Source of the DNA: Candidatus Abzuiibacterium crystallinum
GTDB lineage: Bacteria; Omnitrophota; Omnitrophia; Omnitrophales; Abzuiibacteriaceae
Direction: 5' to 3'
Length of the DNA stretch: 64,000 nucleotides
Assembly: GCA_002787155.1 (NCBI GenBank)
Contig: PCVY01000023.1
Coordinates: 6,828-70,827 of the forward strand
In this document: piece by piece, positions 1-64,000 of the stretch
Layout of the letters: each line of letters begins with the position of its first letter
Numbering within the stretch: the first letter of the stretch is position 1
The notes under the pieces: model-generated
Seen by the model: only the letters and a program-made list of their open reading frames with translations
What the model was told of the DNA's origin: nothing
Database searches by the model: none
Position numbers and translations under genes: made by a program

Positions 1-728
1 TCGAGAAAGCGGCGCAGGAAAAAATCATCCAATTCAGTGCCAAGGGACAAATAGGCGAGCAGCGTGCTGTGGTGGATCAAATTTTAGTGGCGGTTGGCCG
101 CACGGTCAATGTGGAAGGGTTAGCGCTTGAGAAAGTCCGTGTGGCGTACGAAACGCGCCGCGGGGTGCAGGTGAACGATTATCTGCAAACAACAAACCCG
201 GATATCTATGCGGCCGGTGATATTTGCATGAATTGGAAATTTACGCATGCGGCTGATGCAGCGGCACGTATCGTAATCCAAAATACGCTCTTTGGCGGCA
301 AAAAAAAGTTAAGCAGTCTCACAATGCCGTGGTGTACTTATACAGATCCTGAAATTGCGCATGTCGGATTGTATGAGCATGATGCGAAGCAACGGGGCAT
401 CTCCATCACCACATTCACGCGAGAACTCAAACAAGCCGACCGGGCAGTTGCGGACGGTGAAACCGACGGATTAATTAAAGTGCATGTCAAAAAAGGGACG
501 GATCAGATTTTAGGCGCCACAATGGTCGCGCGTCATGCCGGTGAAATGATCAGCGAAGTCAGTGTTGCCATGGCCGCCAAAATGGGTTTAGGTCGATTGG
601 CAGCGGTGATCCATCCTTACCCGACCCAAGCAGAGATCATCAAGCAAATTGCCGATCAATACAACCGGACCCGCCTGACACCGGTCATTAAGACCTTATT
701 TAAGAAGTGGCTGACGTGGACTCGCTAA
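1..728 (+). CDS. FAD-dependent pyridine nucleotide-disulfide oxidoreductase, class I (Lpd/MerA/Gor-like), C-terminal part; 5' end outside window
   Basis: Frame is open from nt 3 to the stop at 726-728; the listed ORF 69..728 is only the first Met. Motifs 'AAGDI' (FAD site), dimerisation-domain 'TDPEIAHVGL', C-terminal 'HPYPTQAE' (HPT-x-SE-like). Confidence 0.7.
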   Translation, partial: EKAAQEKIIQFSAKGQIGEQRAVVDQILVAVGRTVNVEGLALEKVRVAYETRRGVQVNDYLQTTNPDIYAAGDICMNWKFTHAADAAARIVIQNTLFGGKKKLSSLTMPWCTYTDPEIAHVGLYEHDAKQRGISITTFTRELKQADRAVADGETDGLIKVHVKKGTDQILGATMVARHAGEMISEVSVAMAAKMGLGRLAAVIHPYPTQAEIIKQIADQYNRTRLTPVIKTLFKKWLTWTR

Positions 729-834
729 GCGCTAAATTTCAATATCTCATTTCGAATTTCTGATTTGTTTAGGATTTTTCACCAAAGGGACGGATCGGCC
801 TTAGGCTGAAGATATTGGGATTTAGAATTTGAAA

Positions 835-1455
835 TTAGGGATATAACAACTGCTGTTTCCAGCTGCCCGCTTGACGGCTGTACAAAACACGTTCGTGCAA
901 ACGATCAGACTTGCCGTACCAAAATTCAATTCTTTCGGGGATCAACAAAAAACCAGACCAATGAGCCGGGCGGGGCACTTGCTTACCCTTGAATTTTTGC
1001 TCCACTTTTTTATATTCTGCCAACAACGTTTCGCGCGAGGTCAACGTTTTGCTTTGCTTGGATGCCCATGCGCCTAACTGGCTGCCTCTCGGCCTGGTGG
1101 CAAAATAAGCATCTGCTTCGGTGTCGCTCACACTTTCTACTTTACCTTCGGCTCGAATCTGTTGTTCCAAAGTCGGCCACCAGAAAGAAATAGCGGCGTG
1201 AGGATTTTTAAGTAATTCTGCGCCTTTGCGGCTGTTTAAATTGGTGTAAAAAACAAAACCACGCTCATCCACATGTTTTAAGAGCATCAGCCGCACGGCA
1301 GGTTTGCCTTGTTTGTCGCAGGTGGCGAGCGCCATCCCATTGGCAAGTGGTAAGCCTTTCTTTTCTGCCCGTTCGAGTGCTTTTTGGCATTCAAGAATAG
1401 GATCAAGAGTATTCATGTGTATCATCATAAATCGAAATAGAAAGAAGTCAAGCAA
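835..1455 (-). CDS. pdxH: pyridoxamine 5'-phosphate oxidase
   Basis: 206-aa ORF. Motifs 'RPRGSQLGAWASKQS' and C-terminal 'RIEFWYGKSDRLHERVLY' are typical of PdxH. The likely true start is the internal Met (MNTLDPI) at 1416, because the first 13 codons look non-native. Confidence 0.85.
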   Translation of the reverse strand: MLDFFLFRFMMIHMNTLDPILECQKALERAEKKGLPLANGMALATCDKQGKPAVRLMLLKHVDERGFVFYTNLNSRKGAELLKNPHAAISFWWPTLEQQIRAEGKVESVSDTEADAYFATRPRGSQLGAWASKQSKTLTSRETLLAEYKKVEQKFKGKQVPRPAHWSGFLLIPERIEFWYGKSDRLHERVLYSRQAGSWKQQLLYP

Positions 1456-1665
1456 CTCTACCCCTCTTTGCTAGGGTGTTGTTTCTACAGTATTTGTTAT
1501 TTGTAGAACAATATGGTTGGGTTTTTAATTAATCTTTTAGAAAAATCCGCTAAGTTGATTTTTGAAATTGACTTATCAAATTAACTTTGCTAGTCTTCAA
1601 TCCCATTGGTTTTTATGACCATCACACTACCGATTTAACGGCATCATTTCATCAGGAGGAATGAT

Positions 1666-2901
1666 ATGCACTCTATTAACACAGGCGATACTGCATGGGT
1701 CATGATTTCATCTGGGTTGGTTCTACTCATGACACCAGGACTTGCTTTTTTCTACGGTGGATTAGTCCGCCGCAAGAATTTTCTTTCCGTTTTAATGCAA
1801 TGTTTCATGATGATTTGTTTGATTACATTGCAATGGATCTTAATCGGTTATAGTTTGTCTTTCGGTCCTGATATCAAAGGATTCATTGGTAACTTAGATT
1901 GGTTTGGATTAAAAAACGTCGGTTTGGAGCCGTCTGCTCAATACGGCACAACGATTCCGCATATTGTTTTCATGATTTTTCAGGGCATGTTTGCCATCAT
2001 CACACCTGCTTTGATTTTGGGCGCTTTTGCGGAACGGATGAAATTTTCCGCCTTTTGTATTTTTTCGGTTCTTTGGGCAACTTTTGTTTACAATCCCATT
2101 TGTCATTGGGTATGGGGTGGCGGATTTCTGGGTGCGGATGGCGCGCTTGATTTTGCCGGCGGTACGGTGGTGCACATTAATGCGGGTGTCGCCGCTTTGG
2201 CGGCGGCGCTGGTACTTGGTAAGCGCAAGGGATATCCTCATAATGTTTCACCTCCGCACAACCTACCTTTTGCGGTTTTAGGTGCAGGACTTTTATGGTT
2301 TGGCTGGTTTGGTTTTAATGCGGGCAGTGCTTTGGCTGCTGATGGGATTGCGGGCAATGCTTTTGTAACGACGCATGTTTCTGCAGCAGCTGCGGGATTA
2401 ACTTGGTCAGTGCTGGATTGGAAATACAATGCCCGCCCAACGATGTTGGGTATGATCACAGGCGCCGTAGCGGGTTTGGTGGCCATTACACCTGCGGCAG
2501 GTTTTGTCGGTCCGTTGGATGCTATCTGGATCGGCGTCGGCTCGGCCATTGTTTGCTACATAGCGGTGGCTGTCATTAAAACAAAATTAGGCTACGATGA
2601 TTCATTGGATGCTTTTGGTGTGCACGGAGTTGGTGGTATATGGGGCGCCTTGGCAACCGGCTTGTGGGCTCATACGGCTGTGAATGCCAATGGTGCAGAT
2701 GGACTTTTTTACGGCAATCCGGAACTCGTGCAAATTCAATTAAAAGCAGTTATCGTCACCGTCATTTATTCTTTTGTCGTGAGCTTCGTTTTACTGAAAG
2801 CAATTGATATGGTGTTAGGTGTGCGTGTGAAAGACGAAGATGAACGTATCGGGCTTGATTTAACACAGCACCGCGAATCCAGCTACACCATGTTGGAATA
2901 A
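1666..2901 (+). CDS. amt: ammonium transporter (Amt/MEP family)
   Basis: 411 aa, multi-TM. Amt signatures 'DFAGGTVVHINAGVAALAAALVLGKR' and 'FGWFGFNAGS'. AGGAGG ribosome-binding site 7 nt upstream. Followed directly by a P-II gene. Confidence 0.9.
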   Translation: MHSINTGDTAWVMISSGLVLLMTPGLAFFYGGLVRRKNFLSVLMQCFMMICLITLQWILIGYSLSFGPDIKGFIGNLDWFGLKNVGLEPSAQYGTTIPHIVFMIFQGMFAIITPALILGAFAERMKFSAFCIFSVLWATFVYNPICHWVWGGGFLGADGALDFAGGTVVHINAGVAALAAALVLGKRKGYPHNVSPPHNLPFAVLGAGLLWFGWFGFNAGSALAADGIAGNAFVTTHVSAAAAGLTWSVLDWKYNARPTMLGMITGAVAGLVAITPAAGFVGPLDAIWIGVGSAIVCYIAVAVIKTKLGYDDSLDAFGVHGVGGIWGALATGLWAHTAVNANGADGLFYGNPELVQIQLKAVIVTVIYSFVVSFVLLKAIDMVLGVRVKDEDERIGLDLTQHRESSYTMLE

Positions 2902-2958
2902 AAAGCATGAGCAAATAATGGAATCCAAGAGTCTTTTCATCAAAGAAGGAGAATTATC

Positions 2959-3300
2959 ATGAAATATGTGATTGGCATTATTCAGCCCGATCGTTTGGAT
3001 GATGTGCTTGAGTGCTTGAACGAACGCGGCATCCATCTTGTGACGGTTACACCTGTTTTGGGGCGTGGACGGCAAAAAGGGGTTTCAGAAATCTATCGCA
3101 GCCATAAAGAAATGGGCGGCTTGCTTCGGAAAGTCAAAGTGGAAGTGGCTGTGAATGATGAATTTGTGGAACCTACGGTTGAGTGCATTGCCGGCGCCGG
3201 ACGGACGGGTAACATCGGTGACGGGAAAATTTTTATTCTCGATCTTCAAGAATGCATTCGCATTCGCACGGGTGAACGCAACGCGATCGCCATCGGTTAG
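2959..3300 (+). CDS. glnK: nitrogen regulatory protein P-II
   Basis: 113 aa. T-loop 'GRGRQKG', B-loop 'TGNIGDGKIFI', C-terminal 'IRIRTGE'. The classical amt-glnK pair. Confidence 0.85.
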   Translation: MKYVIGIIQPDRLDDVLECLNERGIHLVTVTPVLGRGRQKGVSEIYRSHKEMGGLLRKVKVEVAVNDEFVEPTVECIAGAGRTGNIGDGKIFILDLQECIRIRTGERNAIAIG

Positions 3301-3311
3301 TTTTTTTCAGG

Positions 3312-3364
3312 TCGGTCCTAAAAAGACCAGTTTTTCATCTGACTGTATCTTATTTTAGGACCGA
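3312..3364 (+). terminator. inverted repeat after the glnK stop (12-bp arms TCGGTCCTAAAA/TTTTAGGACCGA); an inner short hairpin GGTCC-N7-GACC is followed by a T-run
   Basis: Read directly from the sequence. A possible intrinsic terminator or regulatory structure between glnK and otsA. Confidence 0.35.
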
Positions 3365-3374
3365 TCCCCGCTAG

Positions 3375-3403
3375 TTGACAAACATCCTTCCCGGTATTAT
3401 GAT
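3375..3403 (+). promoter_or_regulatory. sigma70-like promoter TTGACA-N17-TATGAT upstream of otsA
   Basis: Consensus -35 hexamer at 3375-3380, a 17-nt spacer, a near-consensus -10 at 3398-3403, about 50 nt before the otsA ATG. Confidence 0.4.
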
Positions 3404-3452
3404 AAAAAACCATTTCAAAATAACTTACACCTAATTTTTATCTGTTAACCAT

Positions 3453-4937
3453 ATGTGGACAAAAGAACGCCTTCAAGAAATTATCGCTACTAAAATGTCC
3501 GACTATACACTGGTGGTTGTCTCGAATCGCCAGCCCTATAGTCATGTCTTAAAATCAGGCAAAGTAATTTGCCAAAGGCAGCCCGGCGGTTTGGTCACCG
3601 CTCTCAATCCCGTTTTACAAGCCACACAAGGTCTCTGGATCGGGGTTGGTATGAGTCCTTACGATCAGCAGGTGCTTGATGCAAGCGGTAAAGTTCGGGT
3701 ACCGCCTCAGGGTGATAATGGTTATTGGTTACGGCGGCTTTTTTTAAGTAAGGAAGACATGGACGGTTATTATTATGGTTATTCAAACGAAGGATTATGG
3801 CCGCTGGCACACATTGCTTACACACGGCCTAACTTTATCGAGTCTGATTGGCAGGCATACCAAAAAGTCAATCGCATGTTTGCGGATGCAATCTTGCAGG
3901 AAGTTGGGGACCGCAATGCCTTTGTGTGGGTTCAGGATTTTCATTTAACCTTGGTGGCTAAATATTTGCGCGAAGCCAACAAACCCAACATTGTCACATC
4001 ACTTTTTTGGCATATTCCTTGGCCCAATTCGGAAGTTTTTCGCATTTGCCCGCAAAAGAATGAAATCCTGGAAGGTTTGTTGGCTTATGATATGCTGGGT
4101 TTTCATATCCGTTACCATTGCGACAATTTTTTTGCTTCCGTAAACCGCGAACTCGAATGCCGCATTGATTACGAACGGCGTTCGGTCAGTATTCAAAATC
4201 ATGAAACCTTGGTGCGTCAATTTCCGATTTCGGTAGATGCGACGTACATTTCCCAAGAGGTGGAGCAGCCGGAGACGGTTGAAAGATGCAACCATTTGAG
4301 AGATCATTTTAACATTGGCGACCGCAAAATTATTTTAGGGATTGATCGCATTGATTACACCAAAGGCATTCCGGAAAAATTAAAAGCACTCAACCGATTC
4401 CTTGAAAAACACCCGGAGCAAAAAGGACAGTTTAGTTTCTTGCAATTGGGGCAAATCAGCCGTATTCATATTCCGCGTTACAAACAACTCAATGATGAAA
4501 TTAACGCCTTGGTAGAAGAGATTAACTGGAAACACTCTGAAGGTACCTGGCAGCCTATTATTTTAGACCGTTCCTACATTGATCAGGCCGACATCAATGC
4601 GCTTTATCGGATGTCGGATGTTTGTGTGGTGAGTTCGCTTCATGACGGCATGAATTTGGTGGCGAAAGAATTTGTGGCTTGCCGTCCCGATTTGAACGGG
4701 GTGTTGTTGCTCTCAGAGTTTACCGGTGCCGCGCGGGAATTAACGGATGCCGTTGTTTTTAATCCTTACGACACGGAATCATTTGCAGATGCTTTGCAAA
4801 TGGCTTTGACCATGCCGCTTGAAGAACAGGAACGCCGGATGCGGCGGATGCGGGAAATCGTTTTTCATAACAATATTTACCGCTGGGCAGGGAAAGTCCT
4901 TTCACAACTTTTAAAATTTGAGTTTCAAGAAATATAA
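3453..4937 (+). CDS. otsA: alpha,alpha-trehalose-phosphate synthase (GT20)
   Basis: 494 aa. Motifs '[10 protein letters not shown]', 'GGLVTAL', 'GLWIGVG', 'WPLAHI', 'VWVQDFHL', 'FWHIPWP', '[10 protein letters not shown]'. Stop overlaps the next start (TAATG). Confidence 0.8.
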
Positions 4938-5746
4938 TGATGAAGCGTCTCAAGCATGAGTGGCAGACGCTATCCAAAAGACTTCAAACCGTTAATCTCG
5001 CCCTTTTCCTTGATTATGACGGCACGTTAACACCGATTGTTCGTCATCCGCGTCTGGCCAAACTTTCGAACCAACATCGGCAGATTTTACGCCGTTTGAA
5101 TCGTTGTCCTCATATTTGGATGGCCATTGTCAGCGGCCGAGAACTGAAGGAAGTGAAGCGTTTTGTCCGCATCCCTTCCATGACCTATGCCGGCAATCAC
5201 GGTTTCCAAGTCTCGGGACCTGGTCTACACTTGGTTCATCCGCAAGCTAAAAAAAGTGCCCGTTTATTTCAAAAATTGTTGCCGGCTTTACGCGCTGAGC
5301 TCAAAACCATTTCCGGTTTGTGGGTGGAAAACAAGCAATTAACTTTGAGCATTCACTACAGACAGGTGCGAGCCCGGGATGTTGCCAGAGCCAAACAGAC
5401 GCTCCAGAAGATTTTAAAGCCCTTTTTACGTCAAAGACGACTCAAAATGACTGAAGGAAAAAAAGTGTGGGAGCTCAGGCCGCCGGTGACATGGCATAAG
5501 GGCGAAGCCGTGAAATGGCTTTTGCGTCAAAAGCAATCCAAAAGCAAACGGCCTTGGCTGCCGATTTTTATAGGGGATGATGTGACGGATGAAGATGCTT
5601 TTAAGGCAGTGAAAGGGCATGGCATCGGGGTCAAAGTAGTATATAATTTAAAGAGAAAGCCGGTCAGGAGCCAAGCTTCCTATGGTGTCGCATCCGTACG
5701 AGAAGTATTTTGGTTTCTGCAGGTTCTACAGCAATTGAGGGGTTAA
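4937..5746 (+). CDS. otsB: trehalose-6-phosphate phosphatase (HAD family)
   Basis: 269 aa. HAD motif I 'LFLDYDGTLTP', 'IVSGRE', 'GNHG', motif IV 'IFIGDDVTDEDAF'. Translationally coupled to otsA. Confidence 0.8.
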   Translation: MMKRLKHEWQTLSKRLQTVNLALFLDYDGTLTPIVRHPRLAKLSNQHRQILRRLNRCPHIWMAIVSGRELKEVKRFVRIPSMTYAGNHGFQVSGPGLHLVHPQAKKSARLFQKLLPALRAELKTISGLWVENKQLTLSIHYRQVRARDVARAKQTLQKILKPFLRQRRLKMTEGKKVWELRPPVTWHKGEAVKWLLRQKQSKSKRPWLPIFIGDDVTDEDAFKAVKGHGIGVKVVYNLKRKPVRSQASYGVASVREVFWFLQVLQQLRG

Positions 5747-5755
5747 CAATTCTTC

Positions 5756-6433
5756 ATGGGAAGTGACAAACGGCATCGCATTGAAAAACCATTTCGCTTT
5801 TATAGCCGTGTCCACCTCCTCGAATTAACCGGTCTTAAAGTTTCTAATCTTGAAGGGCTTTTGGAGCATATCAAAACCATTGATGGCGCTTCTATTTATC
5901 ATCACACACACCATTTTCTGCAACAACACCAATTTTCCTCACCGGAACCGCCTAATGACTTTGCTTTTTGGGTGACCAAAGCTTTAAATGATAAACGTTT
6001 GGGAGAAAAGCTGGCCGCAATTAACATATGCGAATTTGGTTCCATTAATACTTTACGGCAATCGATTGTCCATACGCTTGAAACTTACCTAAAGGCACAT
6101 CCGGAGGCAGCCAATCGCAGCGTCGTGGAGGGAGATGAATTTTATTTTCTAAAATCGGTTAGTTTTGTTTTTCCGCTGCCTTATGAAGTACAGTCGCTTG
6201 AAGCTTTTGCGGAAGTCATTCGAAAGATTACGATTCATTCCATTTACTTTCACATGTTTGAAGCACGCCTCAGGATGGCGAAAGGCACCAATGACTTTTC
6301 TTACTGGCTGGAAACGGCTGCTTGGGAAGGTGAGTTGGCCAAGCAAATTGCCCGATTAGACCCTTATACGTTTACGATGGAATCACTGAGAAAAAAAATC
6401 ATCGAGTTAATCGAGAAACGAATCAACTTATGA
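5756..6433 (+). CDS. hypothetical protein (His-rich segment), embedded in the trehalose cluster
   Basis: 225-aa ORF in an operon-like position. Its 4-nt stop/start overlap with the next gene supports coding status. No motif recognised. Confidence 0.45.
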   Translation: MGSDKRHRIEKPFRFYSRVHLLELTGLKVSNLEGLLEHIKTIDGASIYHHTHHFLQQHQFSSPEPPNDFAFWVTKALNDKRLGEKLAAINICEFGSINTLRQSIVHTLETYLKAHPEAANRSVVEGDEFYFLKSVSFVFPLPYEVQSLEAFAEVIRKITIHSIYFHMFEARLRMAKGTNDFSYWLETAAWEGELAKQIARLDPYTFTMESLRKKIIELIEKRINL

Positions 6434-7662
6434 GCGTCAAAACTTTTCATTTGAAGGATTACGAAAAAATTGTCGGACATCAAGTGGTCGAAGAGCTTTA
6501 CTTGATTGGCGAAAGAACCAAAGGCTTAAAAATCCGCAATGTCAATTCCACGGCGGTGGGCGGAGGTGTGGCAGAGATTCTGACGCGCATGATTCCACTG
6601 TTAAAAGATGTCGGCGTGGATGCTTCGTGGGATGTCATTAAGGGCAACGCGCGGTTTTATCAGGCCACCAAACGATTTCATAACGCTTTACACGGCAATG
6701 CAGCCGATTTATCCGAAGAGGATTTCGATGCTTTCTTGGCAACCAGCGAGGAAAACGGCAAAGCCATGGACATGTCCGGAGACGTGCTTTTTATCCACGA
6801 TCCTCAACCAATTACTTTAATCGAACAAAAAAGCCGCCAAAAAGGCAAATGGGTTTGGCGGTGCCATGTGGATGTTTCCAATCCCGATCAACGTGTCTGG
6901 GATTTTCTAAGACGTTACATGGATCAATATGACGCCACAGTTTTCTCGGCGCCCATGTTCAGCCGCTCGCTGCCCAACCGCCAATTTTTGATTGCGCCTT
7001 CCATTGATCCGTTGGCCGAAAAGAATAAGGAACTCTCTGAGAAGACCATTCAATCCGTTTTAGATAAATACAAGCTTGATCTCTCCAAACCCATGGTGAC
7101 TCAGGTGTCGCGGTTTGATTATTTAAAAGATCCGATTGGGGTGATTGAGGCTGTTGAAATGGTGCAGCGTTATGTGGATTGCCAATTGGTTTTGGTGGGC
7201 GGGGAAGCCGCGGATGATCCTGAAAGTACCGAAGTGTTGGCAAAGGTGAGAGAGCGGGCACAGAAAAACCCTGATGTGCATGTGCTGGCCATTCCCTCGG
7301 GAAGTGATGTTGAGATTAATGCGCTTCAGCGCGCTTCCGCGGTGGTGGTTCAAAAGTCCATCAAAGAGGGTTTTGGCCTGACGGTTTCGGAGGCGCTTTG
7401 GAAGGCGAAACCGGTTGTGGCTTCGGCGGTCGGAGGCATTACACTTCAAATTACACATCAGTATTCGGGGCTCTTATGTCATAGCGTGGAAGGGGCAGCT
7501 CATCAGATTAAACAATTACTGCAAAATCCAAAATTTGCCGAAAAGCTGGGTAAAAACGGCCAAGAACATGTGAAGCAGAATTTCTTGTTAACCCGTCATC
7601 TGCGCGACTATCTGCTGTTGTTCCTTGCTTTAACCCATGACGGGGACGTAGTGCACTTGTAA
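6430..7662 (+). CDS. treT: GT4 glycosyltransferase, trehalose glycosyltransferring synthase (TreT)-like
   Basis: 410 aa. 'VNSTAVGGGVAEIL', 'FHNALHGN', 'HDPQP', 'WRCHVD', 'FLRRY', 'APSIDPLAEKN', 'TQVSRFD', 'KEGFGLTVSEALWKAKPVVASAVGGI' match the TreT/GT4 pattern as I recall it. Not database-verified. Confidence 0.65.
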   Translation: MSVKTFHLKDYEKIVGHQVVEELYLIGERTKGLKIRNVNSTAVGGGVAEILTRMIPLLKDVGVDASWDVIKGNARFYQATKRFHNALHGNAADLSEEDFDAFLATSEENGKAMDMSGDVLFIHDPQPITLIEQKSRQKGKWVWRCHVDVSNPDQRVWDFLRRYMDQYDATVFSAPMFSRSLPNRQFLIAPSIDPLAEKNKELSEKTIQSVLDKYKLDLSKPMVTQVSRFDYLKDPIGVIEAVEMVQRYVDCQLVLVGGEAADDPESTEVLAKVRERAQKNPDVHVLAIPSGSDVEINALQRASAVVVQKSIKEGFGLTVSEALWKAKPVVASAVGGITLQITHQYSGLLCHSVEGAAHQIKQLLQNPKFAEKLGKNGQEHVKQNFLLTRHLRDYLLLFLALTHDGDVVHL

Positions 7663-7688
7663 ATTATCTTGAGGAAGAGAATCATTTC

Positions 7689-9716
7689 ATGAAAAACGGT
7701 TTTCAGCAGCGGTTGACTCAATTTTTTCCGACAGAGCGCATTATTTTCCCAACCTTATTGGCTACTTTGGTCGGCATTTCTATTGGTTTTGCGGTTGTGT
7801 TTTTTATTAAAACCATTGATCTAAGTGAATATCTTTTCTTTGGAGCAGGTCGAGGAAAACTGGGTCTGTTGGGACCTTATGCGGTGGTATTTATTCCTGC
7901 TTTAGGCGGTCTTTTAGTCGGGTTATTGGTGACGTTAGGTGCCAAGCAAGCCGGCGGTCATGGTGTGCCGGAGGTGATTAAAGCCATTGCCCTTAAGGGC
8001 GGAAAAATTCCTATTTTTTCTGTTTTGATTAAACTCATTGCTTCCGCTATTTCAATTGGTTCAGGCGCGTCTGTTGGCCGTGAAGGTCCTGCGGTTCATA
8101 TCGGCTCAGGCATTGCTTCATTTACCGCACGCATTTTTAAACAAAGTGAAGCACGCATCAAAAATTACGTCGCCTGCGGTGCGGCAGCCGGTATTTCGGC
8201 CGTTTTTAACGCACCCATTACGGGTGTGATGTTTGCTTCTGAAATTGTCATTCGCGACTTTGGTGCACGCGCGCTCAGCACAGTCGTGATTGCTTCGGTG
8301 TCTGCCAGTACGATCAGCCGTATGTTTTTGGGGCACTCACCGGCATTTACCGTTCCCGTTTATAGTGTCTGGCATCCTTTGGAACTAATTCTTTATTTTA
8401 CGTTGGGTATTTTATCTGCTTTTGTATCACTGTTCATGATTAGTTCGTTGGACCGTTTGGAGCGCGGATTTGAATCTTATCAAGTGCCGGCATGGTTAAA
8501 ACCGGCCGTGGGCGGTTTTATTGTCGGGTGTATCGGGCTTTACTATCCGCAAGTGTTCGGCATGGGTTTTCATTCCATTGAAGGCATGCTAAACGGTGCT
8601 TTGGGTTCGGTCATGCTGCTTTTAGCGCTGGTTTTCATGAAAGCCGTGGCAACCAATGTTTCCATTAGTTCGGGAAGTTCAGGCGGTGTTTTTGCTCCGG
8701 CACTTTTCATCGGAGCCGCGTTAGGCGGTGTCGTGGGAAAATTGTTTTATAACCATTTACCGTTTCCCGTGGCGCCTCCCGGTGCTTATGCTTTAGTAGG
8801 CATGGCGAGTGTGTTTGCGGGCGCTTTTCATGCTCCGGTGACGGCGATTTTGCTCGTGTTTGAAATGACGGGCGACTACCGAATGATATTGCCGATCATG
8901 ATTGCGGTAGTGGCTTCGACATCCATTTCACAGTTATTCAGCCGCGACTCGATCGATACAATCAGTTTAAGGCGGAGCGGCATTGACCCTGGTTTTTTTG
9001 AAGAAGTGAAGGTGCTCGGCGCTTTGCAGGTACGGGATGCGATGACAGCTCAATTTGCCACCGTTCACCGAGACTTGCCCGGAAAGTTGCTGCTCGACAA
9101 AATGGCGAAAGAAAAAGATAAAAGTATTTTTGTTGTGAATGACCAAGAGCAATTGGTAGGACTCATCAAACCCGAAGAGGTGCAAAAAGCGCTTTTTGGG
9201 GAAGACATGACGGCGATTGTGGCAGATGACCTTATGTATCCGTTGGAGGAGCATTGTTTTGAGGATGAACCGCTTAGCGAAGTAGCGCATTTTATGATGG
9301 AACGGCACATCACGCAAATGTCCGTCATGGATTCGGTTGATCCCAAAAAAGTGGTGGGGGTCATCAAAAGCGAAGACATTTTTCATGCTTACACGGAGGT
9401 AACCGAAAAACGTTCCAGTCTCCTTAGCCGGATGGAGCACGAAAGCAGTCATGCCAGCGGGATGGTTCAGATTCGCTTTGTCATTTCACCCCGCTCGACA
9501 GTCACCGGAAAACCCATTAAAGAAATTAATTTACCGGACGGCATTGTCCTGACCTCGATCAAACGCCGGCAAGCTGTTTTAATTCCCGAAGGCAACACGA
9601 TTTTGAAAGCCCGCGACAAAATTTGGGCTGTCATGATCCCGTCTCAGGAAGAAGTATTTCGCAGTTGGCTGAAAGATGCTCAGTTAGCGCCTTTTACTTT
9701 TGATGCGGCTTATTAA
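7689..9716 (+). CDS. ClC-family chloride channel/transporter with C-terminal CBS pair and a TrkA-C-like domain
   Basis: 675 aa. 'GSGASVGREGP' (GREGP selectivity motif), 'GVFAPALFIGAALG', many TM helices, then CBS-like repeats. Confidence 0.85.
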   Translation: MKNGFQQRLTQFFPTERIIFPTLLATLVGISIGFAVVFFIKTIDLSEYLFFGAGRGKLGLLGPYAVVFIPALGGLLVGLLVTLGAKQAGGHGVPEVIKAIALKGGKIPIFSVLIKLIASAISIGSGASVGREGPAVHIGSGIASFTARIFKQSEARIKNYVACGAAAGISAVFNAPITGVMFASEIVIRDFGARALSTVVIASVSASTISRMFLGHSPAFTVPVYSVWHPLELILYFTLGILSAFVSLFMISSLDRLERGFESYQVPAWLKPAVGGFIVGCIGLYYPQVFGMGFHSIEGMLNGALGSVMLLLALVFMKAVATNVSISSGSSGGVFAPALFIGAALGGVVGKLFYNHLPFPVAPPGAYALVGMASVFAGAFHAPVTAILLVFEMTGDYRMILPIMIAVVASTSISQLFSRDSIDTISLRRSGIDPGFFEEVKVLGALQVRDAMTAQFATVHRDLPGKLLLDKMAKEKDKSIFVVNDQEQLVGLIKPEEVQKALFGEDMTAIVADDLMYPLEEHCFEDEPLSEVAHFMMERHITQMSVMDSVDPKKVVGVIKSEDIFHAYTEVTEKRSSLLSRMEHESSHASGMVQIRFVISPRSTVTGKPIKEINLPDGIVLTSIKRRQAVLIPEGNTILKARDKIWAVMIPSQEEVFRSWLKDAQLAPFTFDAAY

Positions 9717-9772
9717 CGGGAGACAATCCTGGCCTCTGAAAGTTCCACTTCACAGCAGTCGATAATTGACAT

Positions 9773-11449
9773 ATGAATCTCGGCAGCATACTCAAAGAGC
9801 GCGGTCTTCTGAATGCGGATCAATTGATTAAGGCCGAATCTTACGCTCAATCGAAAAAAATACCGTTAGGTTCGGCGATTCAGCGCCTTAATCTTGCCGC
9901 CAAAGAGCAAATTTACATGACGGTAGCCGAATCCATCGGTGTTCCTTATGTGGATCTATCCAGCTATGAAATTTCTCCCGATTGCACAAAATTGATCGCG
10001 CAAGAAACCGCGCGGCGTTACCGGGCCATTCCGCTTTTCAAAATCCAACAAACACTCACAGTCGCCATGGAAGACCCCACCAAATTGGCGGCGATTGACC
10101 GGATCCGGCATGAATCCAAAATGGAAATCGAATTGTGTTTGGCCGCCCCTGAAGACGTGCAAGAAGCTTTAGACCGTTACTTTGGCGTTTCGGGGACCAT
10201 TTCGAAATTGCTGGCTTCTTTAGATGCCGAAGACAAAGTCCGCCGGCGCGGAAGTGCGCCGCCCAAAGCAAAGCCGCTTAGCTTTGAAGCAACGGGGGGT
10301 GAACAGCCGATTGTGCAATTGGTCAATTTGATAGTCGAAGAAGCCGTGGAGCGGGGCGCCAGTGACATTCATATTGAACCCGAAGCAAACGAACTGCGCG
10401 TTCGTTACCGCATTGATGGTGTTTTGCAGGAAGCTCCTTCGCCGCCCAAACACTATGAAAGCGCGATCGTGTCGCGCTTAAAAGTGTTGGCCAATTTAGA
10501 TATTGCCGAAACCCGCATGCCCCAGGACGGTCAAATGAAAATCCAAGTCAAGAGCCGGGCCATTGATATTCGTGTCTCGGTCGTCCCGACCATTTATGGG
10601 GAAAACGCGGTCTTACGTATTCTAGATACCAACCGCGCTTTGCTCGACTTAAAACAATTGGGTTTTGCCGATGCCATGCTCCATCAGTTTGAAGAACTCA
10701 TCCGAAAATCCTACGGCATGATTTTAGTCACAGGCCCTACGGGCAGCGGCAAAACCACTTCACTTTATGCAGCTTTAACAGCCATTAATTCGGTTGAGCG
10801 CAGCATTGTCACCATTGAAGACCCGGTGGAATTCAAATTATCCCTCATTCGCCAAATCCAAGTGAACCCCAAAGCACAGCTGACGTTTGCCAACGGGCTT
10901 CGTTCCATTGTGCGGCAAGATCCGGATGTCATTATGGTCGGTGAAATCCGTGACTCCGAAACGGCCCACATTGCTACGCAAGCGGCGCTCACGGGCCATT
11001 TGGTTTTTAGTACGCTGCATACGCAAAATGCGGCGGGAGCCATTACGCGATTAGATGACATGGGGGTTGAGCCGTTTTACATTTCCTCATCGCTTCTATG
11101 CGTGGTTGCGCAGCGGCTGGTGCGTACCATTTGCGGGCAATGTAAAAAAACATATGATCCGCCTTCGGATATTCTAAACGCGATTCCGGCCAAGCACCGT
11201 TCAGAGATGAAGTTCTATAAAGGAAAAGGCTGTCAAAAATGCCAGCAAACGGGTTATCGAGGCCGTATTGGTATTTTTGAATTGCTTCGCATGACCGATG
11301 CGATCCGCCGGATGATTGCCAAAAAAGCAGTCAGTGCCGACATCCAACAACAAGCCGAAGCTGATGGCATGCAAACTTTATTTCTTGATGGTTTGGAAAA
11401 AGTGAAAGCGGGTATTACCACCATTGATGAAATTTTGAAAGTGATGTAG
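9773..11449 (+). CDS. pilB: type IV pilus assembly ATPase (GspE/PilB family) with an MshEN-like N-terminal domain
   Basis: 558 aa. Walker A 'VTGPTGSGKTT', Walker B/Asp box 'IMVGEIRD', His box, tetra-Cys 'CGQCKK...CQKCQQTGYRGRIGIFELL'. The N-terminus 'LGSILKERGLLNADQLIKAESYAQ' resembles the MshEN c-di-GMP-binding motif. Confidence 0.9.
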   Translation: MNLGSILKERGLLNADQLIKAESYAQSKKIPLGSAIQRLNLAAKEQIYMTVAESIGVPYVDLSSYEISPDCTKLIAQETARRYRAIPLFKIQQTLTVAMEDPTKLAAIDRIRHESKMEIELCLAAPEDVQEALDRYFGVSGTISKLLASLDAEDKVRRRGSAPPKAKPLSFEATGGEQPIVQLVNLIVEEAVERGASDIHIEPEANELRVRYRIDGVLQEAPSPPKHYESAIVSRLKVLANLDIAETRMPQDGQMKIQVKSRAIDIRVSVVPTIYGENAVLRILDTNRALLDLKQLGFADAMLHQFEELIRKSYGMILVTGPTGSGKTTSLYAALTAINSVERSIVTIEDPVEFKLSLIRQIQVNPKAQLTFANGLRSIVRQDPDVIMVGEIRDSETAHIATQAALTGHLVFSTLHTQNAAGAITRLDDMGVEPFYISSSLLCVVAQRLVRTICGQCKKTYDPPSDILNAIPAKHRSEMKFYKGKGCQKCQQTGYRGRIGIFELLRMTDAIRRMIAKKAVSADIQQQAEADGMQTLFLDGLEKVKAGITTIDEILKVM

Positions 11450-11503
11450 TTTAGAGATACCAGAAACCGGTTTCATAAGTCCTCGTAAACCTAATAAAGA
11501 CAT

Positions 11504-11585
11504 GTCATTGCGAGCTGAAGGCGAAGCAATCTCAGGTTTTAAAGAGGGATTGCCGCGTCGCTCCTTCGGAGTTCCTCGCAATGAC
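11504..11585. repeat. structured palindromic intergenic element with 11-bp terminal inverted repeats GTCATTGCGAG...CTCGCAATGAC (copy 1)
   Basis: Perfect 11-bp terminal inverted repeats enclosing about 60 nt with further internal complementarity. Lies between pilB and pilC. A related copy is at 19804..19940. Confidence 0.45.
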
Positions 11586-11714
11586 GTGAATAAGGTAACT
11601 TATGAAGCCGCTTCCAGAAACCGGTTGCCAGTCAGCAGGTTAGTGATTCAGAAAATTTCAGCGGCACCTGGATTCTGGTTGCTGTTTTCCGGTTACTTGC
11701 TAAAGGGAACACAC

Positions 11715-12956
11715 GTGCCCATTTATCGTTATAAAGTCAAAACCGCGCAAGGTGAAGTGGTCACCGGTGCGATTGATGTTGAGAACAAGGAGTCGCTTCA
11801 AAAACAGTTGCGCACGCAAGGCCTGAGGCTTTTAGCGGCACAATTGGTTTCCACCAAGCCTGTTCCGGATGAAGACCGGTCCCTTCTGGTCGAACAAAAA
11901 AGAATCCGCGTTTCAAAAGCCCGTGTCCGCGATGAAGATATTTTAATGTTTACCCGTGAATTGCACAGTCTGGTCCGCTCCGGCATTCCGATCTTAAGCG
12001 GACTGCATTCCATGGCAGCCTCCACGAGTCACCGGACGATTAAAAATGTTGTTCTGTCTTTAGCCAATGATGTGGAAGCGGGCGAGCGGCTCTCAGATGC
12101 CATGCGCCGTCATCCGAACGTTTTCGAAGAAGTCTATGTGAGCAGCGTGGTAGCCGGTGAAGCGGCAGGGCAATTGCCGGAAGTATTAAGTCATTTAATT
12201 TCACTGCTTGAGCACCGGATTGAAACGCGAGGCGATATTCAAACGGCGACCCGTTATCCGTTAATTGTTTTAATCACGCTCGGTATTGGGTTTGGGATTA
12301 TCATTAATTTTGTCATTCCAAAGTTTGCCGGTTTCTACGCCAAATTTAACGCCGAACTTCCGCTGCCGACAAGGTTTTTAATTGCCTTGGGTCATTTGAC
12401 TTCCCAGCACGGTCTCGCTATGTTGGTCGTGCTTACTATTTGTATTTTCGCGGTTCGTATTTTTCTGCGTACGCCGATCGGAAAAAGTAGGTGGGACCAG
12501 CTCACGCTTCAAGTGCCTGTTTTTGGTCCGCTGTATCATAAAATTGCGTTATCTACTTTTGCAGCAACACTTGAGATGCTATATCGAAGCGGTGTTCCTA
12601 TCACGGAAGCTTTGCGTGTTGCCGCGCATGTGACCGGTAATGATATCGTAAGGCGCGGTGTGATCGACGTGCGGGAAGGTGTTTTGGCAGGCGAACCGAT
12701 TGCGGCGGTCATGAAACGGCATGCGATTTTTCCTTCGCTCATGGTGCAAATGATGTCCACTGGGGAGCAGACGGGTAACTTGGATCAATTGTTGCGTGAT
12801 TTGGCCAATCATTACGACCGGCAAGTCAAATATGAAACCAAGAACCTGACCACTTTAATCGAGCCCATGCTGACCATTTTATTAGGAGGGATGGTGCTGG
12901 TATTTGCCCTGGGTATTTTCTTACCCATGTGGAACATGATTCATCTCTTCAGATAA
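11715..12956 (+). CDS. pilC: type IV pilus platform protein (GspF/PilC family)
   Basis: Listed ORF 11502..12956 has no internal Met before the GspF domain. An in-frame GTG at 11715 is preceded by AAGGGA and yields 'MPIYRYKVKTAQGEV..', the typical PilC N-terminus. Two GspF repeats and three TM segments. Confidence 0.8.
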   Translation: MPIYRYKVKTAQGEVVTGAIDVENKESLQKQLRTQGLRLLAAQLVSTKPVPDEDRSLLVEQKRIRVSKARVRDEDILMFTRELHSLVRSGIPILSGLHSMAASTSHRTIKNVVLSLANDVEAGERLSDAMRRHPNVFEEVYVSSVVAGEAAGQLPEVLSHLISLLEHRIETRGDIQTATRYPLIVLITLGIGFGIIINFVIPKFAGFYAKFNAELPLPTRFLIALGHLTSQHGLAMLVVLTICIFAVRIFLRTPIGKSRWDQLTLQVPVFGPLYHKIALSTFAATLEMLYRSGVPITEALRVAAHVTGNDIVRRGVIDVREGVLAGEPIAAVMKRHAIFPSLMVQMMSTGEQTGNLDQLLRDLANHYDRQVKYETKNLTTLIEPMLTILLGGMVLVFALGIFLPMWNMIHLFR

Positions 12957-12973
12957 TGCCTTGGGGTGTCTTG

Positions 12974-13092
12974 GGGTCAGCACCTGAAGTTCATTGACAT
13001 TATTTAATATTCTTAATGAAAGCTTCAGGTACAGTCCCAACCAACCCTTAATATATAAATTGGAAGGTTGGGACAGGTCGGGGTCTGACCCC
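12974..13092. repeat. cluster of hairpins after pilC: CCTGAAG..CTTCAGG stem around an AT-rich loop; GTCCCAACC..GGTTGGGAC inverted repeat; then GGGGTCTGACCCC palindrome at 13080-13092
   Basis: Read directly. Plausible terminator plus the first copy of the pilin-associated palindrome family. Confidence 0.4.
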
Positions 13093-13211
13093 AAGAGTAT
13101 TGAACTTAACGTATTCTGTGGTATGATAATTAAAGTTCAGTAAGCAGTTTTAGTTTCTATGTTTTCATGACGTTATGTTATAAAGATATCACTGCAAACG
13201 GAGGTCGTGCA

Positions 13212-13727
13212 ATGAAAAGTCGTCGTTTATCCCGAAAAGGTTTTACCCCGTTAGAGAATGAATCAGTATTAATTGGAAGTCATGACAAAAAGCCTATTGA
13301 TTGTCAAAGTGGAAAAACCCGCTTGAGAAAGAAACGCTCTCTAACGGGGTTTACGTTAATTGAATTAGTGATGGTCATTGTTGTATTAGGTTTTCTAGCG
13401 GTTGCCGCATTGCCGTCCTACTTTGATATTTCAACCGCTGCCCAAACAGCCAATGAAGATGGTGTCGTTGGCGGTGTCCGAGCCGGCATTGCCACCCAAT
13501 TTGTATCAGTGTTTACCACCGGAATCGGAACGCCTACATTTCCGGCTTCATTGGATACAGTAGGTGTTGCAACTACCTGTGATTCGGCTAACCCATGTTT
13601 TTCAACAGTATTACCAGGCGGTGTAACAGACGGTAATTGGACAAAAACAACCGCCACGCAATACACGGGCCCAAACAGCGGAACGTATACTTACAATTCA
13701 TCAAACGGCACTTTTACATCACCCTAA
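13212..13727 (+). CDS. prepilin-type N-terminal cleavage/methylation domain protein (pilin/pseudopilin)
   Basis: Class-III signal 'RKKRSLTG|FTLIELVMVIVVLG'. Start chosen at the ATG at 13212 with GGAGG 8 nt upstream. The ORF track start at 13167 is less likely. Confidence 0.65.
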   Translation: MKSRRLSRKGFTPLENESVLIGSHDKKPIDCQSGKTRLRKKRSLTGFTLIELVMVIVVLGFLAVAALPSYFDISTAAQTANEDGVVGGVRAGIATQFVSVFTTGIGTPTFPASLDTVGVATTCDSANPCFSTVLPGGVTDGNWTKTTATQYTGPNSGTYTYNSSNGTFTSP

Positions 13728-13918
13728 TTTATTTATTCTCTGTTTTTCCTGTTAAGTGCTGCTACTGATGGGAAACTATTATTTCCATGTGATAACATGT
13801 ATTTTCACACAAAAAGTATTACTCCGCCCACGGACGCTCAAACAGTTCTATCAATAATTAATAGAAAAACTTCCCTAACGCAATCCGTTAGCAACAGCAC
13901 TCTTCAGAACTTAACCTT

Positions 13919-14386
13919 ATGCTGAATTTTCGCGCTGAGCGATGCAACCGAGTTTCTCGCGGGGCGGGGTTTACGCTTATTGAGCTCACCATCATCATTG
14001 TGATTATCGGTGTTTTGGCTGCTGCTGCTATTCCGCGTTATCTTGATCTCACCAACGAAGCAAAATTAAATGCCACCAAAGGTATTTTAGGTAATATGCG
14101 TGCCGCCATTATGATGCAGCGTGTGGATAACATCATCAAAACAGGTCAAGACCGTTTTCCGTCGTTAGCAGATATTCAGGATAATCCTTTTCAAACGGGT
14201 TGTACCGTTTTAGAAACGGGGGATCTTCCCGACAATCCTTTTAGTACAGGCTCGGATCCGGACGGTGTGGTGAGTACCACAGGCCGCCCCGTACCGACCG
14301 GTACGGATGGGGCGTGGGCCTATGATCCGCGAACGGGCGGTTTTTACGCAAACACCAAGAGCGGGAATGGCGAGGAACTTTTCTAA
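13919..14386 (+). CDS. type IV pilin (candidate major pilin)
   Basis: 155 aa. 'RGAG|FTLIELTIIIVIIGVLAAAAIPRYL' is the canonical T4a pilin N-terminus. Size fits a major pilin. Confidence 0.7.
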   Translation: MLNFRAERCNRVSRGAGFTLIELTIIIVIIGVLAAAAIPRYLDLTNEAKLNATKGILGNMRAAIMMQRVDNIIKTGQDRFPSLADIQDNPFQTGCTVLETGDLPDNPFSTGSDPDGVVSTTGRPVPTGTDGAWAYDPRTGGFYANTKSGNGEELF

Positions 14387-14399
14387 TTTAGTAACTTAT

Positions 14400-14969
14400 A
14401 TGGGGTCAGACCCTGACCTGACCCCAAGACTAAGGGTCAGGTCAGGGTCTGACCCCAGGAAGAAGCGTTCCCTGTCTCTAACGGGGTTTACCCTCATCGA
14501 AATCCTGGTTGTTTTCACCGTCATCGTTTTTCTTTCCGTTTTTGCACTGACTAATTTCATCGATTTCTCCGCAACCCGTATCGAGGGGGCTGCCAAACGC
14601 ATTCAAACCGACATTCGTTATATTCAGCAAATTGCGTTGGCGCAGCAAAGAAGAACGCGTATCACCTTTGATGCCGGCACGGATAGTTATGCGGCTGAAA
14701 TGGAAAACACGCCCAATGCGGAAGATTGGACGTCGATCAATGACCCGCTGACCCGCCAGACTTTTCAGGTTATTTTTAATACGGGCGACTATCAAGGGGT
14801 TGATATCACAGGGGTGACGCTTGGCAGCGGGGATGTTTTGATATTTGATGAGATGGGCGATCCTTATACGGATGGAAACGTCGCTTTGGTAGAACCCGCC
14901 AATATTGTTTTAAACGGGACGCGTCAGATCCAAATCACAAGGGAAACAGGCCGTGTTCAAATTGTTTAA
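14400..14969 (+). CDS. GspH/FimT-like minor pilin
   Basis: Start moved from 14307 (which overlaps the upstream gene) to the in-frame ATG at 14400. Leader 'MGSDPDLTPRLRVRSGSDPRKKRSLSLTG|FTLIEILVV'. GspH-like body 'ATRIEGAAKRIQTDIRYIQQIA'. Confidence 0.65.
   Translation: MGSDPDLTPRLRVRSGSDPRKKRSLSLTGFTLIEILVVFTVIVFLSVFALTNFIDFSATRIEGAAKRIQTDIRYIQQIALAQQRRTRITFDAGTDSYAAEMENTPNAEDWTSINDPLTRQTFQVIFNTGDYQGVDITGVTLGSGDVLIFDEMGDPYTDGNVALVEPANIVLNGTRQIQITRETGRVQIV
14402..14456. repeat. perfect 23-bp-arm inverted repeat (GGGGTCAGACCCTGACCTGACCC / GGGTCAGGTCAGGGTCTGACCCC) lying inside the leader-coding region of the 14400 pilin gene
   Basis: Read directly. A member of the GGGGTC(A/T)GACCCC family. Confidence 0.8.
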
Positions 14970-14985
14970 CCCGTTAGAGACGCAC

Positions 14986-14998
14986 GGGGTCTGACCCC
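14986..14998. repeat. GGGGTCTGACCCC palindrome immediately 5' of the AGGAG ribosome-binding site of the 15014 pilin gene
   Basis: Read directly. Confidence 0.7.
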
Positions 14999-15013
14999 AG
15001 GAGTACTACTAAA

Positions 15014-15436
15014 ATGCTTATCCAATTTCAAGTTGGAAAGACGCAATTGCAAAAAAGACGCTCTCTAACGGGGTTTACCCTGATCGAAATCGTGATTGTC
15101 ATCGTGGTTCTTTCGCTGGTAGCAGCCACACTTCTGACGGTGATGGGTGCCATTAGTCAAAACGTGATCCTTCCTTTCATGACTCAAATTGCAACCGGGC
15201 TCGCTGAAGAGCAGTTTGAACGCGTGATCGGACTTCGGTTTTCACAAGTCACAGACGAAGGGCCGGCAGCATTTGCGTTTCCCTTTACGGATTATTCGTA
15301 TGAGATTACCGTGAGTCCCGTTCCGGCAAATCTTTTTAATGATCCTTCCATGACACGTTACAAACAAGTGGAAATTGAAGTGAGTCACGCCTTAGTTGGC
15401 CATGTGAATGTGTACACGGTGGTAACCAATCATTAA
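15014..15436 (+). CDS. minor pilin (GspI/PilV-like)
   Basis: 140 aa. Leader 'QKRRSLTG|FTLIEIVIVIVVLS'. Confidence 0.6.
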   Translation: MLIQFQVGKTQLQKRRSLTGFTLIEIVIVIVVLSLVAATLLTVMGAISQNVILPFMTQIATGLAEEQFERVIGLRFSQVTDEGPAAFAFPFTDYSYEITVSPVPANLFNDPSMTRYKQVEIEVSHALVGHVNVYTVVTNH

Positions 15437-15453
15437 CGGAGGGCTCGGGGCGC

Positions 15454-15478
15454 GGGGTCAGGTCCCGGACCTGACCCC
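15454..15478. repeat. perfect 25-bp palindrome GGGGTCAGGTCCCGGACCTGACCCC just upstream of the 15483 pilin start
   Basis: Read directly. Confidence 0.75.
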
Positions 15479-15482
15479 TGAA

Positions 15483-16043
15483 ATGGATGACATGTTAAGT
15501 CGAATGATGCAAAAAAGAAGAGGGTTTACCCTTGTCGAACTGGTGATGGTGATTGCCATCATCGGGATCATGGCAGGCCTCCTTGGCCCTTTTTTGATTG
15601 TCACCGCTGATGCGCTGGATTTAATGTCCGTACAGTCCAATCTACAGGAAAGCGCTCAGGCGGCACTGGAACGCATGAGCCGTGATATTCGGCGGCTTCG
15701 GGATGATGAAAGTGTGGTGAATGCATCTTCCAGCTTTTTTTGGTTTTATGATGTGGATGACCGTCAAATGATTTATATTTTGGTCGGCAATACTTTGGTC
15801 CGGGTGATTTTTCCCGTTACACTTCCGCTGACTGTTCTAGCCGATCACGTTCAAACACTTTTGTTTCGCTATTATGATGACGATGGAAACCTCATTCCTT
15901 CTCCTGTGGTCGGATTGGGAACCGCCACCAATATCCGCCGCGTTCAAGTCGATATTCTTTTTGCAGACGGCAGTAAAAATTTAGTCGTGGAAGATAACAT
16001 TAGACCGAGAAATTTAAGACATGAATCCGATCGATTCTTTTAA
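15483..16043 (+). CDS. pilW: minor pilin (GspJ/PilW-like)
   Basis: 186 aa. 'RRG|FTLVELVMVIAIIG', then 'LQESAQAALERMSRDIRRL', which is typical of GspJ/PilW. Confidence 0.6.
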   Translation: MDDMLSRMMQKRRGFTLVELVMVIAIIGIMAGLLGPFLIVTADALDLMSVQSNLQESAQAALERMSRDIRRLRDDESVVNASSSFFWFYDVDDRQMIYILVGNTLVRVIFPVTLPLTVLADHVQTLLFRYYDDDGNLIPSPVVGLGTATNIRRVQVDILFADGSKNLVVEDNIRPRNLRHESDRFF

Positions 16044-17517
16044 AAGCTTGGGGTCAGGTCCGGGACCTGACCCCAGGAAAAAAGGTGTTTCACTGATCGC
16101 AGCCGTTGTGCTCATGCTGTTATTGGGCCTTTCGGGTGCCATTGGTTCGGCCATTGTGGCCAATGCCGGCATCCGCACGGTGCATACAGCACAAAGTTTA
16201 CAAGCCTTAGGCATTGCGCATGCCGGCATCGAATGGTATTTGGAACAATTGGAAGACGATACCGATTGGACTGATCAAACAAATGAAGTTCGCTTATTTG
16301 GGCCGCCGAGCACAGTGAGTAGTTTTACAATCCAGATTAACAATGCGTCTGCTACGGAAGTGAATTTCACATCCCTAGGACTTTTGGCGGGTTTGGATGG
16401 ACGGACCATGCAGCGCCGTTTAACGGTCACGGCTCAAAAAATGCCGTCCGCTTTTCTTTTTGCCTTGTATCAAGGCGAAGACCCGGGGGCTAACTTGGAA
16501 ATCAGAAATTCTTCCGTGGTCACAGGGGACATGTGGTCGCGGGGTTCAGTCAATGTTTTTTCTGGTAACACGGTACAGAATGGTTTGGTGTATGTGCCTG
16601 ATACCGAAACGGTGAGTGGTGCCGGTACGTTTACCGCTAAACAAATGACAGCGCCCTATCCCGCGATGCCGCAGATCACAACCACCAGTTACACCACGCT
16701 CATGGATGGATACGACACTACGATTGATACCGCTTCTGGTGCGGGTGATGATCCGCGAAATAGCGATATATTTTTATCGGGCAATACCATTTTGGCCAGA
16801 AACTTTTCAACATCAGGCACCATGACCATTACCGGGCACGGCACGATCGTCGCATTTCGAAATATGGACCTGCATACCGGCAATGGCGGAACGCTCACCA
16901 TCACACCATCCGGTGGGGACATTGTTTTCTTAGCAGGCCGCAATCTGGAAATCGGTAATACCAATGGCAATTCCACAGTTACAGTGAATGGCTCTGTGAC
17001 ACCCGGCAGTACCTGCCGCTTTTATTCAGAAGCCATGACCAATGCGAGTCAGCGCGTGCGGGTAAGCGGCAGTAATACCAATGTACACGGAGCTAATTTT
17101 TATGCGCGCCGCCGCATCTCAGTGGATAATAATGCTGTCATTGATCAGGGGAGTCTGCTTTATATTGATCGCGCCTCTTCCGCCAATAACAACCAAATTG
17201 ATATTACGGGTTCCGCCACGGCAGTCATCGGCTCTGTGATTAGTACCGGTCGGAATAATCTAAACCTTAGGATCCGGAATCAAGCGACGGTAACCGGTCT
17301 TGTTTATTCGTATGACACGGGCGGCAACGGACGTTTAGAGCTCAACAATTGCACCGTAACGGGTGCGGCGGCGGCCCAAAATTTCCGTGTCGGTAATAAT
17401 AACAATCGGATTCAAAGCGCAGCCGTTACTTACAGCGCCAGCGCTTTACCTTCAAGTGTTCCGAATGGATTTGAGACTTATGTTGTCAAAAAACCGAATT
17501 CGTGGGATCCTTTATAA
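16021..17517 (+). CDS. pilX: PilX-N/GspK-like large pilus-tip-associated protein
   Basis: 498 aa. N-terminus 'RKKGVSLIAAVVLMLLLGLSGAIGSAIVAN' resembles the PilX_N domain. The rest is Thr/Gly/Asn-rich and looks like beta-helix. A second 25-bp palindrome copy (16050..16074) lies inside its 5' end. Confidence 0.55.
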   Translation: MNPIDSFKSLGSGPGPDPRKKGVSLIAAVVLMLLLGLSGAIGSAIVANAGIRTVHTAQSLQALGIAHAGIEWYLEQLEDDTDWTDQTNEVRLFGPPSTVSSFTIQINNASATEVNFTSLGLLAGLDGRTMQRRLTVTAQKMPSAFLFALYQGEDPGANLEIRNSSVVTGDMWSRGSVNVFSGNTVQNGLVYVPDTETVSGAGTFTAKQMTAPYPAMPQITTTSYTTLMDGYDTTIDTASGAGDDPRNSDIFLSGNTILARNFSTSGTMTITGHGTIVAFRNMDLHTGNGGTLTITPSGGDIVFLAGRNLEIGNTNGNSTVTVNGSVTPGSTCRFYSEAMTNASQRVRVSGSNTNVHGANFYARRRISVDNNAVIDQGSLLYIDRASSANNNQIDITGSATAVIGSVISTGRNNLNLRIRNQATVTGLVYSYDTGGNGRLELNNCTVTGAAAAQNFRVGNNNNRIQSAAVTYSASALPSSVPNGFETYVVKKPNSWDPL

Positions 17518-17906
17518 TGATGAGTGAAAAAAATCAACCCAAACGCCAAATTAATTCGCGTCAGGTACCGCGGGTGCCTGTCCAAGGCAAAATCCAACTT
17601 GTCATTTCACCCCGTATGCAAAGTGCGGTTGGCTTGGTCCAGAAACGCATTGAGGGCGAACTGACCGATATGAGTACGCTGGGTTTGGGGATGACCTCCG
17701 GCATTTTTTTACCCAAAGGGTCAAGAATTCAAGGCCAAGTCAGCTCAGCAAGGATTTTTAAATCCCGGCCGCTCCGCTTTGTCGGCACGGTGATGAACAT
17801 TGGCATGCAATCGGGTCATCGTTACCGGGTTGGGATTAAGTTTGAACGGATCAAGTCTCATGATCGCGGCCTCATCCAAAACTTCATTGACCGTGAGTCA
17901 ATTTAA
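17502..17906 (+). CDS. PilZ-domain protein
   Basis: 134 aa. PilZ motifs 'RQVPRVP' (RxxxR) and 'DMSTLGLG' (DxSxxG). Confidence 0.65.
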   Translation: MGSFIMMSEKNQPKRQINSRQVPRVPVQGKIQLVISPRMQSAVGLVQKRIEGELTDMSTLGLGMTSGIFLPKGSRIQGQVSSARIFKSRPLRFVGTVMNIGMQSGHRYRVGIKFERIKSHDRGLIQNFIDRESI

Positions 17907-17911
17907 TTATC

Positions 17912-19771
17912 ATGACCAGGATGTCCCCGCGTTTTTCTCTGTCTCAAGATCATAAAAAGCTTGGGCCCTTTATCAGTTTCTTCCTCATGGCTTTGGTTTT
18001 GCTGGTATTTTTTCAGGTCCGCACGTTCGAATTCATTAATTACGACGATCAAACCTATGTAGCGGATAATCCCCATATCACAGACGGCCTCACGCCTCAA
18101 GGTGTTGCGTGGGCCTTCAAGGCCGATTTGGTGAGCGATTCGCCAAATGCCGATTATTGGCAGCCGCTCACTTTTATTTCGCGGATGATGGATATCTCGC
18201 TTTTTGATCACCGTCCGAGCGGTCATCATTTGATGAATGTTTGGTTTCATTTGTTTAATACGCTGATTCTTTTTGTCTGGCTGCGCCGCTCAACCGGATC
18301 CATTTGGGCAAGCGGACTTTGCGCCGCTTTATTTGCGGTTCATCCGCTGCAAGTCGAGCCGGTGGCTTGGGTCACTGCACGCAAAGACCTGTTGAGCACT
18401 TGTTTTGCTTTGCTTGCTTTGTGGCAATACGATGGTTATGTTCAGCACCGCCGGAAGGCTGCTTATGTTTTAGTTTTTGTCTTATTTCTGCTCGGCATTT
18501 TTGCCAAACCGATGGTGATGACACTGCCGATTTTGTTCTTGCTGTGCGACTTTTGGCCTTACAAACGTTTTAAACAAGCGACCGCCCGAAACTTGATTGT
18601 TGAGAAAGCGCCTTTTCTTATTTTGTCAATTTTTTCTCTTTTAGTGACACTCAGGACACAGTCCTTTGTTTATCAGCTTGATTCCTGGCTCGTCATGATG
18701 AAGCGTATACCGGCCGCATACGTCTGGTATCTATTTAAATTCTTCTTGCCATTCAACTTGGCTTTGCGAAACGGCCAGCTATTCTATGAACCGCTCATGT
18801 GGCAGTGGTTGTTAGCGGCAGGGTTTTTAGCGGGTTTGTTGACAGCGGCCATCCGGTATCACAAACAAGCGCCTTACGTTTTGTTTGGCGTCCTTTGGTT
18901 TCTCGTGACGCTTTCTTTGGTGACTTTCATGCGTGGTTTTAGCGACCGGTTTATGTATTTACCGATGATTGGACTGATCACAGCTTGTGTTTGGTTGGCT
19001 CATGATTTAATAAACTGTCTGTCATTGTCCGCCAAAGGCGGATCCGTCCTCCGGCGGACGAGTGTTCAAGCGACAGTTGTTTCTCTCGTCATTATTTTCT
19101 TAAGCTTCCTGTCATACCGCCAAACCCGTTACTGGAAAAACAGCATCACTTTATTCGAACATGCGATTGAGGTGACCCAGCACAATTACATTGCGAACAT
19201 CAATTTAGGCAGTGCTTTGGTGGTAGACGAATGGCGCCAAGAAGCCAAACAACCCAAACCGGATGTTCAAGAAACTGCAACGCATGATCCTGTGTTTCTC
19301 AATCAATTGGGATATGCATGGGATGAGAGGGGAGACTACGAAAAAGCCATCCGTTATTACCGTCAAGCTGTCGCGGTCAATCCTGATTATGTGTTTCCAT
19401 ATAATAATTTAGGTGTGACGCTTGGCAAACAAGAAAAATACCAAGAAGCCATTCAACAGTTTCAAAAAGCACTTGCCCTGAATCCTCAATACATTGCAGC
19501 GCGTTACAATTTAGCCAAAGCGTATGCCATTGAAGGTAAAATGGAAGACGCCAAAGCCGCTTACGAAAAAGTACTTTCAATCGATCCGGAACATGTTGAT
19601 GCCTTGACCAATCTAGGACACATCTTCACAAGCGAATCTCAATATGCCCAAGCGATTTCTTACTATGAACGTGCGCTTCGGATTTCTCCGCGTCACGGCA
19701 AAGCCCGCTACGGCCTTGGCGTGGCTGAGAGCCAACTCGCACATCTTACTCATTCCGGATTTGCCGAATAA
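17912..19771 (+). CDS. GT-C-fold (PMT/TMTC-like) membrane glycosyltransferase with C-terminal TPR repeats
   Basis: 619 aa. About 11 TM helices with an N-terminal loop 'NYDDQTYV' (DD/DE motif), then at least 5 TPRs ('AIRYYRQAVAVNPDY', 'AIQQFQKALALNPQY', and so on). Confidence 0.6.
   Translation: MTRMSPRFSLSQDHKKLGPFISFFLMALVLLVFFQVRTFEFINYDDQTYVADNPHITDGLTPQGVAWAFKADLVSDSPNADYWQPLTFISRMMDISLFDHRPSGHHLMNVWFHLFNTLILFVWLRRSTGSIWASGLCAALFAVHPLQVEPVAWVTARKDLLSTCFALLALWQYDGYVQHRRKAAYVLVFVLFLLGIFAKPMVMTLPILFLLCDFWPYKRFKQATARNLIVEKAPFLILSIFSLLVTLRTQSFVYQLDSWLVMMKRIPAAYVWYLFKFFLPFNLALRNGQLFYEPLMWQWLLAAGFLAGLLTAAIRYHKQAPYVLFGVLWFLVTLSLVTFMRGFSDRFMYLPMIGLITACVWLAHDLINCLSLSAKGGSVLRRTSVQATVVSLVIIFLSFLSYRQTRYWKNSITLFEHAIEVTQHNYIANINLGSALVVDEWRQEAKQPKPDVQETATHDPVFLNQLGYAWDERGDYEKAIRYYRQAVAVNPDYVFPYNNLGVTLGKQEKYQEAIQQFQKALALNPQYIAARYNLAKAYAIEGKMEDAKAAYEKVLSIDPEHVDALTNLGHIFTSESQYAQAISYYERALRISPRHGKARYGLGVAESQLAHLTHSGFAE
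19037..19058. repeat. 22-nt palindromic core GGCGGATCCGTCCTCCGGCGGA (copy inside the GT-C/TPR gene)
   Basis: Identical 22-mers at 37046..37067, 37737..37758 and 39683..39704 inside the giant gene. Confidence 0.8.
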
Positions 19772-19803
19772 TCATTAATAGGTTCTATTAACATTTCTAA
19801 CCG

Positions 19804-19940
19804 GTCATTCTGAGTCCCCTCTGCCGAAGGCAGTGGAGGACGAAGAATCCAGATAAAAAGAGATCCTTCACGGCGTTTACCCTGAGATGCTTCCCGCCAG
19901 AAGCGAGGCTCGCCAAAGGCGGGGCTTCGCTCAGCATGAC
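19804..19940. repeat. palindromic intergenic element with terminal inverted repeats GTCATTCTGAG...CTCAGCATGAC (copy 2, larger), containing the CTGCCGAAGGCAG hairpin
   Basis: Termini match copy 1 (11504..11585) at 10 of 11 positions. Internal similarity is patchy. Confidence 0.4.
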
Positions 19941-19956
19941 ATCGAAGGGCTCAGGG

Positions 19957-19979
19957 TGACGCTTTGCCATGGCAAACGT
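19957..19979. promoter_or_regulatory. near-perfect 23-bp palindrome GACGCTTTGCCATGGCAAACGTC (core TTGCCATGGCAA), candidate operator upstream of the MerR-type gene
   Basis: Read directly, about 140 nt upstream of the 20115 start. Confidence 0.3.
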
Positions 19980-20114
19980 CAACAGAACCCAGTCTTTTCC
20001 CAACAAATTTTTCTCTTTTCGTTAAAGATTTCCGTCTCCTGTCGATATTTATGATAGTACAGGTAAGAGTACTTCCTTGTTCCTGGTTCCTGGTTTTAAA
20101 GAGAGCGACTCTGA

Positions 20115-20366
20115 ATGACATTGATCCGAAAAGGGCAGCTGGCAAAAGAGCTTAACATTCCTTGGCCGACCGTGAAGTATTACACGGCAGTGGGGCTTTT
20201 CCCCGTGGCGGGCAGAACGCCCAATGGTCAGCACTTGTACCACTTACCGCTCATTCGAGAAAAATACGAACGCATCAAAACGCTGAAACGTCAGCGTTTG
20301 ACGATCGGTGAAATTATCGATCGTCTCAAAATGGAGAGTATTGTCCAAGAAACAAGCGCGGTTTAA
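20115..20366 (+). CDS. MerR-family helix-turn-helix protein (short, effector domain absent)
   Basis: 83 aa. '[36 protein letters not shown]' is a MerR-type HTH. Confidence 0.55.
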
Positions 20367-20389
20367 GCGCGCGCGAGAGGAGAACGGCG

Positions 20390-21445
20390 ATGACGATTAT
20401 CACGATTGCAAACCAAAAGGGAGGTTGCGGCAAAACCACCACCACCGTTAATTTGAGTGCCAGCTTGGCCGAGCGCGGTTACAAAGTATTATTAGTTGAT
20501 CTTGATCCGCAGGCGCACGCCACGCTGGGTTTGGGTATTGATCCTTATGAGCTCAAAGAATCCATTTATGAGATTCTCATTCATCCCGACAGGCATATTT
20601 CGGAAGTGATCCGCCGCACCTGTGTGCCTAACCTTTTTATCGCGCCTTCCAACATTCTCTTATCCGGCGCGGATTTGGACCTCAACAATGTGGTGGGACG
20701 CGAAGGAGTTTTAAAAGACCACTTACGCAAGCTCGATCCGTCCTACGAGTTCGTTTTAATTGATTGTTCACCGTCGCTCAATATCGTGACGGTCAATGGG
20801 TTAACGACAGCCAATTATTTGTTGATCCCGGTGCAAGCGCAGTACTATGCCATGGAAGGGATGAAGCAGCTGTTTAATACCGTTGATATTGTGCGCCGGC
20901 ATCTCAATCATGAGTTAAAATTGCTCGGTATTTTACTCACCATGTATGACGGACGGACCAATATCTGCCGCGATGTCGCACGCGGGATTCGCGAGCATTT
21001 TCAAAACAAAGTCTTCCAAACCATGATCAATGTCAATGTCAAAATTACAGAAGCGCCCAGTGCCGGGAAACCCGTCACCATGTACGACCCTTGTTCGATT
21101 GGTGCGCGTGATTATCAACAATTGACAACGGAAGCTTTGGCCATTCTCAACGGACGCCCTTTTGCACGGCCCGAAATTCAGGAAAAAACCAACGGGGCGC
21201 TGCCGGCACCGGCCGTTGAAGTCACTTCCGAGCCCGCCGCGGAAAAAAGCGAAAATGCCGTAGTGCAGGAAGAAGTTCAGACAGAGAAAACGCCTGATCC
21301 ATCACCGGTTTCGCCGGCACCCGAACCCTCTGCCTCAGAGCCTGCTGAAATTGAAACCCAAACATCCAAAGTCCAAGAAACGCCAAAGACTGAAGAAACC
21401 GAATCCGTTGATATTGAAAAAAAAGACGAAGTAAGCGTCGAATAA
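20390..21445 (+). CDS. ParA/MinD-family ATPase with an acidic Pro/Glu-rich C-terminal tail
   Basis: 351 aa. Deviant Walker A '[11 protein letters not shown]'. AGGAGA ribosome-binding site. Confidence 0.8.
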
Positions 21446-21454
21446 ATTATTCAC

Positions 21455-23320
21455 ATGGCTAAGAAACCGACAGGGCTCAACAAGAAAGTCTCATCCATTT
21501 TTTCGGGCATTCCTTCATTCGGTGAAGAGAAGGAATCATCGTCACCTGAAGTCAAGCCGGAGGCGCAGGCAGCTGCTTCACTGAGCGGCGCCAAACCTGC
21601 TCAATTGCCACGGCCCATGGAACCAGGCCATCCCATACCAAAGTCAGAATTAAAATTTAATCTTGGCTCTCTTTTTCAAGTGCAGCCTCGTCCCCGGTTA
21701 ATTTTTGATATCGGGTCCAGCAACGTCAAGGCTGTCTTAATGAAACCGGGCTTGCGGTCATGGACCATACAAGATGCGCGTGACAGTGAGTTTACCGTTG
21801 ATCATCAAGGTGTTCGGCGGGCAGCGGGGGATGACATGGTGCTGGCATTAAAAGAAATTGCGGCGGCGCTTGATCCCAAACATGAAGCGTCGGTAGGGAT
21901 GGTGATTGGCAGCGCGAACTCATTTTTCAAAGTGATCCCGGCACCCGAGGGGCCAGAGAACACGTGGCGCGAAGAAATCGTTTGGCAGTTAGCGGAAACA
22001 GCTCCCTTTTCTTTGGAAGAAGCCGAGGTGGAATGGGTGAAAGTGCCTCGGTTGAACTTGCCTCATATCAAAGGTGTGCCGCTGCTCGCTGCTGCGGTTG
22101 AACGTTTTGAATTAGACCGATGGATGACTATTTTTCGGAAAGCCGGTTTGCATCTGGAGCTGATTATCCCTGCACCGCTTGCGGTTGAATCAATGCTCAC
22201 CCGTTATCGCCAGCCGGCAGCCGAATCAATGTTGATTGCAGATTTTGGCGCCGAACACACGCAGTTTTACGTTTTTGTGAAGGGGCAGTTTGTACTCATG
22301 AGAGATATTTCGTTCGGAACAGAACTCGTGATTCGCTCTTTAATCGGACCAATTCAAATTGATAATGAACGAGTTGAAATCGGGTTTCAGGAAGCCAGCA
22401 CCTTGGTTCGGGAATATCAATTATTTGCCGGAATCGGGCAGTATGATTCTGCGCAGCCCAAGCGTTCCCAGTTGGCGGCCCGTGTTCGCCCGCACATGGA
22501 AAAATTGGTCAACGAAATCAAGCGGTCTATCACATATTACCAGACAGAATTTCATGGCCCCGAAGTTTCTAATGTTTTCATTATTGGCGGCGGCGCCGGT
22601 TTAGAGGGGATCGATCAATTTTTATCGCATGAACTCAATGCGTCGGTTTCACGCGTTGACTTGGTCAAAGATTTTACTTGGCACTTGGATCCGCATCTAT
22701 TGAAACACACCCCGTCACTTCGCAGGACTTTCGGGGTGGTGCTGGGCGGCGCATATGTTAAATCACCTCGTATTAATTTTGCTGATTGGCAGGACCGATG
22801 GGCCTCCGTTGCCGCCCAAATCAAACAATGGTCGAAAGTAGCCATGCTGGGTGTCATGGTTGTCGCCGGCATAGGCTGGTCGTCTTTGACTGTGCAGCAG
22901 ACATTGCTTGATCGTGAATTGAAGGCTGTGCAGCAGAAAATTGATCAAGCGGGTCCCGTGACGGCTAAATTAACCGAATTAGAAACGTTAGGGCAGCAAA
23001 TCGAATTACGCCAGTCGCTTCTTGCGCAGGCTTTTGGTTATGAGCCTTATTGGGGAGGTATATTGAGGGAATTGAGTCATTTGATTCCCCGGGAACTGGT
23101 TTTAGATACCTTCAGTGCGGCAGAGAACAAGGGAGTGCCCGAAATCATTTTAACCGGGCATGTTCAAGTTTCGTCCAGACCCAGTGACATGGTGGTATCG
23201 GAATTGCTGCATGTTCTAAACGAATCACCCTTTTTTTCTTCGGCCCAGTTGATTAAGCGAACTCAGCAGGAAGAAGAAACAACCAAAACGACTTTTAGTG
23301 TCAAAGCAGATTTAGCCTAA
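21455..23320 (+). CDS. pilM: PilM-PilN fusion protein with an N-terminal extension of about 90 aa
   Basis: 621 aa. Actin-like PilM region 'LIFDIGSSNVKAVL'. The C-terminal third has a TM segment ('VAMLGVMVVAGIGW') and a coiled coil, as PilN does. Confidence 0.65.
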   Translation: MAKKPTGLNKKVSSIFSGIPSFGEEKESSSPEVKPEAQAAASLSGAKPAQLPRPMEPGHPIPKSELKFNLGSLFQVQPRPRLIFDIGSSNVKAVLMKPGLRSWTIQDARDSEFTVDHQGVRRAAGDDMVLALKEIAAALDPKHEASVGMVIGSANSFFKVIPAPEGPENTWREEIVWQLAETAPFSLEEAEVEWVKVPRLNLPHIKGVPLLAAAVERFELDRWMTIFRKAGLHLELIIPAPLAVESMLTRYRQPAAESMLIADFGAEHTQFYVFVKGQFVLMRDISFGTELVIRSLIGPIQIDNERVEIGFQEASTLVREYQLFAGIGQYDSAQPKRSQLAARVRPHMEKLVNEIKRSITYYQTEFHGPEVSNVFIIGGGAGLEGIDQFLSHELNASVSRVDLVKDFTWHLDPHLLKHTPSLRRTFGVVLGGAYVKSPRINFADWQDRWASVAAQIKQWSKVAMLGVMVVAGIGWSSLTVQQTLLDRELKAVQQKIDQAGPVTAKLTELETLGQQIELRQSLLAQAFGYEPYWGGILRELSHLIPRELVLDTFSAAENKGVPEIILTGHVQVSSRPSDMVVSELLHVLNESPFFSSAQLIKRTQQEEETTKTTFSVKADLA

Positions 23321-23334
23321 ACACAGGACAACAG

Positions 23335-23946
23335 ATGGCGGTCAGACCCGAATCGCAAAAAATCGTTTTACAATGGGCTGTCAAAGAGAAAGTGGTATTG
23401 CACTTGTCTGTTTTGGCAGGGTTAATTGTTTTTGCAGCTTTCGCCGTGATAGGTCCGCGGATAGCTGATTTAAACAAACAAAAAGCAAAGTTAAAGGAGT
23501 TTAATTCTTTTTTACTGGGTACACAAGAAGCCGCGAAACGGCTGAGAAATCTAGAACAATTGCTCGCAGATCAGAGGCAGGCATTAAAAGAGCTCAACGC
23601 ACAAACGCTGAAACGAACTTCCATTGCTGCTATGCTGCAGAATTTTACGGCCGCTTCCGAATCACTGCCAATGACCATTTTGGACATCAGACCGGATGAG
23701 GCACCCGCGGTCAATGATCCAAAGGCCGTCGTGCCGGCCTGGAAAGAAAACGGCTTTGATCAAAAGTTATTGAATATTCATTTTCAATGCCGGTACCAAA
23801 CGCTGGGTCGTTTACTGGAACGCTTAGAAGAAACACCTTTAATTTATCATGTCACTAAACTTGAAATGGGGACCAAGGATTTAATCGCACCTAATTTGGA
23901 CATTTCATTAACGTTAGCTTCTTATGTGGAAAATTCACCTCACTAA
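23335..23946 (+). CDS. pilO: PilO-like inner-membrane pilus alignment protein
   Basis: 203 aa with an N-terminal TM and coiled coil. Called by position between pilMN and pilP. Confidence 0.5.
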   Translation: MAVRPESQKIVLQWAVKEKVVLHLSVLAGLIVFAAFAVIGPRIADLNKQKAKLKEFNSFLLGTQEAAKRLRNLEQLLADQRQALKELNAQTLKRTSIAAMLQNFTAASESLPMTILDIRPDEAPAVNDPKAVVPAWKENGFDQKLLNIHFQCRYQTLGRLLERLEETPLIYHVTKLEMGTKDLIAPNLDISLTLASYVENSPH

Positions 23947-23955
23947 GCAGATACC

Positions 23956-24489
23956 ATGGCACTCAGCAAAAAAGATAAAATTCAATTAGGCATCATCGTG
24001 ATGATGGTCGGACTGATTATTTTTAAATTGCCGGACTTCGTGCGGTTCGTGAGCGGTACCACACAAAAAGCCTCCTCAGGCGTTCCAAATGCCTTACCGG
24101 CACTGCCCGAGAATGCGCCCGATTTTTTGAAGGCCATGGTCATGCAAGTACGCAGCGGCACCGCTCATCCTCATTTCAATTTAACGCAAGAGCGGGCTCT
24201 TAGAGAACAGCAAGCGCTTCTCAAAGAACAATCCTGGGGAAGAGATCCGTTTTTTTCGATCCCCATTGATGAATCGCGGTCCAAAAAAATCGAAGTCACC
24301 GACAGCTCCGAATTGGTTCTCAAAGCGATCTCATTAAAAGGCACAACCGCCATGGCCATTATTAACCAAACGGTCATTCATGTCGGTGATGAAATTTTGG
24401 GAATGACTGTCAAATCCATTGAGCGCGGTCGTGTGATTTTAGCGAACAGCGAACGCGAACGTGTTTTACGTTTTGGAGGCATGACATGA
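23956..24489 (+). CDS. pilP: PilP-like lipoprotein/alignment protein
   Basis: 177 aa with an N-terminal hydrophobic segment and a C-terminal beta-domain 'GTTAMAIINQTVIHVGDEILGMTVKSIERGRVIL'. Confidence 0.5.
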   Translation: MALSKKDKIQLGIIVMMVGLIIFKLPDFVRFVSGTTQKASSGVPNALPALPENAPDFLKAMVMQVRSGTAHPHFNLTQERALREQQALLKEQSWGRDPFFSIPIDESRSKKIEVTDSSELVLKAISLKGTTAMAIINQTVIHVGDEILGMTVKSIERGRVILANSERERVLRFGGMT

Positions 24490-26147
24490 CAAAACCAATC
24501 CAGTTTGGTTTTGTTTTTCTTATGGTGTTGGCATTAACCGTCTCGCAGGCACAGGCAGACTACTCGCCGTCAACCGTTCAAAGCGATGATTCATTGGTGA
24601 CGCTGGATGTTCAGCAAACTGATATCAGAAGCGTGCTTAATCTGCTTGCCGAGCAGTACGACTTGAATATGGTGATTGATGATGACGTGACCGGCCTGAT
24701 CACCATTCGTTTGCAGGATGTCTCACTGCACGGAGCGTTACAGGCCATTTTATTATCGCACGGGTACGATTATGAAACCGTGGATAACATTGTCCGGATC
24801 GCTCCGACCGAAGTCCTGGCAGGCGAAAGAGTCATTCGGCAGGAACGGCAGGGGATTGAACCGCTTGTTTCTGAGGTGATTACGCTGCAATATTTAGACG
24901 CCAGCGACATACGCCCAGCCATTGAGGCGCTTCTCTCAGAGCGCGGTTCCATCAGCGTGGTTGAACGCAAGAACTTTACCGGGTTTCAGTTTGGTGCGCA
25001 GGCTGTTCAAACCGGATCAAGCACTTCCGGCGCAGCTGGTGAAGGATTAATTCGTGATAGACGCAAAGGAGATTCTACTGCACGGTCACGATTTTTATTG
25101 GTGACCGATACGCGCAGCCATGTGGAACGCATCAAGAGCGTGATCCGCAATGTTGATGTCAGGCCGCCGCAAATCCTGATTGATGCCAAAATCTTAGAGG
25201 TAGAAACAGACACCTTAGAGGATTTGGGTATTGAGTTTGATTCGCAAGTGACGCCGCCGACAGAAAATGATCATAACAGCGTGTTAAATTTTGATTTTAA
25301 TCAGGGCGTGAGCGGCAAAACTTTTCCCACGTCAAGTGATCAAGGGCTGAATGTTCAGTTTCAAAAAATCATCGGTGAGAATTTTCAAGCGGTTTTACAT
25401 GCGCTGCTGCAGGATGAGCGAACACGAACGCTTTCCAGCCCGCGTATTTTGGTTTTAGACGGACAAGAAGCTGCCATTTTGGTAGGGGAACAGTTCCCGA
25501 TTTTCGAAAGCACCGTTTCCGATCAAGGAACGGCCACCGAATCACTTTCTTTTTTCCAACCGATCGGTATTAGTTTGCAAGTGATTCCGCAAATTACCGC
25601 TGACAATAATATCCAGATGATCATTCACCCGACCGTCAGCTCAGTCGGTAATTTTGTGACGGGCAGCACCGGGCTCACTCAGCCCCGTATTAACATTCGC
25701 GAAGCTGACACTCAAGTGCTCGTGAAGAACAGCGAAACGCTTGTGATCGGCGGGCTGCTCGAAGACATTACAGTCGAATCTGAATTTAAGGTGCCAATTT
25801 TAGGGTATATTCCTTATCTGGGAAAACTATTTACACGTACCCGGACCGATGTGGATCAAAGAAATCTCATTGTTTTTATTACGCCTCAAATCATCAGCCC
25901 GGATGTTGGGTTGAGTGACAAACGGGCCAAGGAGGCATTCCTGGGCATTGTGGATTCGGATCGTTACGGTTTCTTGCATGAAAGGCGTGAGAATGTTAAA
26001 ACACATATCCAAGAAGGTGTGCGTGCTTTTCATTTAGGTGATTACGAAGTGGCCCGGCAGGCATTTGAACGCGTTCTGCGCTTGGATGATCAAAATCAAA
26101 CCGCCCGTGAGTACCTCAATAAGATCTACAACGCCCTCAGAAATTGA
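24486..26147 (+). CDS. pilQ: type IV pilus secretin
   Basis: 553 aa with a signal peptide. C-terminal secretin domain 'VLVKNSETLVIGGLLED....VPILGYIPYLGKLF....NLIVFITPQII'. Confidence 0.85.
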   Translation: MTKPIQFGFVFLMVLALTVSQAQADYSPSTVQSDDSLVTLDVQQTDIRSVLNLLAEQYDLNMVIDDDVTGLITIRLQDVSLHGALQAILLSHGYDYETVDNIVRIAPTEVLAGERVIRQERQGIEPLVSEVITLQYLDASDIRPAIEALLSERGSISVVERKNFTGFQFGAQAVQTGSSTSGAAGEGLIRDRRKGDSTARSRFLLVTDTRSHVERIKSVIRNVDVRPPQILIDAKILEVETDTLEDLGIEFDSQVTPPTENDHNSVLNFDFNQGVSGKTFPTSSDQGLNVQFQKIIGENFQAVLHALLQDERTRTLSSPRILVLDGQEAAILVGEQFPIFESTVSDQGTATESLSFFQPIGISLQVIPQITADNNIQMIIHPTVSSVGNFVTGSTGLTQPRINIREADTQVLVKNSETLVIGGLLEDITVESEFKVPILGYIPYLGKLFTRTRTDVDQRNLIVFITPQIISPDVGLSDKRAKEAFLGIVDSDRYGFLHERRENVKTHIQEGVRAFHLGDYEVARQAFERVLRLDDQNQTAREYLNKIYNALRN

Positions 26148-26214
26148 TGATTTTTTACCCCCATCTCATCAGCCCTGATTTATAATAGAAATTAGCGCCG
26201 TGCGCGAGTTTCTC

Positions 26215-26241
26215 CCTTTCCCCTCAAATAAGGGGGAGAGG
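26215..26241 (+). terminator. stem-loop CCTTTCCCC-N9-GGGGAGAGG after pilQ, with no U-tract
   Basis: 9-bp stem including one G-U pair. Confidence 0.25.
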
Positions 26242-26264
26242 AAATTCGGAATGTCAAAAAATAG

Positions 26265-27749
26265 ATGATCTTATTACGAAAGATTATTTTTTACCTTTTT
26301 GTCGTCATTTACATTGTCGTTTGCCCCATGGTCATCATGTACGCGATTGGCTACATCTATCGCCCGGGCGCTCGGCAGGAACTTGTTCAGACCGGATTGA
26401 TTTACCTTTCTACGGTACCGCCGGGTGCTGCGGTGTATTTAGAGGGAAAACGTTTTGCTCAGAAAACACCCGCCATGATTCGTGATTTGTTCCCGGGGCA
26501 ATACCAAGTCACGATGTCATTGAAAGGGTATGAAGACTGGTCACAGTCCGTTCCGATTACGGCAGAGCAAGCTTCTGTGTTGGATCACGTGCTTTTCCAT
26601 CCTAAAAGATGGCCGATTCAAACATTATCAAGCGGCTCTTTTCACAATTTTCAAGTGATCCAAAATTTCCATGTGATTCCCAAATCAGACCTCTTTGTGC
26701 TTGAAACGGCTGATCGTCAGGTGGGCGGCCTTTACCTTTATGACACACAATCAAAGGAATTGAAACCGCTGATCGGAAGTGATTCGCCTTGGCGTTCTCA
26801 AAGTATTGAACATCTTTACGCCGTGAAAGAAAGCTCGCAATTAATTTTGTCTGCCAAAGATAAGGGAGATCTAATTTTTTTGTCTGTCAATTTAGATGAC
26901 AAACCGCCGGCCATTCGTGAAATAACGTCTTTGTTCCAAGAGGAGAAACCCAAATACTTATGGTGGAGTGCTGATAACAAGGAGAATCTATTTGTTTACC
27001 GGAATCGGCAGTTACATCGTTTGAACTTAAGGCGTTATGAAGTCAATCCTGAATTTGCCGAAGGCACACGCGGATTTGGCGTGATGAAAGACAGCGCTTA
27101 CATTTTGCGTTCAGACGGCATTTTTATGAAGCGTTCCATTAACGGGCAAGACGAAAAAATTCTCTTAAAAGATCAAGACCTCATGCATTCACTATTCGGA
27201 GACGAAGGATTTTTCAAGATTTATGCCTATCCGTCGGATTTGTTTCTTTTTTGGGGAGACAAAGGACAATTATTGACCAACAAATTACCTTATCAATTGG
27301 TCAGGCAAGGTGTGAAGGGTTTCGCTTATGACGTCAAGAAAGAACTGCTGCTGATTTGGCGGCGCCAAGACTTAGGCATCGTTGATTTTGCCACGCGGCC
27401 TTTTGAGCGTGATGATGTTTTTGAACCCGCTCCGCGGCTCAAGTGGGTCTATCATGGCGGTGATCAGATTAATCAAGCTTTCCTGGTCTATGAGGGATCC
27501 GCGGTGATATTTCGTGACGGCAATCAGGTGCTTTTGCTTGATTTAGAAACGTTTGAAGAACCTCATTTGAGCCCGGTGGTTGAAGTGTTCCCAAGGTCCG
27601 ATATCTATTATTCAGATGATTCCGGATTTTTGTACTATTTAGATCAGGCCAAGGGTCACTTCATGTCGCTTCAAGTGGTTCCCAAGGAGTCAGTGATCCA
27701 GTTTCCGGAATGGAAAGAAACTTTTAAAAGAAGAAAGAAGCTATCATGA
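26265..27749 (+). CDS. PEGA-domain membrane-anchored protein
   Basis: 494 aa. N-terminal TM, then a PEGA-like segment 'LSTVPPGAAVYLEGKRFAQKTPAMIRDLFPGQYQVTMSLKGY'. Confidence 0.5.
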   Translation: MILLRKIIFYLFVVIYIVVCPMVIMYAIGYIYRPGARQELVQTGLIYLSTVPPGAAVYLEGKRFAQKTPAMIRDLFPGQYQVTMSLKGYEDWSQSVPITAEQASVLDHVLFHPKRWPIQTLSSGSFHNFQVIQNFHVIPKSDLFVLETADRQVGGLYLYDTQSKELKPLIGSDSPWRSQSIEHLYAVKESSQLILSAKDKGDLIFLSVNLDDKPPAIREITSLFQEEKPKYLWWSADNKENLFVYRNRQLHRLNLRRYEVNPEFAEGTRGFGVMKDSAYILRSDGIFMKRSINGQDEKILLKDQDLMHSLFGDEGFFKIYAYPSDLFLFWGDKGQLLTNKLPYQLVRQGVKGFAYDVKKELLLIWRRQDLGIVDFATRPFERDDVFEPAPRLKWVYHGGDQINQAFLVYEGSAVIFRDGNQVLLLDLETFEEPHLSPVVEVFPRSDIYYSDDSGFLYYLDQAKGHFMSLQVVPKESVIQFPEWKETFKRRKKLS

Positions 27750-29380
27750 AGTTTAATTATACCGCTCAAAACTTGAGTGTTGAGGAGTATAAGTGGCAGC
27801 GTTTTTTTGAGATTTTACCGGGGCTTACCAGCTGGCTGATCATCGTTGGCCTGGTTGTGTTGACAATTTTTCAGCCCATTTTGGGCGCTTGCGGTGTTAT
27901 TGCGCTCATGTTGTATTGGATCTTAAGACTTTCTTACCTGACCATTTTTCTGCTTATTTCTTTTTTCAGGTTTTCAATGGAAAAAGAAATTGATTGGTTG
28001 GCACTCGCACACCTCGCGAGCGGAACCGGTGATATGTCCCGGTCGAATCGGACGCGCAAGGGATTGCGTGCTTTTAAATATCGCTTAGCCTATTTGCTTC
28101 ACAAAAAAGAGATTGAGCAATTAAGAAAAAATACTCAACCAGTCCCGTCGATGGATAAACTGATTCATTTGGTCATGATACCCATTGTCAATGAGCCTAG
28201 TCAAATTTTGGAGCAAAGCATCCAAAGTCTTGCGGGAGGGTCATTTTCAGCCAAGCAATTACTCGTTGTTCTCGCTGTGGAGGAAAGATCATCTCAGACG
28301 ATACAAGAGAATGCCATTCGGCTGCAGAAAAGATTTCAAAAATATTTTTATGATTTTAAAATCATTGTCCATCCCGATGGCATACCCGGGGAAGCCAAGG
28401 TCAAGGGGGCAAATGTGACTTTTGCAGCCAAGAAAATGGCTGCTTACTTTAACGAAAAAGGTATTCAGTATGAAAATGTTATTTTGTCTTGCTTTGATGC
28501 CGACACGGTCGTGGATCCCCAGTACTTTGCCTGCCTGACTTATCAATTTTTAGTTTGTCCCGATCGATTGCAGTCTAGTTTTCAGCCGGTTCCGGTTTAT
28601 ACCAATAATATATGGCAAGCGCACGGGTTTACGCGCGTACTTGAAATGGGCGCCTCATTTTTCCAGCTCATTGAAGCCACCAATCCGGAAAAATTGGTCA
28701 CCTTTTCAAGTCACAGCATGAGTTTTAAGGTTCTCGCGGATATCAATTATTGGCCCGTTGATATGATTTCAGACGATTCCTCTATTTTTTGGAAAGCATT
28801 CATTTATTATGATGGTCATTACCAAGCTGTCCCGCTTTATGTGACGGTTTCAATGGATGTGGTCGATGCCGGTAGTTGGTGGAGAACAGCCGTGAATGTT
28901 TATAAACAAAAAAGAAGGTGGGCTTGGGGAATCGAAAATTTTCCTATTATCCTGCGGGCCTTTATGAAGGCTGAACAAATTTCATTTTATGATAAATTTC
29001 GCTATGCCTTTAAAATGTTCGAAAGTCATGTCTCATGGGCGACGTGGGCTTTCATTCTGTCGTTTGTCGGATGGGTTCCGGCGTTACTGGCCAGCCGCAC
29101 TTTCTCGGAAACCGTGCTTTATTACACAGCACCTCGGATTACACATTTAATTCTCAATCTTTCATTGGGCGCTTTGATCGTTAGTATTATCTTAAGTTTA
29201 TTGATGCTGCCCAAACGTAAAGTCAAACACTCTTTCCTTAAAAAAACGGGTTTTACTTTGCAATGGTTTTTGCTGCCATGGACTTTTATTTTCTTGGGAG
29301 CACTTCCGGCTTTGGATGCCCAAACGCGCTTAATGTTTGGAAAATACATGACCTTTTGGGTCACAGAAAAGAAAAGGTGA
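27746..29380 (+). CDS. processive family-2 glycosyltransferase (cellulose/chitin-synthase-like), integral membrane
   Basis: 544 aa. 'CFDADT' (DxD) and 'QKRRWAWG' (QxxRW), flanked by TM segments. Confidence 0.7.
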   Translation: MKFNYTAQNLSVEEYKWQRFFEILPGLTSWLIIVGLVVLTIFQPILGACGVIALMLYWILRLSYLTIFLLISFFRFSMEKEIDWLALAHLASGTGDMSRSNRTRKGLRAFKYRLAYLLHKKEIEQLRKNTQPVPSMDKLIHLVMIPIVNEPSQILEQSIQSLAGGSFSAKQLLVVLAVEERSSQTIQENAIRLQKRFQKYFYDFKIIVHPDGIPGEAKVKGANVTFAAKKMAAYFNEKGIQYENVILSCFDADTVVDPQYFACLTYQFLVCPDRLQSSFQPVPVYTNNIWQAHGFTRVLEMGASFFQLIEATNPEKLVTFSSHSMSFKVLADINYWPVDMISDDSSIFWKAFIYYDGHYQAVPLYVTVSMDVVDAGSWWRTAVNVYKQKRRWAWGIENFPIILRAFMKAEQISFYDKFRYAFKMFESHVSWATWAFILSFVGWVPALLASRTFSETVLYYTAPRITHLILNLSLGALIVSIILSLLMLPKRKVKHSFLKKTGFTLQWFLLPWTFIFLGALPALDAQTRLMFGKYMTFWVTEKKR

Positions 29381-29416
29381 TTTGATGAGACGGTCTGAGC
29401 GGTATGAGAGGGGCGC

Positions 29417-30064
29417 ATGAAATTTAAATTACCGATTGACCAAAGAGCTTGGCCGGGTTCGGCAATCCTCTTGGCGCTCTCTTTTTTGCTTTATTTTATA
29501 TGTCATCTGCCTGGCTGGGCGTTGGTTGTTTTTATTTTATGGATGGGGCATTTGGTTTTTTTCAGGGATTTGCCTTGCCGTCCTCAGGAAACGAATGTCA
29601 TTTATTCACCCGCCTGCGGCACGGTGGTTGACATTGAAACGGTGGCGGAAGATCAATTTTTAAAAACCGCCTGTATCAAAATAGGCATTTTTTTATCCAT
29701 TTTTGACGGACATGTAACTTTGGCGCCCTTAACGGGAGAAATCGATCACATTCAATATGTCCCGGGCAAGTTTTTGAATGCCCTTAAACAGGATTCGGCA
29801 CTCAAAAATGAGGCCAATTGGATCGTGTTGAAAAAGGAGGGAAAAAAAGTTGTCGTCAAGCAAATCACTGGTGCCATTGCCCGCCGCATTTATTGTGATG
29901 TGAAAGTTGGAGAAAAGGTTGCAGTTGGCCGGAAAATGGGTATTATCTGTTATGGTTCTCGTGTCGAAGTCTATATACCAGAGGGCATGAGCCGGTTACA
30001 GGTTCGCAAAGGGGATTATGTGCGTGCCGGTCAATCAATCTTAGGAGCATGGATAAATGAATGA
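29417..30064 (+). CDS. psd: phosphatidylserine decarboxylase-related (short/archaeal-type) proenzyme
   Basis: 215 aa. 'GRKMGIICYGSRVEVYIP' has a GS(R/T) self-cleavage-like motif. Paired with pssA. Confidence 0.65.
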   Translation: MKFKLPIDQRAWPGSAILLALSFLLYFICHLPGWALVVFILWMGHLVFFRDLPCRPQETNVIYSPACGTVVDIETVAEDQFLKTACIKIGIFLSIFDGHVTLAPLTGEIDHIQYVPGKFLNALKQDSALKNEANWIVLKKEGKKVVVKQITGAIARRIYCDVKVGEKVAVGRKMGIICYGSRVEVYIPEGMSRLQVRKGDYVRAGQSILGAWINE

Positions 30065-30812
30065 TCAAATCGGGAGTGATCATCCAGGGCTGGCATCTTG
30101 GATTCCCAATATCCTGACGTTTCTCAACTTGTGTACGGGTTTTTTAGCTTTACTCAAGATACATCAGGGTTATTTTTTTCAGGCGGTTTGGTTAATCGTA
30201 TTGTGTCTTGTTTGGGATTCACTCGACGGAAACATTGCCCGGATATTTAAAGTGACTTCACAATTGGGCCGCGAGCTTGATTCTTTGGCGGATGCCGTTT
30301 CATTTGTAGTGGCGCCTACATTTTTGGTTACGATCTATATGTGGTCACAGTTAGATATCCAAGTTCTTTTCTTTGCCGGTATTTTCTTGGTGGCCGGCGT
30401 TTACCGTCTGGCTCGTTTCAATTTAAAACCACCCGTCGCTTATTACTTTAAAGGTTTGCCGACGCCTGCTGCTGCAATTGCTTTAAGCATGACCGTTCTG
30501 GCCCACATGAAAAGTGCCGATCTTCATCCCGAAATTTCCAATTTTTCTTTGTTGTTACTGATGATCTTGCTCAGTATCTTGATGGTCAGCAAAGTCCCTT
30601 ATCCCAAAATATCTGCTTTACCATTCAAGAATTGGCAGATTCTGTCTTATGCCAGCTTGATCATTTTTGCTCTCACAACCTGGATGGTTAATTTGGAATC
30701 TGGAGCGGTCATGATTATTTATCTTTTTTTAGCTTTTTCACCTTTTTGTCGTCAACCTGAATCACCGGCAGTGATGGATCCCTCCGGGGCGCACGCACCT
30801 ATCCCCAAATAA
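30057..30812 (+). CDS. pssA: CDP-alcohol phosphatidyltransferase (phosphatidylserine synthase-like)
   Basis: 251 aa. 'DSLDGNIARIFKVTSQLGRELDSLADAVSF' matches D-x2-DG-x2-AR...G-x3-D-x3-D. Confidence 0.8.
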   Translation: MNDQIGSDHPGLASWIPNILTFLNLCTGFLALLKIHQGYFFQAVWLIVLCLVWDSLDGNIARIFKVTSQLGRELDSLADAVSFVVAPTFLVTIYMWSQLDIQVLFFAGIFLVAGVYRLARFNLKPPVAYYFKGLPTPAAAIALSMTVLAHMKSADLHPEISNFSLLLLMILLSILMVSKVPYPKISALPFKNWQILSYASLIIFALTTWMVNLESGAVMIIYLFLAFSPFCRQPESPAVMDPSGAHAPIPK

Positions 30813-30822
30813 AGCAGATTTC

Positions 30823-31425
30823 ATGCTCATTAGTTTTCTCCTTGGTTTCGTCGTTGCTTTGCTTAGTTGGCAGGTTAATTTAATTGCGACACATCAAGGA
30901 TTGCGCTACCGCCGGAGCGCAGCTTTCGCCGCAGGGATTGGTGCTACCTTTGGGGATTTGATTTACTTAGCGATTGCGCTCACCGGCAGCATTCGATTAG
31001 AACAGTTTCCGCAAGCCTGGTGGCTCATTAAATGGATCAGTGCGCTCGTTATTATTTTTATGGCTGCGCGCATGTTTTTTTACCCCATCGAATTAGCAGA
31101 TTCTCAAATGACGGCTGAAAAAGCGCATGTGCATAGTTTCGCGTTTGGTTTCATTCTGGTCGTCGGAAATCCGTTAATTCTTCTCATTTGGTTCGTGATT
31201 GTTAATTCTTTTTTGGAAGAAGTATTAAACCTTCATCGTCCCATGATGCAGGTCTTCATTTTGGCAGGTTTTTTCTTGGGCAGCTTATCCTGGTTTGCTC
31301 TATTAGCAGGTTTTCTGCTCGAGAAGATAAATCGTTTGGAAACGAAGTATCTGCAACAATTCTCGCGCGCAGGCGGTATCCTCCTCTTATTTGCCGGCAT
31401 CATGACACTACTGAAACATATCTAA
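30823..31425 (+). CDS. LysE/RhtB-type small membrane exporter (tentative)
   Basis: 200 aa with 5-6 TM segments. Assignment rests on a loose family resemblance. Confidence 0.45.
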   Translation: MLISFLLGFVVALLSWQVNLIATHQGLRYRRSAAFAAGIGATFGDLIYLAIALTGSIRLEQFPQAWWLIKWISALVIIFMAARMFFYPIELADSQMTAEKAHVHSFAFGFILVVGNPLILLIWFVIVNSFLEEVLNLHRPMMQVFILAGFFLGSLSWFALLAGFLLEKINRLETKYLQQFSRAGGILLLFAGIMTLLKHI

Positions 31426-31701
31426 ACAGTTCTTCACTATTCCGTATATATATGAGTCATCGGGGAATCAATCCCCGCTGGCTCAGGGTGAGAGGTCTGG
31501 AAACTCCCAGACCCCTCATATATATAAAATATGACCTAATATATGACTATTATAAAATAGAATTATATTATATTAATGTAAGTTGTTTATATATAATGAC
31601 TTACATATCATATTTTTTTCATTTCTATCCTTGTAATTTACCGGATATGCGGTAGACTTTCTAAAGTGCTTTAGTAAGTCAGTTCGCATGGTAAATAATG
31701 C
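31426..31701. promoter_or_regulatory. AT-rich 276-nt intergenic region upstream of the giant gene: 12-bp inverted repeat TATATATATGAG/CTCATATATATA (31445-31456 / 31515-31526) enclosing two GC hairpins, then a highly AT-rich presumed promoter tract with a GTAAGT..ACTTAC inverted repeat
   Basis: Read directly. I could not assign -35/-10 hexamers with confidence. Confidence 0.4.
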
Positions 31702-31800
31702 ATGTTCATCCCTAAAAATATCCAGAGAGCCATAGCCTTTTTTCTTGCCATTTCATTCTCTTTATCGAATGGCCCAACGCTTTTACTTGCCGAAACTTAT
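31702..31800 (+). other. N-terminal signal-peptide-like / signal-anchor segment of the giant protein
   Basis: 'MFIPKNIQRAIAFFLAISFSLSNGPTLLLAETY': positively charged n-region (K5, R9), a 12-aa hydrophobic core, possible cleavage at LLA|ETY. Confidence 0.45.
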
Positions 31801-34800
31801 CCGGGAAGCAGCCTGCCATACCATGCGAGCTCTGTGAATCCAAATGCTATTTTGGATTCCCTTAAGCTTCCCGGTGAGTTAGGCATTGTTCAAGAGGTTT
31901 ATAGCGCGGTACCAGGTACAACGGTGCCAGGTTCACAGAACCCGGCACCGGCTGTACCTGGTACCGGAATTGGTTTCAAAGTTAATCAACTGGTCATCCT
32001 CGTGCAAAATGCCCACGCCAATTATGATTCAGAGTCAAACGTCCGCAAAATCATCCAGTTCTTCCAAGAGCACTATCAATTAGGACTTGTTTTACTGGAA
32101 GGCGGGGAAGGCAAGTTAGACCCGCTTTTTTTTAAATCTTTTCCCGATGGCAAAATAAAAGAAAAACTGCTGGATCAATATTTAAAACATGGGGATTTAC
32201 AAGGCGGTGAAGCAGCAGCCATTTTGAATCATTCAAACAACCCAACGAGTTATTGGGGCATTGAAGATGAAACTTTGTACCAGCAAAACAAAGCGGCCTT
32301 CTTAAAAGCCATTGTTCAAACGGATCAAATCTTAAAACAGCTTACTCAAAAAGAAGCCGCACTCGAGGAAAACATTGCTTCATTGCCTGAATCATCACAA
32401 ACCTTTTACAAGGCTTGGCAGGCTTTTCATGCGGATGAGATGAATTTGCTGGAATACGTGAAAACGTTAGCTGAGCATACATCGGGTACCGGTTCTGTTG
32501 ACAGTGTCATTCCCGCTCGTCTTTGGCGGGAATCTACTGTGATCGGTGCTCTTGTGCGCTCATTTCCCGAACTTGCCAAATTGTTGGAAGTAGAGAAAGG
32601 CGAGCAAGCCCTCCAAAAAAGCGAAATTGACATGACCGTCAACCAACTGTTGAAAGAATTTCAATCAACTGCGCTGCCGGCGCTGTCAGTCGAATCACAG
32701 AAAGAATGGGGCCAGCGGATCCAGGATTATCAAACCGGCCGGCTCGGCGTGGGTTTTTTGATCAAACAGCTTGAAAGTTTTCTTACCATTCCCGATGTTC
32801 TAAAACCTGCTATTCAGCACGCCCAAACCATTTCTTCCGTCCGGGGAACAGAAATATTCCATGAACTTGAGCATTTAGAGAATGCTGTTCGCGATCAATT
32901 GCCGGGGCGTGAGCGCCTTCATCAAGTTAACGAACTGCATCTCTTGAAACGGTTTGCGCGTTTAGAAATTACACATGAAGAGTGGAAGGTCATTGCGAGC
33001 GCAGCGAAGCAATCTCAAGACCAAGGATTGCTTCGGTCATTTCATTCCCTCGCAATGACAGAAATGCTTAAGAACCATTTCACTTTCTACCAACTCGCAC
33101 TCAAGCGTGACGGCATTTTATCCGGCCGCATTCTCGAAATCATGCGCCGTGAATCTCAAAAAGTTTCGCTCGTGGTGACCGGCGGTTTTCATGAAAGCGG
33201 TATCAAAGAGCGCCTCCGGGCAAACGGCACCGCTTATGTTTTGATTTCTCCTGCGATTCAGGAAGTCGGATCAAACGAGGCTTACCTCAATGCCATGCAC
33301 GACAAGCGTTCTTTTATGAAATATTTTCAAGGCAGTTATTGGGATGCTTTGGCAAAGGATTACATGCAGCAATCGTCAGCGGCTGCGGGTCCGCAGGAAG
33401 AAAAGTTTATTTTTAAGCAGTGGCGCGATCAACTCATCCAAAACACGCTGCAGGAGGGCAGAATCACGCAGGCAACGCGTTACACGCGCTATTTGGATTC
33501 ATTTTTACAAACCGAGGGAAAACCAGCGGATGACAAAGTTGGCAGAAAAACTCAATTAGAAGGTGCTTTCGAAAGTTTCCTTTCAACTTATTTTAAACAG
33601 CATCAAGCTGATTTGAATGCCAAGCTTGATCATTTTGCGGCAGGTTTCAAAAATATGCTCACACAGGGCACCTTCACGCAAGGGGCGGTCGAAGCCTTGT
33701 TGCGTCAAACACAAGTCCTGCAAACGGCTCAACTCGCACCGGATCTCGCTTTGATTCCGGCCTGGAACCAATTTCATTTAAGTGAAGCAACGATTGAAAC
33801 ACTGCCTGATATCAACCAACCTCTTTGGCTCGAGCACAAGCAAAAATCCGAACTCAGGAGTGAAGAGGTAGACTCTGATTATTGGTATGCTTATGGTGAG
33901 GAATTCCTTATTTTGATGGAAGAGGTGGGGTACCGGATAGATGAAACTGACCTTGAAGGTGATATAACTCTGGAGGTAGAGACAGTATCAGACGATCGCT
34001 TTCCTAAAGATTTTAGCAAATTAGCTAAAAGTGTTCCCGAATCGGACCTCACACGTTTACGCGACACATATATCCATATTCTAAAGAATGCCATTGGGAA
34101 AAGTCGAACACTTGAGGAGATAGTTGAAGGCTTGAGCACTTTAATATTAAGGCAGGCAGGAATTCGATTAAATGACAGAAAATTAATTGAAGCCATTACT
34201 GATATTTTACTAACCTATAAAGAAAAAGGGGTGACGGGACCCACCCTGCAGCTGCGCCACGTTTATCTATTTCCAAGATATGGTGATGTGAATGAAATCA
34301 TTCAATTACTGGCCAACCATCGAGGGAAACGCGGAACCTTGAGCCAAACCCAACGGCAACTGATTGCACAGCAACTCGAAAACATGAAAGAGCAATGGCA
34401 AGCAAATTACGAAAGAGCTCAAGCCGAAAAAACCGAAGAACCTAAGGTTGATGGTCAACCCAAAACCGGTGAATCGCTTTGGCTGGAGGGTCAACCAAAA
34501 CCCGAACTCAGAAACGCAAAAGATTATACTCAGATGAGTGTCAAAGAATTGCTTGTAGAACTTCAATCAACTCGAAGTCAAAGTAGTCAAGTCAATTTTA
34601 AAATACTTAGGATTACCAGCGAGCTGGAGCAGCGCTCAGAGAAGATGTTAGACAGCGAGATAGTGGCGACTATCAATGCTTTACTTTCTGCATTGATGTT
34701 AATTGAGCCATCCAGCGAGGATGCGCTTCACGCTCACACTTCATTGAGGGCGGTGTTAGAACGATTGATAGAGGAAGTCTCTCAAGATGAGCTTGTTTCT

Positions 34801-37800
34801 ATAATCCCTGTTTTACATACAACACTTGAACAAATTCACGGAACGAGCAGTCAAGCCAATATGGCCAGAGTAACCATTACACGAATATTGGAAAAACTCT
34901 CGAAAAAGGTTCCTCTCCCTGCGTTGGCCAGTATTCAGAATGCCTTACTTTTAGCGCTCAAATTGACCGAAGGTTCAGATATTGATACAAGTCACACCAG
35001 AAATAACATAGCTCATTGCTTGGCTTTGGTCACACTGCGTTATTATCAGGTTATTCATTTGACTGATAATAGGTTACCCTTCATCAGTTTAGAAAAACTT
35101 TTGTCAATGGTAAGTTCCGGTCCGGATCGTATTTCACTTTTTCCTATTTATGGGGATCTTGAAGTGATTGGTCAAATCCTGCAATCTCAAGACCAGACAA
35201 ACATGATACAACAACTGAATGCTTACCGGGAACAATTGATGGCACAGTATCAAAGGGAACAGAGATCAGGGATCAGGGGACAGGGAACAGGGAACAGCTT
35301 GCCGGATCATGATCCGCTTTGGACAGCGGGGGTTGCCGGCGGCGTGAATGCGGGAGCAGGAGCTGACCGAGCAGAATTAAGAAACAAAAACTATTCCCAA
35401 ATGACAGCAGACGAACTGCTGCAAGCGCTCAAGTCTGTTCAAGGGACGAATGAAGCGTCGACGGATACTAGACGAGCTCTTTCAAATGCGCTGAATGCTG
35501 CTTTCAGAAGAATGAATCAAGAAGAACTACCCGCCATTTTTCAGGACTCGCTCGCCGCGATCAAAGAAATTGGTGAAAGTGATGAGCGCACTCAAGCTAG
35601 AGATTGGATTGCCATGCCACTCTTTGCCCTCATCCAAAAGATTGACGAGGATCAGCTTGCTTTCGTCTTTGAAAATCTGATAGCTGTTCTAAGAGAAATA
35701 AAAGGATCGAGTCATGCGGCGATTCAAGTACGATTCAGCATCATACAAAATTTAATCTTGATTGTGCACCGCCGTCATCATCGATCTTACACAAGCCCCG
35801 GGGATAAACTCGCTCAGGCGCTTCACGTCCTTTTCTCAGCTGCTTCTTCAAAAGTCTGGGTTTTTGAAACGTATGGCAGTTTACATGCGTTGGATCAAAT
35901 CTTTGAATCCAAAGATGACAAAACAATCATTGCAAAACTGAGCGCTTACAGGGAACAATTAATCGCACTGTCTCTAAGGGAAGAAGCGCCGCGGGTCAAG
36001 GGTCAAGAGCAGCAAGACACGGGCGGCGGATCAGGGGACACGGATCAAAATGATTCCATCTGGGCAGCCACTGTCTTGGGGCCTGCGAATGTGAGCGCCT
36101 CTATCAAAATTCATTCATCACGGTCTGAATTACGCATGAAACGCCGTTTGGATCCTTTAGATCAACTCTTGAATGATCTTAAGTCACTCAAAGGTTCGGG
36201 TGATACCACAAACGGCATCAGGGCAGATCTTGCGGATGCCCTGACAACATTGGGCAGAAAATTAACCGAATCTCAATTATTTCTTATCGTTGATCCCATC
36301 ATTACACAATTAGAACAAATTGAAGGATCACGATATACGGCCAATCGGGCAAAACTGGCCATTACCTCATTCATTAATATGGCAGCATCGCGCCTTTCGC
36401 CTACTCAACTGGGCGGTTTGGTTAAGCCATTATTTAACCAAATTGTGTTCAAACGTGAACTGGAAGAATTGACTTCAAACATACCAGTTTCATTTGGCGA
36501 CAGTTTGCTGGAAGTTGTCAGAGAAATCGATCAAACCCAATTACAGGAAGTGGCACGTTTACTGTTTGATTATTTAACAAATCTTCCGGATGACTTGGAA
36601 TACACAAATCTAAGTCTACGTTCTATTTGCCGGGCTTTGACAATGGTATTTAAACGTATCGATACCTTCCCATGGTCGGAAGCAGTTGCTGCGTTTAAAA
36701 CATTACACAGAAACACTGAGCAGACCCGAACATTCTACCCAGCCTTTCCATGGATTTCAGATGTTTTAGCCATGGCGCTCCTCAGAATGCACCAGATTGA
36801 AATTGAAAAAGGGAGGGACAGCCTTTTTTCTGCGCTTTCCCGTCTTTTGGAGTTTCATAAGGACGACACGGTTCTTTTTCTGCGTCATGGAGATTTTAAC
36901 GAAGTTAATTCCATCCTCCAGTCTCACGCGGATCGTTCTACCAAAACCGCGCAACTCAATCATTACCGCGAACAATTACTGGCCTTACATCAAAGGGAAC
37001 AGGGAGCAGGGAGCAGGGAACAGGGAACTCCGCCACACAGCGTCGGGCGGATCCGTCCTCCGGCGGAAGGGATCAGGTCACAGGATACGGATCACGAACT
37101 CTGGCTCAGCGGACCGGTGGGGGCAGGAGCAGTTGGTGTTGGCGCAGCAGTGTTGAATACCAAATCGGAGCTCCGAACTCATGGAGATGATGAATATGAT
37201 GTCATGGGTTTTGAGTCAAAATATTGGAAAATGGATTTAAACGAGTTACTCGATGAACTTTGGTTCATCTTATGGTTCAACGAAGAAGGGTGGGGAAAAA
37301 GTTTTGATAGGAACACCATTATTGAAATTACCGATCATATTCAAAGGAAAAGTAAGGAAGCCGATCAAGATGAACTTGTTCCTGCCGCCCGGCGGCTTTT
37401 TGATGCTTTGGAAAAAACGGTGAAGTATTTCAATCGTGACACGGCGGCACCGCACTTGGCGGTTGCCAGAGCGCTTGCGGCCGTTCATTGGAAGATTCAT
37501 GGTTTCAATACTTCGGAATGGTCAAACGAGTTATTTTTGACGCTCGAAGATATTTTTGTAATTGCCATCGGTGAGAAATCACTTTTCTTAAGTTACAGCA
37601 GCCCGGCTGCCATTAAGCAAATTCTTGAGCTCAAAGATCAAAATGCCATGATTTACCAACTCAAAGCGCTGCGCGAACAAATTCTTGCCGCCTATCAAAG
37701 AGAACAGGGAACAGGGGACTCCGCCGCACATCGTCGGGCGGATCCGTCCTCCGGCGGAAGGGAGCAGGAACCGCGGGACACGGGATCACATGAGCCTCTT

Positions 37801-40800
37801 TGGACTGCAGGGGTAGGCGCCGGCGTTCTGCTATCGGCCAAATCAGAATTACGCGTGCAATTTTTTCAGATTGCTTTAACAAAGCTCGTTGACTTTGCAA
37901 GACAAAACGCATCTCTTTTCTTTCGATATGTCATCAACCGTCAGAAGGTTGTTGAGCGGGATGATGACGATTATGAAAAAATGAGTACCGATGAACTATT
38001 AGACGACCTTCAATTTATTCACCTGGCTTATGCTTTTCGCCATGTCCCGCCTCAGCGCAGGTGGGATATTTCACTTTCGCTTGGGTGGCGCGTGCAAAAA
38101 ATGACAAAACCCGAACTTCTCGACTTTTCAAGAAAACTTCTCACTATCTTAACAACCACAAAAGGTTCTAGTGAAAACGCACATCAAATAAGAAGTGCCG
38201 CTGCCGGAGTCTTTAAGGAAGTGGTTAGAATTATTCCAGATACCGAATTATTAGCTATCTTTAAGGCGCTTTTTTCAGCATTAAAAATAACGCACCAGTC
38301 GCTTAGCGTTGCCTTTAGTCACGCCGCCAGGATTGAAGAGCGTGCAATCACAGACACTTTTGAAATAATACGTAAAAGAATGCCTAAAGCTGATTTTTCG
38401 CAAGTGGTTGACGAATACTTGGCAGTGTTGGAAGAAATAAAGAATCGAAAATTTCTTTTCTGGGAAAAAACAATACAACACCAAACTCTCCATTTAATGG
38501 GGGAAGCAGTCTATTCCTTTCCGGAAGCTCAACTGAGGCGAACGGCTAAAGAATTGATCGCTATTTTACGAGCTCTCAAGGACCAGGGCGGAAATGTGAA
38601 CGAAATTCGAATTTTATTACTTTATGTTTTTCGGAACATCGTCGAGCGTTTACCCGAAGCTGATCTGGGCGGCTATGTGACTGAATTACTCTCAACGTTT
38701 GATGCTATCAAAGGATCGAACGAACACGCTGGAGAAGCAAAAGGAGACATAGGTCATATTTTGTCGAAAGCAGCTGAACGGATGCCGCCCTCAGAACTAC
38801 CTCATTTTGCGGATGAAGCATTGATCAGGCTAGAGTCAACGCCAAATCGGGGAAATCAAGCTTATCAGACAACGCGAGCGATGGCGGAGGCTCTTTGGGG
38901 TTTTGCAAAGGCAGTTGATCCCGAAAAGGCGGATCCGCAAAAGATGTCTAAAATCATGAATCTACTTCTTGAAAAATTAAAGCTGATCAAAGGAAAAGGT
39001 GACAATGAGGAGTGGGCCAAAATACATATCTTGCTCGCTTTAGGAGCCATAGCTAAAAAAATCCCACATCAAGAGCTTCCCGGGCTTTCCAATGCAATTC
39101 TTTCAGAGTTAACGCATTATGAGTTTAATGACGGACTCAAAGGCCGTTTAATTGATGTGCTGATAGCAATTGCAGACAGCATTGATCTTGCTGAGCTGCC
39201 AAAGATATCAAACGAGCTTCTGGATGTTTTAAAAGAGATGGGAGAATTAAATGATGACGAAGATGGAGGGTATCAAACACTCGTCACTATAGCTGTATTT
39301 TTTGAACAGATCACACCCAAAATCTCAGAAACAGAACTCCCTCGTATTTCAAAAGCATTTCTCACTGCACTCGCCGCCATCAAAGGATCTAGTTACAATC
39401 TAGACCGTGTGAGAAGGTTTGTCGGAGACGTGCTGGCTTTGATATCACTGAGGATCAATCACTTACCATTGGATAATAAGCCATTAATTGAACAGCTTCA
39501 AAAGTTCTTCTCGCTTGCTCCGGCTAGTCATTCACTTTTTCCGATGTACGGCGACCTAAATGAAATTGGGCATATTTTAAAGCTTGAAGATCACAAGCAA
39601 GTAATAGCCCAACTCAATGCCTACCAGGCACAATTACTGGCACGGTATCAAAGGGAACAGGGAACTCCGCCACACAGCGTCGGGCGGATCCGTCCTCCGG
39701 CGGAAGGGAACAGGGAACAGGGGACGGGGATCAGGTCACAAGACACGGATCACGATCTCTGGCTCAGCGGACCGGTAGGGGCGGGTATCCGGGCAGAATT
39801 AAGAAACAAAGACTATTCCAAAATGACGATCGATGAATTGTTACAGGCACTTCAAATGGGAAGGTCTGATCAAGAAGCTCAGGAACTTAAAATTGGAATT
39901 GCCAAAGTTTTAAAAGAATCAGCTAAAACCATGCAACCAACGGAACTTCAGCATCTTTCTAATAGGCTCCTTTTACTGCTAGAGGCAGCACCGGCAAAGG
40001 GGAGGGCGGGCCGGCAAACCATTCAAGCAGTTGCAGATATTTATCAAGTGATTGCGATGAAAATTGACCCTGCCGAATTGCCTAAGATTTTAGAGGCACT
40101 GCTTACCGCCTCAAAACTACCGCTCAAATATGACGTTGACGGCAGAGATGCTAAAAGGTTCATTACGATTGCATTGACAAAAGTTGCTGAACGAATCCCA
40201 GAAGAAAAACTTCCTACCATATTAAATTATGCGCTTCTTGAATTAAGCCATTATGATTTGGATGATCAATTAACATACAGTTTAATTTTTGTGCTCGATG
40301 CAGTTGCTAACCGAATCCAACCAACCGAACTGCCAAGAATTTTGCATGCCTTACTCGATAAGCTTAAAACAATCAAATCATTAGATGATAAAGATGAAGA
40401 GGATCTCATTTGGCAGGTAGTGATGATAGCAGCATTTACCTTTAAATCGATTGCCGCCAGAATGAGCGCAACGGAACTACCGGCCATTTCGAAAAGACTT
40501 CTCGAAATACGCTCGCTTGCCAAAAGAGATAGCACTCAGGCGGAAAAAACAAGAGACGCTCTCTTAGCGCCTTTTCCTGCCATTGCTGCCCGTATAGACA
40601 AAAAAGAATTACCTAACTTATTTGATCAATTTGTTGACATTTTGAAAAATACACACCGAACAGACGCATCGCCGGGATCAAGTTCTAACATGAGATTGCG
40701 TTCGCGCAAAGTATTGGCAATTATTTTTCTCAGGAACCATCAATTACCTCTGGATGATGAAACCTTGGCCAAAGCGCTTGAGAACCTCTTGGGCATTCAC

Positions 40801-43800
40801 TCTCCTACCGATTCACTTTTTCCCATTTATGGTGAGTTCTCCGAAATCGACCGCATTTTACGATTGCCAGGCCGTGAACAAATGATTGCTCAGCTCACTA
40901 TTTACCGGAAACAATTAATCGCACAGTCTCAAAGGGATCAGGGAACAGGGAACAGGGAACAGGGAACAGGGGACGGGGAACAGGGGACGGGGATCAGGTC
41001 ACAAGACACAGAATCAAATGATACGCTTTGGGTAATTAGTCCTGCTGTCGAACGCTCCGAACTCAGAACCAAAGATTATTCCCGCATGAGCGTTGATGAA
41101 TTGTTAAACGAACTTCAGTCAATCAAAGGATCAACTATTGATGTCAATTGGGCAAGAGAGGCCATTGCCGATACCCTCACAGAAATATTAAAAAGAATTG
41201 ATCCAACCAAACTTCCCGCTATTTCACAAGCCTTGTTGACCGCTTTAAAAGAAATCAAAGGATTTGCTGATGATGCTAATCGGACAAGATGGGCCATTAC
41301 CTTTTCCTTCCCAGAAATATTGCAAAGAATTGATCCAACCGAACTCCCCGCTATTTCACAAGCGTTGTTGATCACTTTAAAAGAAATCAAAGGATTATCT
41401 AATGCGACCAATGAGGCAAGACGGACCATTACCTTTTCCTTCCCAGAAATATTGCAAAGAATTGATCCAACCGAACTCCCCGCTATTTCACAAGCCTTGT
41501 TGATCGCTTTAAAAGAAATCGAAGGATCAACTGATGCTGCCAATCAGGCAAGATGGGTTATTGCCGATGCCTTCAGAGAAATGCCAAAAAGAATTGATAA
41601 GTCTGAACTTCCCGCTATTTCACAAACCCTCTTAGCTGCTTTAAAAGAAATCAAAGGATCAACTATTGGTGCCAATCAGGCAAGAGAAGCTATTGGCAAA
41701 ACCCTAGCTGTTATTGTCTTTCGTCATCATCAAATCCCTGTCACCGATGAGACAAATGATTTATTGAGCGCTCTTCAAGATGTCTTTACACTTGAAATGA
41801 ACGGTGTTTCCATCTATCCCATAGAAAACCATCATCCATTGAACAACCCGGACAATCCCATTCATCAAATCTTTAAACAACATGATCAAGATTACGCACA
41901 AATCATGAGCCAGCTCAATCGTTACAGGGAACAATTGAGCGCACAGCATCAAAGGGATCAGGGAACAGGGAACAGGGAACAGGGGACGGGGATCAGGTCA
42001 CAAGACACGGATCACGATCTCTGGCTCAGCGGACCGGTAGGGGTGGGTGCTGGTTTAACAAAAGCCGGTCGACAGTCCGCAGACCATGATAAAAGGGTAG
42101 AACTGCGAAATGAATCACCCAACCTAGAAGACTTGAGTCCAACCGATGAGGCCCGTGAAGTTGAAGTGGTCATTAAGGCAATTCATGCATTGACAGATTC
42201 GGTTTGGAAGCAACCGCTGCCCCGTCTCAATACCCGATCGAACGCAGGAGCTGAACTTGCTTCATTAGTGAACCAGTGCGTTCACTTGATACGGGATACA
42301 AAGATGACGGTTAACGAGCAAATACAATTGGTGAAGGCGTTCCTGCATTTGCTCGAGTCTTTCGAGTCCTTATACTTGAAGACACTGGTTGGAAGTGCGA
42401 GTCATTTGCAACTGCATTGGCTGCTTAGGCACGTCATGACGGCAATACCGTTCGGGCAAATCACGCCTATCCGTCATGAGATCTATTTATCCCAAGAAAT
42501 AGCCAGAAGGCAGGGTCCTTCCCGTAACACAACCTTGCATATAGATTTTCTAAGCGAAATATTAATCATGCTTGCATTGAAGCAAGCAGGTTTTAAAGGA
42601 ACGTGGGATACGTTAGCCGTTGATAAAATATACAACACAAACGTGTGGAAAGAATTGGGTGATTTCTATTCGGGAACTGTCAGGGTGCGGAGGGAAGGTA
42701 TCGGATTCCTGCATCAATATGCTGATGATGCTGAAATTAACAAGATTATAAATATCTGGCTGGATGATAGCGGCAATCTTGATCACACGCGTGCAGAACA
42801 AGTCATCACTCAACTTAAGCTCTATATCGATCAGTTGCTTCATCAAATTAAAATAAAAGCAAATGAAGAACCCGGGACCGATGATGCTGAACAATCAGCT
42901 GACTCTCGTCCGGAAGATATTTGGCTGCGGGGCTCGTTCCGCCCTCAAGGCGGATTGGGGCCTTCAAAATCTGAATTGCGCACGGCCAAGTCAAAATCTG
43001 ACCTTGGAAAGCGCTTAACCCAATTAGCAAAAGATTTAGAAGCCGAGGTTGAAGCGCGGCAGATAAAAGGATTGGCAAAGCAATTGCTTGAGAATAAAAG
43101 CACCCGCACAAAAACAGATGCCCAAATCGAATCAGAGATCAAAGAAAAAGCGGCGGATGATGCCGCTATGGACCGGTTAATTGCTCATTTAAAAATTGCG
43201 CGCGCTCTTAAGGAAGCGGGAAATGATTTTTTGAGGGATTATGAACAAACGCATTATCTCAAATTAGCTAAAATTCAGCAGCCAAACGCTGTTTTGTGGG
43301 GTCTGCGCTTTCTGGATCTTGATGATATCCAGGATCCGGAAATTCGCCGGTTGATGGGGAAACTTCAGTCACTTTTGATGGTGAACGAGTTCTTTGGGCG
43401 TTCTAGCGCCGCCTTTGTCGAAAGCGTGCTGACGGAATTTATTGTCAACACCGTGATCGGAGATGATTTTGGCATGACGGAACTCTTGACGTCTCTTGAT
43501 CCTAACCAAAACCTGATCGAATTGTTTCAAGATTGGGGCGTTAACGTTCAGCTCAAATACAGCCGGGAGCACACGGGCATTCAAGCGCTCTATGACATAG
43601 CACGTCTTTATTCCAAGGTGTTCCCGGAGTTCAACAATAATGCACGTACCGGTTTTATCACGCATGATTTCAAGGAAATGCTGAGGGAGCCTGAAGGGGA
43701 TGCCGATCGAAATCAGCAGGCACGCGCGTTGGCAAGGGGAGGAGCCGCGCAAGCACTCAATCTGTTAACCATTCGCTTGCTGGGTTTGCCAGCGGGGCGC

Positions 43801-46800
43801 ACCATGGAACAACAGTGGCAGGAACTTTTTAAAATCACCGAAAAAGGAATTCCCAATCTTCAGAAACCGGAACATTTAAACGGCGCGCGCGCCGAAGATA
43901 TTTTGGCGGGTCTGGCAGAAATTTCCAAGACGTCTCAAGGACAACTCAAAGAAGTGGTGGCTGAGCTCATCCAGGGACGGTTTAAATTGCTGGTGAATCA
44001 CGATGTCGAACGGTTTAAACAAATTGGCATCATCATTGGTTTTACGGGGATTGACGGTTTTGCAAAGATTCCGTTCGGCCGCTTGCGGGAAAAATATCAT
44101 CTGACCGAAGGCAGTGAAGAGGAAGGCCGGCTGCTCAAAATCGTTGCCCAAATTTCCAGAACAGCCCGGGAAGGGACAGGCGGCCTCATTGAAGAAGTGT
44201 TTGATCTTTACAGCCAAGAAGCCGGCGAACATTTGGACGATTTGAACAAACTGCTTCAGGCATTTAGTTACTTTGTGCGGCTTGTGAATTTTCACCACGA
44301 TTATGAACGGCTTGTCTTAGAAGGTGATATCGGCAAGGTGAACAATGAAGCGCTCTTTGTCAGCTTGCGGGATTTGAAGCGCACACTTGATATCGTGAAG
44401 AAAAACGATGCCAAAGGGATGGACATTCGCGATGCCATTGCTTCTGCTGTCAAGCGCCGCTATTACAACCGCTTGAGCATCGAAGATCGGGGTATTGTTC
44501 GTGATTTAATGGCGAGACACCGGCTGATTCATGAAAACGATCTCCTGGATTTTGATTATGTGATTGATGGTTTCAAAAACGGCAGTTCCCGAATTCGTAT
44601 CTATCGCAAACGTAAATCAGGCCCGGCGCGGTTTAAACGAACGGAAGTCAAGCCCGGCGAATATAAGATGGAATTAATTCAAGAAAGCGTGGGAAAACCC
44701 GAACTGCTGCTCGAGATTCCGCTGGCTCAGCCGCTTGCCAACGTTGACCCGAAAATTATTTTAAACGAAACGACCCGCCGTAACCTGGCCAATATTCTGG
44801 ATGCATTGGAAGTGGAGGAGGGAAAGCGCTTTAATCCGGTGCTCGAATTTGGCGTGACTTCAGGCGGCAAAAGTACGACGGCAGCGTTGGTTGCCAAGAT
44901 TCTGGGCGTTGGTTTTACGCGCATTCAAATCAATGAACGCACCGATGAATTTGACCTTTTCGGATCGTTTCAGCCTTATGAAATCAATATCACGTTAGAA
45001 GAAGCCATCCAGCTTTTGCAGGAAGCGCTGGCCACGAACAATTATAACGGTCTTGAGGATGTGTTTAGTCGTTTAAAGTCGGATCAAACGGGACAATTTT
45101 GGGAAAATTATTTCAATGCTCAAGAACGACAGACAATCGAGCTTGGAAAGGACAGCCGTTATCCCCAGCGTTCGGTATTGGAGCGTCAACGAGCCGCCAT
45201 TCGTGATAAATTAAAACAATTGGCGGATAAACAGTTAGAACTTGCTCAATCGCTCAAAAGTTTAAGCGCTCAGGAACGCCGCCTCATTGATTCCAAGACA
45301 GATAACCCTGTCTGGCAAGCGCAGCTTGCCCAGCTGCGCCGGGAAGAAGCGGAAGGTTTTGATCAGCTGAACCGCATCAAATCCATTGCATTTATGTTAA
45401 ACCACGAGGTGGGCCTTCGGTATAAGGAAGGGCGTTTTCTCACGGCTTACAAGCGCGGAGATCTCATTCTGCTTGATGAAGTGAATTTAGCCAACGAAGA
45501 AATGCTGGGCGTGCTTTATCAATTACTCACTTTGGGTTATTTGGAATATAACGGCAAAGTGATCGAACCGCCTTTGGGCAAACAAGCCCGCATTCTAGCC
45601 ACGGCCAATCCCTCCGGTTATGCGGGCCGCAGACGCATGAGCGAAGCTTTTATGAACCGTTTTGAAATTATCCATGTTGATGAAATGACGGATGAGGAAA
45701 TGCGCGATATCGTGGTTGGGCAAATGATGAAAGATCTCATCGCCTCAGGCCGCTATACAGCCGGGGATTTTGAACAAAACTCGGATGAAGCGCCGGAAGT
45801 ATGGGATAAAAAAATCAACAAGATTTTACAGGAAGAATATGGTATTACGCGCGAAAGCACTCGATTGTTAGCTGGAGTTCAGCGAAAATTTAACAGCATT
45901 TTGGCGACGGGCAGTTTTCCGCGCATGGGATCCGACTCCAATTATGTCTTCACGCTTCGGAATCTTCAACGGATCGCCGGCGATGTGAAAGAACGCAAAG
46001 AAAATGGCGAACGCATCACCCTTGAAACCTGGATTCGGGAAGCGTACGGCGAATATGCCGGCGTCCTCATGCGGCCCAGCACACAGCCTTCCTACACCGC
46101 AGAGCGGCTTAAGCCTGATGAATCATTGCCGGCGGAACATCATTTATGGGATGATCCGGATTACAAAACCATTCGGCGGGTATTTACGACTTTCATGGGT
46201 GAATTGATTGCCGGAGAAAGTCATCAAAGTTACGATGACGCTTTTGACGAACTCATTCGCCGGCATTTTGAAACCATTCCGTATGTCTATGACTCAACCG
46301 CCCATGCCATCAAGCTGGACGGTCTTCTTACCCAAGGTGCTGAGCCAAACGATCAAAACCCCATTGAACCTTTAATCGAAGTGGGGTCAACCAAAATGGT
46401 TCAAAGGCAAATTTTAAAAGGCATTCGCCGGAATATCCCAACGCTCCTTGTCGGTCAATCCGGCGGCGGTAAAACAGAAATCATCGGCGACTTAGTCAAT
46501 CGCCTTGGCCGTCAATATATCAGCGTGTCTTTGGGCGATGCCACACTGGAAAGTCTGATCGGCACCATGGAATACAACCGAATGGAAAAACGTTTTGTTT
46601 ATCGGCGGGGTGTGCTCGTCAAAGCCATGGAAGAAGGTTCGGTTTTGGTGCTGGAAGAACTCAACATGGCTAAATCGGGCATATTAGAAATTTTGAATGA
46701 ATATTTCGATGACGGAACGTTTACCAACCCGTTTACCCTAAAACAGGTAGCGGTACACCGTGACTTCCGGTTGTTCGCTACCATGAACCCGATTCAGGGT

Positions 46801-49800
46801 GAGACGGGAGAAAATTTAGGCCGCGTGAGTTTGTCGCCCGCTCTCAGAAACCGCTTTCGGGAAATTTGGGTGCCGCACAAGAAAACGGACGCTGAAATGA
46901 ACGAAATTTTAATCGGAAAATTCAAGCAATTGGGTGTTGAAAAAATCGAAAAAGCAACAGGCGCCAAAATCATCGGCTTTTTCCGTGCCTATGAAGAGGC
47001 TTTTAAAGATCAAGCTGATCCGGTGTATTACACCAGTCTGCGCGATTTGAATCGGATTGCCAAAATCATGGCTTATTTAATCAATGAGCTCGACATGCAT
47101 GAGTCGGATGCATTGGCGCGCGCCATTGACCGCGTTTACCGTTTACGCATGCAAAACAGCGGCGCCTTGGCAGTGGTCGATCAAATTCTCATTGAGCTTA
47201 AAATCAAGATCCCGGGTGCCGGTCAATTGTCGTACCAGTCTCGGAATGGCGTCTTGGAAGTGCGCGATGGTCAAACACTGGTTGCCAAATTAGACCTTTC
47301 TTTGATACAGGCCAAGCTTCGCGACCGCATCCGCGGAGAACTCAGTGCTGATACGGATCCGGCAGAACTTGAAGCACTGACAGAGAAGCGTCTAAAAACT
47401 CTCTTGGATGAAGCTGTCTTGGTAGAAAATCCGCGCACGAAGGCTCATCTGCTGGATTTAATGGAAGCCGTCACGCTTCCTTCCGGCGAAGTGAAAAAAG
47501 GAAAATTTAACCCGATTTTTCTTTTGGGTGAGACCGCCGGCGGGAAAAGCTCCCTTACCAAATATTTGGCACTCCATCTTTTGGGCCAAAACTATACGCG
47601 CATTCAATTCAACGAACGCACGGATGAGTTCGACCTTTTTGGCGCCTATGAACCGCGCGAGCTTCACATGGGTCTGGACCGCGCTTTTCGGATTGTTCAA
47701 AATGCGATGGAACAAGGGGAGTGGGTCAAAATCAAGAAAGCCTTGAAGCTTTGGCAAACGGGGGCATTGACCGAAGATGATCTGTCCGAACTTGAAATGA
47801 TTGAGAAGGTGGAAGAGCGCATTCGCACGGTAGATTTAGAGGCCTCTCAACAGATCACAAAGATCTTAAAGGATGCTTCCGAGGAAGATGTCTTAGGTGA
47901 CCCCGGTCAGAAACGTGAAGCCGAACGCAAACTCAAAACCATTGCGTTTTTGATTGAAAATAACATGTTAAATGTCGAGCTGGAATTTCGCGAAGGCAGG
48001 TTATTACAGGCGATCAGGCGCGGCGATGTGGTGGTGCTGGATGAAATGAACCTGGCGAATGAAGAAGCGCTCGCTGTTTTATATCAACTCCTGACTCTGG
48101 GTTATGTGGAGTATTACCACAAAGATACCCGGCAAGTCGAACGCATTACCCCGGCACCGGGCTTTAAACTCATGGCGACCGCAAACCCCGCCTCATATGC
48201 GGGTCGTCATCGGTTGAGTGAAGCCTTAATGAACCGGTTTGAGATTCATTATGTGATGAACATGACACCCCAAGAAATGACCGAGATTCTGCGCGGTGAA
48301 AATAGTCATGAACCAGTGTTCGAACGCGATCAGTCATTTCAGACCACTGTTGAGAAACTGACATTGCTTCAAGAAAATATCAATGAAGCGCTCCGAAACG
48401 GTCAATTTCCCGAAGTGAGTTCCGACCAAGTGCAAGGCTATTTATTTACGCTTCGCAATTTGAAACGTGTTTTACGGAATACAGCAGAACTCTTACGCCA
48501 AGGCGACAGTTCGCCGCCATCTGAGTCACTCATTCGACAAGCCTACCTTGAATACTTAGGCGTCCTCGGACGTTCAGACGCCTCCATCAAAACGCTGCAG
48601 TCTCTTTTCAAAGCGCCAAAACAATTTCCCCAATTTAACCCTGATTTTCGAATTTCCTTTGAGTCAATGACTATGCCCAACGGTCAATCGGGTATTTTAG
48701 CGGGTGGTTTCAAAGTCGTGAGACGTTTTTATGAAGATGAGGCAGAAGGCGTTTCGCACGATGCAGATGTCATTGAAGAGCTTGAAGAGGGTGCAACGAC
48801 TAATTTGATCCGCCAAGCAATTGCGAAAGGACTGTTAGATTCTCGGATGGCGGTTTTGCTGGTGGGGCAAAGCGGCGGGGGTAAAACAGAAATGATCGGT
48901 GATTTAGCAAGGCGTCTGGGCTGGCGCTACCGCTCCGTTTCGCTTGGTAATGCCACCCTGGAGAGTTTAGTCGGCGGTTATGCCATGGACCACGAAACAA
49001 AAAAATTCCGTTATATCCCCGGGATTTTAATCCAGGCCATGCGCGAAGGCGCCATTTTGGTTTTGGAAGAAATGAATATGGCACCGTCCGGACTATTAGA
49101 AATTCTGAATGAATATTTTGACGAAAGTACCTTTACCAATCCCATGACGGGACAGAAAGAAAAAATTCATCCCAATTTTCGGTTATTTGCCACCATGAAT
49201 CCGGAAAAAGGTGTGACGAGTACCAGCGAAGGCCGTGTCGGCTTGTCGCCCGCTCTTCGCAGCCGTTTCTCAGAAGTATGGGTGCCCCATATACGGACGC
49301 AGGCGGAAACAGAGAGAATTATTCGTAAGAAATTCAGCAATCGAGGGGTAAGCCATGTACCGCCCAAAGTGACGGAAGATATTTACCGCGTCTATGACCA
49401 ATACCGCCGGTTTGTTGAAGAAGGCAAAATTGGCCAAGAAAGCAACGAAGGCTATTACGTCGGTTTGCGTGATGTGGTGAAAATAATTGACCTGGTAGCG
49501 CAGGATCAATCGCGCGGCATTCCAATGGAAGAAGCGCTGCGTTTTGCCTTCAAACGAATTTTTTATTTACGCCTCAATAGCGATGCGGACCGCAAAACAG
49601 TTCAAGAAGAGATTCTAAAAACATACGACATGAGCAAGACGGAATACCAATGGAAAAGTGTGAATGACCATTGGGTGGTTAAGCGCACTCAGTGGCAAAC
49701 GGCAGAAGTTCCGAAGGCACTTTTGAAGGAAAAAGGATTTATTTTAACGCCGCAAAGCCAAGAAGAGCTCGCGCTTCTGCTAGAGGCAATGCAGCGCGGC

Positions 49801-52800
49801 GTGACTATTCAGGGCAAAGCAGCCGCGCGTTCCTTTAATCCCATGATGCTGTTTGGTGAGACTTCCGGAGGAAAGTCTACCTTGGTTGAAATTGCCGCCA
49901 GTATTTTCCGGACCCCCTTTACCCGTATTCAAATGAATCAACGAACCGATGAATACGATTTGTTGGGCAGTTACCATCCTGTTGAAGTGAAGTTGACATT
50001 TGAACAAGCCTATGAAGTCGTTCAATCGGTTATTCGCCAAAATCAAACACTGCGTACCGCACAAGTGCTGCGGGCTTTACACATCACGGATGATCACGTG
50101 AAATCGGTTTTGCGCATAAACCCTGATCAAACGATGCCCTTAGAGCAGCTTCAAAAGCGCTTTTTAGAAGAACATGTTTTGGCAAATGCACGGCAGGGAA
50201 ATCCCAAGAGCATTGAACAAATGAAAGATATCGGCGCACTCCTCTTGAACGGCGTTGCCGGCATTGAACTTATTTTCCGTGAAGGCATGCTGCTTCAGGC
50301 CATGGGCGACCGTGAAACCGGTCGACCGGGTCAAGTGGTTCTGTTGGATGAATTTAATTTAGCCAATGAAGAAGCAATCGGCATTCTTTATCAACTGCTA
50401 ACGCTGGGATATATCGAATTTCAAGGGCGGAAAATCTTTCCCGGTAAAGGGTTTCAATTAATTGTGAGCGGCAACCCTTCCCGCTACTCGGGCCGAAGGC
50501 GGATGAGTGAAGCTTTTATGAACCGCTTTGAGATCTTGAACCGTCCTTCAATGACCAAAGAGGAAATGGTTAAAATCTTGACGGAGAAATATGCTTTAGA
50601 AGCATCGGGGATTTCGAAATCCGGCATCGAAGCCCTGGTTGATTTGCAGTTCGACATCGAAGAAACGGCTCAGTCCATCGGTTTTGACTTTTTCAACCAA
50701 GATAACACGTACCGATTTAGTTTGCGGAACTTGGAACGTATTGTGCAGGATTTGAAAAAACGGATGGAAGTGGAGCCCGAACGTTCCGTGCAAGTCATGT
50801 TGCGCGAAGAGGCCTATTTAGAATATGCCGGTTTGCTTTCACAGTCCACCGATGAGGATGATCCGAAGAAGAATAATTTGAAAGTCTTAGCAGGTCTTTT
50901 TAAGAAACACTTCAATTGGGAGATCGATCCGGAAACGGTTTTACCCGAATTCAAGAAGCAGACGCTTGTTAAAGGAGAAGACGAATGGATTTCCTTAAAC
51001 GGGGTGCGTGTGAGAAAACTCTCACCGCATCAAATGTTAGAGAGTTTGCAGTTGGAATTAAATGAAGAAATCAGAAGCGGCGCCTTGGCAGATGATGATG
51101 GCGGAAAATTAGTGCTTTTAACAGAGGCGAATCTTGTGCGCATTTTAGCGCAGGTAGAAAAACGGCTCGCCAGTCATGATCCGCTTTCAAGAAAAGAAAT
51201 CATGCGCGAGGAAGCGCGCACGGAATATCTTAAGATGCTGGGGGAATCGCCTCGTTTGGTCAAGCGCTTAGACGAACTGATTAACCAGCATTTTTATACT
51301 CAAGCCGAGCGCATCGAGCCTTTGGTAGAACTCAAATCAACACGTTTGGTGCGCATGCAAATTTTAAAAGGCTTCCGTGACGGCGGCGTGATTCGTTCTC
51401 GTGATACGGAAGGACGGGAGGTTTTGAATCATCGTTCGCAGCCCGTGCTTTTAGTCGGACAATCGGGCGGCGGTAAAACCGAAGAAATTGCCGATGCGGC
51501 CAGGGAGCTCAACCGGCCTTATATTTCGGTGGCGTTGGGTGCGGCGACCATTGAATCGTTAATCGGCAGCTTTGTGCTGAATAGCGAAACGGGCACTTTT
51601 GAATTTCGAAAAGGGATTATGGTGCGCGCGATGGAAGAAGGGAGCGCGCTCACGCTCGAAGAGCTCAATATGGCGGAAAGCAGCATTATCGAAGTGCTGA
51701 ATGAATATTTTGATCGAGGAACGATGACGATTCAAGAGCGGAATGTTCCCATCCGCATTCATCCCAACTTCCGCTTGTTTGCGACAATGAATCCGACCGA
51801 AGGCAGAACCGGCAGAAATGCGGGACGTATCCCGCTGTCTCCTGCGCTGAGAAGCCGGTTTCGGGAAGTCTGGGTCCGCAATGAACGCAATAAGGGCGAA
51901 CAATACCGCCTCATGTTAGGCGGGATTCACGCGCTTGTTTCTTCTTTAATTACAAGAGGTCTGCCGGAAGATAGGCCGGATGAATTGGAAAACTTAGAGC
52001 TTGATTGGACACGCCGAAGATTGGCTGAGACCGCCGGGCAGCAGGTGCAATTCGCAAGCAGCGAGTCATTGTCCGCCGCATTAAAGGCGGGTCCGTCCAT
52101 TACACTGCCTCGCCATGACAGTTCAGCTATCCGCATGGCCAAAGCATCTGAAGACGGAACGCCCAAAGAAAAACCCACATCAAAGGAATGGGAGCGTATG
52201 GCTATCAATGAAAGAAAACGCATTTATGAAGAACAGTTTCGGATTGTGAGCCACGGCATCATGAACATCATGTCTTCCGATGAAGCCATCGAGTTAGGCC
52301 TATCAAGAGATGGAAGCCATCATTGGGCGTATGCACCTAGTATCAATACATTAATTTATAACAGCCGGGAAATCATGACTTTGAGCTTGGATGCGTTAAT
52401 CGGTGTCGGCGTTCATGAATCGATGCACCGTTACGGCACCCGGTATACGTCTCTTTTTGCAGACTTTTTAGATGCACAGAGTTTGGCGGGCAGTTTTTTT
52501 AATATTTTAGAAGACGGACGCATTGAAAATTGGGCACGTTATCGATTCCGGGGCGTGGAGCGGCCGCTGCGCACACTGAATGATGAAATTATTTTTGATT
52601 TTGAAGATGATAATGAAATGGTTGAGCGCATGATTAAAACTTCTAAAGATGGTAAAGACATAGGTCATGCCGGTGCCATCGGTAATTTCTTTCTTTATCT
52701 CGCAAAACGCGGATCAGATCCGGGCGCCGGCAAAGTCATCGAAAAGTTCTTAAAAGCGTTTGAAGAAAGAGATCCGGCTTTGAAAGAGGATATAGAAAAT

Positions 52801-55800
52801 CTCATGCAAGCCGGCTATTTTGGCGGTGCCAGAGACGAAGATATTATTGATGCGGCACGGCAGCGCAAAGCACAAGGCGTTTTTTCAGCTATTCCAGTCT
52901 CGCCTGATGATGTGGGTGTTTATCGTGTGGATCCCAATCCTTCGGAAGAAACAATTTTGCAATTGGCCATTCACCAAGGTATTTTGATTCGCGATTTTAT
53001 CATGCCCGTTGTTTACAAATGGGCGGTGCTCCAAGCCGAAGGCGAAGGAAGCGGGAAAAGCGGTTCGGGCGGCGCGCCGGGTAGAGGGAAAATCGTCATT
53101 CGGCCGGGCAAACCCGGCGAAGAAAGCACGCCTATTTCACCGCGTGAGTGGAAAAAAATTTGGGATTCATTATCTGAAAATGACAAAAAGAAAATTCTGG
53201 ATACGCTGGATGATCTCAAGAAAAAAGCCCAGGACCGCACAGCCAAAGATTCTATCGATCATAAGAACGCCGCCATCGATGCGGAAATTACCGAACCTAA
53301 GAGCGAGCGCGACCGCTTGATGAGCCAAATGGGCAAGATGATTCATGAGTTGGCAGGATATCTGAGAGATCTTATTCAAAATACGATTCGGCCCAAAGAA
53401 ATTACCGGCCTCAAAAAAGGCCGTATCGACGTCCGGCGTCTCATGAACGCCATGGCGCGCGGTTTTACCGACATGCGTTTTTACAAACAGCGCATCATCC
53501 CTGACAAAAAGGATATCAAATTTACCTTAATCATTGATGAAAGCGGCAGTATGGCAGGGATGGGTGAGTCCGGCAAAGGTCCTGAGGACAATGCGGCAGC
53601 CAAAGGTTACCGCACCTTAATGGGCGCCGCCCTATTAATGGAAGTCCTTGAAACTTTAGGCATTGATTTTGCAGTCCGTGGTTACGGGGATGACACTTTT
53701 CTGCATAAGCGATTTAAAGGACAGCGTATCGAACTATCCGATCAGCGCGCTCACTTTCCGCCGGTGCCGGATGGTTATGCCACACGCAAAGAAAAAGATA
53801 CTTTAATCGATGACTTATACGGTTCTATCGGTAACCATGGCGGCAACAACGAAGGGCCGGCGCTTCAAGCCGCGATTCGGGATATCTTAAAGGCAGGCGG
53901 TGAAAAACATTTTGTCATCGTGATTACCGATGCGATGGGTGACACCAAAGCCATACAAGAGATTTTAGACGAAGTCAGAGCTAAAAAAGGCATGATTGGT
54001 TCCACACAAACCGAGTTCATTGCCATTGGTTTGGGTAATGATACGGAATCGGTGCCGGAGGTCTACGGCAGCGAACACGGATTTTGGCTGCATGATGACG
54101 AAGTCCACAAACTGCCTTCCGAAATTAAAAAGCTGCTGCAAAACGTGATCCGCGGTGTTTATGCACCCGGCAGCGGAACCCCCAGCCGTTTTTCACAGTT
54201 CGGCAAACGGATGACTGATAGTGCTTCAATGGCGGGTGCGGCGGGTGTCGGTGCAAGTACTGCTTCTGCTTCGAGCGCAGCCCGCTCGCACTCAGAGCTG
54301 CGTGCAGATGATTTGGAGTCAAAGGTGCGGAAGATCATTATTCGCTTAGCGCGTTCCCAAGGCGATGGTTTATCTGCTGAACAAGAGCACACGGATATGC
54401 TCAGGCGGTTAGGGGTGCTGGCCAATCGAAGATCACCAGAGGAAGTTTTTGAAATTGTGATCGAAATGATGGCAGACGAGACAGTTGGTTTTAGTCGAAA
54501 AGAAAATGCGATTCGCCGCGCTATCATGGAAGCGTTTCTGAAAGAACTGACACCATCGGCTGTCCTAACCTCGAGCGCGATTAATGAGTTACAAGATTTA
54601 ATGCACACTTTAGCCAGGGAAGCCCACTCACCGGAGGCTCAAGCAGAAATTGACGTGATCAAGAGTCGCATCAAAGAGCTCAGGCTTAAACTGATCATGC
54701 GTCAAGAGGTCTTTACTTATGCCAAAATCACCCAACTTTTGTCTCTCGATCCCTCTGAGACGGTTGATTTATTTCTTGAATCTCTTTTAAGCGGCGATTA
54801 CAGCTCGGGAGTTGATCGTAAAAGAATGGCTAGTAATTTTGGAAATTTGATCTCAAACCTAAACGGCGAACTATTGTTGCAAACAACCGAGCAAATCATT
54901 GAAGCTATCCGGACAGATCCTCGAGCTCACATTGATCCTTATGAGAACCTTGAGAAATATGGGTCAAAGATAGCTTACGAACGACATTCGATTCTGTTGG
55001 AAGGTTTATTGGTGGCTGTGAAAAAGGTGGATCGTTCTATATTGCAGTCAATTGTTGATTGCATGGTTCAAGACTTGCAATATGAGAGGAGCAAGAAACT
55101 CAAGGCGGAAATTTTAGCTATTGCTTTGTTGCGTCAGGAAAATATTATTACTACCAATCCATCTCAAGAAGAAAAAAGTCTCATTAATGCATTAGTAAAC
55201 TTGCCGGGACGTTCCACTTTTCAAACCAGTGATCTAAAAGAAATAACGCTCATGTTGCAGCATGCCAAACCAAAACGAGGGCGCCTGTCAAGCCAAGCCA
55301 TTAAAGTCCTGAGGGAACAGATTAAGAATTTTGATGAGCAAATCAGAGCCCGGGCAACACGCGCACAAAATGAAAATGAACAGCGTTCTGAAGACAATTT
55401 GTTGCCTCCGGATACTGAATCTGAGCTTTGGTTAGAAAATCCTCGCGCGGAACTCCGTACCGAAAATGATGGCAGCAGACGTGTCGATCAATTGTTAAAA
55501 GAACTTCAATCGATTCAGGGATCAAGCGATGAAGCGAATCGCATCAGGCGCGACATTGGGCGGGCTTTAAAGAAGACGGTGGAAGAAAATGCAATCATTG
55601 ATCCCTCTCACGCTGCCCAAGTTCTCATCTCAACGCTTCATCAAATCAAAGGGTCAAACGCCGGGGCTTATAAAGCCAAAGAAGCCATCGGATGGGCGCT
55701 GGCCGAAGTAGCCAAAAAAATTGAAACAACGGAACTTCCCAAGATTTCTCAAGCTTTTATTTCGGTTCTTGAAGCAATAGAAGGATCGAGTGCTGCCGCC

Positions 55801-58800
55801 ACTAATTTGAGATTAAACGCTGCGTGGATGCTGGACGGAACCGCTCAAAGAATTGATTTAACCGAACTCCCTGCCATTTTCCAGGCGCTCATTTCAGCAC
55901 TTGGTCAATTAAGAGGGTCAGATGCCGGCACCAGGAATGGCAGAACAGATTTTGGCTTTGTGCTTACCGATATCGTGTTTCGTTACCATCAGCTTGCTCC
56001 TTATTTAGAAAGCAGTGAAAGTGAGTTACATTCAGCAATGAGAAACCTGATGACAATGCTTTCCTTTTCCGATGATGTTCCTCTTTTTCCTCGATATGGT
56101 GACTGGGACACTCTTCATCAAATTTTTGAGATGGGGGATTCAAAAAAAATTATTCAAAACTTAAAGAAATTCCGGGAACAAATTTTTGCACAGTATCAAA
56201 GGGAACAGAGATCAGGGGACAGGGAACAGGGGACGAGGGACAGGTTACAGGACACGGGAACAAATGAAACCCTTTGGACGGCGGGGGTTGCCGGCAGCGT
56301 GAGTGCGGGAGCTTTCGTTCCCGCTGCCCGCAGTGAGCTTAGGACCAAAAATTATTTTCGAACGGCAGTTGATAAATTATTAAGAAAACTTAGATCCATG
56401 AGAGTTCATAGATTATTAAGAGAACTCAAAGGATTAATTGGTAATACAACGTCTGATGCCCATTGGGCAAGATTGGACATTGCCGGCGCCCTCATAAGAA
56501 TATCAAAAAAAACTGATTCAACGGATCTTCCCGCTGTTACACAAGCCTTGTTTTTAGTACTCAGTACAACTGAAAGATCATCTTCTCTTGGTCTTGAAGA
56601 GGAAAGAAGGTTAGGTGTTTTTCGTGCATTAAGAGAAATATCAAAAAGAATTGATTCAGCAGAGCTTTCCGCTATCTTACATGCTTTGTTTTCAGTCTTA
56701 AGAGAAACTAAGGGATCATTTGTTTCTGCTGCTTATGAAAGAAGGGCCATTGCCAATATATTCATAGAAATATCACGAAGAATTGATCAAACAGAACTTC
56801 CTGCCATGATGCAAGGCCTGCTGAGCGTTCTTCTGGAAGTATTTGAAGATTCAGGTTCTGCGGACCATGATGCAATAGAGGCCGTTGCCGGCGTATTAAA
56901 CGAAATTTCAAAAAGAATTGATCAAGCCAATCTTCTCAATTTCACGCAAGCTCTGCTTTTAGCGCTAAGTGAAATTAAAGGATCAAATCAGGATGCCAGT
57001 ACGGCAAGAACAAAAATTGCCATCGTATTAAGGGAAATATCAAAAAGCATTGCTGACACGGAACTTCCTACCGTCACCCAAGCCCTGCTTAAAGCGCTAA
57101 ATGAGAGTGAAGGATTCGATACGTATGCCAGTGATGCAAGAGCGCAAATTGCCGTTGCATTAGAAGAAATATTAAAACGCATCGATGAAACAGAACTTCC
57201 CGCTGTCGCCCAAGCTCTGATTTCGATCTCGAACAAATTTAAAAGCTTAGGTTATAGCTTTTGGCCAAATTCGACCATTCAAGAGGCTCTTGCTGTTATT
57301 GTCTTTCGTCATCATCAAATGCCTGTTACAGATGAAACAAATGATTTATTGAGCGCTCTTCAAGATGTCTTTACACTTGAAATGAACGGTGTTTCCATCT
57401 ATCCCATAGAAAACCATCATCCGTTGAACAACCCAGACAACCCCATTCATCAAATCTTTAAACAACATGGTCAAGATCACGCACAAATCATGAGCCAACT
57501 CAATCGTTACAGGGAACAATTGAGCGCACAGCATCAAAGGGAACAGAGATCAGGGGACAGGGGACAGGGAACAGGGAACAGCTTGCCGGATCAGGATTCG
57601 CTTTGGGCAGCGGGAGTGGGTTTGGGTACTTTCTTGTTCACTGCTCGCAACGAACTTAGAAACGGATGGTTGGCTGAGCGGGGACACTATCTTGTTCACC
57701 GCTTTGTTCACATGGTTTATGGGATCCGGATTAAATTTAGAAAGAAAGATCATATTACCGAAAGAGTGCTTGCGCTCATTAACGAACTTAAATCATTAAA
57801 AGGATCTGGCCCGGATGTTGTTCAATCCATCACGGATCTTGCCACTTCATTAGTCGAGAATTTAAAGCACATCGATCAAAAGGATCTGCCTTATGTGCTA
57901 GATGTGCTTCTTTCAACTCTCAAACAAATCAAAGGCTCAGATGATCGAGCGACCGATGCGCGAGTGTGGATAACAACTGTATTGGGCACAATGGTGGATC
58001 GCCTTGATAAGAAGGAACGGACTAAACTGGTAAAAGAATTCCTTTCCATTTCTCGACAAATGAAAGGAACCATGGTGAACAACATTTTTGTTTGGACCAA
58101 TATCTTGCAAACGTTTGCGGCCATGTTGGCATATCTGGATGATCATGAGCGTCCCTTGATTATCGAAGAGTTGGTGACAGCTCTCAAGGACATAGAAGAT
58201 CCTACTGGGAATGCGGATCTGATTCGCAAAAATATCAGTGAAACTTTAAGTATTTTCTTCTTTCATCGCCATGGTTATCCTGATCTGGAAAATAAAGATC
58301 CGCTATTTGTTGCTTTAAAAAAGCTTTTTGGAGCAACACAAAACGCTGTTTCGCTCTTCCCGCGTTATGGTGATTTAACGGAAGTAGACAGGATTTTACA
58401 ACTTGAAGACCGTGAGAAAATTATTTCTCAACTTAACGCTTACAGGGAACAATTGATGGCACAGTATCAAAGGGATCAGAGATCAGGGAACAGGGATCAG
58501 GTGTCAGGGGATGGGGGGCAGGGATCAGGGAACAGGTCGCAAGATATGAACGATGATCTTTGGTTGGTCGGATTAGCCGGAGCGGCAGCTGTTCATCGGA
58601 CCGAATTAAGAGGCGTCGAGTCGCTTTTTAGGCAGTTGATTAATCTTGTTCGCTCAGCACTTGGCCGCAAGCAGCCGGCCGGCTCGTTAAAAACAAAACT
58701 TCATGCGCTGATCGGCATGCGGACCGAGGAGGCACATCAACAACGTGCATCACTTTTGGTGCAGCTTAAAAATGAAGTGTCTTATGCAAGCCTCAGTGAA

Positions 58801-61800
58801 CTGACAGTCATCATTTCTGTTCTCTTCGATTTAATAAAGGCATATGAAGATTCAAGCCAAAGCGAGCAGGCGCTGATCCGGTCGATTTTCAAAAAGGTGA
58901 TTAAACGTCTTGATCAAACAGAACTGCTCCATCTGAGCCAACGCTTGTTAGGTGTTTTCCAATCGATGGATAGTTCCGAATATTTGGCGCATCAAGCCCG
59001 AGAATCGTTGGTAAAAGCTTTTATTGCGGTCACGCAAAACATTGATTACTCAGCTTTTCCGCGCGTGATTGAAATCATGCTTAATTTTGCGCAATCACGT
59101 GAGCTGCAATATGATATCGGCGGCACACGTGGGGAGCCGGCAAGGTTAAGATTTGAGTTGGCACCCGCTCTCGCGGCTATGGTGAAGCGTGTTCCGCGAA
59201 ATAAGCGTCTTCAAACCATTCAATTTTTGCTTGATCATCTTCGTTTGATGGCTCAAACGTACGAAACCGTGAATATGGGTTCAGAGATCGTCCGGTATTC
59301 GTTGAATGAGATAACAGAGCAAATGGATTCCCGCGCGTTGCTTGATCTGACTCAATTATTATGGCGCACATTGGAATTACTGGAAGATTCAAGCAGGTCT
59401 GCCTTTGATGTGAAGTTTAGGATTCTTTATGTTTTGGATGATGTGATAGGGAAAGAGGCCGAAGTAAACTCTAGCCGTTTGACGGAAGACTGGCGTCACA
59501 GGATTGATCAATTGATATCGTATTTACGTCGGACACCTAATCACAAGAGAGATACATTTGATATCAGATGGATGGTCAGACGGATTTTAATGACCATTAC
59601 CTCAAAACTTGAGGGGCCTAGACTTAACGATGCTGTTGCCGGGCTTTTAGATCAACTGGAGTCTATCCATGACTCTGATGATGTCAGTAACGGCGCCAGG
59701 CAGGTGATAGCGGATGTTTTGGCTAAAGCCGTTCATGGTTATGATAAGGCGTTATTGTCTCGTGCGGCATCCGTGCTTTTTGAAACGTCAAAATTAATTG
59801 TCACGCAAAATCAAGAAGCCAATCAAGCAAAAGCCGCATATGGAAAAGTATTAGTGGAAATTGTTTTACGGCTGGATGAATCCGCATTGTCTGCCCTGGT
59901 AGCGCCTCTCGGGCAATTACTCGATTCCGTTATCCCTATACACAAAGATAGAGTGATTCAGTACGAGAGAGATTCGCTTGGCGCAGCTTTATCAATTGTT
60001 ATTTTGCGATTACACCAGATTAATTTTCATTATGTAAGAGATCCCAGCGCTTATCCAGATCCCAATGATTATATTGATTTTTTACAATATAACATCGCAA
60101 TGCTATTTAACCTCTATATCGAAGACCCTTCTTTTTCCGCGCAGACTAAATGGGATGCCATTGAGCAATTCACTCGAGATGTTATGGGTGACGATCAAGT
60201 GCTTCCGGAAGCAAAGCGCGAGGCCCTGATGGGAAAAATTGGCACATACCGTGAACAGTTGGATGCTGCTTACAAAAGGCATCAGTCCGAGGAAGGCGGC
60301 AGCCAAGACACCGGCCCTGAAGTCCAGGATGAACCGGGCGATTCGCTTTGGTTGGCACGTGCTTCTACCGGAAAGTCAGAACTCAGGGAGGATGCGCTAA
60401 GTCGGATGACAGAGAATCAGTTATTTGATGCATTAATATCCATATCATTTCATGACGACACAACCATTTTTCATCGTTATGCAGGTCCTTTGATATGGGA
60501 ATTGGCCGCAAGGGTAAGGCGTATTAAGAACCCGCTTAGTCAGGAGGTTTTGCTTCAGATGGTGCCAAAACTCCTGGAAGTTTACTTGAGGCATAAAGTT
60601 GTTGAGGAATGGCTTGATCAATTAAGGCAGGAAATCGATCATACACTCAGCGACATTGCCAAACGGTTAAAAAATCAAGAACGTACAGAAATGTTGAAGA
60701 TGATTTTGGATTTCTTGTATTCATTCCCAGGCGCCGGGGTTGAGCTGAATCGCGTCCGGGTAACTGCGGGAGACGTTTTGCGGGAAATCGCAAGAGGCAC
60801 TGATGCCGAAGAACTGCCTGATTTATTAAATTCGGTTTTATCCATTTATCAAGCAATCAAAGGATCAGACAGAGATGCCAATCAAGCCAGATGGAGAATG
60901 GGAAGTGCGTTAAAAGAAATCGCTAAACGTATTGATTCATCCCAATTACTTCCCTTGGTTACACCTCTTTTGGATTCTCTTTCACTGATGGCAGATCCAA
61001 GAGACCCGTCAAGCGCGTACGCAAATACGGCATACCGCACTGTTGCCAATATTTTAAGAACCATCGTGAAACGCATAGATCCCCATCAACTGCCTGAAAT
61101 AAAAGCGCCGCTTTTAGGTGCGCTGACGCATATACAAGGCGACACCGAAGCTGCGCGTTTTGCACGGGGTGATATTAGCAGATTGCTTGCGGAACATTAT
61201 TTACGCTCACATGGATTAGCCTTAAGCGGACGCGGGGGTAATTTACTCAAAGCTTTTGCGGATGTTTTTGCGGCCGCATCACCGGACGGAATATCGGTAT
61301 TTCCTCTCTATGGTGATCAAAAAGAAATTGATCGTCTTTTTCAAAGTGCCGCAGACAAAAATGGCCGCATAGCACCTCAAATGCGTCAGCAACTCATTTC
61401 ACAACTTCAAACTTACCAAGAACAATTAATCGCCGCGTATCAAAGGGATCAGAGATCAGGGAACAGGGATCAGGGGACAGGGAACAGGTCACAAGACACG
61501 GGAACAGATGAGACGCTTTGGGCGGCGGGGGTTGCCGGCAGCGTGAGTGCGGGAGCCATCGCGTCCGCGGCCCGCAGTGAACCATCGACTCGCAGCGAAC
61601 TGCGCTCAAAAGATTATTTCCATCAGGCAACAGAGAACTTGCTGCGCGAATTGGCCGCGCTTCAAGGGTCTAGCGATGATGTCAATCAACGCAGGAAATG
61701 GATGGCGGATGCGCTGGACGGAGAGGTTATTAAGAGAGTACAGTCTTCGATGCTTCCCGTGTTTTTATATCCGCTCCTCCGCCAGCTTGATGCGATTGAA

Positions 61801-64000
61801 AACGCCGGTGTATTAGCCAACCAAGCCAGAGCATCTCTTGGGAATCATTTGGTAACCATCGCCGTCTATGTTGATGCCGGTCATTTACCGGCCATGTCAG
61901 GAGTTACGATGAAAGCTTTGGCGCGAATTCAGGGGGATGATCCCGCAGCTAATAATGCCAGAGGCGTGATGACATCGATTTTAAGACAAGTTACAAGACG
62001 CATCGAACCGCATGAACTGCTTCAAATCAAAGGGGCGTTTCTCGCAGAACTCGCAAAACCTCTGGGCAATGGTCAAGAAGCACGCTATGTAAGGTGGGGT
62101 ATTTTTTATTCATTAGAAGAGCTTGCTAAACGGATTGACACGGCAGAACTGCCGCACTTAACGGCCGTGATGCTGAATGAACTAGTGAATACGGCTGAGC
62201 GAACGGATGATACTGCCAATGAAACCAAGCAATCGGTCGGAAGGGTTTTAAAAGAAATTGCTCATCGTATTGATTCTGATGCCCTGCCCGGTCTGATAGC
62301 GCCTGTCGTGGCGGCGTTGGATGGTGTCACAGACCTCAGCAAATCTGCCTACGAAGTTCAAAGCTCTCTCACATCGGCGTTGACAGCAATCGCAAATCGT
62401 GTGCATGAACGGGAACTTCCCCAACTGATTCCGCCGCTTCTTGGGACATTAAAAAAGATTTCGGAAGCAAAAGGCGAAGATGAAAAAAAGGCGGCTGATG
62501 ATGTGAGACTGCACGCGGCGGTTGCCGTCCAGGCAGTGTCTCGGCGTGTTGCTGATGTTCGTGAGATTGATCTGCTTGCTGCGTCCATGACGGATGAACT
62601 TGCGAAATTCAAAGACCCGAATCATTCAACGTTAGCCACACTAAGAGCGGTTGCAGAAGCGCTTGCCGTTATTTATATGAGGCTTCACGATCTTTCATTA
62701 AAAAATGAACCGTTATTTCACGCCCTCAGAGATCTTTTGAAAGTGGAATATGTAGTTGACGCAAAGCTCTTTCCCGCTTATGGAAGCTTGGAAAATGTTA
62801 AACAGATCCTCCAACACGCAGATCCGGCACGGATGACTGCCCAATTGAACGCTTACCGCAAACAATTAATCGCTGAGTATCAAAGAGATCAGGGAACAGG
62901 GATCAGGGATCAGGTGTCGGGGGATGGGGATCAGGGGACGGGGAACAGGTCAAAAGACACGAGAACAAATGAAACCCTTTGGACGGCGGGGGTTACCGGC
63001 GGTGTGAGTGCGGGAGCGGAGATTACAGGAAGAAGTGAAATGCGGAAAAAAGTAGACAGCACTGCCGGTTCTCGCTCCGAACCCCACTTGAGTCCAACCG
63101 ACTCAAGTGCTGTCCGTCCCGAAAAGCCAACCGCTTTTCGAGCGGAACTGCGAACCAAAGATTATTCCCGCATGAGCGTTGATGAATTGTTAAATGAACT
63201 TCAGTCAATCAAAGGATCAACTGATGATGCCAATTGGGCAAGACGAGTCATTACCGATGTCTTCACAGAAATATCAAAAAGAATTGATGAAACCGAACTT
63301 CCCGCTATTTCACAAGCGTTGTTGATCACTTTAAAAGAAATCAAAGGATCAACTATTTATGCCAATATTTATGCCAATTGGGCAAGACGGGCCATTGCCG
63401 ATGCCCTCGGAGAAATATCAAAAAGAATTGCTGAAACCGAACTTCCCGCTCTTTCACAAGCCTTGTTGATTGCTTTAAAAGAAATCAAAGGATCAACTTT
63501 TGATGCCCATCCGGCAAGACGGGCCATTGCTGATGCCTTCCGAGAAATATCAAAAAGAATTGATGAAACCGAACTTCCCGCTATTTCACAAGCCTTGTTG
63601 ATCGCTTTAAAAGAAATCGAAGGATCAACTGATGATGCCAAGCATATGAGATGGGTCATTGTCGATGCCCTCAGAGAAATATCAAAAAGAATTGATGAAA
63701 CTGAACTCATCGCTATTTCACAAGCCTTGTTGGCAGCTTTGAAGAAAATCAAAGGATCAACAACTGATGATTATGCTCATGGTGCAAGAGAGGCTATTGG
63801 CAAAACCCTAGCTGTTATTGTGTTGCGATATCATCAAATCCCTATTTCAGATGAGAGAAATGATTTATTGAGCGCTCTTCAAGATGTCTTTACACTTGAA
63901 ATGAACGGTGTTTCCATCTATCCCATAGAAAACCATCATCCATTGAATAACCCAAACAATTCCATTCATCAAATCTTTAAACAACATGGCCAAAACCACG
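31702..64000 (+). CDS. giant modular protein (at least 10,766 aa; 3' end beyond window): N-terminal signal-like segment, HEAT-like repeat arrays, six tandem MoxR/midasin-class AAA+ domains, HExxH motif, CoxE-like VWA/MIDAS domain, further repeat modules
   Basis: Frame 1 (positions = 1 mod 3) has a stop at 31696-31698, an ATG at 31702, and no stop through nt 64000. I translated the frame by eye and found no in-frame stop; about 25 stretches were checked in detail for frame. Every + strand ORF in the supplied track between 31.8 and 64 kb is in frame 2, and no terminated frame-1 ORF is listed. The translation contains six Walker A/B pairs, a DxSxS MIDAS motif and at least 15 conserved linker cassettes. 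Confidence 0.85.
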   Translation, partial: MFIPKNIQRAIAFFLAISFSLSNGPTLLLAETYPGSSLPYHASSVNPNAILDSLKLPGELGIVQEVYSAVPGTTVPGSQNPAPAVPGTGIGFKVNQLVILVQNAHANYDSESNVRKIIQFFQEHYQLGLVLLEGGEGKLDPLFFKSFPDGKIKEKLLDQYLKHGDLQGGEAAAILNHSNNPTSYWGIEDETLYQQNKAAFLKAIVQTDQILKQLTQKEAALEENIASLPESSQTFYKAWQAFHADEMNLLEYVKTLAEHTSGTGSVDSVIPARLWRESTVIGALVRSFPELAKLLEVEKGEQALQKSEIDMTVNQLLKEFQSTALPALSVESQKEWGQRIQDYQTGRLGVGFLIKQLESFLTIPDVLKPAIQHAQTISSVRGTEIFHELEHLENAVRDQLPGRERLHQVNELHLLKRFARLEITHEEWKVIASAAKQSQDQGLLRSFHSLAMTEMLKNHFTFYQLALKRDGILSGRILEIMRRESQKVSLVVTGGFHESGIKERLRANGTAYVLISPAIQEVGSNEAYLNAMHDKRSFMKYFQGSYWDALAKDYMQQSSAAAGPQEEKFIFKQWRDQLIQNTLQEGRITQATRYTRYLDSFLQTEGKPADDKVGRKTQLEGAFESFLSTYFKQHQADLNAKLDHFAAGFKNMLTQGTFTQGAVEALLRQTQVLQTAQLAPDLALIPAWNQFHLSEATIETLPDINQPLWLEHKQKSELRSEEVDSDYWYAYGEEFLILMEEVGYRIDETDLEGDITLEVETVSDDRFPKDFSKLAKSVPESDLTRLRDTYIHILKNAIGKSRTLEEIVEGLSTLILRQAGIRLNDRKLIEAITDILLTYKEKGVTGPTLQLRHVYLFPRYGDVNEIIQLLANHRGKRGTLSQTQRQLIAQQLENMKEQWQANYERAQAEKTEEPKVDGQPKTGESLWLEGQPKPELRNAKDYTQMSVKELLVELQSTRSQSSQVNFKILRITSELEQRSEKMLDSEIVATINALLSALMLIEPSSEDALHAHTSLRAVLERLIEEVSQDELVSIIPVLHTTLEQIHGTSSQANMARVTITRILEKLSKKVPLPALASIQNALLLALKLTEGSDIDTSHTRNNIAHCLALVTLRYYQVIHLTDNRLPFISLEKLLSMVSSGPDRISLFPIYGDLEVIGQILQSQDQTNMIQQLNAYREQLMAQYQREQRSGIRGQGTGNSLPDHDPLWTAGVAGGVNAGAGADRAELRNKNYSQMTADELLQALKSVQGTNEASTDTRRALSNALNAAFRRMNQEELPAIFQDSLAAIKEIGESDERTQARDWIAMPLFALIQKIDEDQLAFVFENLIAVLREIKGSSHAAIQVRFSIIQNLILIVHRRHHRSYTSPGDKLAQALHVLFSAASSKVWVFETYGSLHALDQIFESKDDKTIIAKLSAYREQLIALSLREEAPRVKGQEQQDTGGGSGDTDQNDSIWAATVLGPANVSASIKIHSSRSELRMKRRLDPLDQLLNDLKSLKGSGDTTNGIRADLADALTTLGRKLTESQLFLIVDPIITQLEQIEGSRYTANRAKLAITSFINMAASRLSPTQLGGLVKPLFNQIVFKRELEELTSNIPVSFGDSLLEVVREIDQTQLQEVARLLFDYLTNLPDDLEYTNLSLRSICRALTMVFKRIDTFPWSEAVAAFKTLHRNTEQTRTFYPAFPWISDVLAMALLRMHQIEIEKGRDSLFSALSRLLEFHKDDTVLFLRHGDFNEVNSILQSHADRSTKTAQLNHYREQLLALHQREQGAGSREQGTPPHSVGRIRPPAEGIRSQDTDHELWLSGPVGAGAVGVGAAVLNTKSELRTHGDDEYDVMGFESKYWKMDLNELLDELWFILWFNEEGWGKSFDRNTIIEITDHIQRKSKEADQDELVPAARRLFDALEKTVKYFNRDTAAPHLAVARALAAVHWKIHGFNTSEWSNELFLTLEDIFVIAIGEKSLFLSYSSPAAIKQILELKDQNAMIYQLKALREQILAAYQREQGTGDSAAHRRADPSSGGREQEPRDTGSHEPLWTAGVGAGVLLSAKSELRVQFFQIALTKLVDFARQNASLFFRYVINRQKVVERDDDDYEKMSTDELLDDLQFIHLAYAFRHVPPQRRWDISLSLGWRVQKMTKPELLDFSRKLLTILTTTKGSSENAHQIRSAAAGVFKEVVRIIPDTELLAIFKALFSALKITHQSLSVAFSHAARIEERAITDTFEIIRKRMPKADFSQVVDEYLAVLEEIKNRKFLFWEKTIQHQTLHLMGEAVYSFPEAQLRRTAKELIAILRALKDQGGNVNEIRILLLYVFRNIVERLPEADLGGYVTELLSTFDAIKGSNEHAGEAKGDIGHILSKAAERMPPSELPHFADEALIRLESTPNRGNQAYQTTRAMAEALWGFAKAVDPEKADPQKMSKIMNLLLEKLKLIKGKGDNEEWAKIHILLALGAIAKKIPHQELPGLSNAILSELTHYEFNDGLKGRLIDVLIAIADSIDLAELPKISNELLDVLKEMGELNDDEDGGYQTLVTIAVFFEQITPKISETELPRISKAFLTALAAIKGSSYNLDRVRRFVGDVLALISLRINHLPLDNKPLIEQLQKFFSLAPASHSLFPMYGDLNEIGHILKLEDHKQVIAQLNAYQAQLLARYQREQGTPPHSVGRIRPPAEGNREQGTGIRSQDTDHDLWLSGPVGAGIRAELRNKDYSKMTIDELLQALQMGRSDQEAQELKIGIAKVLKESAKTMQPTELQHLSNRLLLLLEAAPAKGRAGRQTIQAVADIYQVIAMKIDPAELPKILEALLTASKLPLKYDVDGRDAKRFITIALTKVAERIPEEKLPTILNYALLELSHYDLDDQLTYSLIFVLDAVANRIQPTELPRILHALLDKLKTIKSLDDKDEEDLIWQVVMIAAFTFKSIAARMSATELPAISKRLLEIRSLAKRDSTQAEKTRDALLAPFPAIAARIDKKELPNLFDQFVDILKNTHRTDASPGSSSNMRLRSRKVLAIIFLRNHQLPLDDETLAKALENLLGIHSPTDSLFPIYGEFSEIDRILRLPGREQMIAQLTIYRKQLIAQSQRDQGTGNREQGTGDGEQGTGIRSQDTESNDTLWVISPAVERSELRTKDYSRMSVDELLNELQSIKGSTIDVNWAREAIADTLTEILKRIDPTKLPAISQALLTALKEIKGFADDANRTRWAITFSFPEILQRIDPTELPAISQALLITLKEIKGLSNATNEARRTITFSFPEILQRIDPTELPAISQALLIALKEIEGSTDAANQARWVIADAFREMPKRIDKSELPAISQTLLAALKEIKGSTIGANQAREAIGKTLAVIVFRHHQIPVTDETNDLLSALQDVFTLEMNGVSIYPIENHHPLNNPDNPIHQIFKQHDQDYAQIMSQLNRYREQLSAQHQRDQGTGNREQGTGIRSQDTDHDLWLSGPVGVGAGLTKAGRQSADHDKRVELRNESPNLEDLSPTDEAREVEVVIKAIHALTDSVWKQPLPRLNTRSNAGAELASLVNQCVHLIRDTKMTVNEQIQLVKAFLHLLESFESLYLKTLVGSASHLQLHWLLRHVMTAIPFGQITPIRHEIYLSQEIARRQGPSRNTTLHIDFLSEILIMLALKQAGFKGTWDTLAVDKIYNTNVWKELGDFYSGTVRVRREGIGFLHQYADDAEINKIINIWLDDSGNLDHTRAEQVITQLKLYIDQLLHQIKIKANEEPGTDDAEQSADSRPEDIWLRGSFRPQGGLGPSKSELRTAKSKSDLGKRLTQLAKDLEAEVEARQIKGLAKQLLENKSTRTKTDAQIESEIKEKAADDAAMDRLIAHLKIARALKEAGNDFLRDYEQTHYLKLAKIQQPNAVLWGLRFLDLDDIQDPEIRRLMGKLQSLLMVNEFFGRSSAAFVESVLTEFIVNTVIGDDFGMTELLTSLDPNQNLIELFQDWGVNVQLKYSREHTGIQALYDIARLYSKVFPEFNNNARTGFITHDFKEMLREPEGDADRNQQARALARGGAAQALNLLTIRLLGLPAGRTMEQQWQELFKITEKGIPNLQKPEHLNGARAEDILAGLAEISKTSQGQLKEVVAELIQGRFKLLVNHDVERFKQIGIIIGFTGIDGFAKIPFGRLREKYHLTEGSEEEGRLLKIVAQISRTAREGTGGLIEEVFDLYSQEAGEHLDDLNKLLQAFSYFVRLVNFHHDYERLVLEGDIGKVNNEALFVSLRDLKRTLDIVKKNDAKGMDIRDAIASAVKRRYYNRLSIEDRGIVRDLMARHRLIHENDLLDFDYVIDGFKNGSSRIRIYRKRKSGPARFKRTEVKPGEYKMELIQESVGKPELLLEIPLAQPLANVDPKIILNETTRRNLANILDALEVEEGKRFNPVLEFGVTSGGKSTTAALVAKILGVGFTRIQINERTDEFDLFGSFQPYEINITLEEAIQLLQEALATNNYNGLEDVFSRLKSDQTGQFWENYFNAQERQTIELGKDSRYPQRSVLERQRAAIRDKLKQLADKQLELAQSLKSLSAQERRLIDSKTDNPVWQAQLAQLRREEAEGFDQLNRIKSIAFMLNHEVGLRYKEGRFLTAYKRGDLILLDEVNLANEEMLGVLYQLLTLGYLEYNGKVIEPPLGKQARILATANPSGYAGRRRMSEAFMNRFEIIHVDEMTDEEMRDIVVGQMMKDLIASGRYTAGDFEQNSDEAPEVWDKKINKILQEEYGITRESTRLLAGVQRKFNSILATGSFPRMGSDSNYVFTLRNLQRIAGDVKERKENGERITLETWIREAYGEYAGVLMRPSTQPSYTAERLKPDESLPAEHHLWDDPDYKTIRRVFTTFMGELIAGESHQSYDDAFDELIRRHFETIPYVYDSTAHAIKLDGLLTQGAEPNDQNPIEPLIEVGSTKMVQRQILKGIRRNIPTLLVGQSGGGKTEIIGDLVNRLGRQYISVSLGDATLESLIGTMEYNRMEKRFVYRRGVLVKAMEEGSVLVLEELNMAKSGILEILNEYFDDGTFTNPFTLKQVAVHRDFRLFATMNPIQGETGENLGRVSLSPALRNRFREIWVPHKKTDAEMNEILIGKFKQLGVEKIEKATGAKIIGFFRAYEEAFKDQADPVYYTSLRDLNRIAKIMAYLINELDMHESDALARAIDRVYRLRMQNSGALAVVDQILIELKIKIPGAGQLSYQSRNGVLEVRDGQTLVAKLDLSLIQAKLRDRIRGELSADTDPAELEALTEKRLKTLLDEAVLVENPRTKAHLLDLMEAVTLPSGEVKKGKFNPIFLLGETAGGKSSLTKYLALHLLGQNYTRIQFNERTDEFDLFGAYEPRELHMGLDRAFRIVQNAMEQGEWVKIKKALKLWQTGALTEDDLSELEMIEKVEERIRTVDLEASQQITKILKDASEEDVLGDPGQKREAERKLKTIAFLIENNMLNVELEFREGRLLQAIRRGDVVVLDEMNLANEEALAVLYQLLTLGYVEYYHKDTRQVERITPAPGFKLMATANPASYAGRHRLSEALMNRFEIHYVMNMTPQEMTEILRGENSHEPVFERDQSFQTTVEKLTLLQENINEALRNGQFPEVSSDQVQGYLFTLRNLKRVLRNTAELLRQGDSSPPSESLIRQAYLEYLGVLGRSDASIKTLQSLFKAPKQFPQFNPDFRISFESMTMPNGQSGILAGGFKVVRRFYEDEAEGVSHDADVIEELEEGATTNLIRQAIAKGLLDSRMAVLLVGQSGGGKTEMIGDLARRLGWRYRSVSLGNATLESLVGGYAMDHETKKFRYIPGILIQAMREGAILVLEEMNMAPSGLLEILNEYFDESTFTNPMTGQKEKIHPNFRLFATMNPEKGVTSTSEGRVGLSPALRSRFSEVWVPHIRTQAETERIIRKKFSNRGVSHVPPKVTEDIYRVYDQYRRFVEEGKIGQESNEGYYVGLRDVVKIIDLVAQDQSRGIPMEEALRFAFKRIFYLRLNSDADRKTVQEEILKTYDMSKTEYQWKSVNDHWVVKRTQWQTAEVPKALLKEKGFILTPQSQEELALLLEAMQRGVTIQGKAAARSFNPMMLFGETSGGKSTLVEIAASIFRTPFTRIQMNQRTDEYDLLGSYHPVEVKLTFEQAYEVVQSVIRQNQTLRTAQVLRALHITDDHVKSVLRINPDQTMPLEQLQKRFLEEHVLANARQGNPKSIEQMKDIGALLLNGVAGIELIFREGMLLQAMGDRETGRPGQVVLLDEFNLANEEAIGILYQLLTLGYIEFQGRKIFPGKGFQLIVSGNPSRYSGRRRMSEAFMNRFEILNRPSMTKEEMVKILTEKYALEASGISKSGIEALVDLQFDIEETAQSIGFDFFNQDNTYRFSLRNLERIVQDLKKRMEVEPERSVQVMLREEAYLEYAGLLSQSTDEDDPKKNNLKVLAGLFKKHFNWEIDPETVLPEFKKQTLVKGEDEWISLNGVRVRKLSPHQMLESLQLELNEEIRSGALADDDGGKLVLLTEANLVRILAQVEKRLASHDPLSRKEIMREEARTEYLKMLGESPRLVKRLDELINQHFYTQAERIEPLVELKSTRLVRMQILKGFRDGGVIRSRDTEGREVLNHRSQPVLLVGQSGGGKTEEIADAARELNRPYISVALGAATIESLIGSFVLNSETGTFEFRKGIMVRAMEEGSALTLEELNMAESSIIEVLNEYFDRGTMTIQERNVPIRIHPNFRLFATMNPTEGRTGRNAGRIPLSPALRSRFREVWVRNERNKGEQYRLMLGGIHALVSSLITRGLPEDRPDELENLELDWTRRRLAETAGQQVQFASSESLSAALKAGPSITLPRHDSSAIRMAKASEDGTPKEKPTSKEWERMAINERKRIYEEQFRIVSHGIMNIMSSDEAIELGLSRDGSHHWAYAPSINTLIYNSREIMTLSLDALIGVGVHESMHRYGTRYTSLFADFLDAQSLAGSFFNILEDGRIENWARYRFRGVERPLRTLNDEIIFDFEDDNEMVERMIKTSKDGKDIGHAGAIGNFFLYLAKRGSDPGAGKVIEKFLKAFEERDPALKEDIENLMQAGYFGGARDEDIIDAARQRKAQGVFSAIPVSPDDVGVYRVDPNPSEETILQLAIHQGILIRDFIMPVVYKWAVLQAEGEGSGKSGSGGAPGRGKIVIRPGKPGEESTPISPREWKKIWDSLSENDKKKILDTLDDLKKKAQDRTAKDSIDHKNAAIDAEITEPKSERDRLMSQMGKMIHELAGYLRDLIQNTIRPKEITGLKKGRIDVRRLMNAMARGFTDMRFYKQRIIPDKKDIKFTLIIDESGSMAGMGESGKGPEDNAAAKGYRTLMGAALLMEVLETLGIDFAVRGYGDDTFLHKRFKGQRIELSDQRAHFPPVPDGYATRKEKDTLIDDLYGSIGNHGGNNEGPALQAAIRDILKAGGEKHFVIVITDAMGDTKAIQEILDEVRAKKGMIGSTQTEFIAIGLGNDTESVPEVYGSEHGFWLHDDEVHKLPSEIKKLLQNVIRGVYAPGSGTPSRFSQFGKRMTDSASMAGAAGVGASTASASSAARSHSELRADDLESKVRKIIIRLARSQGDGLSAEQEHTDMLRRLGVLANRRSPEEVFEIVIEMMADETVGFSRKENAIRRAIMEAFLKELTPSAVLTSSAINELQDLMHTLAREAHSPEAQAEIDVIKSRIKELRLKLIMRQEVFTYAKITQLLSLDPSETVDLFLESLLSGDYSSGVDRKRMASNFGNLISNLNGELLLQTTEQIIEAIRTDPRAHIDPYENLEKYGSKIAYERHSILLEGLLVAVKKVDRSILQSIVDCMVQDLQYERSKKLKAEILAIALLRQENIITTNPSQEEKSLINALVNLPGRSTFQTSDLKEITLMLQHAKPKRGRLSSQAIKVLREQIKNFDEQIRARATRAQNENEQRSEDNLLPPDTESELWLENPRAELRTENDGSRRVDQLLKELQSIQGSSDEANRIRRDIGRALKKTVEENAIIDPSHAAQVLISTLHQIKGSNAGAYKAKEAIGWALAEVAKKIETTELPKISQAFISVLEAIEGSSAAATNLRLNAAWMLDGTAQRIDLTELPAIFQALISALGQLRGSDAGTRNGRTDFGFVLTDIVFRYHQLAPYLESSESELHSAMRNLMTMLSFSDDVPLFPRYGDWDTLHQIFEMGDSKKIIQNLKKFREQIFAQYQREQRSGDREQGTRDRLQDTGTNETLWTAGVAGSVSAGAFVPAARSELRTKNYFRTAVDKLLRKLRSMRVHRLLRELKGLIGNTTSDAHWARLDIAGALIRISKKTDSTDLPAVTQALFLVLSTTERSSSLGLEEERRLGVFRALREISKRIDSAELSAILHALFSVLRETKGSFVSAAYERRAIANIFIEISRRIDQTELPAMMQGLLSVLLEVFEDSGSADHDAIEAVAGVLNEISKRIDQANLLNFTQALLLALSEIKGSNQDASTARTKIAIVLREISKSIADTELPTVTQALLKALNESEGFDTYASDARAQIAVALEEILKRIDETELPAVAQALISISNKFKSLGYSFWPNSTIQEALAVIVFRHHQMPVTDETNDLLSALQDVFTLEMNGVSIYPIENHHPLNNPDNPIHQIFKQHGQDHAQIMSQLNRYREQLSAQHQREQRSGDRGQGTGNSLPDQDSLWAAGVGLGTFLFTARNELRNGWLAERGHYLVHRFVHMVYGIRIKFRKKDHITERVLALINELKSLKGSGPDVVQSITDLATSLVENLKHIDQKDLPYVLDVLLSTLKQIKGSDDRATDARVWITTVLGTMVDRLDKKERTKLVKEFLSISRQMKGTMVNNIFVWTNILQTFAAMLAYLDDHERPLIIEELVTALKDIEDPTGNADLIRKNISETLSIFFFHRHGYPDLENKDPLFVALKKLFGATQNAVSLFPRYGDLTEVDRILQLEDREKIISQLNAYREQLMAQYQRDQRSGNRDQVSGDGGQGSGNRSQDMNDDLWLVGLAGAAAVHRTELRGVESLFRQLINLVRSALGRKQPAGSLKTKLHALIGMRTEEAHQQRASLLVQLKNEVSYASLSELTVIISVLFDLIKAYEDSSQSEQALIRSIFKKVIKRLDQTELLHLSQRLLGVFQSMDSSEYLAHQARESLVKAFIAVTQNIDYSAFPRVIEIMLNFAQSRELQYDIGGTRGEPARLRFELAPALAAMVKRVPRNKRLQTIQFLLDHLRLMAQTYETVNMGSEIVRYSLNEITEQMDSRALLDLTQLLWRTLELLEDSSRSAFDVKFRILYVLDDVIGKEAEVNSSRLTEDWRHRIDQLISYLRRTPNHKRDTFDIRWMVRRILMTITSKLEGPRLNDAVAGLLDQLESIHDSDDVSNGARQVIADVLAKAVHGYDKALLSRAASVLFETSKLIVTQNQEANQAKAAYGKVLVEIVLRLDESALSALVAPLGQLLDSVIPIHKDRVIQYERDSLGAALSIVILRLHQINFHYVRDPSAYPDPNDYIDFLQYNIAMLFNLYIEDPSFSAQTKWDAIEQFTRDVMGDDQVLPEAKREALMGKIGTYREQLDAAYKRHQSEEGGSQDTGPEVQDEPGDSLWLARASTGKSELREDALSRMTENQLFDALISISFHDDTTIFHRYAGPLIWELAARVRRIKNPLSQEVLLQMVPKLLEVYLRHKVVEEWLDQLRQEIDHTLSDIAKRLKNQERTEMLKMILDFLYSFPGAGVELNRVRVTAGDVLREIARGTDAEELPDLLNSVLSIYQAIKGSDRDANQARWRMGSALKEIAKRIDSSQLLPLVTPLLDSLSLMADPRDPSSAYANTAYRTVANILRTIVKRIDPHQLPEIKAPLLGALTHIQGDTEAARFARGDISRLLAEHYLRSHGLALSGRGGNLLKAFADVFAAASPDGISVFPLYGDQKEIDRLFQSAADKNGRIAPQMRQQLISQLQTYQEQLIAAYQRDQRSGNRDQGTGNRSQDTGTDETLWAAGVAGSVSAGAIASAARSEPSTRSELRSKDYFHQATENLLRELAALQGSSDDVNQRRKWMADALDGEVIKRVQSSMLPVFLYPLLRQLDAIENAGVLANQARASLGNHLVTIAVYVDAGHLPAMSGVTMKALARIQGDDPAANNARGVMTSILRQVTRRIEPHELLQIKGAFLAELAKPLGNGQEARYVRWGIFYSLEELAKRIDTAELPHLTAVMLNELVNTAERTDDTANETKQSVGRVLKEIAHRIDSDALPGLIAPVVAALDGVTDLSKSAYEVQSSLTSALTAIANRVHERELPQLIPPLLGTLKKISEAKGEDEKKAADDVRLHAAVAVQAVSRRVADVREIDLLAASMTDELAKFKDPNHSTLATLRAVAEALAVIYMRLHDLSLKNEPLFHALRDLLKVEYVVDAKLFPAYGSLENVKQILQHADPARMTAQLNAYRKQLIAEYQRDQGTGIRDQVSGDGDQGTGNRSKDTRTNETLWTAGVTGGVSAGAEITGRSEMRKKVDSTAGSRSEPHLSPTDSSAVRPEKPTAFRAELRTKDYSRMSVDELLNELQSIKGSTDDANWARRVITDVFTEISKRIDETELPAISQALLITLKEIKGSTIYANIYANWARRAIADALGEISKRIAETELPALSQALLIALKEIKGSTFDAHPARRAIADAFREISKRIDETELPAISQALLIALKEIEGSTDDAKHMRWVIVDALREISKRIDETELIAISQALLAALKKIKGSTTDDYAHGAREAIGKTLAVIVLRYHQIPISDERNDLLSALQDVFTLEMNGVSIYPIENHHPLNNPNNSIHQIFKQHGQNH
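37028..37068 (+). repeat. 39-41 nt palindromic mini-insert CTCCGCC(A/G)CACA(G/T)CGTCGGGCGGATCCGTCCTCCGGCGGAA embedded in-frame in the heptamer arrays of the giant gene (other copies 37720-37759 and 39667-39705)
   Basis: Three near-identical copies encode 'TPPHSVGRIRPPAEG' or 'SAAHRRADPSSGG'. They share the 22-nt core with 19037-19058. Confidence 0.8.
40934..40996 (+). repeat. coding heptanucleotide tandem repeat (GGGAACA and variants, 9 units; 4 perfect copies at 40941-40968) encoding 'QGTGNREQGTGDGEQGTG'
   Basis: Period 7 nt, read directly. Similar arrays at 35255-35296, 36990-37027, 41954-41995, 56199-56250, 57539-57580, 58469-58530, 61445-61490 and 62885-62950. Confidence 0.85.
41100..41720 (+). 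repeat. array of near-identical 132-nt (44-aa) tandem repeats 'IDPTELPAISQALLIALKEIKGS..A..AR..I...F.EI.KR'. A second near-identical array lies at 63150-63790.
   Basis: 'ATTTCACAAGCC' recurs at 41221, 41353, 41485 and 41614, and at 63307, 63451, 63583 and 63715. Minus-strand 'ORFs' 41115..41543 and 63369..63752 are shadows of these repeats. Confidence 0.85.
44780..51900 (+). other. block of six tandem AAA+ domains (MoxR/midasin/dynein-related, AAA_5-like). Walker A at 44851-44880 (GVTSGGKST), 46453-46476 (GQSGGGKT), 47527-47550 (GETAGGKS), 48865-48888 (GQSGGGKT), 49855-49881 (GETSGGKST), 51457-51480 (GQSGGGKT)
   Basis: Each unit has a Walker A, a Walker B (odd units 'LLDE(V/M/F)NLANEE', even units 'L(V/T)LEE(L/M)NMA'), a sensor-like 'ATANP/ATMNP' and 'MNRFE / LSPALR(N/S)RF'. 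All are hallmarks of the MoxR/AAA_5 family. Confidence 0.8.
52414..52428 (+). other. HExxH motif (HESMH) between the AAA block and the VWA domain
   Basis: 'LIGVGVHESMHRYGT'. Could be a zincin-like site or chance. No third ligand identified. Confidence 0.25.
53430..54100 (+). other. VWA domain (CoxE/MoxR-associated type) with a MIDAS motif DxSxS at 53536-53550
   Basis: 'GRIDVRRLMNAMARG....KKDIKFTLIIDESGSMAG', later 'GNHGGNNEGPAL' and 'FVIVITDAMGD', so MIDAS ligands are present. Confidence 0.75.
63355..63378 (+). repeat. 12-nt in-frame tandem micro-duplication ATTTATGCCAAT x2 ('IYANIYAN') inside one HEAT-like repeat
   Basis: Read directly. It makes this repeat unit 144 nt instead of 132 nt. 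Confidence 0.8.

Follow-up and report, generated by a model that had tools for sequence, protein, structure and literature searches.

A giant Omnitrophota gene with a midasin-like core of six AAA+ domains and a MIDAS domain between predicted solenoid arms

Midasin (Rea1/Mdn1/MDN1) removes UBL-domain assembly factors (Rsa4, Ytm1) from pre-60S particles, substrates that are specific to eukaryotes. In Rea1, large alpha-helical H2 inserts are found in the even-numbered domains (PMC6286127). Midasin and dynein are described as deriving from single-domain prokaryotic MoxR proteins, with the six-domain fusion taking place in early eukaryotes (PMC3495828), and the combination of a six-AAA+ ring with a MIDAS domain has so far been regarded as a eukaryotic invention.

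Giant genes, which the initial annotation of the present locus took to be a trait of a few lineages such as Omnitrophota and Chlorobium, are indeed already published for Omnitrophota, next to T2SS/T4P-like loci. Proteins of 39,678, 85,804 and 147,155 aa have been reported, and in one study proteins of at least 10,000 aa occur on 24–28% of Omnitrophota contigs (PMC10066038; bioRxiv 10.1101/2023.11.21.568195; 10.64898/2026.06.07.730766). A T2SS/T4P-like neighbourhood is typical for such genes (bioRxiv 10.1101/2023.11.21.568195; 10.64898/2026.06.07.730766). The ORFs are known, but most of their content lacks annotation and what they do is a matter of guesswork. For the domain content of the gene analysed here we found no published description, and these three studies make no mention of a core of midasin, dynein, MoxR or von Willebrand type. 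With published lengths reaching 147,155 aa, the earlier suggestion that the present product is one of the largest bacterial proteins is outdated. The present analysis gives this Omnitrophota giant a concrete, testable identity, that of a midasin-style AAA+ ring with a MIDAS hook and scaffold arms.

An uninterrupted giant frame

The window, meaning the whole stretch of 64,000 nucleotides that was analysed, belongs to a Candidatus Omnitrophica/Omnitrophota MAG, the lineage that had been guessed from the sequence. All features described here lie on its + strand. In frame 1 a TAA (31696–31698) lies just 5' of an ATG at 31702, which is followed by 10,766 stop-free codons to nt 63999; translation verified this stop, start and open frame, which had been proposed by eye. 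The ORF occupies 31702–64000, and its first 10,766 codons correspond to about 1,212 kDa. Each of the five other frames holds 1,006–1,076 stops over the whole window, with a longest open run of 691 codons. Stop density in the two alternative + frames of the giant-ORF region is 5.7–6.7%, from which the chance of a stop-free run of this length is P about 1e-273 to 1e-324. All eight terminated + strand ORFs of at least 60 aa in 31.8–64 kb are in frame 2, as the initial annotation had claimed for every listed ORF of that region. Codon-position GC (GC1 0.53–0.59, GC2 0.36–0.40, GC3 0.37–0.50) is uniform across ten of ten 3-kb blocks, so the entire frame looks coding.

The gene call on a near-identical ENA contig of 71,961 bp gives 11,094 aa and stops 117 nt short of the contig end, which places the real stop about 328 codons past the window end and bears out the expectation of one dominant coding frame with a protein longer than 10,766 aa. 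The gene end rests on this gene call; the sequence analysed here is aa 1–10766. Two scans of JGI metagenome contigs for the missing 3' end, one with exact 60-mers and the other protein-based, gave no match.

Misassembly across the internal repeats had been raised as a concern. Internal repeats are present, and among relatives some MAGs show broken frames, as would be expected of a chimeric or repeat-collapsed contig or of a decaying, functionless pseudogene. However, in comparison with the window NCBI contig PFGO01000018.1 shows 100% identity over 20,603 nt, ENA contig k141_303988 shows 99.95% (10 mismatches, 0 gaps) and a third contig 99.97%. These three independent assemblies are concordant, with no indels, over the 20.6 kb compared, which reaches into the first ~9.7 kb of the giant gene only. 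The DNA repeats themselves are diverged (60–94% identity; the longest is 293 nt at 94%, and one 82-nt stretch is at 99%), making repeat collapse unlikely; none of the repeats at up to 94% identity exceeds 300 nt. Together with the concordant contigs, this divergence led us to reject the repeats as an assembly artefact. The 10,766 codons without a stop, the uniform coding periodicity and the preservation of motifs and domain order in homologues of 35–61% identity likewise speak against an artefact or dead gene, a reading that is already largely refuted and that we regard as barely credible. The locus is a single intact giant gene, called at about 11,094 aa and roughly 1.25 MDa. Its closest relative has an in-frame TAG inside AAA1 in three assemblies, suggesting that an unbroken chain may not be essential.

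Upstream of the gene lies an AT-rich intergenic region of 277 nt (31426–31701) with σ70-like promoter matches (consensus matches only, 4 found against 2.4 expected), and the giant gene probably has its own promoter in this gap. No clear Shine-Dalgarno sequence precedes it. Further upstream, gene-by-gene annotation identified a type IV filament (T2SS/T4P-like) locus (9773–26147) with GspE/PilB (9773), GspF/PilC (11502), three prepilin-like ORFs (13919, 15014 and 15483), a TPR protein, a ParA/MinD-like ATPase (20390), a PilM-PilN fusion (21455) and a secretin (24486). What had been called a full T4P locus is therefore there and nearly complete, but PilT and a prepilin peptidase were not seen in it. 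We treat this locus as context rather than as a proven part of a giant-protein system.

A core of six AAA+ domains and a MIDAS domain

The middle of the giant protein opens with a pre-ring region (aa 3757–4357; 42970–44772), conserved in relatives from about aa 4020, which contains a B-type AAA lid ahead of the first AAA domain (aa 4196–4266; 44287–44499; iE 2.8e-10). Six AAA+ domains follow, arranged as three (A+B) pairs in one chain; each has a Walker A and an acidic Walker B motif, all of them within aa 4384–6653. The A-type domains are D1 (44773–46188; GVTSGGKS at aa 4384, Walker B LLDE), D3 (47437–48672; GETAGGKS at aa 5276) and D5 (49759–50961; GETSGGKS at aa 6052). The B-type domains all share the Walker A motif GQSGGGKT and are D2 (46375–47268; motif at aa 4918, Walker B VLEE; LSPALRNRFREIWVPH), D4 (48787–49671; aa 5722) and D6 (51385–51972; aa 6586, Walker B TLEE), the last with no lid after it. 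Walker A to Walker B spacing is 164–208 aa in the A-type (208 in D1, a large insert, 171 in D3 and 164 in D5) against 67 aa in the B-type domains D2 and D4, leaving 100–140 extra residues between the two motifs in the A-type; as judged from composition only, these inserts would be helical. The spacing from Walker A to the NRF motif is 216–262 aa in A-type and 126 aa in B-type domains, compared with 217–238 and 123–127 in midasin. The B-type Walker B reads hhhhEE where the canonical form is hhhhDE. All six nucleotide sites look intact.

Pfam AAA_5 matches this region at 3.5e-76 and 9.3e-24, and the whole ring matches Rea1/Mdn1 in the PDB at E 1e-87 in 6 stretches. Midasin is the best-scoring solved structure for each AAA domain: the B-type (D4) scores 70.6 bits to Rea1 AAA3 against 40.6 to NorQ, 27.9 to CbbQ and 24.6 to CobS, and the A-type (D3) scores 54.8 bits to Mdn1 AAA2 over 251 of 251 residues including the insert, against 18.4 to NorQ. 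Sub-threshold NCBIfam matches are to GvpN and CobS. The signature LSPALRNRF.EIWVP is common to midasin and the AAA+ domains of the giant protein.

Between the ring and the MIDAS domain lies a putative Zn-peptidase-like HExxH module (aa ~6830–7112; 52189–53037) with HESMH at aa 6905–6909 (52414–52428) and EDGRIENW at aa 6937–6944; its H, E, H, R, N, D, R, N and W residues are invariant in 5 relatives. A low-complexity G/K/S/E/P spacer of 38 aa, recognised by composition (aa 7113–7150; 53038–53151), comes next; in relatives it is much longer, at 60–200 aa, and G/K/D/E-rich. The MIDAS/VWA domain (aa ~7203–7490; 53308–54171) carries the metal-site motif DxSxS as DESGS (aa 7279–7283; 53536–53550), with VITDAMGD downstream. 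Aligned with hhalign to 40 midasin MIDAS domains it gives a probability of 97.5% (E 6e-12, 249 columns; controls 0.1–2.7%), and the sole PDB match is the midasin MIDAS domain 6qt8. Pfam VWA falls below threshold at E 0.0013, and an AF2 model of the HExxH and MIDAS region from a 5-sequence alignment was unusable, with a mean pLDDT of 48. The MIDAS domain is not C-terminal here, and is nearly so in four relatives (L017, L022, L023 and L040). From these comparisons we judge homology to midasin to be confined to the ring and the MIDAS domain.

We consider it reasonably probable that the product of this intact giant gene is an ATP-driven, MIDAS-mediated remodeller with a midasin-like core and long scaffold arms. 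If it works like Rea1/Mdn1 and like MoxR-VWA pairs such as NorQ/NorD, its AAA+ domains would fold into an intramolecular ring hydrolysing ATP. The tethered MIDAS domain would grip an acidic residue of a ligand protein via a metal ion, and movements of the ring could then pull or remodel the ligand held in this way. Among the points against a remodeller are the export predicted from the leader and the Cys depletion (see below), the hhhhEE Walker B, the missing midasin linker, NTD and D/E region, the shifted domain register, and a domain tree with 0–5% support.

In a search of 5.8 billion proteins six bacterial relatives rank first, followed by more than 100 eukaryotic midasins. The family comprises 34 loci, mostly Omnitrophota, whose frames are open for at least 3,300 codons upstream of the MIDAS domain. 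Word-seeded homologue searches with the C-terminal arm or the HExxH-MIDAS region gave at most one fragment, an outcome probably due to low-complexity words crowding out other candidates. Prokaryotes show a series built on one HExxH-VWA module: in the simplest form a lone AAA gene neighbours an HExxH-VWA gene, a two-AAA protein is intermediate, and fused hexa-AAA giants stand at the other end, with bacterial hexa-AAA proteins coming from Omnitrophota, Planctomycetota and Elusimicrobiota. Stand-alone relatives of this module match CobT_C/VWA_CoxE and adjoin single-AAA genes. In a neighbour-joining domain tree (100 bootstraps), paralogue clades within a lineage reach 82–100% and cross-lineage pairings 0–5%. 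A clean orthology, with the A-type corresponding to even-numbered and the B-type to odd-numbered midasin domains, is favoured by best matches and inserts but not by the bootstrapped tree. Since the cross-lineage values are 0–5%, midasin orthology is not claimed.

Eukaryotic midasins are the best-scoring characterised homologues, which might point to a midasin orthologue acquired by horizontal transfer from a eukaryote and working in ribosome maturation. Against this, the midasin NTD, linker and D/E region have no homologous counterpart here, the domain register differs, identity is only 24–36%, paralogues cluster inside the bacterial lineage, and the single-, two- and hexa-AAA series is found in prokaryotes. 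Moreover, bacteria are not known to have Rsa4/Ytm1-type pre-60S substrates or any counterpart to them. We regard such a transfer as very improbable. A possible reading, though an unlikely one, is that concatenated hexa-AAA+ rings of three pairs with a MIDAS domain arose in prokaryotes, and that Omnitrophota/Planctomycetota-type proteins are the prokaryotic sister group or the source of eukaryotic midasin. The path would lead from MoxR-like single-AAA genes to two-AAA proteins and then to fused giants, around one HExxH-VWA partner. If true, a prokaryotic origin would extend to the midasin-dynein lineage and overturn the early-eukaryote invention of the six-in-one-chain design. The alternative is repeated convergent invention of the ring of three pairs. 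With bacterial hexa-AAA/MIDAS proteins and the single-double-hexa series in hand, a prokaryotic origin becomes testable by phylogeny and structure.

Arms, leader and head domain

Two arms of roughly 3,000–3,500 aa each flank the core. The N-arm (aa 716–3756; 33847–42969) consists of ten solenoid modules, each with an ARM/HEAT-like repeat bead, a small cap, a long helix (YREQL..) and then a disordered joint. At least 8 more modules and a 36-aa linker segment make up the C-arm (aa 7531–10766; 54292–63999), which runs off the window and whose length past the MIDAS domain is variable among relatives. HEAT/ARM matches were found for the modules, and ELR, W and Q are invariant in an alignment of 16 of them. 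An AF2 model of one module has a mean pLDDT of 81.7, above 90 over about 250 residues and below 50 in the joint. The arms are thus modelled as ARM/HEAT-like solenoid beads on disordered joints, and may serve as extended scaffolds, flexible and multivalent, for recruiting or retaining partners.

The joints carry an invariant motif, LW...RSELR, found 17 times against 0.6 expected. The first ten are at nt 33823, 34477, 35317, 36058, 37099, 37798, 39757, 41026, 42019 and 42919, and the remaining seven at nt 55426, 56272, 57601, 58558, 60346, 61516 and 62977; an example is LW...VELR at aa 3440–3469 (42019–42108), in a segment predicted to be disordered. In the relatives P0003 and P0001 the motif takes the form [LI]W-x(3-25)-RSE[LVM]R, and it is kept across relatives though the beads have diverged. 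The core is framed precisely by joints, at aa 3760 and 7531. The RSELR joints, at least 17 in number, share an invariant Glu that may be the ligand of the protein's own MIDAS domain, which would make the remodeller a self-reeling winch.

The same joints could instead be cleavage sites, cut by the HExxH domain or another protease, so that the gene would encode a polyprotein precursor from which some 20 individual ARM/HEAT proteins are released along with a midasin-like core of about 3,770 aa. That the joints are predicted to be disordered yet hold an invariant short motif, that this motif outlasts the divergence of the beads, that joints border the core precisely, and that the HExxH...D/E motif is invariant in the family would all fit cleavage, and West-Roberts et al. 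speculate that peptidase domains may cleave Omnitrophota giants (10.1101/2023.11.21.568195). However, the HExxH-VWA module is also a stand-alone partner of single-AAA ATPases, with no polyprotein there, the HExxH fold is putative, and the joint motif is absent from other giants that share the head domain described below. We find a polyprotein rather doubtful.

The chain begins with a signal-peptide-like leader (aa 1–31; 31702–31794), MFIPKNIQR-AIAFFLAISFSLS-NGPTLLLA|ETYP, identified by hydropathy and family conservation. Its pattern is kept in 129 family members, with an n-region of +2.9 net charge and an h-region of about 13 aa, and in a Kyte-Doolittle scan it is the only strongly hydrophobic segment outside folded domains. 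Multi-pass membrane topology, with GA-rich joints as TM helices, was considered and rejected because many joints have no G/A stretch and the leader alone is plausible as a membrane or signal segment. Cys is depleted about 19-fold, to 0.04%.

A head domain follows (aa ~61–705; 31882–33816), delimited by profile search and belonging to no known family. Eleven members searched against Pfam, together with a PDB profile search and NCBIfam, gave no match. A TraB/TIKI/GumN-type hydrolase fold, suggested by a by-eye H...E...RD...GGFH likeness, found no backing in these Pfam, PDB and NCBIfam searches and is at most a lead. The head matches 6,698 cluster representatives at E<=1e-3 and 474 at E<=1e-30 (clusters at 50% identity), and is nearly always N-terminal in very long, Cys-poor proteins. 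With its leader, its N-terminal head of ~600 aa carrying the near-invariant motifs QDAH, EG, GIE, RD, GGFH..G and WRD, and its Cys depletion, the giant protein is assigned by sequence to this very large, unnamed class. Other members carry HATPase_c, methyltransferases, Lysine_decarbox and kinases, corresponding to the published cargo repertoire. Head and conserved leader together define a class of more than 6,600 clusters, unnamed in any database, which could be a handle to find and classify giant proteins in metagenomes.

The leader, the single hydrophobic segment and the Cys depletion predict export, to a place in which an ATPase would find no ATP. An exported surface, adhesion or attack protein would be taken by its leader across the inner membrane and displayed or released by the neighbouring secretin/T2SS-T4P-like machinery; its arms would bind a host or prey surface, and its ATPase core would be non-catalytic or active only inside another cell. 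This is a possible reading, if an unlikely one. The leader is conserved family-wide, the secretin locus is 5.5 kb upstream, and published work links Omnitrophota giants to T2SS/T4P loci and to a lifestyle of predation or parasitism (PMC10066038; 10.1101/2023.11.21.568195; 10.64898/2026.06.07.730766). On the other hand, domain searches found no adhesin, lectin, Ig, cadherin, dockerin, beta-helix or glycosidase domains, and the six intact-looking nucleotide sites argue for an ATP-containing compartment. Lipid-synthesis genes, a LysE gene and the 277-nt promoter-like gap also separate the pilus genes from the giant gene, and around the closest relative the stretch in view, ~1.4 kb on the upstream and ~10 kb on the downstream side, contains neither T4P nor secretin genes; upstream it holds a PilZ gene, and downstream genes for LeuRS, ComEC and a glycoside hydrolase. 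A conserved T4P linkage was rejected on these surroundings. The initial annotation's mention of a surface or attack function is therefore backed only indirectly, by leader, Cys depletion and secretion-locus neighbourhood, and not by domain content, in which adhesin, toxin, glycosidase and beta-helix domains are lacking; the midasin-like core between solenoid arms had escaped that annotation. The conflict between export signals and ATP-dependent cargo bears on how megadalton proteins are deployed.

Comparison with known systems

Archaeovorin-type Omnitrophota giants are from the same phylum and likewise have ORFs above 30 kb, HEAT-type repeats, a T2SS/T4P-like locus nearby, AAA_5 among their recurrent domains and an N-terminal region without known domains. 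They have numerous TM helices, whereas the Kyte-Doolittle scan gives the present protein one hydrophobic segment; SecA_DEAD, glycosyltransferase, methyltransferase, NUDIX and peptidase C39/S8 had no Pfam match in aa 1–10766.

The MoxR-class AAA+/VWA pairs (NorQ-NorD, CbbQ-CbbO, CobS-CobT and RavA-ViaA) likewise combine the AAA_5 clade with a MIDAS-bearing VWA partner, and NorQ, CbbQ and CobS are among the PDB matches of the AAA+ domains. These pairs have one AAA domain per chain, a homohexamer and a separate VWA protein, whereas the giant protein has six differentiated domains and the VWA domain fused, together with arms. In the dynein heavy chain, too, a single polypeptide contains six AAA+ domains, which make up a ring such as we propose here, and weak sub-threshold Pfam matches to dynein families were obtained (AAA_6, AAA_7, DYN_lid and Dynein_heavy). 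However, homology to the dynein stalk, microtubule-binding domain and linker is missing, and dynein is without a MIDAS domain. Of the two, midasin is clearly more closely related.

Several features nevertheless set the protein apart from midasin. The ~1,700-aa midasin linker (stem, middle and top) is missing, with only about 450 aa from D6 to MIDAS, and so is the long D/E-rich region, the 38-aa spacer being much shorter and not purely acidic. By hhalign the pre-ring region matches the midasin NTD at a probability of 1.8%, and the HExxH region and arm module match the linker at 0.3% and 0.2%; on this basis we rejected the idea that any of these three segments is homologous to the midasin linker or NTD. 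The HExxH domain between ring and MIDAS is a feature of the giant protein and not of midasin. Leader, head and solenoid arm put about 3,700 aa in front of the core, another 3,500 aa or so come after the MIDAS domain, and Cys content is far below the 1–2% of midasin. The midasin order starts with the non-insert type and that of the giant protein with the insert-bearing A-type, the cyclic order being the same but shifted by one domain.

Midasin is still the closest characterised relative of the core. It likewise has six AAA_5-class AAA+ domains in one polypeptide, of two alternating types, one of which bears a large insert, helical in Rea1 (PMC6286127) and predicted to be so here. Its AAA6 is without a small domain and has an N-terminal element in its place (PMC6286127); the B-type lid before D1 and the lack of a lid after D6 would be an analogous arrangement, although the pre-ring region is not homologous to the midasin NTD. 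Both proteins have a MIDAS domain, homologous between the two, which in midasin lies downstream of the flexible D/E-rich region and here downstream of the short charged spacer, a possible counterpart of that region.

The open frame and its gene neighbourhood

Frame 1 of the forward strand has a TAA at 31696–31698 and an ATG at 31702, and computed translation found no stop in the 10,766 codons from there to nt 63999, as the initial annotation had claimed. Each of the remaining five frames has 1,006–1,076 stops over the window, with open runs of at most 691 codons, and all eight terminated forward ORFs within 31.8–64 kb lie in frame 2, also as previously noted. Given the local stop density of the two alternative forward frames (5.7–6.7%), the chance of such a stop-free run is P ~1e-273 or less. 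Codon-position GC is uniform over the entire ORF, and its internal DNA repeats are diverged (60–94% identity, the longest being 293 nt at 94%). Using the upstream LysE gene, the locus was located on 17 public contigs. Over comparisons that cover the first ~9.7 kb of the gene, identity to the window is 100% across 20,603 nt for NCBI MAG contig PFGO01000018.1 (GCA_002781965.1), 99.95% for ENA contig k141_303988, which aligns without gaps, and 99.97% for a third contig. An assembly or dead-gene artefact is effectively excluded.

The gene call on a 71,961-bp ENA contig is 11,094 aa long and ends 117 nt short of the contig end, so that by arithmetic the real stop lies ~328 codons past the window end; two JGI scans for the codons beyond that end gave no match. 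The proposal of a single gene longer than the window is thereby upheld. Its 10,766 residues have a calculated mass of ~1,212 kDa, and the first 3,358 aa are held at NCBI as 'hypothetical protein, partial [Candidatus Omnitrophica bacterium]'. The giant gene that headed the initial annotation does exist, but it is ordinary for Omnitrophota, where the phenomenon is already known; in the literature searched we found no description of its midasin-like core, of arms built from beads and joints, or of the very large head-domain class.

Upstream, on the same strand, an Amt gene accompanied by a PII-like ORF, a cluster for trehalose synthesis (OtsA of family GT20, OtsB phosphatase and a TreT-like synthase) and a CLC channel that also has CBS and TrkA-C domains occupy 1666–9716, a set that looks like osmoprotection and is unrelated to the giant gene. 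The forward-strand type IV filament locus that follows encodes GspE/PilB, GspF/PilC, prepilin-like ORFs, a TPR protein, a ParA/MinD-like ATPase, a PilM-PilN fusion, two unknown ORFs and a secretin; the ATPase (AAA_31/CbiA) is immediately 5' of the 621-aa fusion (20390–23320). Downstream of the secretin, again on the forward strand, are a PEGA-domain protein and an unknown 544-aa ORF, and phosphatidylserine decarboxylase, a PssA-like CDP-alcohol phosphatidyltransferase and a LysE-family exporter (29417–31425, forward) separate the secretin operon from the giant gene. According to published work most Omnitrophota giants adjoin such secretion/pilus loci; none was found in the visible ~1.4 kb upstream and ~10 kb downstream of the closest relative. 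A 277-nt AT-rich gap with promoter-like matches is directly 5' of the giant gene. The inverted repeats GGGGAATCAATCCCC and GAGAGGTCTGGAAACTCCCAGACCCCTC, with TATATATA runs on their flanks, occur 3' of LysE at 31450–31530; having no T-run, they were not called in a terminator scan.

Leader, head domain and solenoid arms

The protein begins with a leader (aa 1–31, window 31702–31794, forward), MFIPKNIQR-AIAFFLAISFSLS-NGPTLLLA/ETYP, the sole strongly hydrophobic segment outside its folded domains. The head domain behind it (aa ~61–705, forward) has near-invariant motifs QDAH, EG, GIE, RD, GGFH..G and WRD, and matched no known family in Pfam, NCBIfam and PDB profile searches. A search of 1.84 billion cluster representatives with this domain gave 6,698 hits at E<=1e-3, 474 of them at E<=1e-30; the match falls almost always at residues ~70–650, in very long proteins whose length reaches 7,864 aa. 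All of 149 representatives are Cys-poor (0–0.67%), nearly all have a hydrophobic leader at the N-terminus, and only two have ring-type AAA domains. The cargo found elsewhere in the class comprises HATPase_c, PAS, receiver, Ser/Thr kinase, APH, methyltransferase, LOG-like, AAA_5 and LRR domains, the same repertoire as that published for Omnitrophota giants.

In 129 members the leader is signal-peptide-like, with a net charge of +2.9 before an h-region of ~13 residues (consensus AFFVLISFTLLN) and then a polar stretch. This hydrophobic core is conserved in sequence family-wide (window 31702–31794 and the N-termini of head-domain proteins P0122–P0270), often with ..YA[QE] ~15–20 residues downstream. 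Ordinary Sec signal peptides do not usually show such conservation, a hint that the leader is recognised or sorted in a dedicated step. The giant has four Cys in 10,766 aa (0.037%; window 31702–63999) and none in its 2,400-aa ring, compared with 0.70% in the 27 neighbouring ORFs (69–31425), 0.04–0.35% in bacterial relatives and 1.0–1.95% in eukaryotic midasins. A rival reading is that the giant is an exported surface or attack protein. Leader and Cys depletion predict export, which conflicts with the ATP-containing compartment predicted from the intact nucleotide sites.

Ten modules make up the N-arm (aa 716–3756, forward) and at least eight more the C-arm (aa 7531–10766 and beyond, forward). 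In an alignment of 16 modules the E-L-R at every boundary, the W of 'LW' and the Q of 'YREQL' are invariant. The AlphaFold2 model of one module (aa 3119–3500), for which paralogues supplied the alignment, has a mean pLDDT of 81.7, exceeding 90 across ~250 residues, and forms an all-alpha solenoid of ~44-aa three-helix repeats followed by a small cap and one long helix. The ~55-residue joint bearing LW...SELR has a pLDDT of 31–40 and is therefore predicted to be disordered. Profile and fold searches with the arms returned generic HEAT/ARM solenoids only (PP2A-A, importin-beta, CLASP TOG, VPS35, APC). The window ORF contains 17 copies of the joint motif versus 0.6 expected from shuffles, and as [LI]W-x(3-25)-RSE[LVM]R it is kept in the arms of two relatives, with 8 copies in P0003 and 5 in P0001, despite strong divergence of their beads. 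The arms are thus beads on a string, each string with a conserved short linear motif. In the best-supported reading, an ATP-driven remodeller, the two arms would serve as long multivalent scaffolds; a polyprotein cleaved at the conserved joints is a rival to that reading.

The N-arm module at aa 3119–3465 (window 41056–42096) has close DNA copies in the C-arm at 57265–57581 and 63142–64000 (82–94% identity over 200–300 nt), one severed by the window end; such copies in both arms point to recent intragenic duplication or gene conversion between them. A 76-nt joint segment coding for PPHSVGRIRPPAEG is present three times (37015, 37706 and 39652).

The core and its bacterial relatives

Between the arms, all on the forward strand, a pre-ring region (aa 3757–4357) ends in a B-type AAA lid (aa 4196–4266, iE 2.8e-10) and leads into six AAA+ domains, D1–D6 (aa 4358–6757), of two alternating types; no lid domain was found after D6. 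A-type domains (D1, D3, D5) have Walker A G[VE]T[SA]GGKS and Walker B hhhhDE with 164–208 aa between, and B-type domains (D2, D4, D6) have GQSGGGKT and hhhhEE with exactly 67 aa between, and the signature LSPALR[NS]RF.E[IV]WV. The B-type Walker B motifs (46654–46665, 49066–49077, 51658–51669) read VLEE, VLEE and TLEE, so that all three differ from the canonical hhhhDE kept in the A-type. An HExxH domain follows (aa ~6830–7112; HESMH and EDGRIENW, key residues invariant in five relatives), then a 38-aa spacer of G/K/S/E/P, longer and richer in D/E/K/G in relatives, and a MIDAS/VWA domain (aa ~7203–7490) with a DESGS motif.

Scanning 185,579 species genomes with an HExxH+MIDAS profile gave 34 loci. 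Those at 41–63% identity are almost all from Candidatus Omnitrophota; the Omnitrophota loci have at least 3,300 open codons upstream of the MIDAS domain and a post-MIDAS part of ~150 aa to more than 3,300 aa. Loci at 23–33% identity come from Planctomycetia, Elusimicrobia, Margulisiibacteriota, Patescibacteria and archaea. These distant loci form a series around one HExxH+VWA module, from a single-AAA gene adjoining a stand-alone 630–800-aa HExxH+VWA gene (Pfam CobT_C, VWA, VWA_CoxE), through the 1,127-aa two-AAA protein of locus L034, to fused hexa-AAA giants. At L034 (Candidatus Margulisiibacteriota MAG JAIRZV010000096.1) a stand-alone HExxH+VWA gene (3110–5503) precedes the two-AAA gene (5749–9132), in which the Walker A sequences read GETATSKS and GPTATAKT; the GET/GPT dichotomy recurs in midasin (GETGxGKT / GPTSAGKT) and other bacterial hexa-AAA proteins. 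The two-AAA protein may represent the ancestral 'pair' unit.

The closest relative, L041 9887 (JGI Ga0247727_10000388; same sequence in L042 and L043), is 61% identical in the core. Its homologous frame (22.8 kb, ~7,609 codons) has a single in-frame TAG in the AAA1 long insert, so that two separate ORFs are called, of 2,813 and 4,753 aa; JGI, ENA and NCBI assemblies all show the same junction. The TAG could be a nonsense mutation, a readthrough site or a tolerated split. The 3' end of this gene is overlapped by a 746–756-aa ORF of a different frame.

Comparison with midasin

Pfam assigned the core to AAA_5 (dynein/midasin/MoxR type, 3.5e-76), with midasin and dynein lid families below threshold. 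A search of 5.8 billion proteins ranked six uncharacterised bacterial proteins first (41–61% identity; Omnitrophica, Ca. Theseobacter), then P0007, a more distant bacterial hexa-AAA protein (28%), and then more than 100 eukaryotic midasins (E around 1e-90). Because whole-protein E-values favour six-domain targets, single domains were compared with the PDB. B-type D4 scored 70.6 bits against Rea1 AAA3, versus 40.6 for NorQ, 27.9 for CbbQ and 24.6 for CobS; A-type D3 scored 54.8 bits against Mdn1 AAA2 (251 versus 251 residues, spanning the insert) and 18.4 against NorQ. In a PDB sequence search the only match to the MIDAS region was the Rea1 MIDAS domain (6qt8, E 0.019), and local profile-profile comparison with 40 midasin C-termini gave 97.5% probability (E 6e-12, 249 columns), versus 0.1–2.7% in control comparisons. 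The same method found no homology of the pre-ring region to the midasin NTD (1.8%), or of the HExxH region (0.3%) or an arm (0.2%) to the midasin linker. Homology to midasin is thus confined to the ring and the MIDAS domain. That the gene is a true midasin gained by horizontal transfer is effectively excluded.

In a bootstrapped NJ tree of AAA large domains, within-lineage paralogues form clades (giant A 100, giant B 100, P0007 odd 100, P0007 even 100, midasin AAA3+5 83, AAA2+4 82), whereas cross-lineage pairings, any bacterial–midasin sister relation among them, reach 0–5%. We conclude that a 3x(pair) plan is common to bacterial hexa-AAA proteins and midasin; from the tree, the triplications were probably independent or homogenised.

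The best-supported reading, drawn from homology, is that the giant is an ATP-driven remodeller, in which, by analogy with Rea1 and MoxR-VWA systems, the concatenated AAA+ ring would drive a tethered MIDAS hook. Rea1 has helical H2 inserts in its even domains and lacks AAA6S, the NTD standing in its place (Sosnowski et al., PMC6286127); domain alternation and lid arrangement in the giant are analogous. From Walker A to the NRF motif there are 126 aa in all three B-type domains, compared with 123–127 aa in midasin AAA3 and AAA5, and 216–262 aa in the A-type, compared with 217–238 aa in midasin AAA2. A-type domains resemble the even domains of midasin, so that the A-B-A-B-A-B chain order of the giant is shifted by one domain relative to midasin.

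What the first reader, a model, noticed from the sequence alone, without database searches (positions are those of the whole stretch)
34300..63250. Modular architecture: a conserved linker cassette occurs at least 15 times, separating HEAT-like repeat arrays
One cassette recurs with strong conservation: '..LFP.YGD..EI..IL....(D/E)...I.QLNAYREQL(I/M)A(Q/L)(Y/H)QREQ', then a Gly/Thr/Arg-rich low-complexity stretch, then '(D/E)..LW..G..G', then '..SELRTKDYS(R/Q)MSVDELL.ELQSIKGS'. Approximate positions are 34.4, 35.25, 35.95, 37.0, 37.7, 39.65, 40.9, 41.95, 42.9, 55.4, 56.2, 57.5, 58.45, 60.25, 61.45 and 62.9 kb. Between cassettes are arrays of 40-45-aa two-helix repeats of the 'TELPAISQALL..LKEIKGS...A..AR..I' type, which look like HEAT or E-Z/PBS-lyase-like repeats. 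The protein appears to be built from about 15 repeat blocks that each end in a flexible hinge. That is unlike Ig/cadherin/RTX giant adhesins and closer to eukaryotic scaffold and ATPase giants.
Basis: seen in the sequence. Interest (0 to 1): 0.7.

Follow-up and report, generated by a model that had tools for sequence, protein, structure and literature searches.

The report
Conserved junction cassette in bacterial giant protein
A more than 10,700-residue protein of an uncultured Omnitrophota bacterium is built from helical-repeat modules strung on either side of a midasin-like ATPase motor, and every module boundary carries the same conserved junction, whose best-kept residues lie in the part predicted to be floppy, so it is probably a recognition site and not just a hinge.

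The parts
31702..63999 (+). Giant ORF, 10,766 aa within the window, running off the 3' end
   Evidence: No stop codon in the frame. Residues 2-3359 are identical to NCBI PIW65547.1. An ENA contig of a near-identical strain calls the gene at 11,094 aa.
31702..31800 (+). N-terminal hydrophobic segment (signal peptide or membrane anchor). It is the only transmembrane-like segment at a terminus.
   Evidence: Kyte-Doolittle scan. An equivalent segment is present in orthologues P0003, P0006, P0008, P0011 and P0013.
31861..33513 (+). N-terminal alpha/beta domain with a Tiki/TraB/EreA/ChaN-type fold. Invariant QxAH (32005-32016), EG (32098-32103), RD and GGFH (33181-33192). A large helical insertion interrupts the domain.
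33820..33858 (+). Junction-only copy (PLW-LEHKQ-KSELR) between the N-terminal domain and module 1
33859..42996 (+). First run of 9 modules made of ~44-aa two-helix repeats (alpha-solenoid), each ending in a cassette
34258..34584 (+). Cassette 1 (W at 34480, ELR at 34504)
35104..35454 (+). Cassette 2 (W 35320, ELR 35374)
35830..36201 (+). Cassette 3 (W 36061, ELR 36127)
36844..37308 (+). Cassette 4 (W 37102, ELR 37168). Carries the 48-nt GC-rich insert.
37555..38022 (+). Cassette 5 (W 37801, ELR 37846). The insert is read in a different frame here.
39499..39867 (+). Cassette 6 (W 39760, ELR 39796). Carries the insert.
40783..41139 (+). Cassette 7 (W 41029, ELR 41059)
41791..42153 (+). Cassette 8 (variant cap IYPIENHHPLNNP; W 42022, ELR 42100)
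42676..43023 (+). Cassette 9 (divergent; the W lies in EDIW at 42913-42924, ELR 42973)
42994..44808 (+). Pre-AAA helical region, conserved in P0003 and P0006 (46-57% identity)
44809..51978 (+). Six AAA_5 modules arranged as three tandem two-AAA units. Walker A motifs at 44851, 46453, 47527, 48865, 49855 and 51457; all six Walker B motifs are intact.
   Evidence: Pfam AAA_5 1.4e-63. PDB sequence search: midasin 5.5e-87, matched co-linearly over two-AAA units. Motifs and 40-41% identity between units.
51979..53448 (+). Conserved region with HESMH (52414-52428) and ILEDGRIENWAR (52504-52539); a possible zincin-like peptidase
   Evidence: 52% identical to P0007, with both motifs kept. No Pfam or NCBIfam match.
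53449..54318 (+). VWA domain with the MIDAS motif DESGS (53536-53550)
   Evidence: Pfam VWA 4.8e-4, below threshold. The only PDB sequence hit is the midasin MIDAS domain 6qt8, E 0.02. 65% identical to P0007.
54289..54309 (+). Junction-only copy (SELR preceded by a G/A-rich stretch) after the VWA domain
54310..63999 (+). Second run of at least 8 alpha-solenoid modules with cassettes
55231..55530 (+). Cassette 10 (W 55429, ELR 55450)
56050..56412 (+). Cassette 11 (W 56275, ELR 56335)
57379..57807 (+). Cassette 12 (W 57604, ELR 57652)
58321..58668 (+). Cassette 13 (W 58561, ELR 58603)
60136..60453 (+). Cassette 14 (W 60349, ELR 60379)
61267..61680 (+). Cassette 15 (W 61519, ELR 61597)
62734..63228 (+). 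Cassette 16 (W 62980; SEMR at 63037 and AELR at 63142)
63898..63999 (+). Start of cassette 17, cut by the window end
9773..26147 (+). Upstream type II secretion / type IV pilus-like locus (GspE, GspF, pseudopilins, PilM/N, secretin)
   Evidence: Pfam. The same kind of locus is reported upstream of Omnitrophota giant genes (10.1101/2023.11.21.568195).

Best explanation
The cassette is the standard inter-module junction of a family of giant proteins from Omnitrophota.

Anatomy (shown). Each helical-repeat module is an alpha-solenoid. It closes with two capping helices (LFPxYGD..EI..IL, then QL.AYREQL.A.YQR). A disordered G/T/R/Q/D-rich spacer of 18-35 residues follows. Next comes a bipartite motif, (D/E)xLW then 1-67 variable residues then RSE(h)R. 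The RSE(h)R element starts the first helix of the next module (DYSxMSxDELLxELxSIxGS).

Overall layout (shown). An N-terminal hydrophobic segment is followed by a Tiki/TraB-fold hydrolase-like domain, then 9 modules, then a single-chain six-AAA ring closest to midasin, then an HExxH region and a VWA/MIDAS domain, then at least 8 more modules.

Function (inferred). The modules would be flexible, multivalent protein-binding beads placed around an ATP-driven remodelling motor.

Role of the junction (inferred). Its best-conserved residues sit in the accessible, non-globular part, and the same motif marks boundaries of unrelated domain types. The junction is therefore something that gets recognised, not a passive hinge.

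Favoured mechanism (about 35% on its own). The motif is a site-specific proteolytic processing site. It would be cut by one of the two hydrolase-like domains carried in cis, so that the ORF acts as a polyprotein releasing modules and the motor, much as MARTX toxins do.
For: - Cassette copies and controls.
- Cap helices, disordered spacer and solenoid: AlphaFold2 model, with H19-54 before and H93-394 after a stretch (residues 55-92) with pLDDT below 50.
- HEAT/ARM fold.
- Spacer not constrained as protein: the same 48-nt insert is read in two frames.
- Family: 26 representative proteins, 113 cassettes in total. In the 97 cassettes outside this window, W is 97% conserved, L before W 81%, and R-S-E-x-R 70-81%. 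The W-to-RSExR spacer is 1-67 aa, median 12.
- The motif also follows the N-terminal domain here. In P0011 it lies between beta-propeller-like and helical domains.
- The same overall architecture is found in P0003, P0006+P0007 and P0013.
- Hydrolase-like domains in cis: Tiki/TraB/EreA fold with invariant His/Glu residues. The 2His/2Glu catalytic set of this superfamily, and the RRSP endopeptidase of an autoprocessing MARTX toxin, are described in PMC6254334. HESMH plus EDGRIE is conserved in P0007.
- In a relative the orthologous locus exists as three consecutive ORFs in two independent assemblies, so the pieces can be separate polypeptides.
- West-Roberts et al. already raise cleavage of Omnitrophota giant proteins by N-terminal peptidase domains.
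Against: - No experimental evidence for cleavage, and no proteomic data were examined.
- A bipartite motif with a 1-67 residue spacer is unusual for a protease site.
- RSE(h)R is predicted to be helical, as the N-cap of the next module. It could be conserved for structural reasons alone.
- The Trp region was modelled with a shallow alignment of 8 sequences. A small folded clasp could have been missed.
- The N-terminal domain has Gln where Tiki-family enzymes have the first Glu. The HExxH region matches no peptidase family in Pfam or NCBIfam. Catalytic activity of either domain is therefore unproven.
- Localisation is unresolved. A signal-like N-terminus and the upstream secretion locus suggest export, whereas an AAA+ motor needs ATP.
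Confidence: 0.55

Rival explanations
1. Structural clasp. The acidic-Leu-Trp element and the RSE(h)R element pack against each other or against the neighbouring cap helices (Trp-Arg stacking, Glu-Arg salt bridges). The variable spacer loops out. The junction then sets the angle and stiffness between beads. Nothing external recognises it.
For: RSE(h)R is predicted helical and continuous with the next module. The two conserved elements flank a loop of very variable length, as expected if only the ends matter. Trp is a typical packing residue.
Against: The Trp region has pLDDT around 30 in all models. The same motif precedes quite different domain types, so there is no constant partner surface apart from the first helix.
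Confidence: 0.22
2. Passive flexible hinge. The cassette is just the module caps plus a disordered tether. Its conservation reflects recent internal duplication and gene conversion.
For: Linker DNA is up to 99% identical between copies (39705-39786 versus 41967-42048). The spacer is low-complexity and tolerant of frame changes, and it has low pLDDT.
Against: Gene conversion within one gene cannot explain 97% conservation of the Trp and 70-81% conservation of RSExR in 97 cassettes from 25 other proteins. The N-terminal domains of those proteins are only 23-37% identical to this one.
Confidence: 0.1
3. MIDAS ligand. The invariant Glu of RSE(h)R, flanked by arginines in an accessible segment, completes the metal coordination of the protein's own VWA/MIDAS domain. 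Rsa4 and Ytm1 do this for midasin, and integrin ligands do it for I-domains. The six-AAA ring could then pull on its own chain or on neighbouring chains.
For: The VWA domain has an intact DESGS motif and its only solved relative is the midasin MIDAS domain. The AAA ring is midasin-like. There is an invariant acidic residue in every junction on both sides of the motor.
Against: This is purely an analogy. Relatives such as P0011 carry the junctions but have no AAA/VWA core in the same polypeptide. The Trp, which is the best-conserved residue, is not explained.
Confidence: 0.07
4. Constraint at the nucleic-acid level. The G-rich linker DNA would act as Shine-Dalgarno-like translational pause sites that let each module fold, or as recombination hot spots that shuffle modules.
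For: Linker DNA is 34% G against 24% elsewhere. Windows binding the anti-SD sequence at -6 kcal/mol or better make up 12% of linker DNA against 4% elsewhere. One insert is conserved as DNA but read in two frames.
Against: The 40 strongest SD-like windows in the ORF all lie outside the linkers. The conserved elements (W, RSExR) are amino-acid motifs kept across proteins of low identity.
Confidence: 0.04
5. Assembly artefact. The repeat arrays caused chimeric joins, so the copy number or order of cassettes is not real.
For: The public NCBI contig stops exactly inside the 41.0-41.9 kb array. Arrays at 41.7, 57.3 and 63.8 kb share 88-94% identical stretches of 217-293 nt.
Against: The copies are diverged, so they can be told apart. 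An independent ENA assembly of a near-identical strain calls an 11,094-aa gene of compatible length. Orthologues in other samples have the same layout.
Confidence: 0.02

Closest known systems
Giant proteins of Omnitrophota ('Archaeovorins'; West-Roberts et al. 2023, bioRxiv 10.1101/2023.11.21.568195; Seymour et al. 2023, PMC10066038)
   Same: Same phylum: the source is an Omnitrophota MAG. A type II secretion / type IV pilus-like locus lies upstream. HEAT-type repeats and AAA_5 are among the commonest domains reported for these proteins. An N-terminal signal-like segment and an N-terminal hydrolase-like domain are present. Cleavage into smaller polypeptides has been suggested for them.
   Different: This protein is about 11,000 aa, not 30,000 or more. 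The 10,766 residues seen have no internal transmembrane segments, and Pfam finds no SecA-like, glycosyltransferase or other enzyme domains in them. The word 'linker' does not occur in either Omnitrophota giant-protein preprint searched. A junction cassette, the midasin-like nature of the AAA core and a Tiki-fold N-terminal domain are likewise not mentioned in the passages those term searches returned.
Midasin / Rea1 / Mdn1 (eukaryotic ribosome-assembly AAA+ mechanoenzyme)
   Same: Six AAA_5 modules in one chain. The sequence match is E 5.5e-87, with co-linear alignment across pairs of neighbouring AAA modules. A MIDAS-type VWA domain with DxSxS lies C-terminal of the ring. Both are giant and largely helical elsewhere.
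   Different: It is bacterial. The ring is three tandem copies of a two-AAA unit, 40-41% identical. The roughly 1,700-residue linker and the D/E-rich region of midasin are replaced by a roughly 490-residue HExxH region. The ring is flanked on both sides by cassette-delimited solenoid modules. It has an N-terminal signal-like segment.
HEAT/ARM alpha-solenoids (importin-beta, AP complexes, HEATR1; Pfam HEAT, HEAT_2, HEAT_EZ)
   Different: No Pfam HEAT or Arm model matches at any useful threshold. The arrays are short (3-7 repeats), each has dedicated N- and C-terminal caps, and they are chained by a conserved junction.
MARTX toxins (multifunctional autoprocessing repeats-in-toxin)
   Different: There is no sequence similarity to MARTX repeats or to the cysteine protease domain. 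Processing here is only hypothesised. The modules are near-identical scaffolds, not distinct effectors.
MoxR-VWA remodelling pairs (NorQ/NorD, CbbQ/CbbO, CobS/CobT)
   Same: An AAA_5 ATPase combined with a VWA/MIDAS partner. These are the next-best solved relatives (NorQ 2e-8, CobS 5e-8, CbbQ 3e-6).
   Different: Those are homohexamers of single-AAA subunits with a separate VWA protein. Here six AAA modules and the VWA domain are fused in one chain, and they score about 80 orders of magnitude better against midasin.

Membership tests
HEAT repeat families (Pfam HEAT, HEAT_2, HEAT_EZ / PBS-lyase type) and Arm | Significant match to the family profile HMM | tested here: not met
   No HEAT, HEAT_2, HEAT_EZ or Arm hit at E<=0.01 over the whole ORF, nor at E<=10 on the five best arrays. 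The only hits were Arm_4 1.4e-3, ARM_PUB 0.035 and HEAT_Maestro 0.29, all far below their cut-offs.
HEAT repeat families (Pfam HEAT, HEAT_2, HEAT_EZ / PBS-lyase type) and Arm | Tandem units of about 37-47 aa, each a helix-turn-helix pair, stacked into an alpha-solenoid | tested here: met
   [not shown]
Midasin (Rea1/Mdn1) | Six tandem AAA_5 modules in one polypeptide | tested here: met
   Six Walker A/B pairs between 44851 and 51646. Pfam AAA_5 1.4e-63 and 3.6e-36. Midasin is the best PDB match at 5.5e-87, with 6-7 aligned stretches.
Midasin (Rea1/Mdn1) | MIDAS (VWA) domain with DxSxS on the C-terminal side of the ring | tested here: met
   DESGS at 53536-53550. Pfam VWA 4.8e-4, below the cut-off. 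The only PDB hit is the midasin MIDAS domain 6qt8, E 0.02. The motif is present, but the family-level match is weak.
Midasin (Rea1/Mdn1) | Long helical linker plus a D/E-rich unstructured region between the ring and MIDAS | tested here: not met
   Only about 490 residues separate AAA6 from the VWA domain. They form a conserved HESMH-containing region, not a D/E-rich one.
Midasin (Rea1/Mdn1) | Orthology: branches with eukaryotic midasins, and each AAA module corresponds to the AAA module at the same position | not tested
   No phylogeny was made. The three-fold repeat of a two-AAA unit argues against simple position-by-position orthology.
Omnitrophota giant proteins of the Archaeovorin type (West-Roberts et al. 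2023) | Encoded in Omnitrophota, downstream of a multi-subunit type II/IV secretion-like locus | tested here: met
   Identity to PIW65547.1 from an Omnitrophica MAG. GspE, GspF, pseudopilins, PilM/N and secretin lie upstream. A relative (L008) lacks this locus in the 10 kb of upstream flank fetched.
Omnitrophota giant proteins of the Archaeovorin type (West-Roberts et al. 2023) | Numerous transmembrane regions, a divergent SecA DEAD domain, and length of 30,000 aa or more | tested here: not met
   Only the N-terminal hydrophobic segment is found; two other weak Kyte-Doolittle hits lie inside folded domains. No SecA hit. A near-identical strain has the gene called at 11,094 aa. The last ~328 aa were not seen.
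Tiki/TraB/EreA/ChaN superfamily (N-terminal domain only) | Alpha/beta core fold with parallel sheet | tested here: met
   [not shown]
Tiki/TraB/EreA/ChaN superfamily (N-terminal domain only) | The 2His/2Glu catalytic set after the core strands | tested here: inconclusive
   Invariant H105, E133 and H497 are present, but the position two to three residues before the first His is an invariant Gln, not Glu. The catalytic set is as described in PMC6254334. No structural superposition of side chains was possible.
Sorting or transmembrane signal (LPXTG, PEP-CTERM, GlyGly-CTERM type) for the G/A-rich stretch after the Trp | A hydrophobic helix of about 20 residues followed by basic residues | tested here: not met
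   The spacer is 1-67 aa, median 12, and often only 4-7 residues. The hydropathy scan finds no transmembrane segment at any cassette.

The most novel reading that the evidence does not exclude
The protein is a prokaryotic single-chain midasin whose own junctions are its substrates. The invariant Glu of each RSE(h)R element would dock into the MIDAS site, and the six-AAA ring would pull on the chain, its own or a neighbour's. This would give a self-engaging, force-generating protein network. It would also provide a bacterial model for how six-AAA motors such as midasin and dynein arose from MoxR-VWA pairs; here the ring is visibly three copies of a two-AAA unit.
Probability: 0.07. Interest if true: 0.9.

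Novelty: new variant of a known kind. Interest (0 to 1): 0.6.

Why it matters
Giant ORFs are a hallmark of Omnitrophota, a phylum of tiny and probably predatory or parasitic bacteria. The literature says their functions are poorly understood (PMC10066038).

A junction motif kept at every domain boundary, in 113 copies across 26 proteins, gives a concrete handle on these proteins:
- It defines the modules and allows constructs to be designed.
- It makes one question directly testable: are these ORFs polyproteins that are cut into pieces? That question has been raised before but not addressed.

Separately, the core is a six-AAA ring fused to a MIDAS domain in a bacterium, and it scores far better against midasin than against any MoxR-type ATPase. 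Six tandem AAA modules have been thought to have arisen early in eukaryotes from MoxR (PMC3495828). This protein is either a horizontal transfer or an independent or ancestral concatenation. Its visible structure of three two-AAA units could show how such rings are built.

Tried and rejected
- Pfam and NCBIfam scans of the arrays, the N-terminal domain and the HExxH-VWA region gave nothing useful beyond AAA_5 and a weak VWA hit.
- The search for homologous proteins returned nothing with the cassette alignment or with the HExxH-VWA region. One call timed out. The tool also failed to return P0001 and P0007, which are in its collection, so it appears blind to very long proteins. I therefore do not treat these negatives as evidence of rarity.
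With the central region it found only a spurious Acutalibacteraceae hit in genome contigs. The source is apparently not among the GTDB species representatives.
- An exact search for the window's last 61 nt in JGI metagenome contigs found nothing, so the 3' end of the gene was not recovered.
- Sorting-signal or transmembrane reading of the G/A-rich stretch after the Trp: rejected, because the spacers are too short and too variable and no hydrophobic peak is present.
- Shine-Dalgarno-like pause sites in linker DNA: only a mild enrichment, explained by G-rich codons, and the strongest sites lie elsewhere.
- Internal restart codons at the Leu-Trp: among the LW motifs visible, Leu is CTC or CTT (one, at 58.5 kb, is TTG), so this is not a consistent start codon. 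The idea was not pursued.
- A profile of the N-terminal domain against PDB sequences gave nothing. Only the fold comparison placed it.
- Assembly artefact: considered and judged unlikely.
Full report
**What is in the window.** The + strand holds one stop-free frame from 31699 to the window end. Its ATG is at 31702 and it encodes 10,766 residues without reaching a stop.

**Upstream genes.**
- 3.4-7.7 kb: trehalose genes.
- 9.8-26.1 kb: a type II secretion / type IV pilus-like locus with GspE, GspF, pseudopilins, PilM/N and a secretin.
- After that: a PEGA protein, a glycosyltransferase, phosphatidylserine decarboxylase, a CDP-alcohol phosphatidyltransferase and a LysE protein.

**Check of the observation.**
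- A profile built from seven clear cassette copies finds 16 full copies.
- The nine copies not used to build the profile score 11-82 bits. The best score in 100 shuffles of the protein is 3.3 bits.
- A 17th copy begins at 63898.
- Two reduced copies, with only the LW...SELR part or SELR alone, follow the N-terminal domain (33820-33858) and the VWA domain (54289-54309).
- An iterated profile of the ~44-residue unit finds 52 repeats, confined to 34.6-41.7 kb and 55.4-63.8 kb.
- DNA repeat analysis shows three closely related arrays at 41.0-41.9, 57.3-57.6 and 63.1-64.0 kb. It also shows many more diverged copies. The periodicity therefore goes well beyond the near-identical arrays.

**Anatomy of the cassette.** I modelled residues 3029-3480 (cassette 7, five repeats, cassette 8) with AlphaFold2, using eight paralogous modules as the alignment. 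The model shows:
- two helices for LFPxYGD...YQRDQ (H19-26, H31-54);
- a stretch with pLDDT below 50 (residues 55-92) covering the G/T/R-rich part and the LW;
- a continuous helical solenoid from the SELR onward (residues 93-394, pLDDT 85-94);
- disorder again in the next linker.

The spacer is not constrained as protein. A 48-nt GC-rich, hairpin-forming insert occurs in three linkers. It is read in one frame at 37027 and 39664 (TPPHSVGRIRPPAEG) and in another frame at 37718 (DSAAHRRADPSSGG).

**Are the repeats HEAT repeats?** By fold, yes.
- Foldseek gives the same kinds of protein, but weakly, with E>=0.012.

By sequence, no. No Pfam HEAT, HEAT_2, HEAT_EZ or Arm family is hit, even at E<=10 on the best arrays. 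I therefore call them HEAT-like alpha-solenoid modules and do not file them in a Pfam HEAT family.

**Source.**
- The exhaustive profile search with the 16-copy alignment found 26 representative proteins.
- The best, P0001, is NCBI PIW65547.1, a partial hypothetical protein of a Candidatus Omnitrophica MAG. It is identical to residues 2-3359 of the ORF.
- The NCBI contig (GCA_002781965.1, PFGO01000018.1) is identical to window 20823-41425 and ends inside the 41-kb repeat array.
- An ENA contig of a near-identical strain (12 mismatches in 20.6 kb) has the gene called at 11,094 residues, ending about 117 nt before the contig end. If that call is right, the window lacks about 328 residues.

**The family, and what is conserved.**
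- An iterated cassette profile finds 113 cassettes in 26 proteins.
- In the 97 cassettes that are not from this window, the best-conserved residue is the Trp (97%).
- Next come the Leu before it (81%), the Glu (81%), and the Arg, Ser and Arg of R-S-E-x-R (70-77%).
- The cap helices are less conserved.
- The Trp and the RSE(h)R are separated by 1-67 residues, median 12, rich in Ala and Gly.
- In P0011 (7,743 residues, with the same N-terminal domain but no AAA core) the same junction reads ...Q.QARKARGEQE, then GHKDTRAQEKGGG, then ELW, a spacer and RSE.R. There it lies between beta-propeller-like SPDGR-repeat domains and helical domains.

The junction is thus a general inter-domain element of this family, and its most conserved part is the part predicted to be accessible. 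That is the main correction to the 'flexible hinge' reading.

**The rest of the protein.**
- *AAA ring.* Between the two runs of modules lie six AAA_5 modules (Pfam 1.4e-63). All have intact Walker A and B motifs. They are arranged as three tandem copies of a two-AAA unit that are 40-41% identical.
- *Closest solved relative.* Against all PDB sequences the best match by far is midasin/Rea1 (5.5e-87, 6-7 stretches). The alignments run co-linearly from one AAA module through the lid into the next P-loop. NorQ, CobS and CbbQ follow at 1e-8 to 1e-5. Short metagenomic fragments that JGI names midasin are also among the best database hits.
- *HExxH region.* After the ring comes a ~490-residue region with HESMH and ILEDGRIENWAR. 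Both motifs are conserved in the orthologue P0007.
- *VWA domain.* Next is a VWA domain with DESGS, whose only PDB sequence hit is the midasin MIDAS domain (E 0.02).
- *Hydrophobic segments.* Only the N-terminus carries a hydrophobic, signal-like segment, and this is conserved in the orthologues.
- *Architecture in relatives.* The same overall architecture occurs in P0003 and in P0006+P0007.
- *A split orthologue.* In the P0006/P0007 relative the locus is three consecutive ORFs of 2,813, 4,753 and 756 residues. An in-frame TAG inside the first AAA module separates the first two. The last two overlap by 30 nt. This is seen in both a JGI and an ENA assembly, and the last ORF carries two more cassettes.

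**How it most likely works.**

*Shown:* a beads-on-a-string protein of capped alpha-solenoid modules on both sides of a midasin-like six-AAA ring with a MIDAS domain, with a conserved junction at every boundary.

*Inferred:* the solenoids are protein-binding scaffolds, the ring is a remodelling motor acting through the MIDAS domain, and the junction is a recognised element.

*Favoured mechanism:* site-specific proteolytic processing, at about 35%. The reasons are:
- the motif marks every boundary, whatever the flanking domain;
- it lies in accessible sequence;
- two hydrolase-like domains are carried in cis and are conserved;
- a relative exists naturally in pieces;
- there is a precedent in MARTX toxins, and West-Roberts et al. 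make a similar suggestion for other Omnitrophota giant proteins.

*Rivals:* a structural clasp formed by the two conserved elements (about 22%), a purely passive hinge (about 10%; disfavoured), a MIDAS ligand (about 7%), constraint at the nucleic-acid level (about 4%) and an assembly artefact (about 2%).

*Unresolved:* localisation. The signal-like N-terminus and the secretion locus suggest export, yet the motor needs ATP.

**Comparison with what is known.** Giant ORFs in Omnitrophota are well documented. HEAT repeats and AAA_5 are listed among their common domains.
- Term searches of the two Omnitrophota giant-protein preprints find no 'linker' in either. 'Dynein' and 'VWA' are absent from one, and 'midasin' and 'VWA' from the other. 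'Midasin' is also absent from PMC10066038.
- I found no description of a junction cassette or of a Tiki-fold N-terminal domain in the passages returned. These were term searches, not full readings.
- This protein fails two Archaeovorin features in the part I could see: many transmembrane segments and a SecA-like domain.
- It works like midasin in its core but is not a midasin orthologue by the tests I could make. The linker and D/E-rich region are absent, and the ring is a three-fold repeat.
- The view in the literature I could read is that six tandem AAA modules arose early in eukaryotes from MoxR (PMC3495828).

**Verdict.**
It is sharpened in three ways: HEAT-like by fold only; the junction is conserved and general, not a mere hinge; and the core is midasin-like.
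- Novelty: a new variant of a known kind.
- Interest: 0.6. The junction gives a testable handle on how Omnitrophota giant proteins are organised and possibly processed. The single-chain midasin-like ring in a bacterium also bears on the origin of six-AAA motors.

Noticed in passing
window 44809-51978: Six AAA_5 modules with intact Walker A/B motifs in one chain, organised as three tandem two-AAA units (40-41% identical). The best solved relative is midasin (E 5.5e-87), far ahead of NorQ, CobS and CbbQ. This is a bacterial single-chain midasin-like ring.
   Followed up: partly
window 51979-54318: A conserved HESMH (52414-52428) plus ILEDGRIENWAR region, followed by a VWA domain with DESGS (53536-53550). 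The region is 52-65% identical to P0007 and matches no Pfam or NCBIfam peptidase family. It may be a zincin-like domain fused to the MIDAS domain.
   Followed up: partly
[not shown]
   Followed up: yes
window 37027-37076, 37718-37767, 39664-39713: A 48-nt GC-rich insert that can form two hairpins (about -18.5 kcal/mol) sits in three linkers. It is translated in two different frames. It looks like a small DNA-level insertion tolerated inside coding sequence.
   Followed up: partly
window 41000-41900, 57265-57581, 63100-64000: Three closely related repeat arrays (up to 94% identical over 293 nt). Two linkers are 99% identical over 82 nt (39705-39786 and 41967-42048). This suggests recent duplication or gene conversion. 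The public NCBI contig ends inside the first array.
   Followed up: partly
L009 9889-10001 and 24232-24262 (JGI 3300031576 Ga0247727_10000388); also L010: In a relative the orthologous gene is split into three ORFs. An in-frame TAG inside the first AAA module separates the first two, and the last two overlap by 30 nt. Both features are identical in two independent assemblies. This could be a real split, read-through, or a frameshift.
   Followed up: partly
L008 15703-25353 (GCA_964511315.1 CAZEFF010000004.1): Downstream of the 1,900-residue relative P0013 there are almost 10 kb without any ORF of 150 aa or more on the + strand. This may be a degraded continuation of the giant gene. The 10 kb of upstream flank fetched for this locus has no secretion genes.
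   Followed up: no
window 3453-7662: A trehalose gene cluster (OtsA-like GT20, trehalose phosphatase, DUF5752, TreT-type synthase) lies upstream of the secretion locus.
   Followed up: no
window 9773-26147: A complete type II secretion / type IV pilus-like locus on the same strand as the giant gene, with GspE, GspF, four pseudopilin-like genes, a TPR protein, a ParA-like ATPase, PilM/N and a secretin. This matches what has been reported upstream of other Omnitrophota giant genes.
   Followed up: partly
tool behaviour: the search for homologous proteins did not return P0001 or P0007 for queries that match them at 52-100% identity, although both are in its collection. Very long proteins seem to be invisible to its word index, so 'no hit' from that tool does not show rarity for giant proteins.
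   Followed up: partly

Follow-up and report, generated by a model that had tools for sequence, protein, structure and literature searches.

The window, by which we mean the whole 64-kb stretch of DNA that was analysed, originates from Ca. Abzuiibacterium crystallinum and contains four copies of a short GC-rich sequence distributed between two genes. One of these is a giant ORF, whose modules are joined by linkers built from arrays of the heptamer GGGAACA, and the other encodes a membrane protein with TPR repeats. The distinguished features are as follows:

17912..19771, + strand: host gene 2, encoding a membrane glycosyltransferase-like (PMT_2/GT-C) and TPR protein of 619 aa
19028..19058, + strand: copy 4, 31 nt, with the spacer AAA, located in the GT-C/TPR gene and read as SAKGGSVLRR
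31699..64000, + strand: host gene 1, the giant ORF, of more than 10,767 codons and open to the end of the window
36994..37028, + strand: array of the heptamer (AGGGAAC), directly 5′ of copy 1
37029..37067, + strand: copy 1, 39 nt, with the structure TCCGCC-ACACAGCGTCG-GGCGGATCCGTCCTCCGGCGGA, read by the giant ORF as PPHSVGRIRPPAE
37720..37758, + strand: copy 2, 39 nt, with two substitutions in the spacer, in another frame and read as SAAHRRADPSSGG
39666..39704, + strand: copy 3, 39 nt, the same sequence as copy 1; the linker at approximately 41926-42030 is its empty paralogue
39705..39735, + strand: heptamer array, directly 3′ of copy 3
42938..42954, + strand: solo mini-hairpin (TCCGCC-CTCAA-GGCGGA) within a degenerate linker of host gene 1

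The 22-mer GGCGGATCCGTCCTCCGGCGGA occurs in the window as four exact matches (positions 19037, 37046, 37737 and 39683, all on the + strand), each with TCCGCC on its 5′ side. No further match was found in the window with up to three mismatches allowed, and 100 dinucleotide shuffles of the window yielded none, so the core reported in a preliminary description of this DNA is real. The three inserts that it had placed in the giant gene lie within one base of the starts given there, and each is exactly 39 nt long; the core at 19037-19058 in the GT-C/TPR gene is, as had also been noted, preceded by TCCGCC and read in another frame. The inserts are in frame and translated, as proposed, but the peptide of copy 2 is not a near variant of that of copies 1 and 3, since DSAAHRRADPSSGGR and TPPHSVGRIRPPAEG, respectively, are read in different frames. 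All three sense frames are used in the window: copies 1 and 3 give RIRPPAE, copy 2 gives ADPSSGG and the copy in the GT-C/TPR gene gives GGSVLRR. Independent assemblies (ENA, JGI, Logan and NCBI) contain all four copies with no indel, and the copies thus are not assembly artefacts. No insertion polymorphism was detected within the species of the window, as six of six assemblies carry all four copies. The solo mini-hairpin at 42938..42954 is possibly a single-unit relative of the element, a weak assignment.

The insertion point within the heptamer is identical for the three copies of the giant gene (..AC|AGGG..). Alignment of 11 paralogous linkers of this ORF revealed the 39-nt block in three and its absence from eight; the linker at 41926 lacks exactly the 39 nt and is identical over 85 bases 3′ of the insertion point. 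The three copies could originate from a single insertion that was later spread by intragenic gene conversion. In the case of copy 4, 24 homologues of the GT-C/TPR protein lack the approximately nine residues at this position. In the AlphaFold model, the corresponding residues 373-383 form a loop between helices 351-373 and 379-406, where the pLDDT value dips locally to 70. In our interpretation, this inter-helix loop and the flexible heptamer linkers of the giant protein are permissive sites.

Insertion of the element was precise. The ispH genes of loci L102 and L105, whose products share 88% aa identity and whose flanks show approximately 90% nucleotide identity, differ by exactly 39 nt (TCCGCC...GGCGGA), with no target duplication, and the empty site has no homology to the element. 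The loop that bears the insert is empty in most of 120 IspH orthologues, and the insert is extra relative to the solved structures. A clean indel between orthologues, of the kind that the preliminary description had suggested looking for, was found in one ispH filled/empty pair (39 nt), with the paralogous linkers likewise differing by 39 nt. For an element of only 39 nt, this filled/empty site is of textbook clarity.

The exact core was identified in 25 GTDB stretches and 53 metagenome stretches, which reduce to 63 separate instances, with 48 different element sequences. These copies occupy approximately 60 separate loci of metagenomes and MAGs, mainly those of Omnitrophota, and a single Omnitrophica MAG contains nine copies, one of them with a single mismatch. 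The exact core is also borne by contigs labelled Melainabacteria and Elusimicrobia. One copy resides in a gene encoding ComEC, whose nearest relatives (50-78% identity) are those of Parcubacteria/Patescibacteria, so this host gene is genuinely CPR. The contexts of the copies are unrelated and include ispH, the tail of dnaK, comEC, pyrB, scpB, trmD, genes for glycosyltransferases and giant proteins, and intergenic DNA. A widespread 22-mer had been expected to betray a composition artefact; as the shuffles gave no match, its abundance points instead to a repeat family. The family was not seen in IMG/VR, and the 14 matches to a 16-mer in viral contigs, all with both arms missing, were rejected as chance. 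A plasmid collection gave partial matches at chance level only. In Rfam, 10 loci had no match at the gathering score, and the region of the window gave only chance-level matches (E of at least 0.7). Literature searches by nucleotide string, peptide string and topic retrieved no description of this element.

The unit is composed of TCCGCC-spacer-GGCGGA followed by TCCGtCC-TCC-GGCGGA, i.e. two adjoining mini-hairpins with a total length of 30-39 nt. Hairpin A (TCCGCC-loop-GGCGGA) has a loop of 2-11 nt, and hairpin B has the form TCCG(t)CC-TCC-GGCGGA. The two are mutually inverted, unit 2 being the reverse complement of unit 1, and at locus L055 they constitute a perfect palindrome, TCCGCCAAAGGCGGA|TCCGCCTTTGGCGGA. 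A scripted scan of the collected loci for double hairpins, controlled with shuffled sequence (one match), revealed further examples with compensatory arms (CCAGCC/GGCTGG, TCAGCC/GGCTGA and CCCGCC/GGCGGG) and one perfect 30-nt palindrome; compensatory variants were found in both hairpins. Moreover, the collected loci contain 18 additional solo or arrayed hairpins (0.1 expected), and 15 of 60 copies have a stem that continues into the flanks for at least 6 bp (3.2 expected). Copies 1 and 2 form hairpins whose stability does not exceed that of shuffles with the same composition (z approximately 0). The flank consensus is TTY|...|RAAGG, in which the 5′ TTY preference is weak. Unit arrays or partial duplications occur, e.g. 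at L020, L021, L066 and L070. Copies are often centred in pre-existing palindromes or lie in CGTC-type REP loops, and in Omnitrophica GWA2_52_8 the core is central in a palindromic MITE-like repeat of approximately 120 nt with the termini GGTTCTGTT(G/A)A. All six frames of the element are open.

Copies covered by ORFs are biased in orientation, frame, length and location. Approximately 27 are in the sense and one in the antisense orientation. Intergenic copies lie in either orientation relative to the neighbouring genes and to GC skew, so the sense bias is confined to copies within ORFs, and the replication strand was rejected as its cause. The ADPSSGG frame (SATKxADPSSGG) is used by 17 of 26 copies in ORFs. 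Lengths of 30, 36 and 39 nt predominate there, while those of 35 and 38 nt are restricted to copies outside ORFs, and the ORF copies are located in loops, in linkers or at the ends of proteins. Translational bypass from one GGCGGA repeat to the other was also considered and rejected: the host ORFs are in frame throughout and the downstream domains are homologous in the same frame. Nucleotide identity extends to synonymous positions, whereas the codons on either side have diverged. The orientation found in ORFs places the anti-Shine-Dalgarno-like GGAUCCGUCCUCC, and not its complement, on the mRNA.

We interpret the element as a dispersed insertional repeat that is tolerated in frame, with a probability of roughly 0.75. 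It represents a family of very short GC-rich repeats comparable to REP/REPIN, i.e. a new family of a kind of selfish DNA that is already known, and is scattered through Omnitrophota, CPR and other uncultivated bacteria of groundwater. The first proposal of the preliminary description, a small palindromic element that is mobile or recombinogenic and whose in-frame insertions are tolerated, agrees with the occurrence at about 60 unrelated loci in several phyla, the clean ispH site, the use of three frames and the existence of intergenic copies.

REPs are short (20-40 bp) GC-rich imperfect palindromes present in many copies, which form the GTAG and CGTC super-families; the GTAG or CGTC tag is unpaired at one end, and the stems measure 5-13 bp (GTAG) or 8-9 bp (CGTC) (Di Nocera et al. 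2013, PMC3733652). REPINs are described as vertically inherited (bioRxiv 10.1101/2022.05.22.493013); for such elements, a core that is identical in different phyla would be unusual, which counts against our main reading. The element resembles REPs as a dispersed GC-rich hairpin repeat of 20-40 nt that is sometimes clustered or nested and has some intragenic copies, and it resembles REPINs as a doublet of inverted units that can fold into a single long hairpin or a pair of small ones. It differs from REPs in having arms of 6 bp rather than 8-13 bp and neither GTAG, CTAC nor a terminal CGTC. Further differences from REP/REPIN are the missing spacer between the units of the doublet, the absence of a RAYT match to approximate probes in approximately 500 kb of flanks, the core identical across phyla and the large share of copies within ORFs.

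Rickettsia palindromic elements (RPE), reportedly described by Ogata et al. in 2000 as 'selfish DNA in protein-coding genes', share with our element the presence of a palindromic repeat in frame in many unrelated ORFs, its translation and its permissive surface positions. However, RPE-1 measures about 100-150 bp and is known only from Rickettsia, whereas the element is 30-39 nt long, unrelated in sequence and hosted by free-living or episymbiotic groundwater lineages (Omnitrophota, CPR). RPE-4 and RPE-6 have been cited as intragenic CGTC REPs (PMC3733652). Intragenic REPs and the RPEs of Rickettsia thus have the standing of precedents for the element.

The miniature elements derived from IS200/IS605 (PATEs) undergo single-strand HUH transposition, with a duplication-free insertion on the 3′ side of a fixed tetra- or pentanucleotide. 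The element has similar hairpin ends, one with a bulged T, and a precise, duplication-free insertion, but it is far shorter, shows a weak TTY preference in place of a conserved 5′ tetranucleotide target, and no TnpA or RAYT gene was found near it (for such miniature elements and HUH transposition, see also PMC6006769). MITEs are recognized by terminal inverted repeats and target-site duplication (review PMC10969869). Like them, the element is non-autonomous and has terminal inverted repeats (the 6-bp arms), but it is shorter than 50 nt and the ispH pair exhibits no target-site duplication. We know of no parent IS. In yeast, a mitochondrial GC cluster is present in frame in var1. The mitochondrial 'byp' elements of yeast reportedly disrupt the reading frame, and the ribosome skips them (as attributed to Lang et al., PNAS 2014). 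GC clusters and byps are likewise short GC-rich palindromic mobile inserts within protein-coding genes; in contrast to byps, the element has bacterial hosts and leaves the ORF uninterrupted in its frame, which makes a bypass unnecessary.

According to the mechanism that we propose, new copies would arise as precise insertions of a unit without target-site duplication, with a preference for Y|RAAGG-like junctions or for the apex of a palindrome that is already there. In coding DNA, copies would survive only when the frame is kept, the orientation is sense and the site is a permissive loop, linker or protein end, and the survivors would be translated into short hydrophilic peptides. Antisense copies may be eliminated from ORFs, since with them the mRNA would carry the strong Shine-Dalgarno-like GGAGGACGGAUCC. 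The unit may move as single-stranded hairpin DNA with the aid of a trans-acting enzyme, either an HUH/Y1 transposase of the IS200/RAYT type or another one. When 126 small ORFs in the neighbourhood were scanned against Pfam, no transposase appeared within 3 kb of the copies among the 25 commonest families listed, and approximate probes for RAYT, IS200 and IS608 gave no tblastn match in approximately 500 kb of flanking DNA; as negatives, both results are weak. As no transposase gene was found near any copy, mobilisation would act in trans; the specific HUH single-strand mechanism is a tentative suggestion about which we are rather doubtful. It is unlikely, in our opinion, that we are dealing with a mobile element of ultra-small size (30-39 nt) which crosses phyla, is adapted to ORFs and supplies linkers to the giant proteins of Omnitrophota; its mover enzyme would be a not-yet-recognised one because no RAYT or IS200 gene was found nearby. 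Six open frames, length variants in multiples of three, an orientation that gives the mRNA GGAUCCGUCCUCC and the flexible SATKxADPSSGG linker are traits that fit such ORF adaptation.

Spread might also proceed without any dedicated enzyme. In that case, copies would result from ectopic gene conversion, or from switches of template from one hairpin-forming sequence to another in the course of replication or repair. The lack of an adjoining transposase and of target duplication is compatible with this, as are the central position of many copies in older palindromes or CGTC-type REP loops, the arrays and partial duplications, and the linker subtype common to copies 1 and 3, which is consistent with conversion. 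However, the ispH empty site offers no element homology to prime conversion, and an identical core in distant phyla requires a source copy in each genome, and hence horizontal transfer or strong constraint. We consider spread without a dedicated enzyme to have a small chance of being correct.

Less probable still is a core kept by the host as a functional RNA hairpin or protein-binding site (acting, for example, in mRNA stability, translational pausing or nucleoid organisation) rather than as selfish DNA. Such a role is suggested by the invariance of the 22-mer amid variable spacers and flanks, by the composite of loci L021 and L086, which is approximately 96% identical though its flanks barely align, and by the strong sense bias within ORFs. 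Nevertheless, the invariance is partly produced by exact-match searching, the gene contexts are unrelated, the element matches no Rfam family, and close orthologues work without it. The shared recognition site raised as an alternative in the preliminary description has no conserved genomic context behind it, but recognition could still be an added property of the element. A peptide module, i.e. a Pro/Ser/Gly linker selected as protein with secondary DNA likeness, might explain the over-represented SATKxADPSSGG frame; the three frames in the window alone and the many intergenic copies refute it for practical purposes, and the identity at synonymous positions beside diverging codons also opposes it. 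An origin by chance, from base composition or through an error of assembly or sequencing, favoured by nothing except the GC-rich composition, is refuted by the shuffles and by the agreement of independent assemblers and samples, while the spacers vary and the contexts differ.

As a dispersed insertional repeat tolerated in frame, the element adds a defined repeat family for Omnitrophota and CPR, whose mobile DNA is, to our knowledge, almost undescribed. Such repeats gather in permissive loops of housekeeping proteins (IspH, ComEC, DnaK tail) and in the linkers of giant proteins. If a mover enzyme were found, the cross-phylum identity of the core would be a useful marker of horizontal exchange among ultra-small groundwater bacteria. 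For annotators, the family accounts for the recurrent low-complexity strings ADPSSGG, RIRPPAE and GGSVLRR in metagenomic proteins.

Exact matches to the 22-nt core GGCGGATCCGTCCTCCGGCGGA were found at four positions of the window, three in the giant ORF and one in the GT-C/TPR gene, which confirms the sharing of this core claimed in the preliminary description. Allowing up to 3 mismatches revealed no additional match in the window, and 100 dinucleotide shuffles contained none.

19037, + strand, exact 22-mer (copy 4, GT-C/TPR gene)
37046, + strand, exact 22-mer (copy 1, giant ORF)
37737, + strand, exact 22-mer (copy 2, giant ORF)
39683, + strand, exact 22-mer (copy 3, giant ORF)
42938-42954, TCCGCC-N-GGCGGA hairpin, one of 18 solo or arrayed hairpins

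All four copies of the 22-mer are preceded by TCCGCC. The 22-mer comprises the right arm of hairpin A (GGCGGA) and hairpin B (TCCG-t-CC, TCC, GGCGGA), so the whole unit consists of two adjacent, mutually reverse-complementary mini-hairpins. A scripted scan for this architecture over 513 kb of collected loci (one match in the shuffled control) revealed variants with changes in both arms (CCAGCC/GGCTGG, TCAGCC/GGCTGA and CCCGCC/GGCGGG), as well as a perfect 30-nt palindrome, TCCGCCAAAGGCGGA followed by TCCGCCTTTGGCGGA. Solo or arrayed TCCGCC-N-GGCGGA hairpins accounted for 18 more cases vs 0.1 expected. The outer stem is lengthened by its flanks (at least 6 bp) in 15 of 60 copies, compared with 3.2 expected; the highest count among 1000 shuffles was 9. 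These copies are placed at the apex of CT-rich/GA-rich palindromes, within loops of REP hairpins of the CGTC type (ATTCCCGC..GCGGGAAT) or at the centre of a MITE-like repeat in GWA2_52_8. Two alternative folds are predicted: a pair of small hairpins, or a single long hairpin enclosing a small one. Regarding the folding raised in the preliminary description, copies 1 and 2 have a stability unexceptional for their composition (z ~0), and copy 4 and the copies with complementary flanks show z = -3 to -5.

The giant ORF is a single open frame from 31699 to the window end (>10,767 codons), and its modules are connected via linkers based on GGGAACA heptamers. The element block is present in three of 11 aligned linkers and missing in eight. 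The linker at ~41926, which has 85 downstream bases identical to those of the copy 3 linker, lacks exactly TCCGCC ACACAGCGTCG GGCGGATCCGTCCTCCGGCGGA, i.e. 39 nt. The three giant-gene copies occupy an identical heptamer position. Copies 1 and 3 are identical, share a linker subtype and are translated as PPHSVGRIRPPAE; they may represent one insertion duplicated through gene conversion. Copy 2 (translated as SAAHRRADPSSGG) has another frame and another linker subtype, with differences at two positions of the spacer, and copy 4 is translated as SAKGGSVLRR, three different reading frames being used in the window (copies 1 and 3, copy 2, copy 4). The giant-gene copies are in frame as described, and the GT-C/TPR copy is indeed read in another frame downstream of TCCGCC, but a common peptide or near variant holds only for copies 1 and 3, the separate frame of copy 2 having been overlooked in the preliminary description. 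Across the copy sites, the window is collinear with six independent assemblies and no indels occur.

GGGAACA arrays of the giant ORF are located at 35254-35297, 36994-37028, 39705-39735, 40933-40998, 41953-41997, 56200-56262, 57538-57581, 58471-58536, 61444-61488 and 62887-62949. Three units (21 nt) encode GNREQGT, the same cyclic peptide resulting from all three frames. Unit number varies between linkers, and gain or loss of one or two units would put the downstream frame out. Read from its translation, the giant ORF (31699-64000) appears to encode HEAT-like repeats of 44 residues (132 nt); P-loop/AAA-like modules appear to form a repeat block at ~44.8-51.9 kb, and the stretch at ~53.4-54.1 kb looks VWA-like. 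Module ends near 41.7, 57.3 and 63.8 kb are almost identical, pointing to a recent duplication or conversion within the gene. Locus L063 encodes a homologue of the giant-ORF N-terminal domain and carries the element at a different site.

Precise insertion was observed in ispH. The IspH protein of locus L102 carries SATNASADPSSGG, which is missing from P0122 (locus L105), an orthologue with 88% identity. The flanking DNA of the two genes is ~90% identical, and their alignment has a single gap, of 39 nt (TCCGCC...GGCGGA), the clean indel anticipated for orthologues, with no target duplication at this site. The sequence is ..CGG TAC^GAA GGC.. at the empty site and ..CGC TTC(39 nt)GAG GGC.. at the filled one. 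The flank consensus of the copies, TTY-element-RAAGG, reflects a target preference rather than a duplication, since TAC^GAAGG already stands at the empty site. Heptamer arrays (..AAC^AGGG..) match it loosely. The loop, which is extra compared with solved IspH structures, is empty in most of 120 Omnitrophota IspH orthologues, and several hold other family members there, e.g. TCCGCC GAA GGCGGA CCCGCC TCT GGCGGG (SAEGGPASGG). The window GT-C/TPR protein has a best relative only ~40% identical, and all 24 aligned homologues lack ~9 residues at the copy 4 site. In its AlphaFold model (mean pLDDT 88), residues 373-383, encoded by copy 4, are predicted to form the loop that connects helix 351-373 to helix 379-406, with confidence falling locally to 70.

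One hypervariable loop per family was distinguished in CPR ComEC (P0243-P0299) and Omnitrophota IspH (P0121-P0240) proteins, with peptides resembling translated palindromic repeats (PFLKGVPHSDEGRD, SFRKGG, SAEGGPASGG). Such repeats may accumulate in permissive protein loops.

The host of the window, Candidatus Abzuiibacterium crystallinum, belongs to the phylum Omnitrophota. When one genome per species was scanned for exact matches, the 22-mer was identified in 25 stretches, eight of them from Omnitrophica GWA2_52_8, whose MAG has a ninth copy with one mismatch. The remaining hosts are other Omnitrophota and "uncultured Planctomycetia" MAGs, along with contigs labelled Melainabacteria, Elusimicrobia, Nomurabacteria and Magasanikbacteria; one Actinomycetota match without the left arm looks like chance. 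A metagenome scan added 53 stretches, giving 63 instances and 48 distinct element sequences after deduplication. In nearly all of them TCCGCC is separated from the 22-mer by a spacer of 2, 3, 7, 8, 10 or 11 nt. Cross-phylum occurrence was verified at one locus, L033, whose element-bearing ComEC has its nearest relatives in Parcubacteria/Patescibacteria (50-78% identity); the insert recurs in a 78% relative, differing there by one substitution, and is missing from many orthologues. The family was not found in IMG/VR (14 matches to a 16-mer without either arm) or among PLSDB plasmids, no Rfam family matches it, and no description was found in the searchable literature.

Among copies within open frames of at least 200 codons, ~27 are sense and one, in trmD, is antisense. 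Two further antisense cases were discounted, one as an upstream region and one as a spurious frame. A few sense copies lie just 5′ of a likely start codon. The frame SATKxADPSSGG is used by 17 of 26 copies, ORF copies are predominantly 30, 36 or 39 nt long, and versions of 35 and 38 nt are confined to DNA outside ORFs. Intergenic copies show either orientation relative to neighbouring genes and GC skew, so the sense bias is specific to coding contexts. The conserved 16S rRNA 3′ end is GGAUCACCUCC. Judged from it, a plausible cause of the bias is the Shine-Dalgarno-like sequence of antisense copies, which would put a very strong GGAGGACGGAUCC within the mRNA; the sense copy carries the anti-SD-like GGAUCCGUCCUCC.

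The element has a hairpin architecture, inserts precisely without duplication, is dispersed and is selectively filtered, which supports the earlier proposal of a small mobile or recombinogenic palindromic element tolerated in frame. No transposase gene was detected within 3 kb of the copies among the 25 commonest of the 100 Pfam families assigned to 126 small ORFs nearby, nor by tblastn with approximate Y1-transposase probes. The main rival explanation is enzyme-free spread via ectopic conversion or template switching. We favour mobilization in trans, in which a single-stranded hairpin DNA form would be the substrate of an HUH/Y1-type enzyme or one of another kind. The finding would be of greater interest if this enzyme, or the cross-phylum transfer route, turned out to be new.

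Palindromic repeats inside genes are already known: intragenic REPs, mostly of Opitutus terrae and Rickettsia conorii, were listed by Di Nocera et al. 2013 (PMC3733652), some being equated with RPE-4 and RPE-6, and CGTC REPs occur in several phyla with no transposase (PMC3733652). Unlike the REP super-families, the element has neither the GTAG nor the CGTC tag, shorter arms, and a doublet structure with zero spacer between units; it therefore constitutes a new REP/REPIN-like family belonging to neither. As an in-frame, translated, selfish insert it is RPE-like in behaviour, but is not an RPE.

In GWA2_52_8 the element forms the centre of a MITE-like ~120-nt repeat. This palindromic repeat (L015, L016, L018, L024, L026, L027) has GGTTCTGTT(G/A)A at its termini and inner arms that are CT-rich/GA-rich, and resembles a MITE-like composite of at least 7 copies. 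dRS3-type CGTC/TGTC-tagged REP hairpins (GTCATTCCCGC..GCGGGAATGAC) are abundant in groundwater contigs (L054, L056, L058, L072, L093, L094, L100), where the element occupies their loops; at L058 an unfilled hairpin adjoins an element copy. The GT-C/TPR gene is embedded in a secretion/pilus cluster (9773-26147) encoding an MshE/T2SSE ATPase, T2SSF, N-methyl pseudopilins, PilZ, PilM and a secretin. An unrelated palindrome family, TGGGGTCAGGTCC..GGACCTGACCCCA, with 100% complementary arms of up to 24 nt, is found at gene junctions in the pseudopilin part of this type II secretion/type IV pilus-like cluster (14401-14457, 15454-15478 and 16049-16075).
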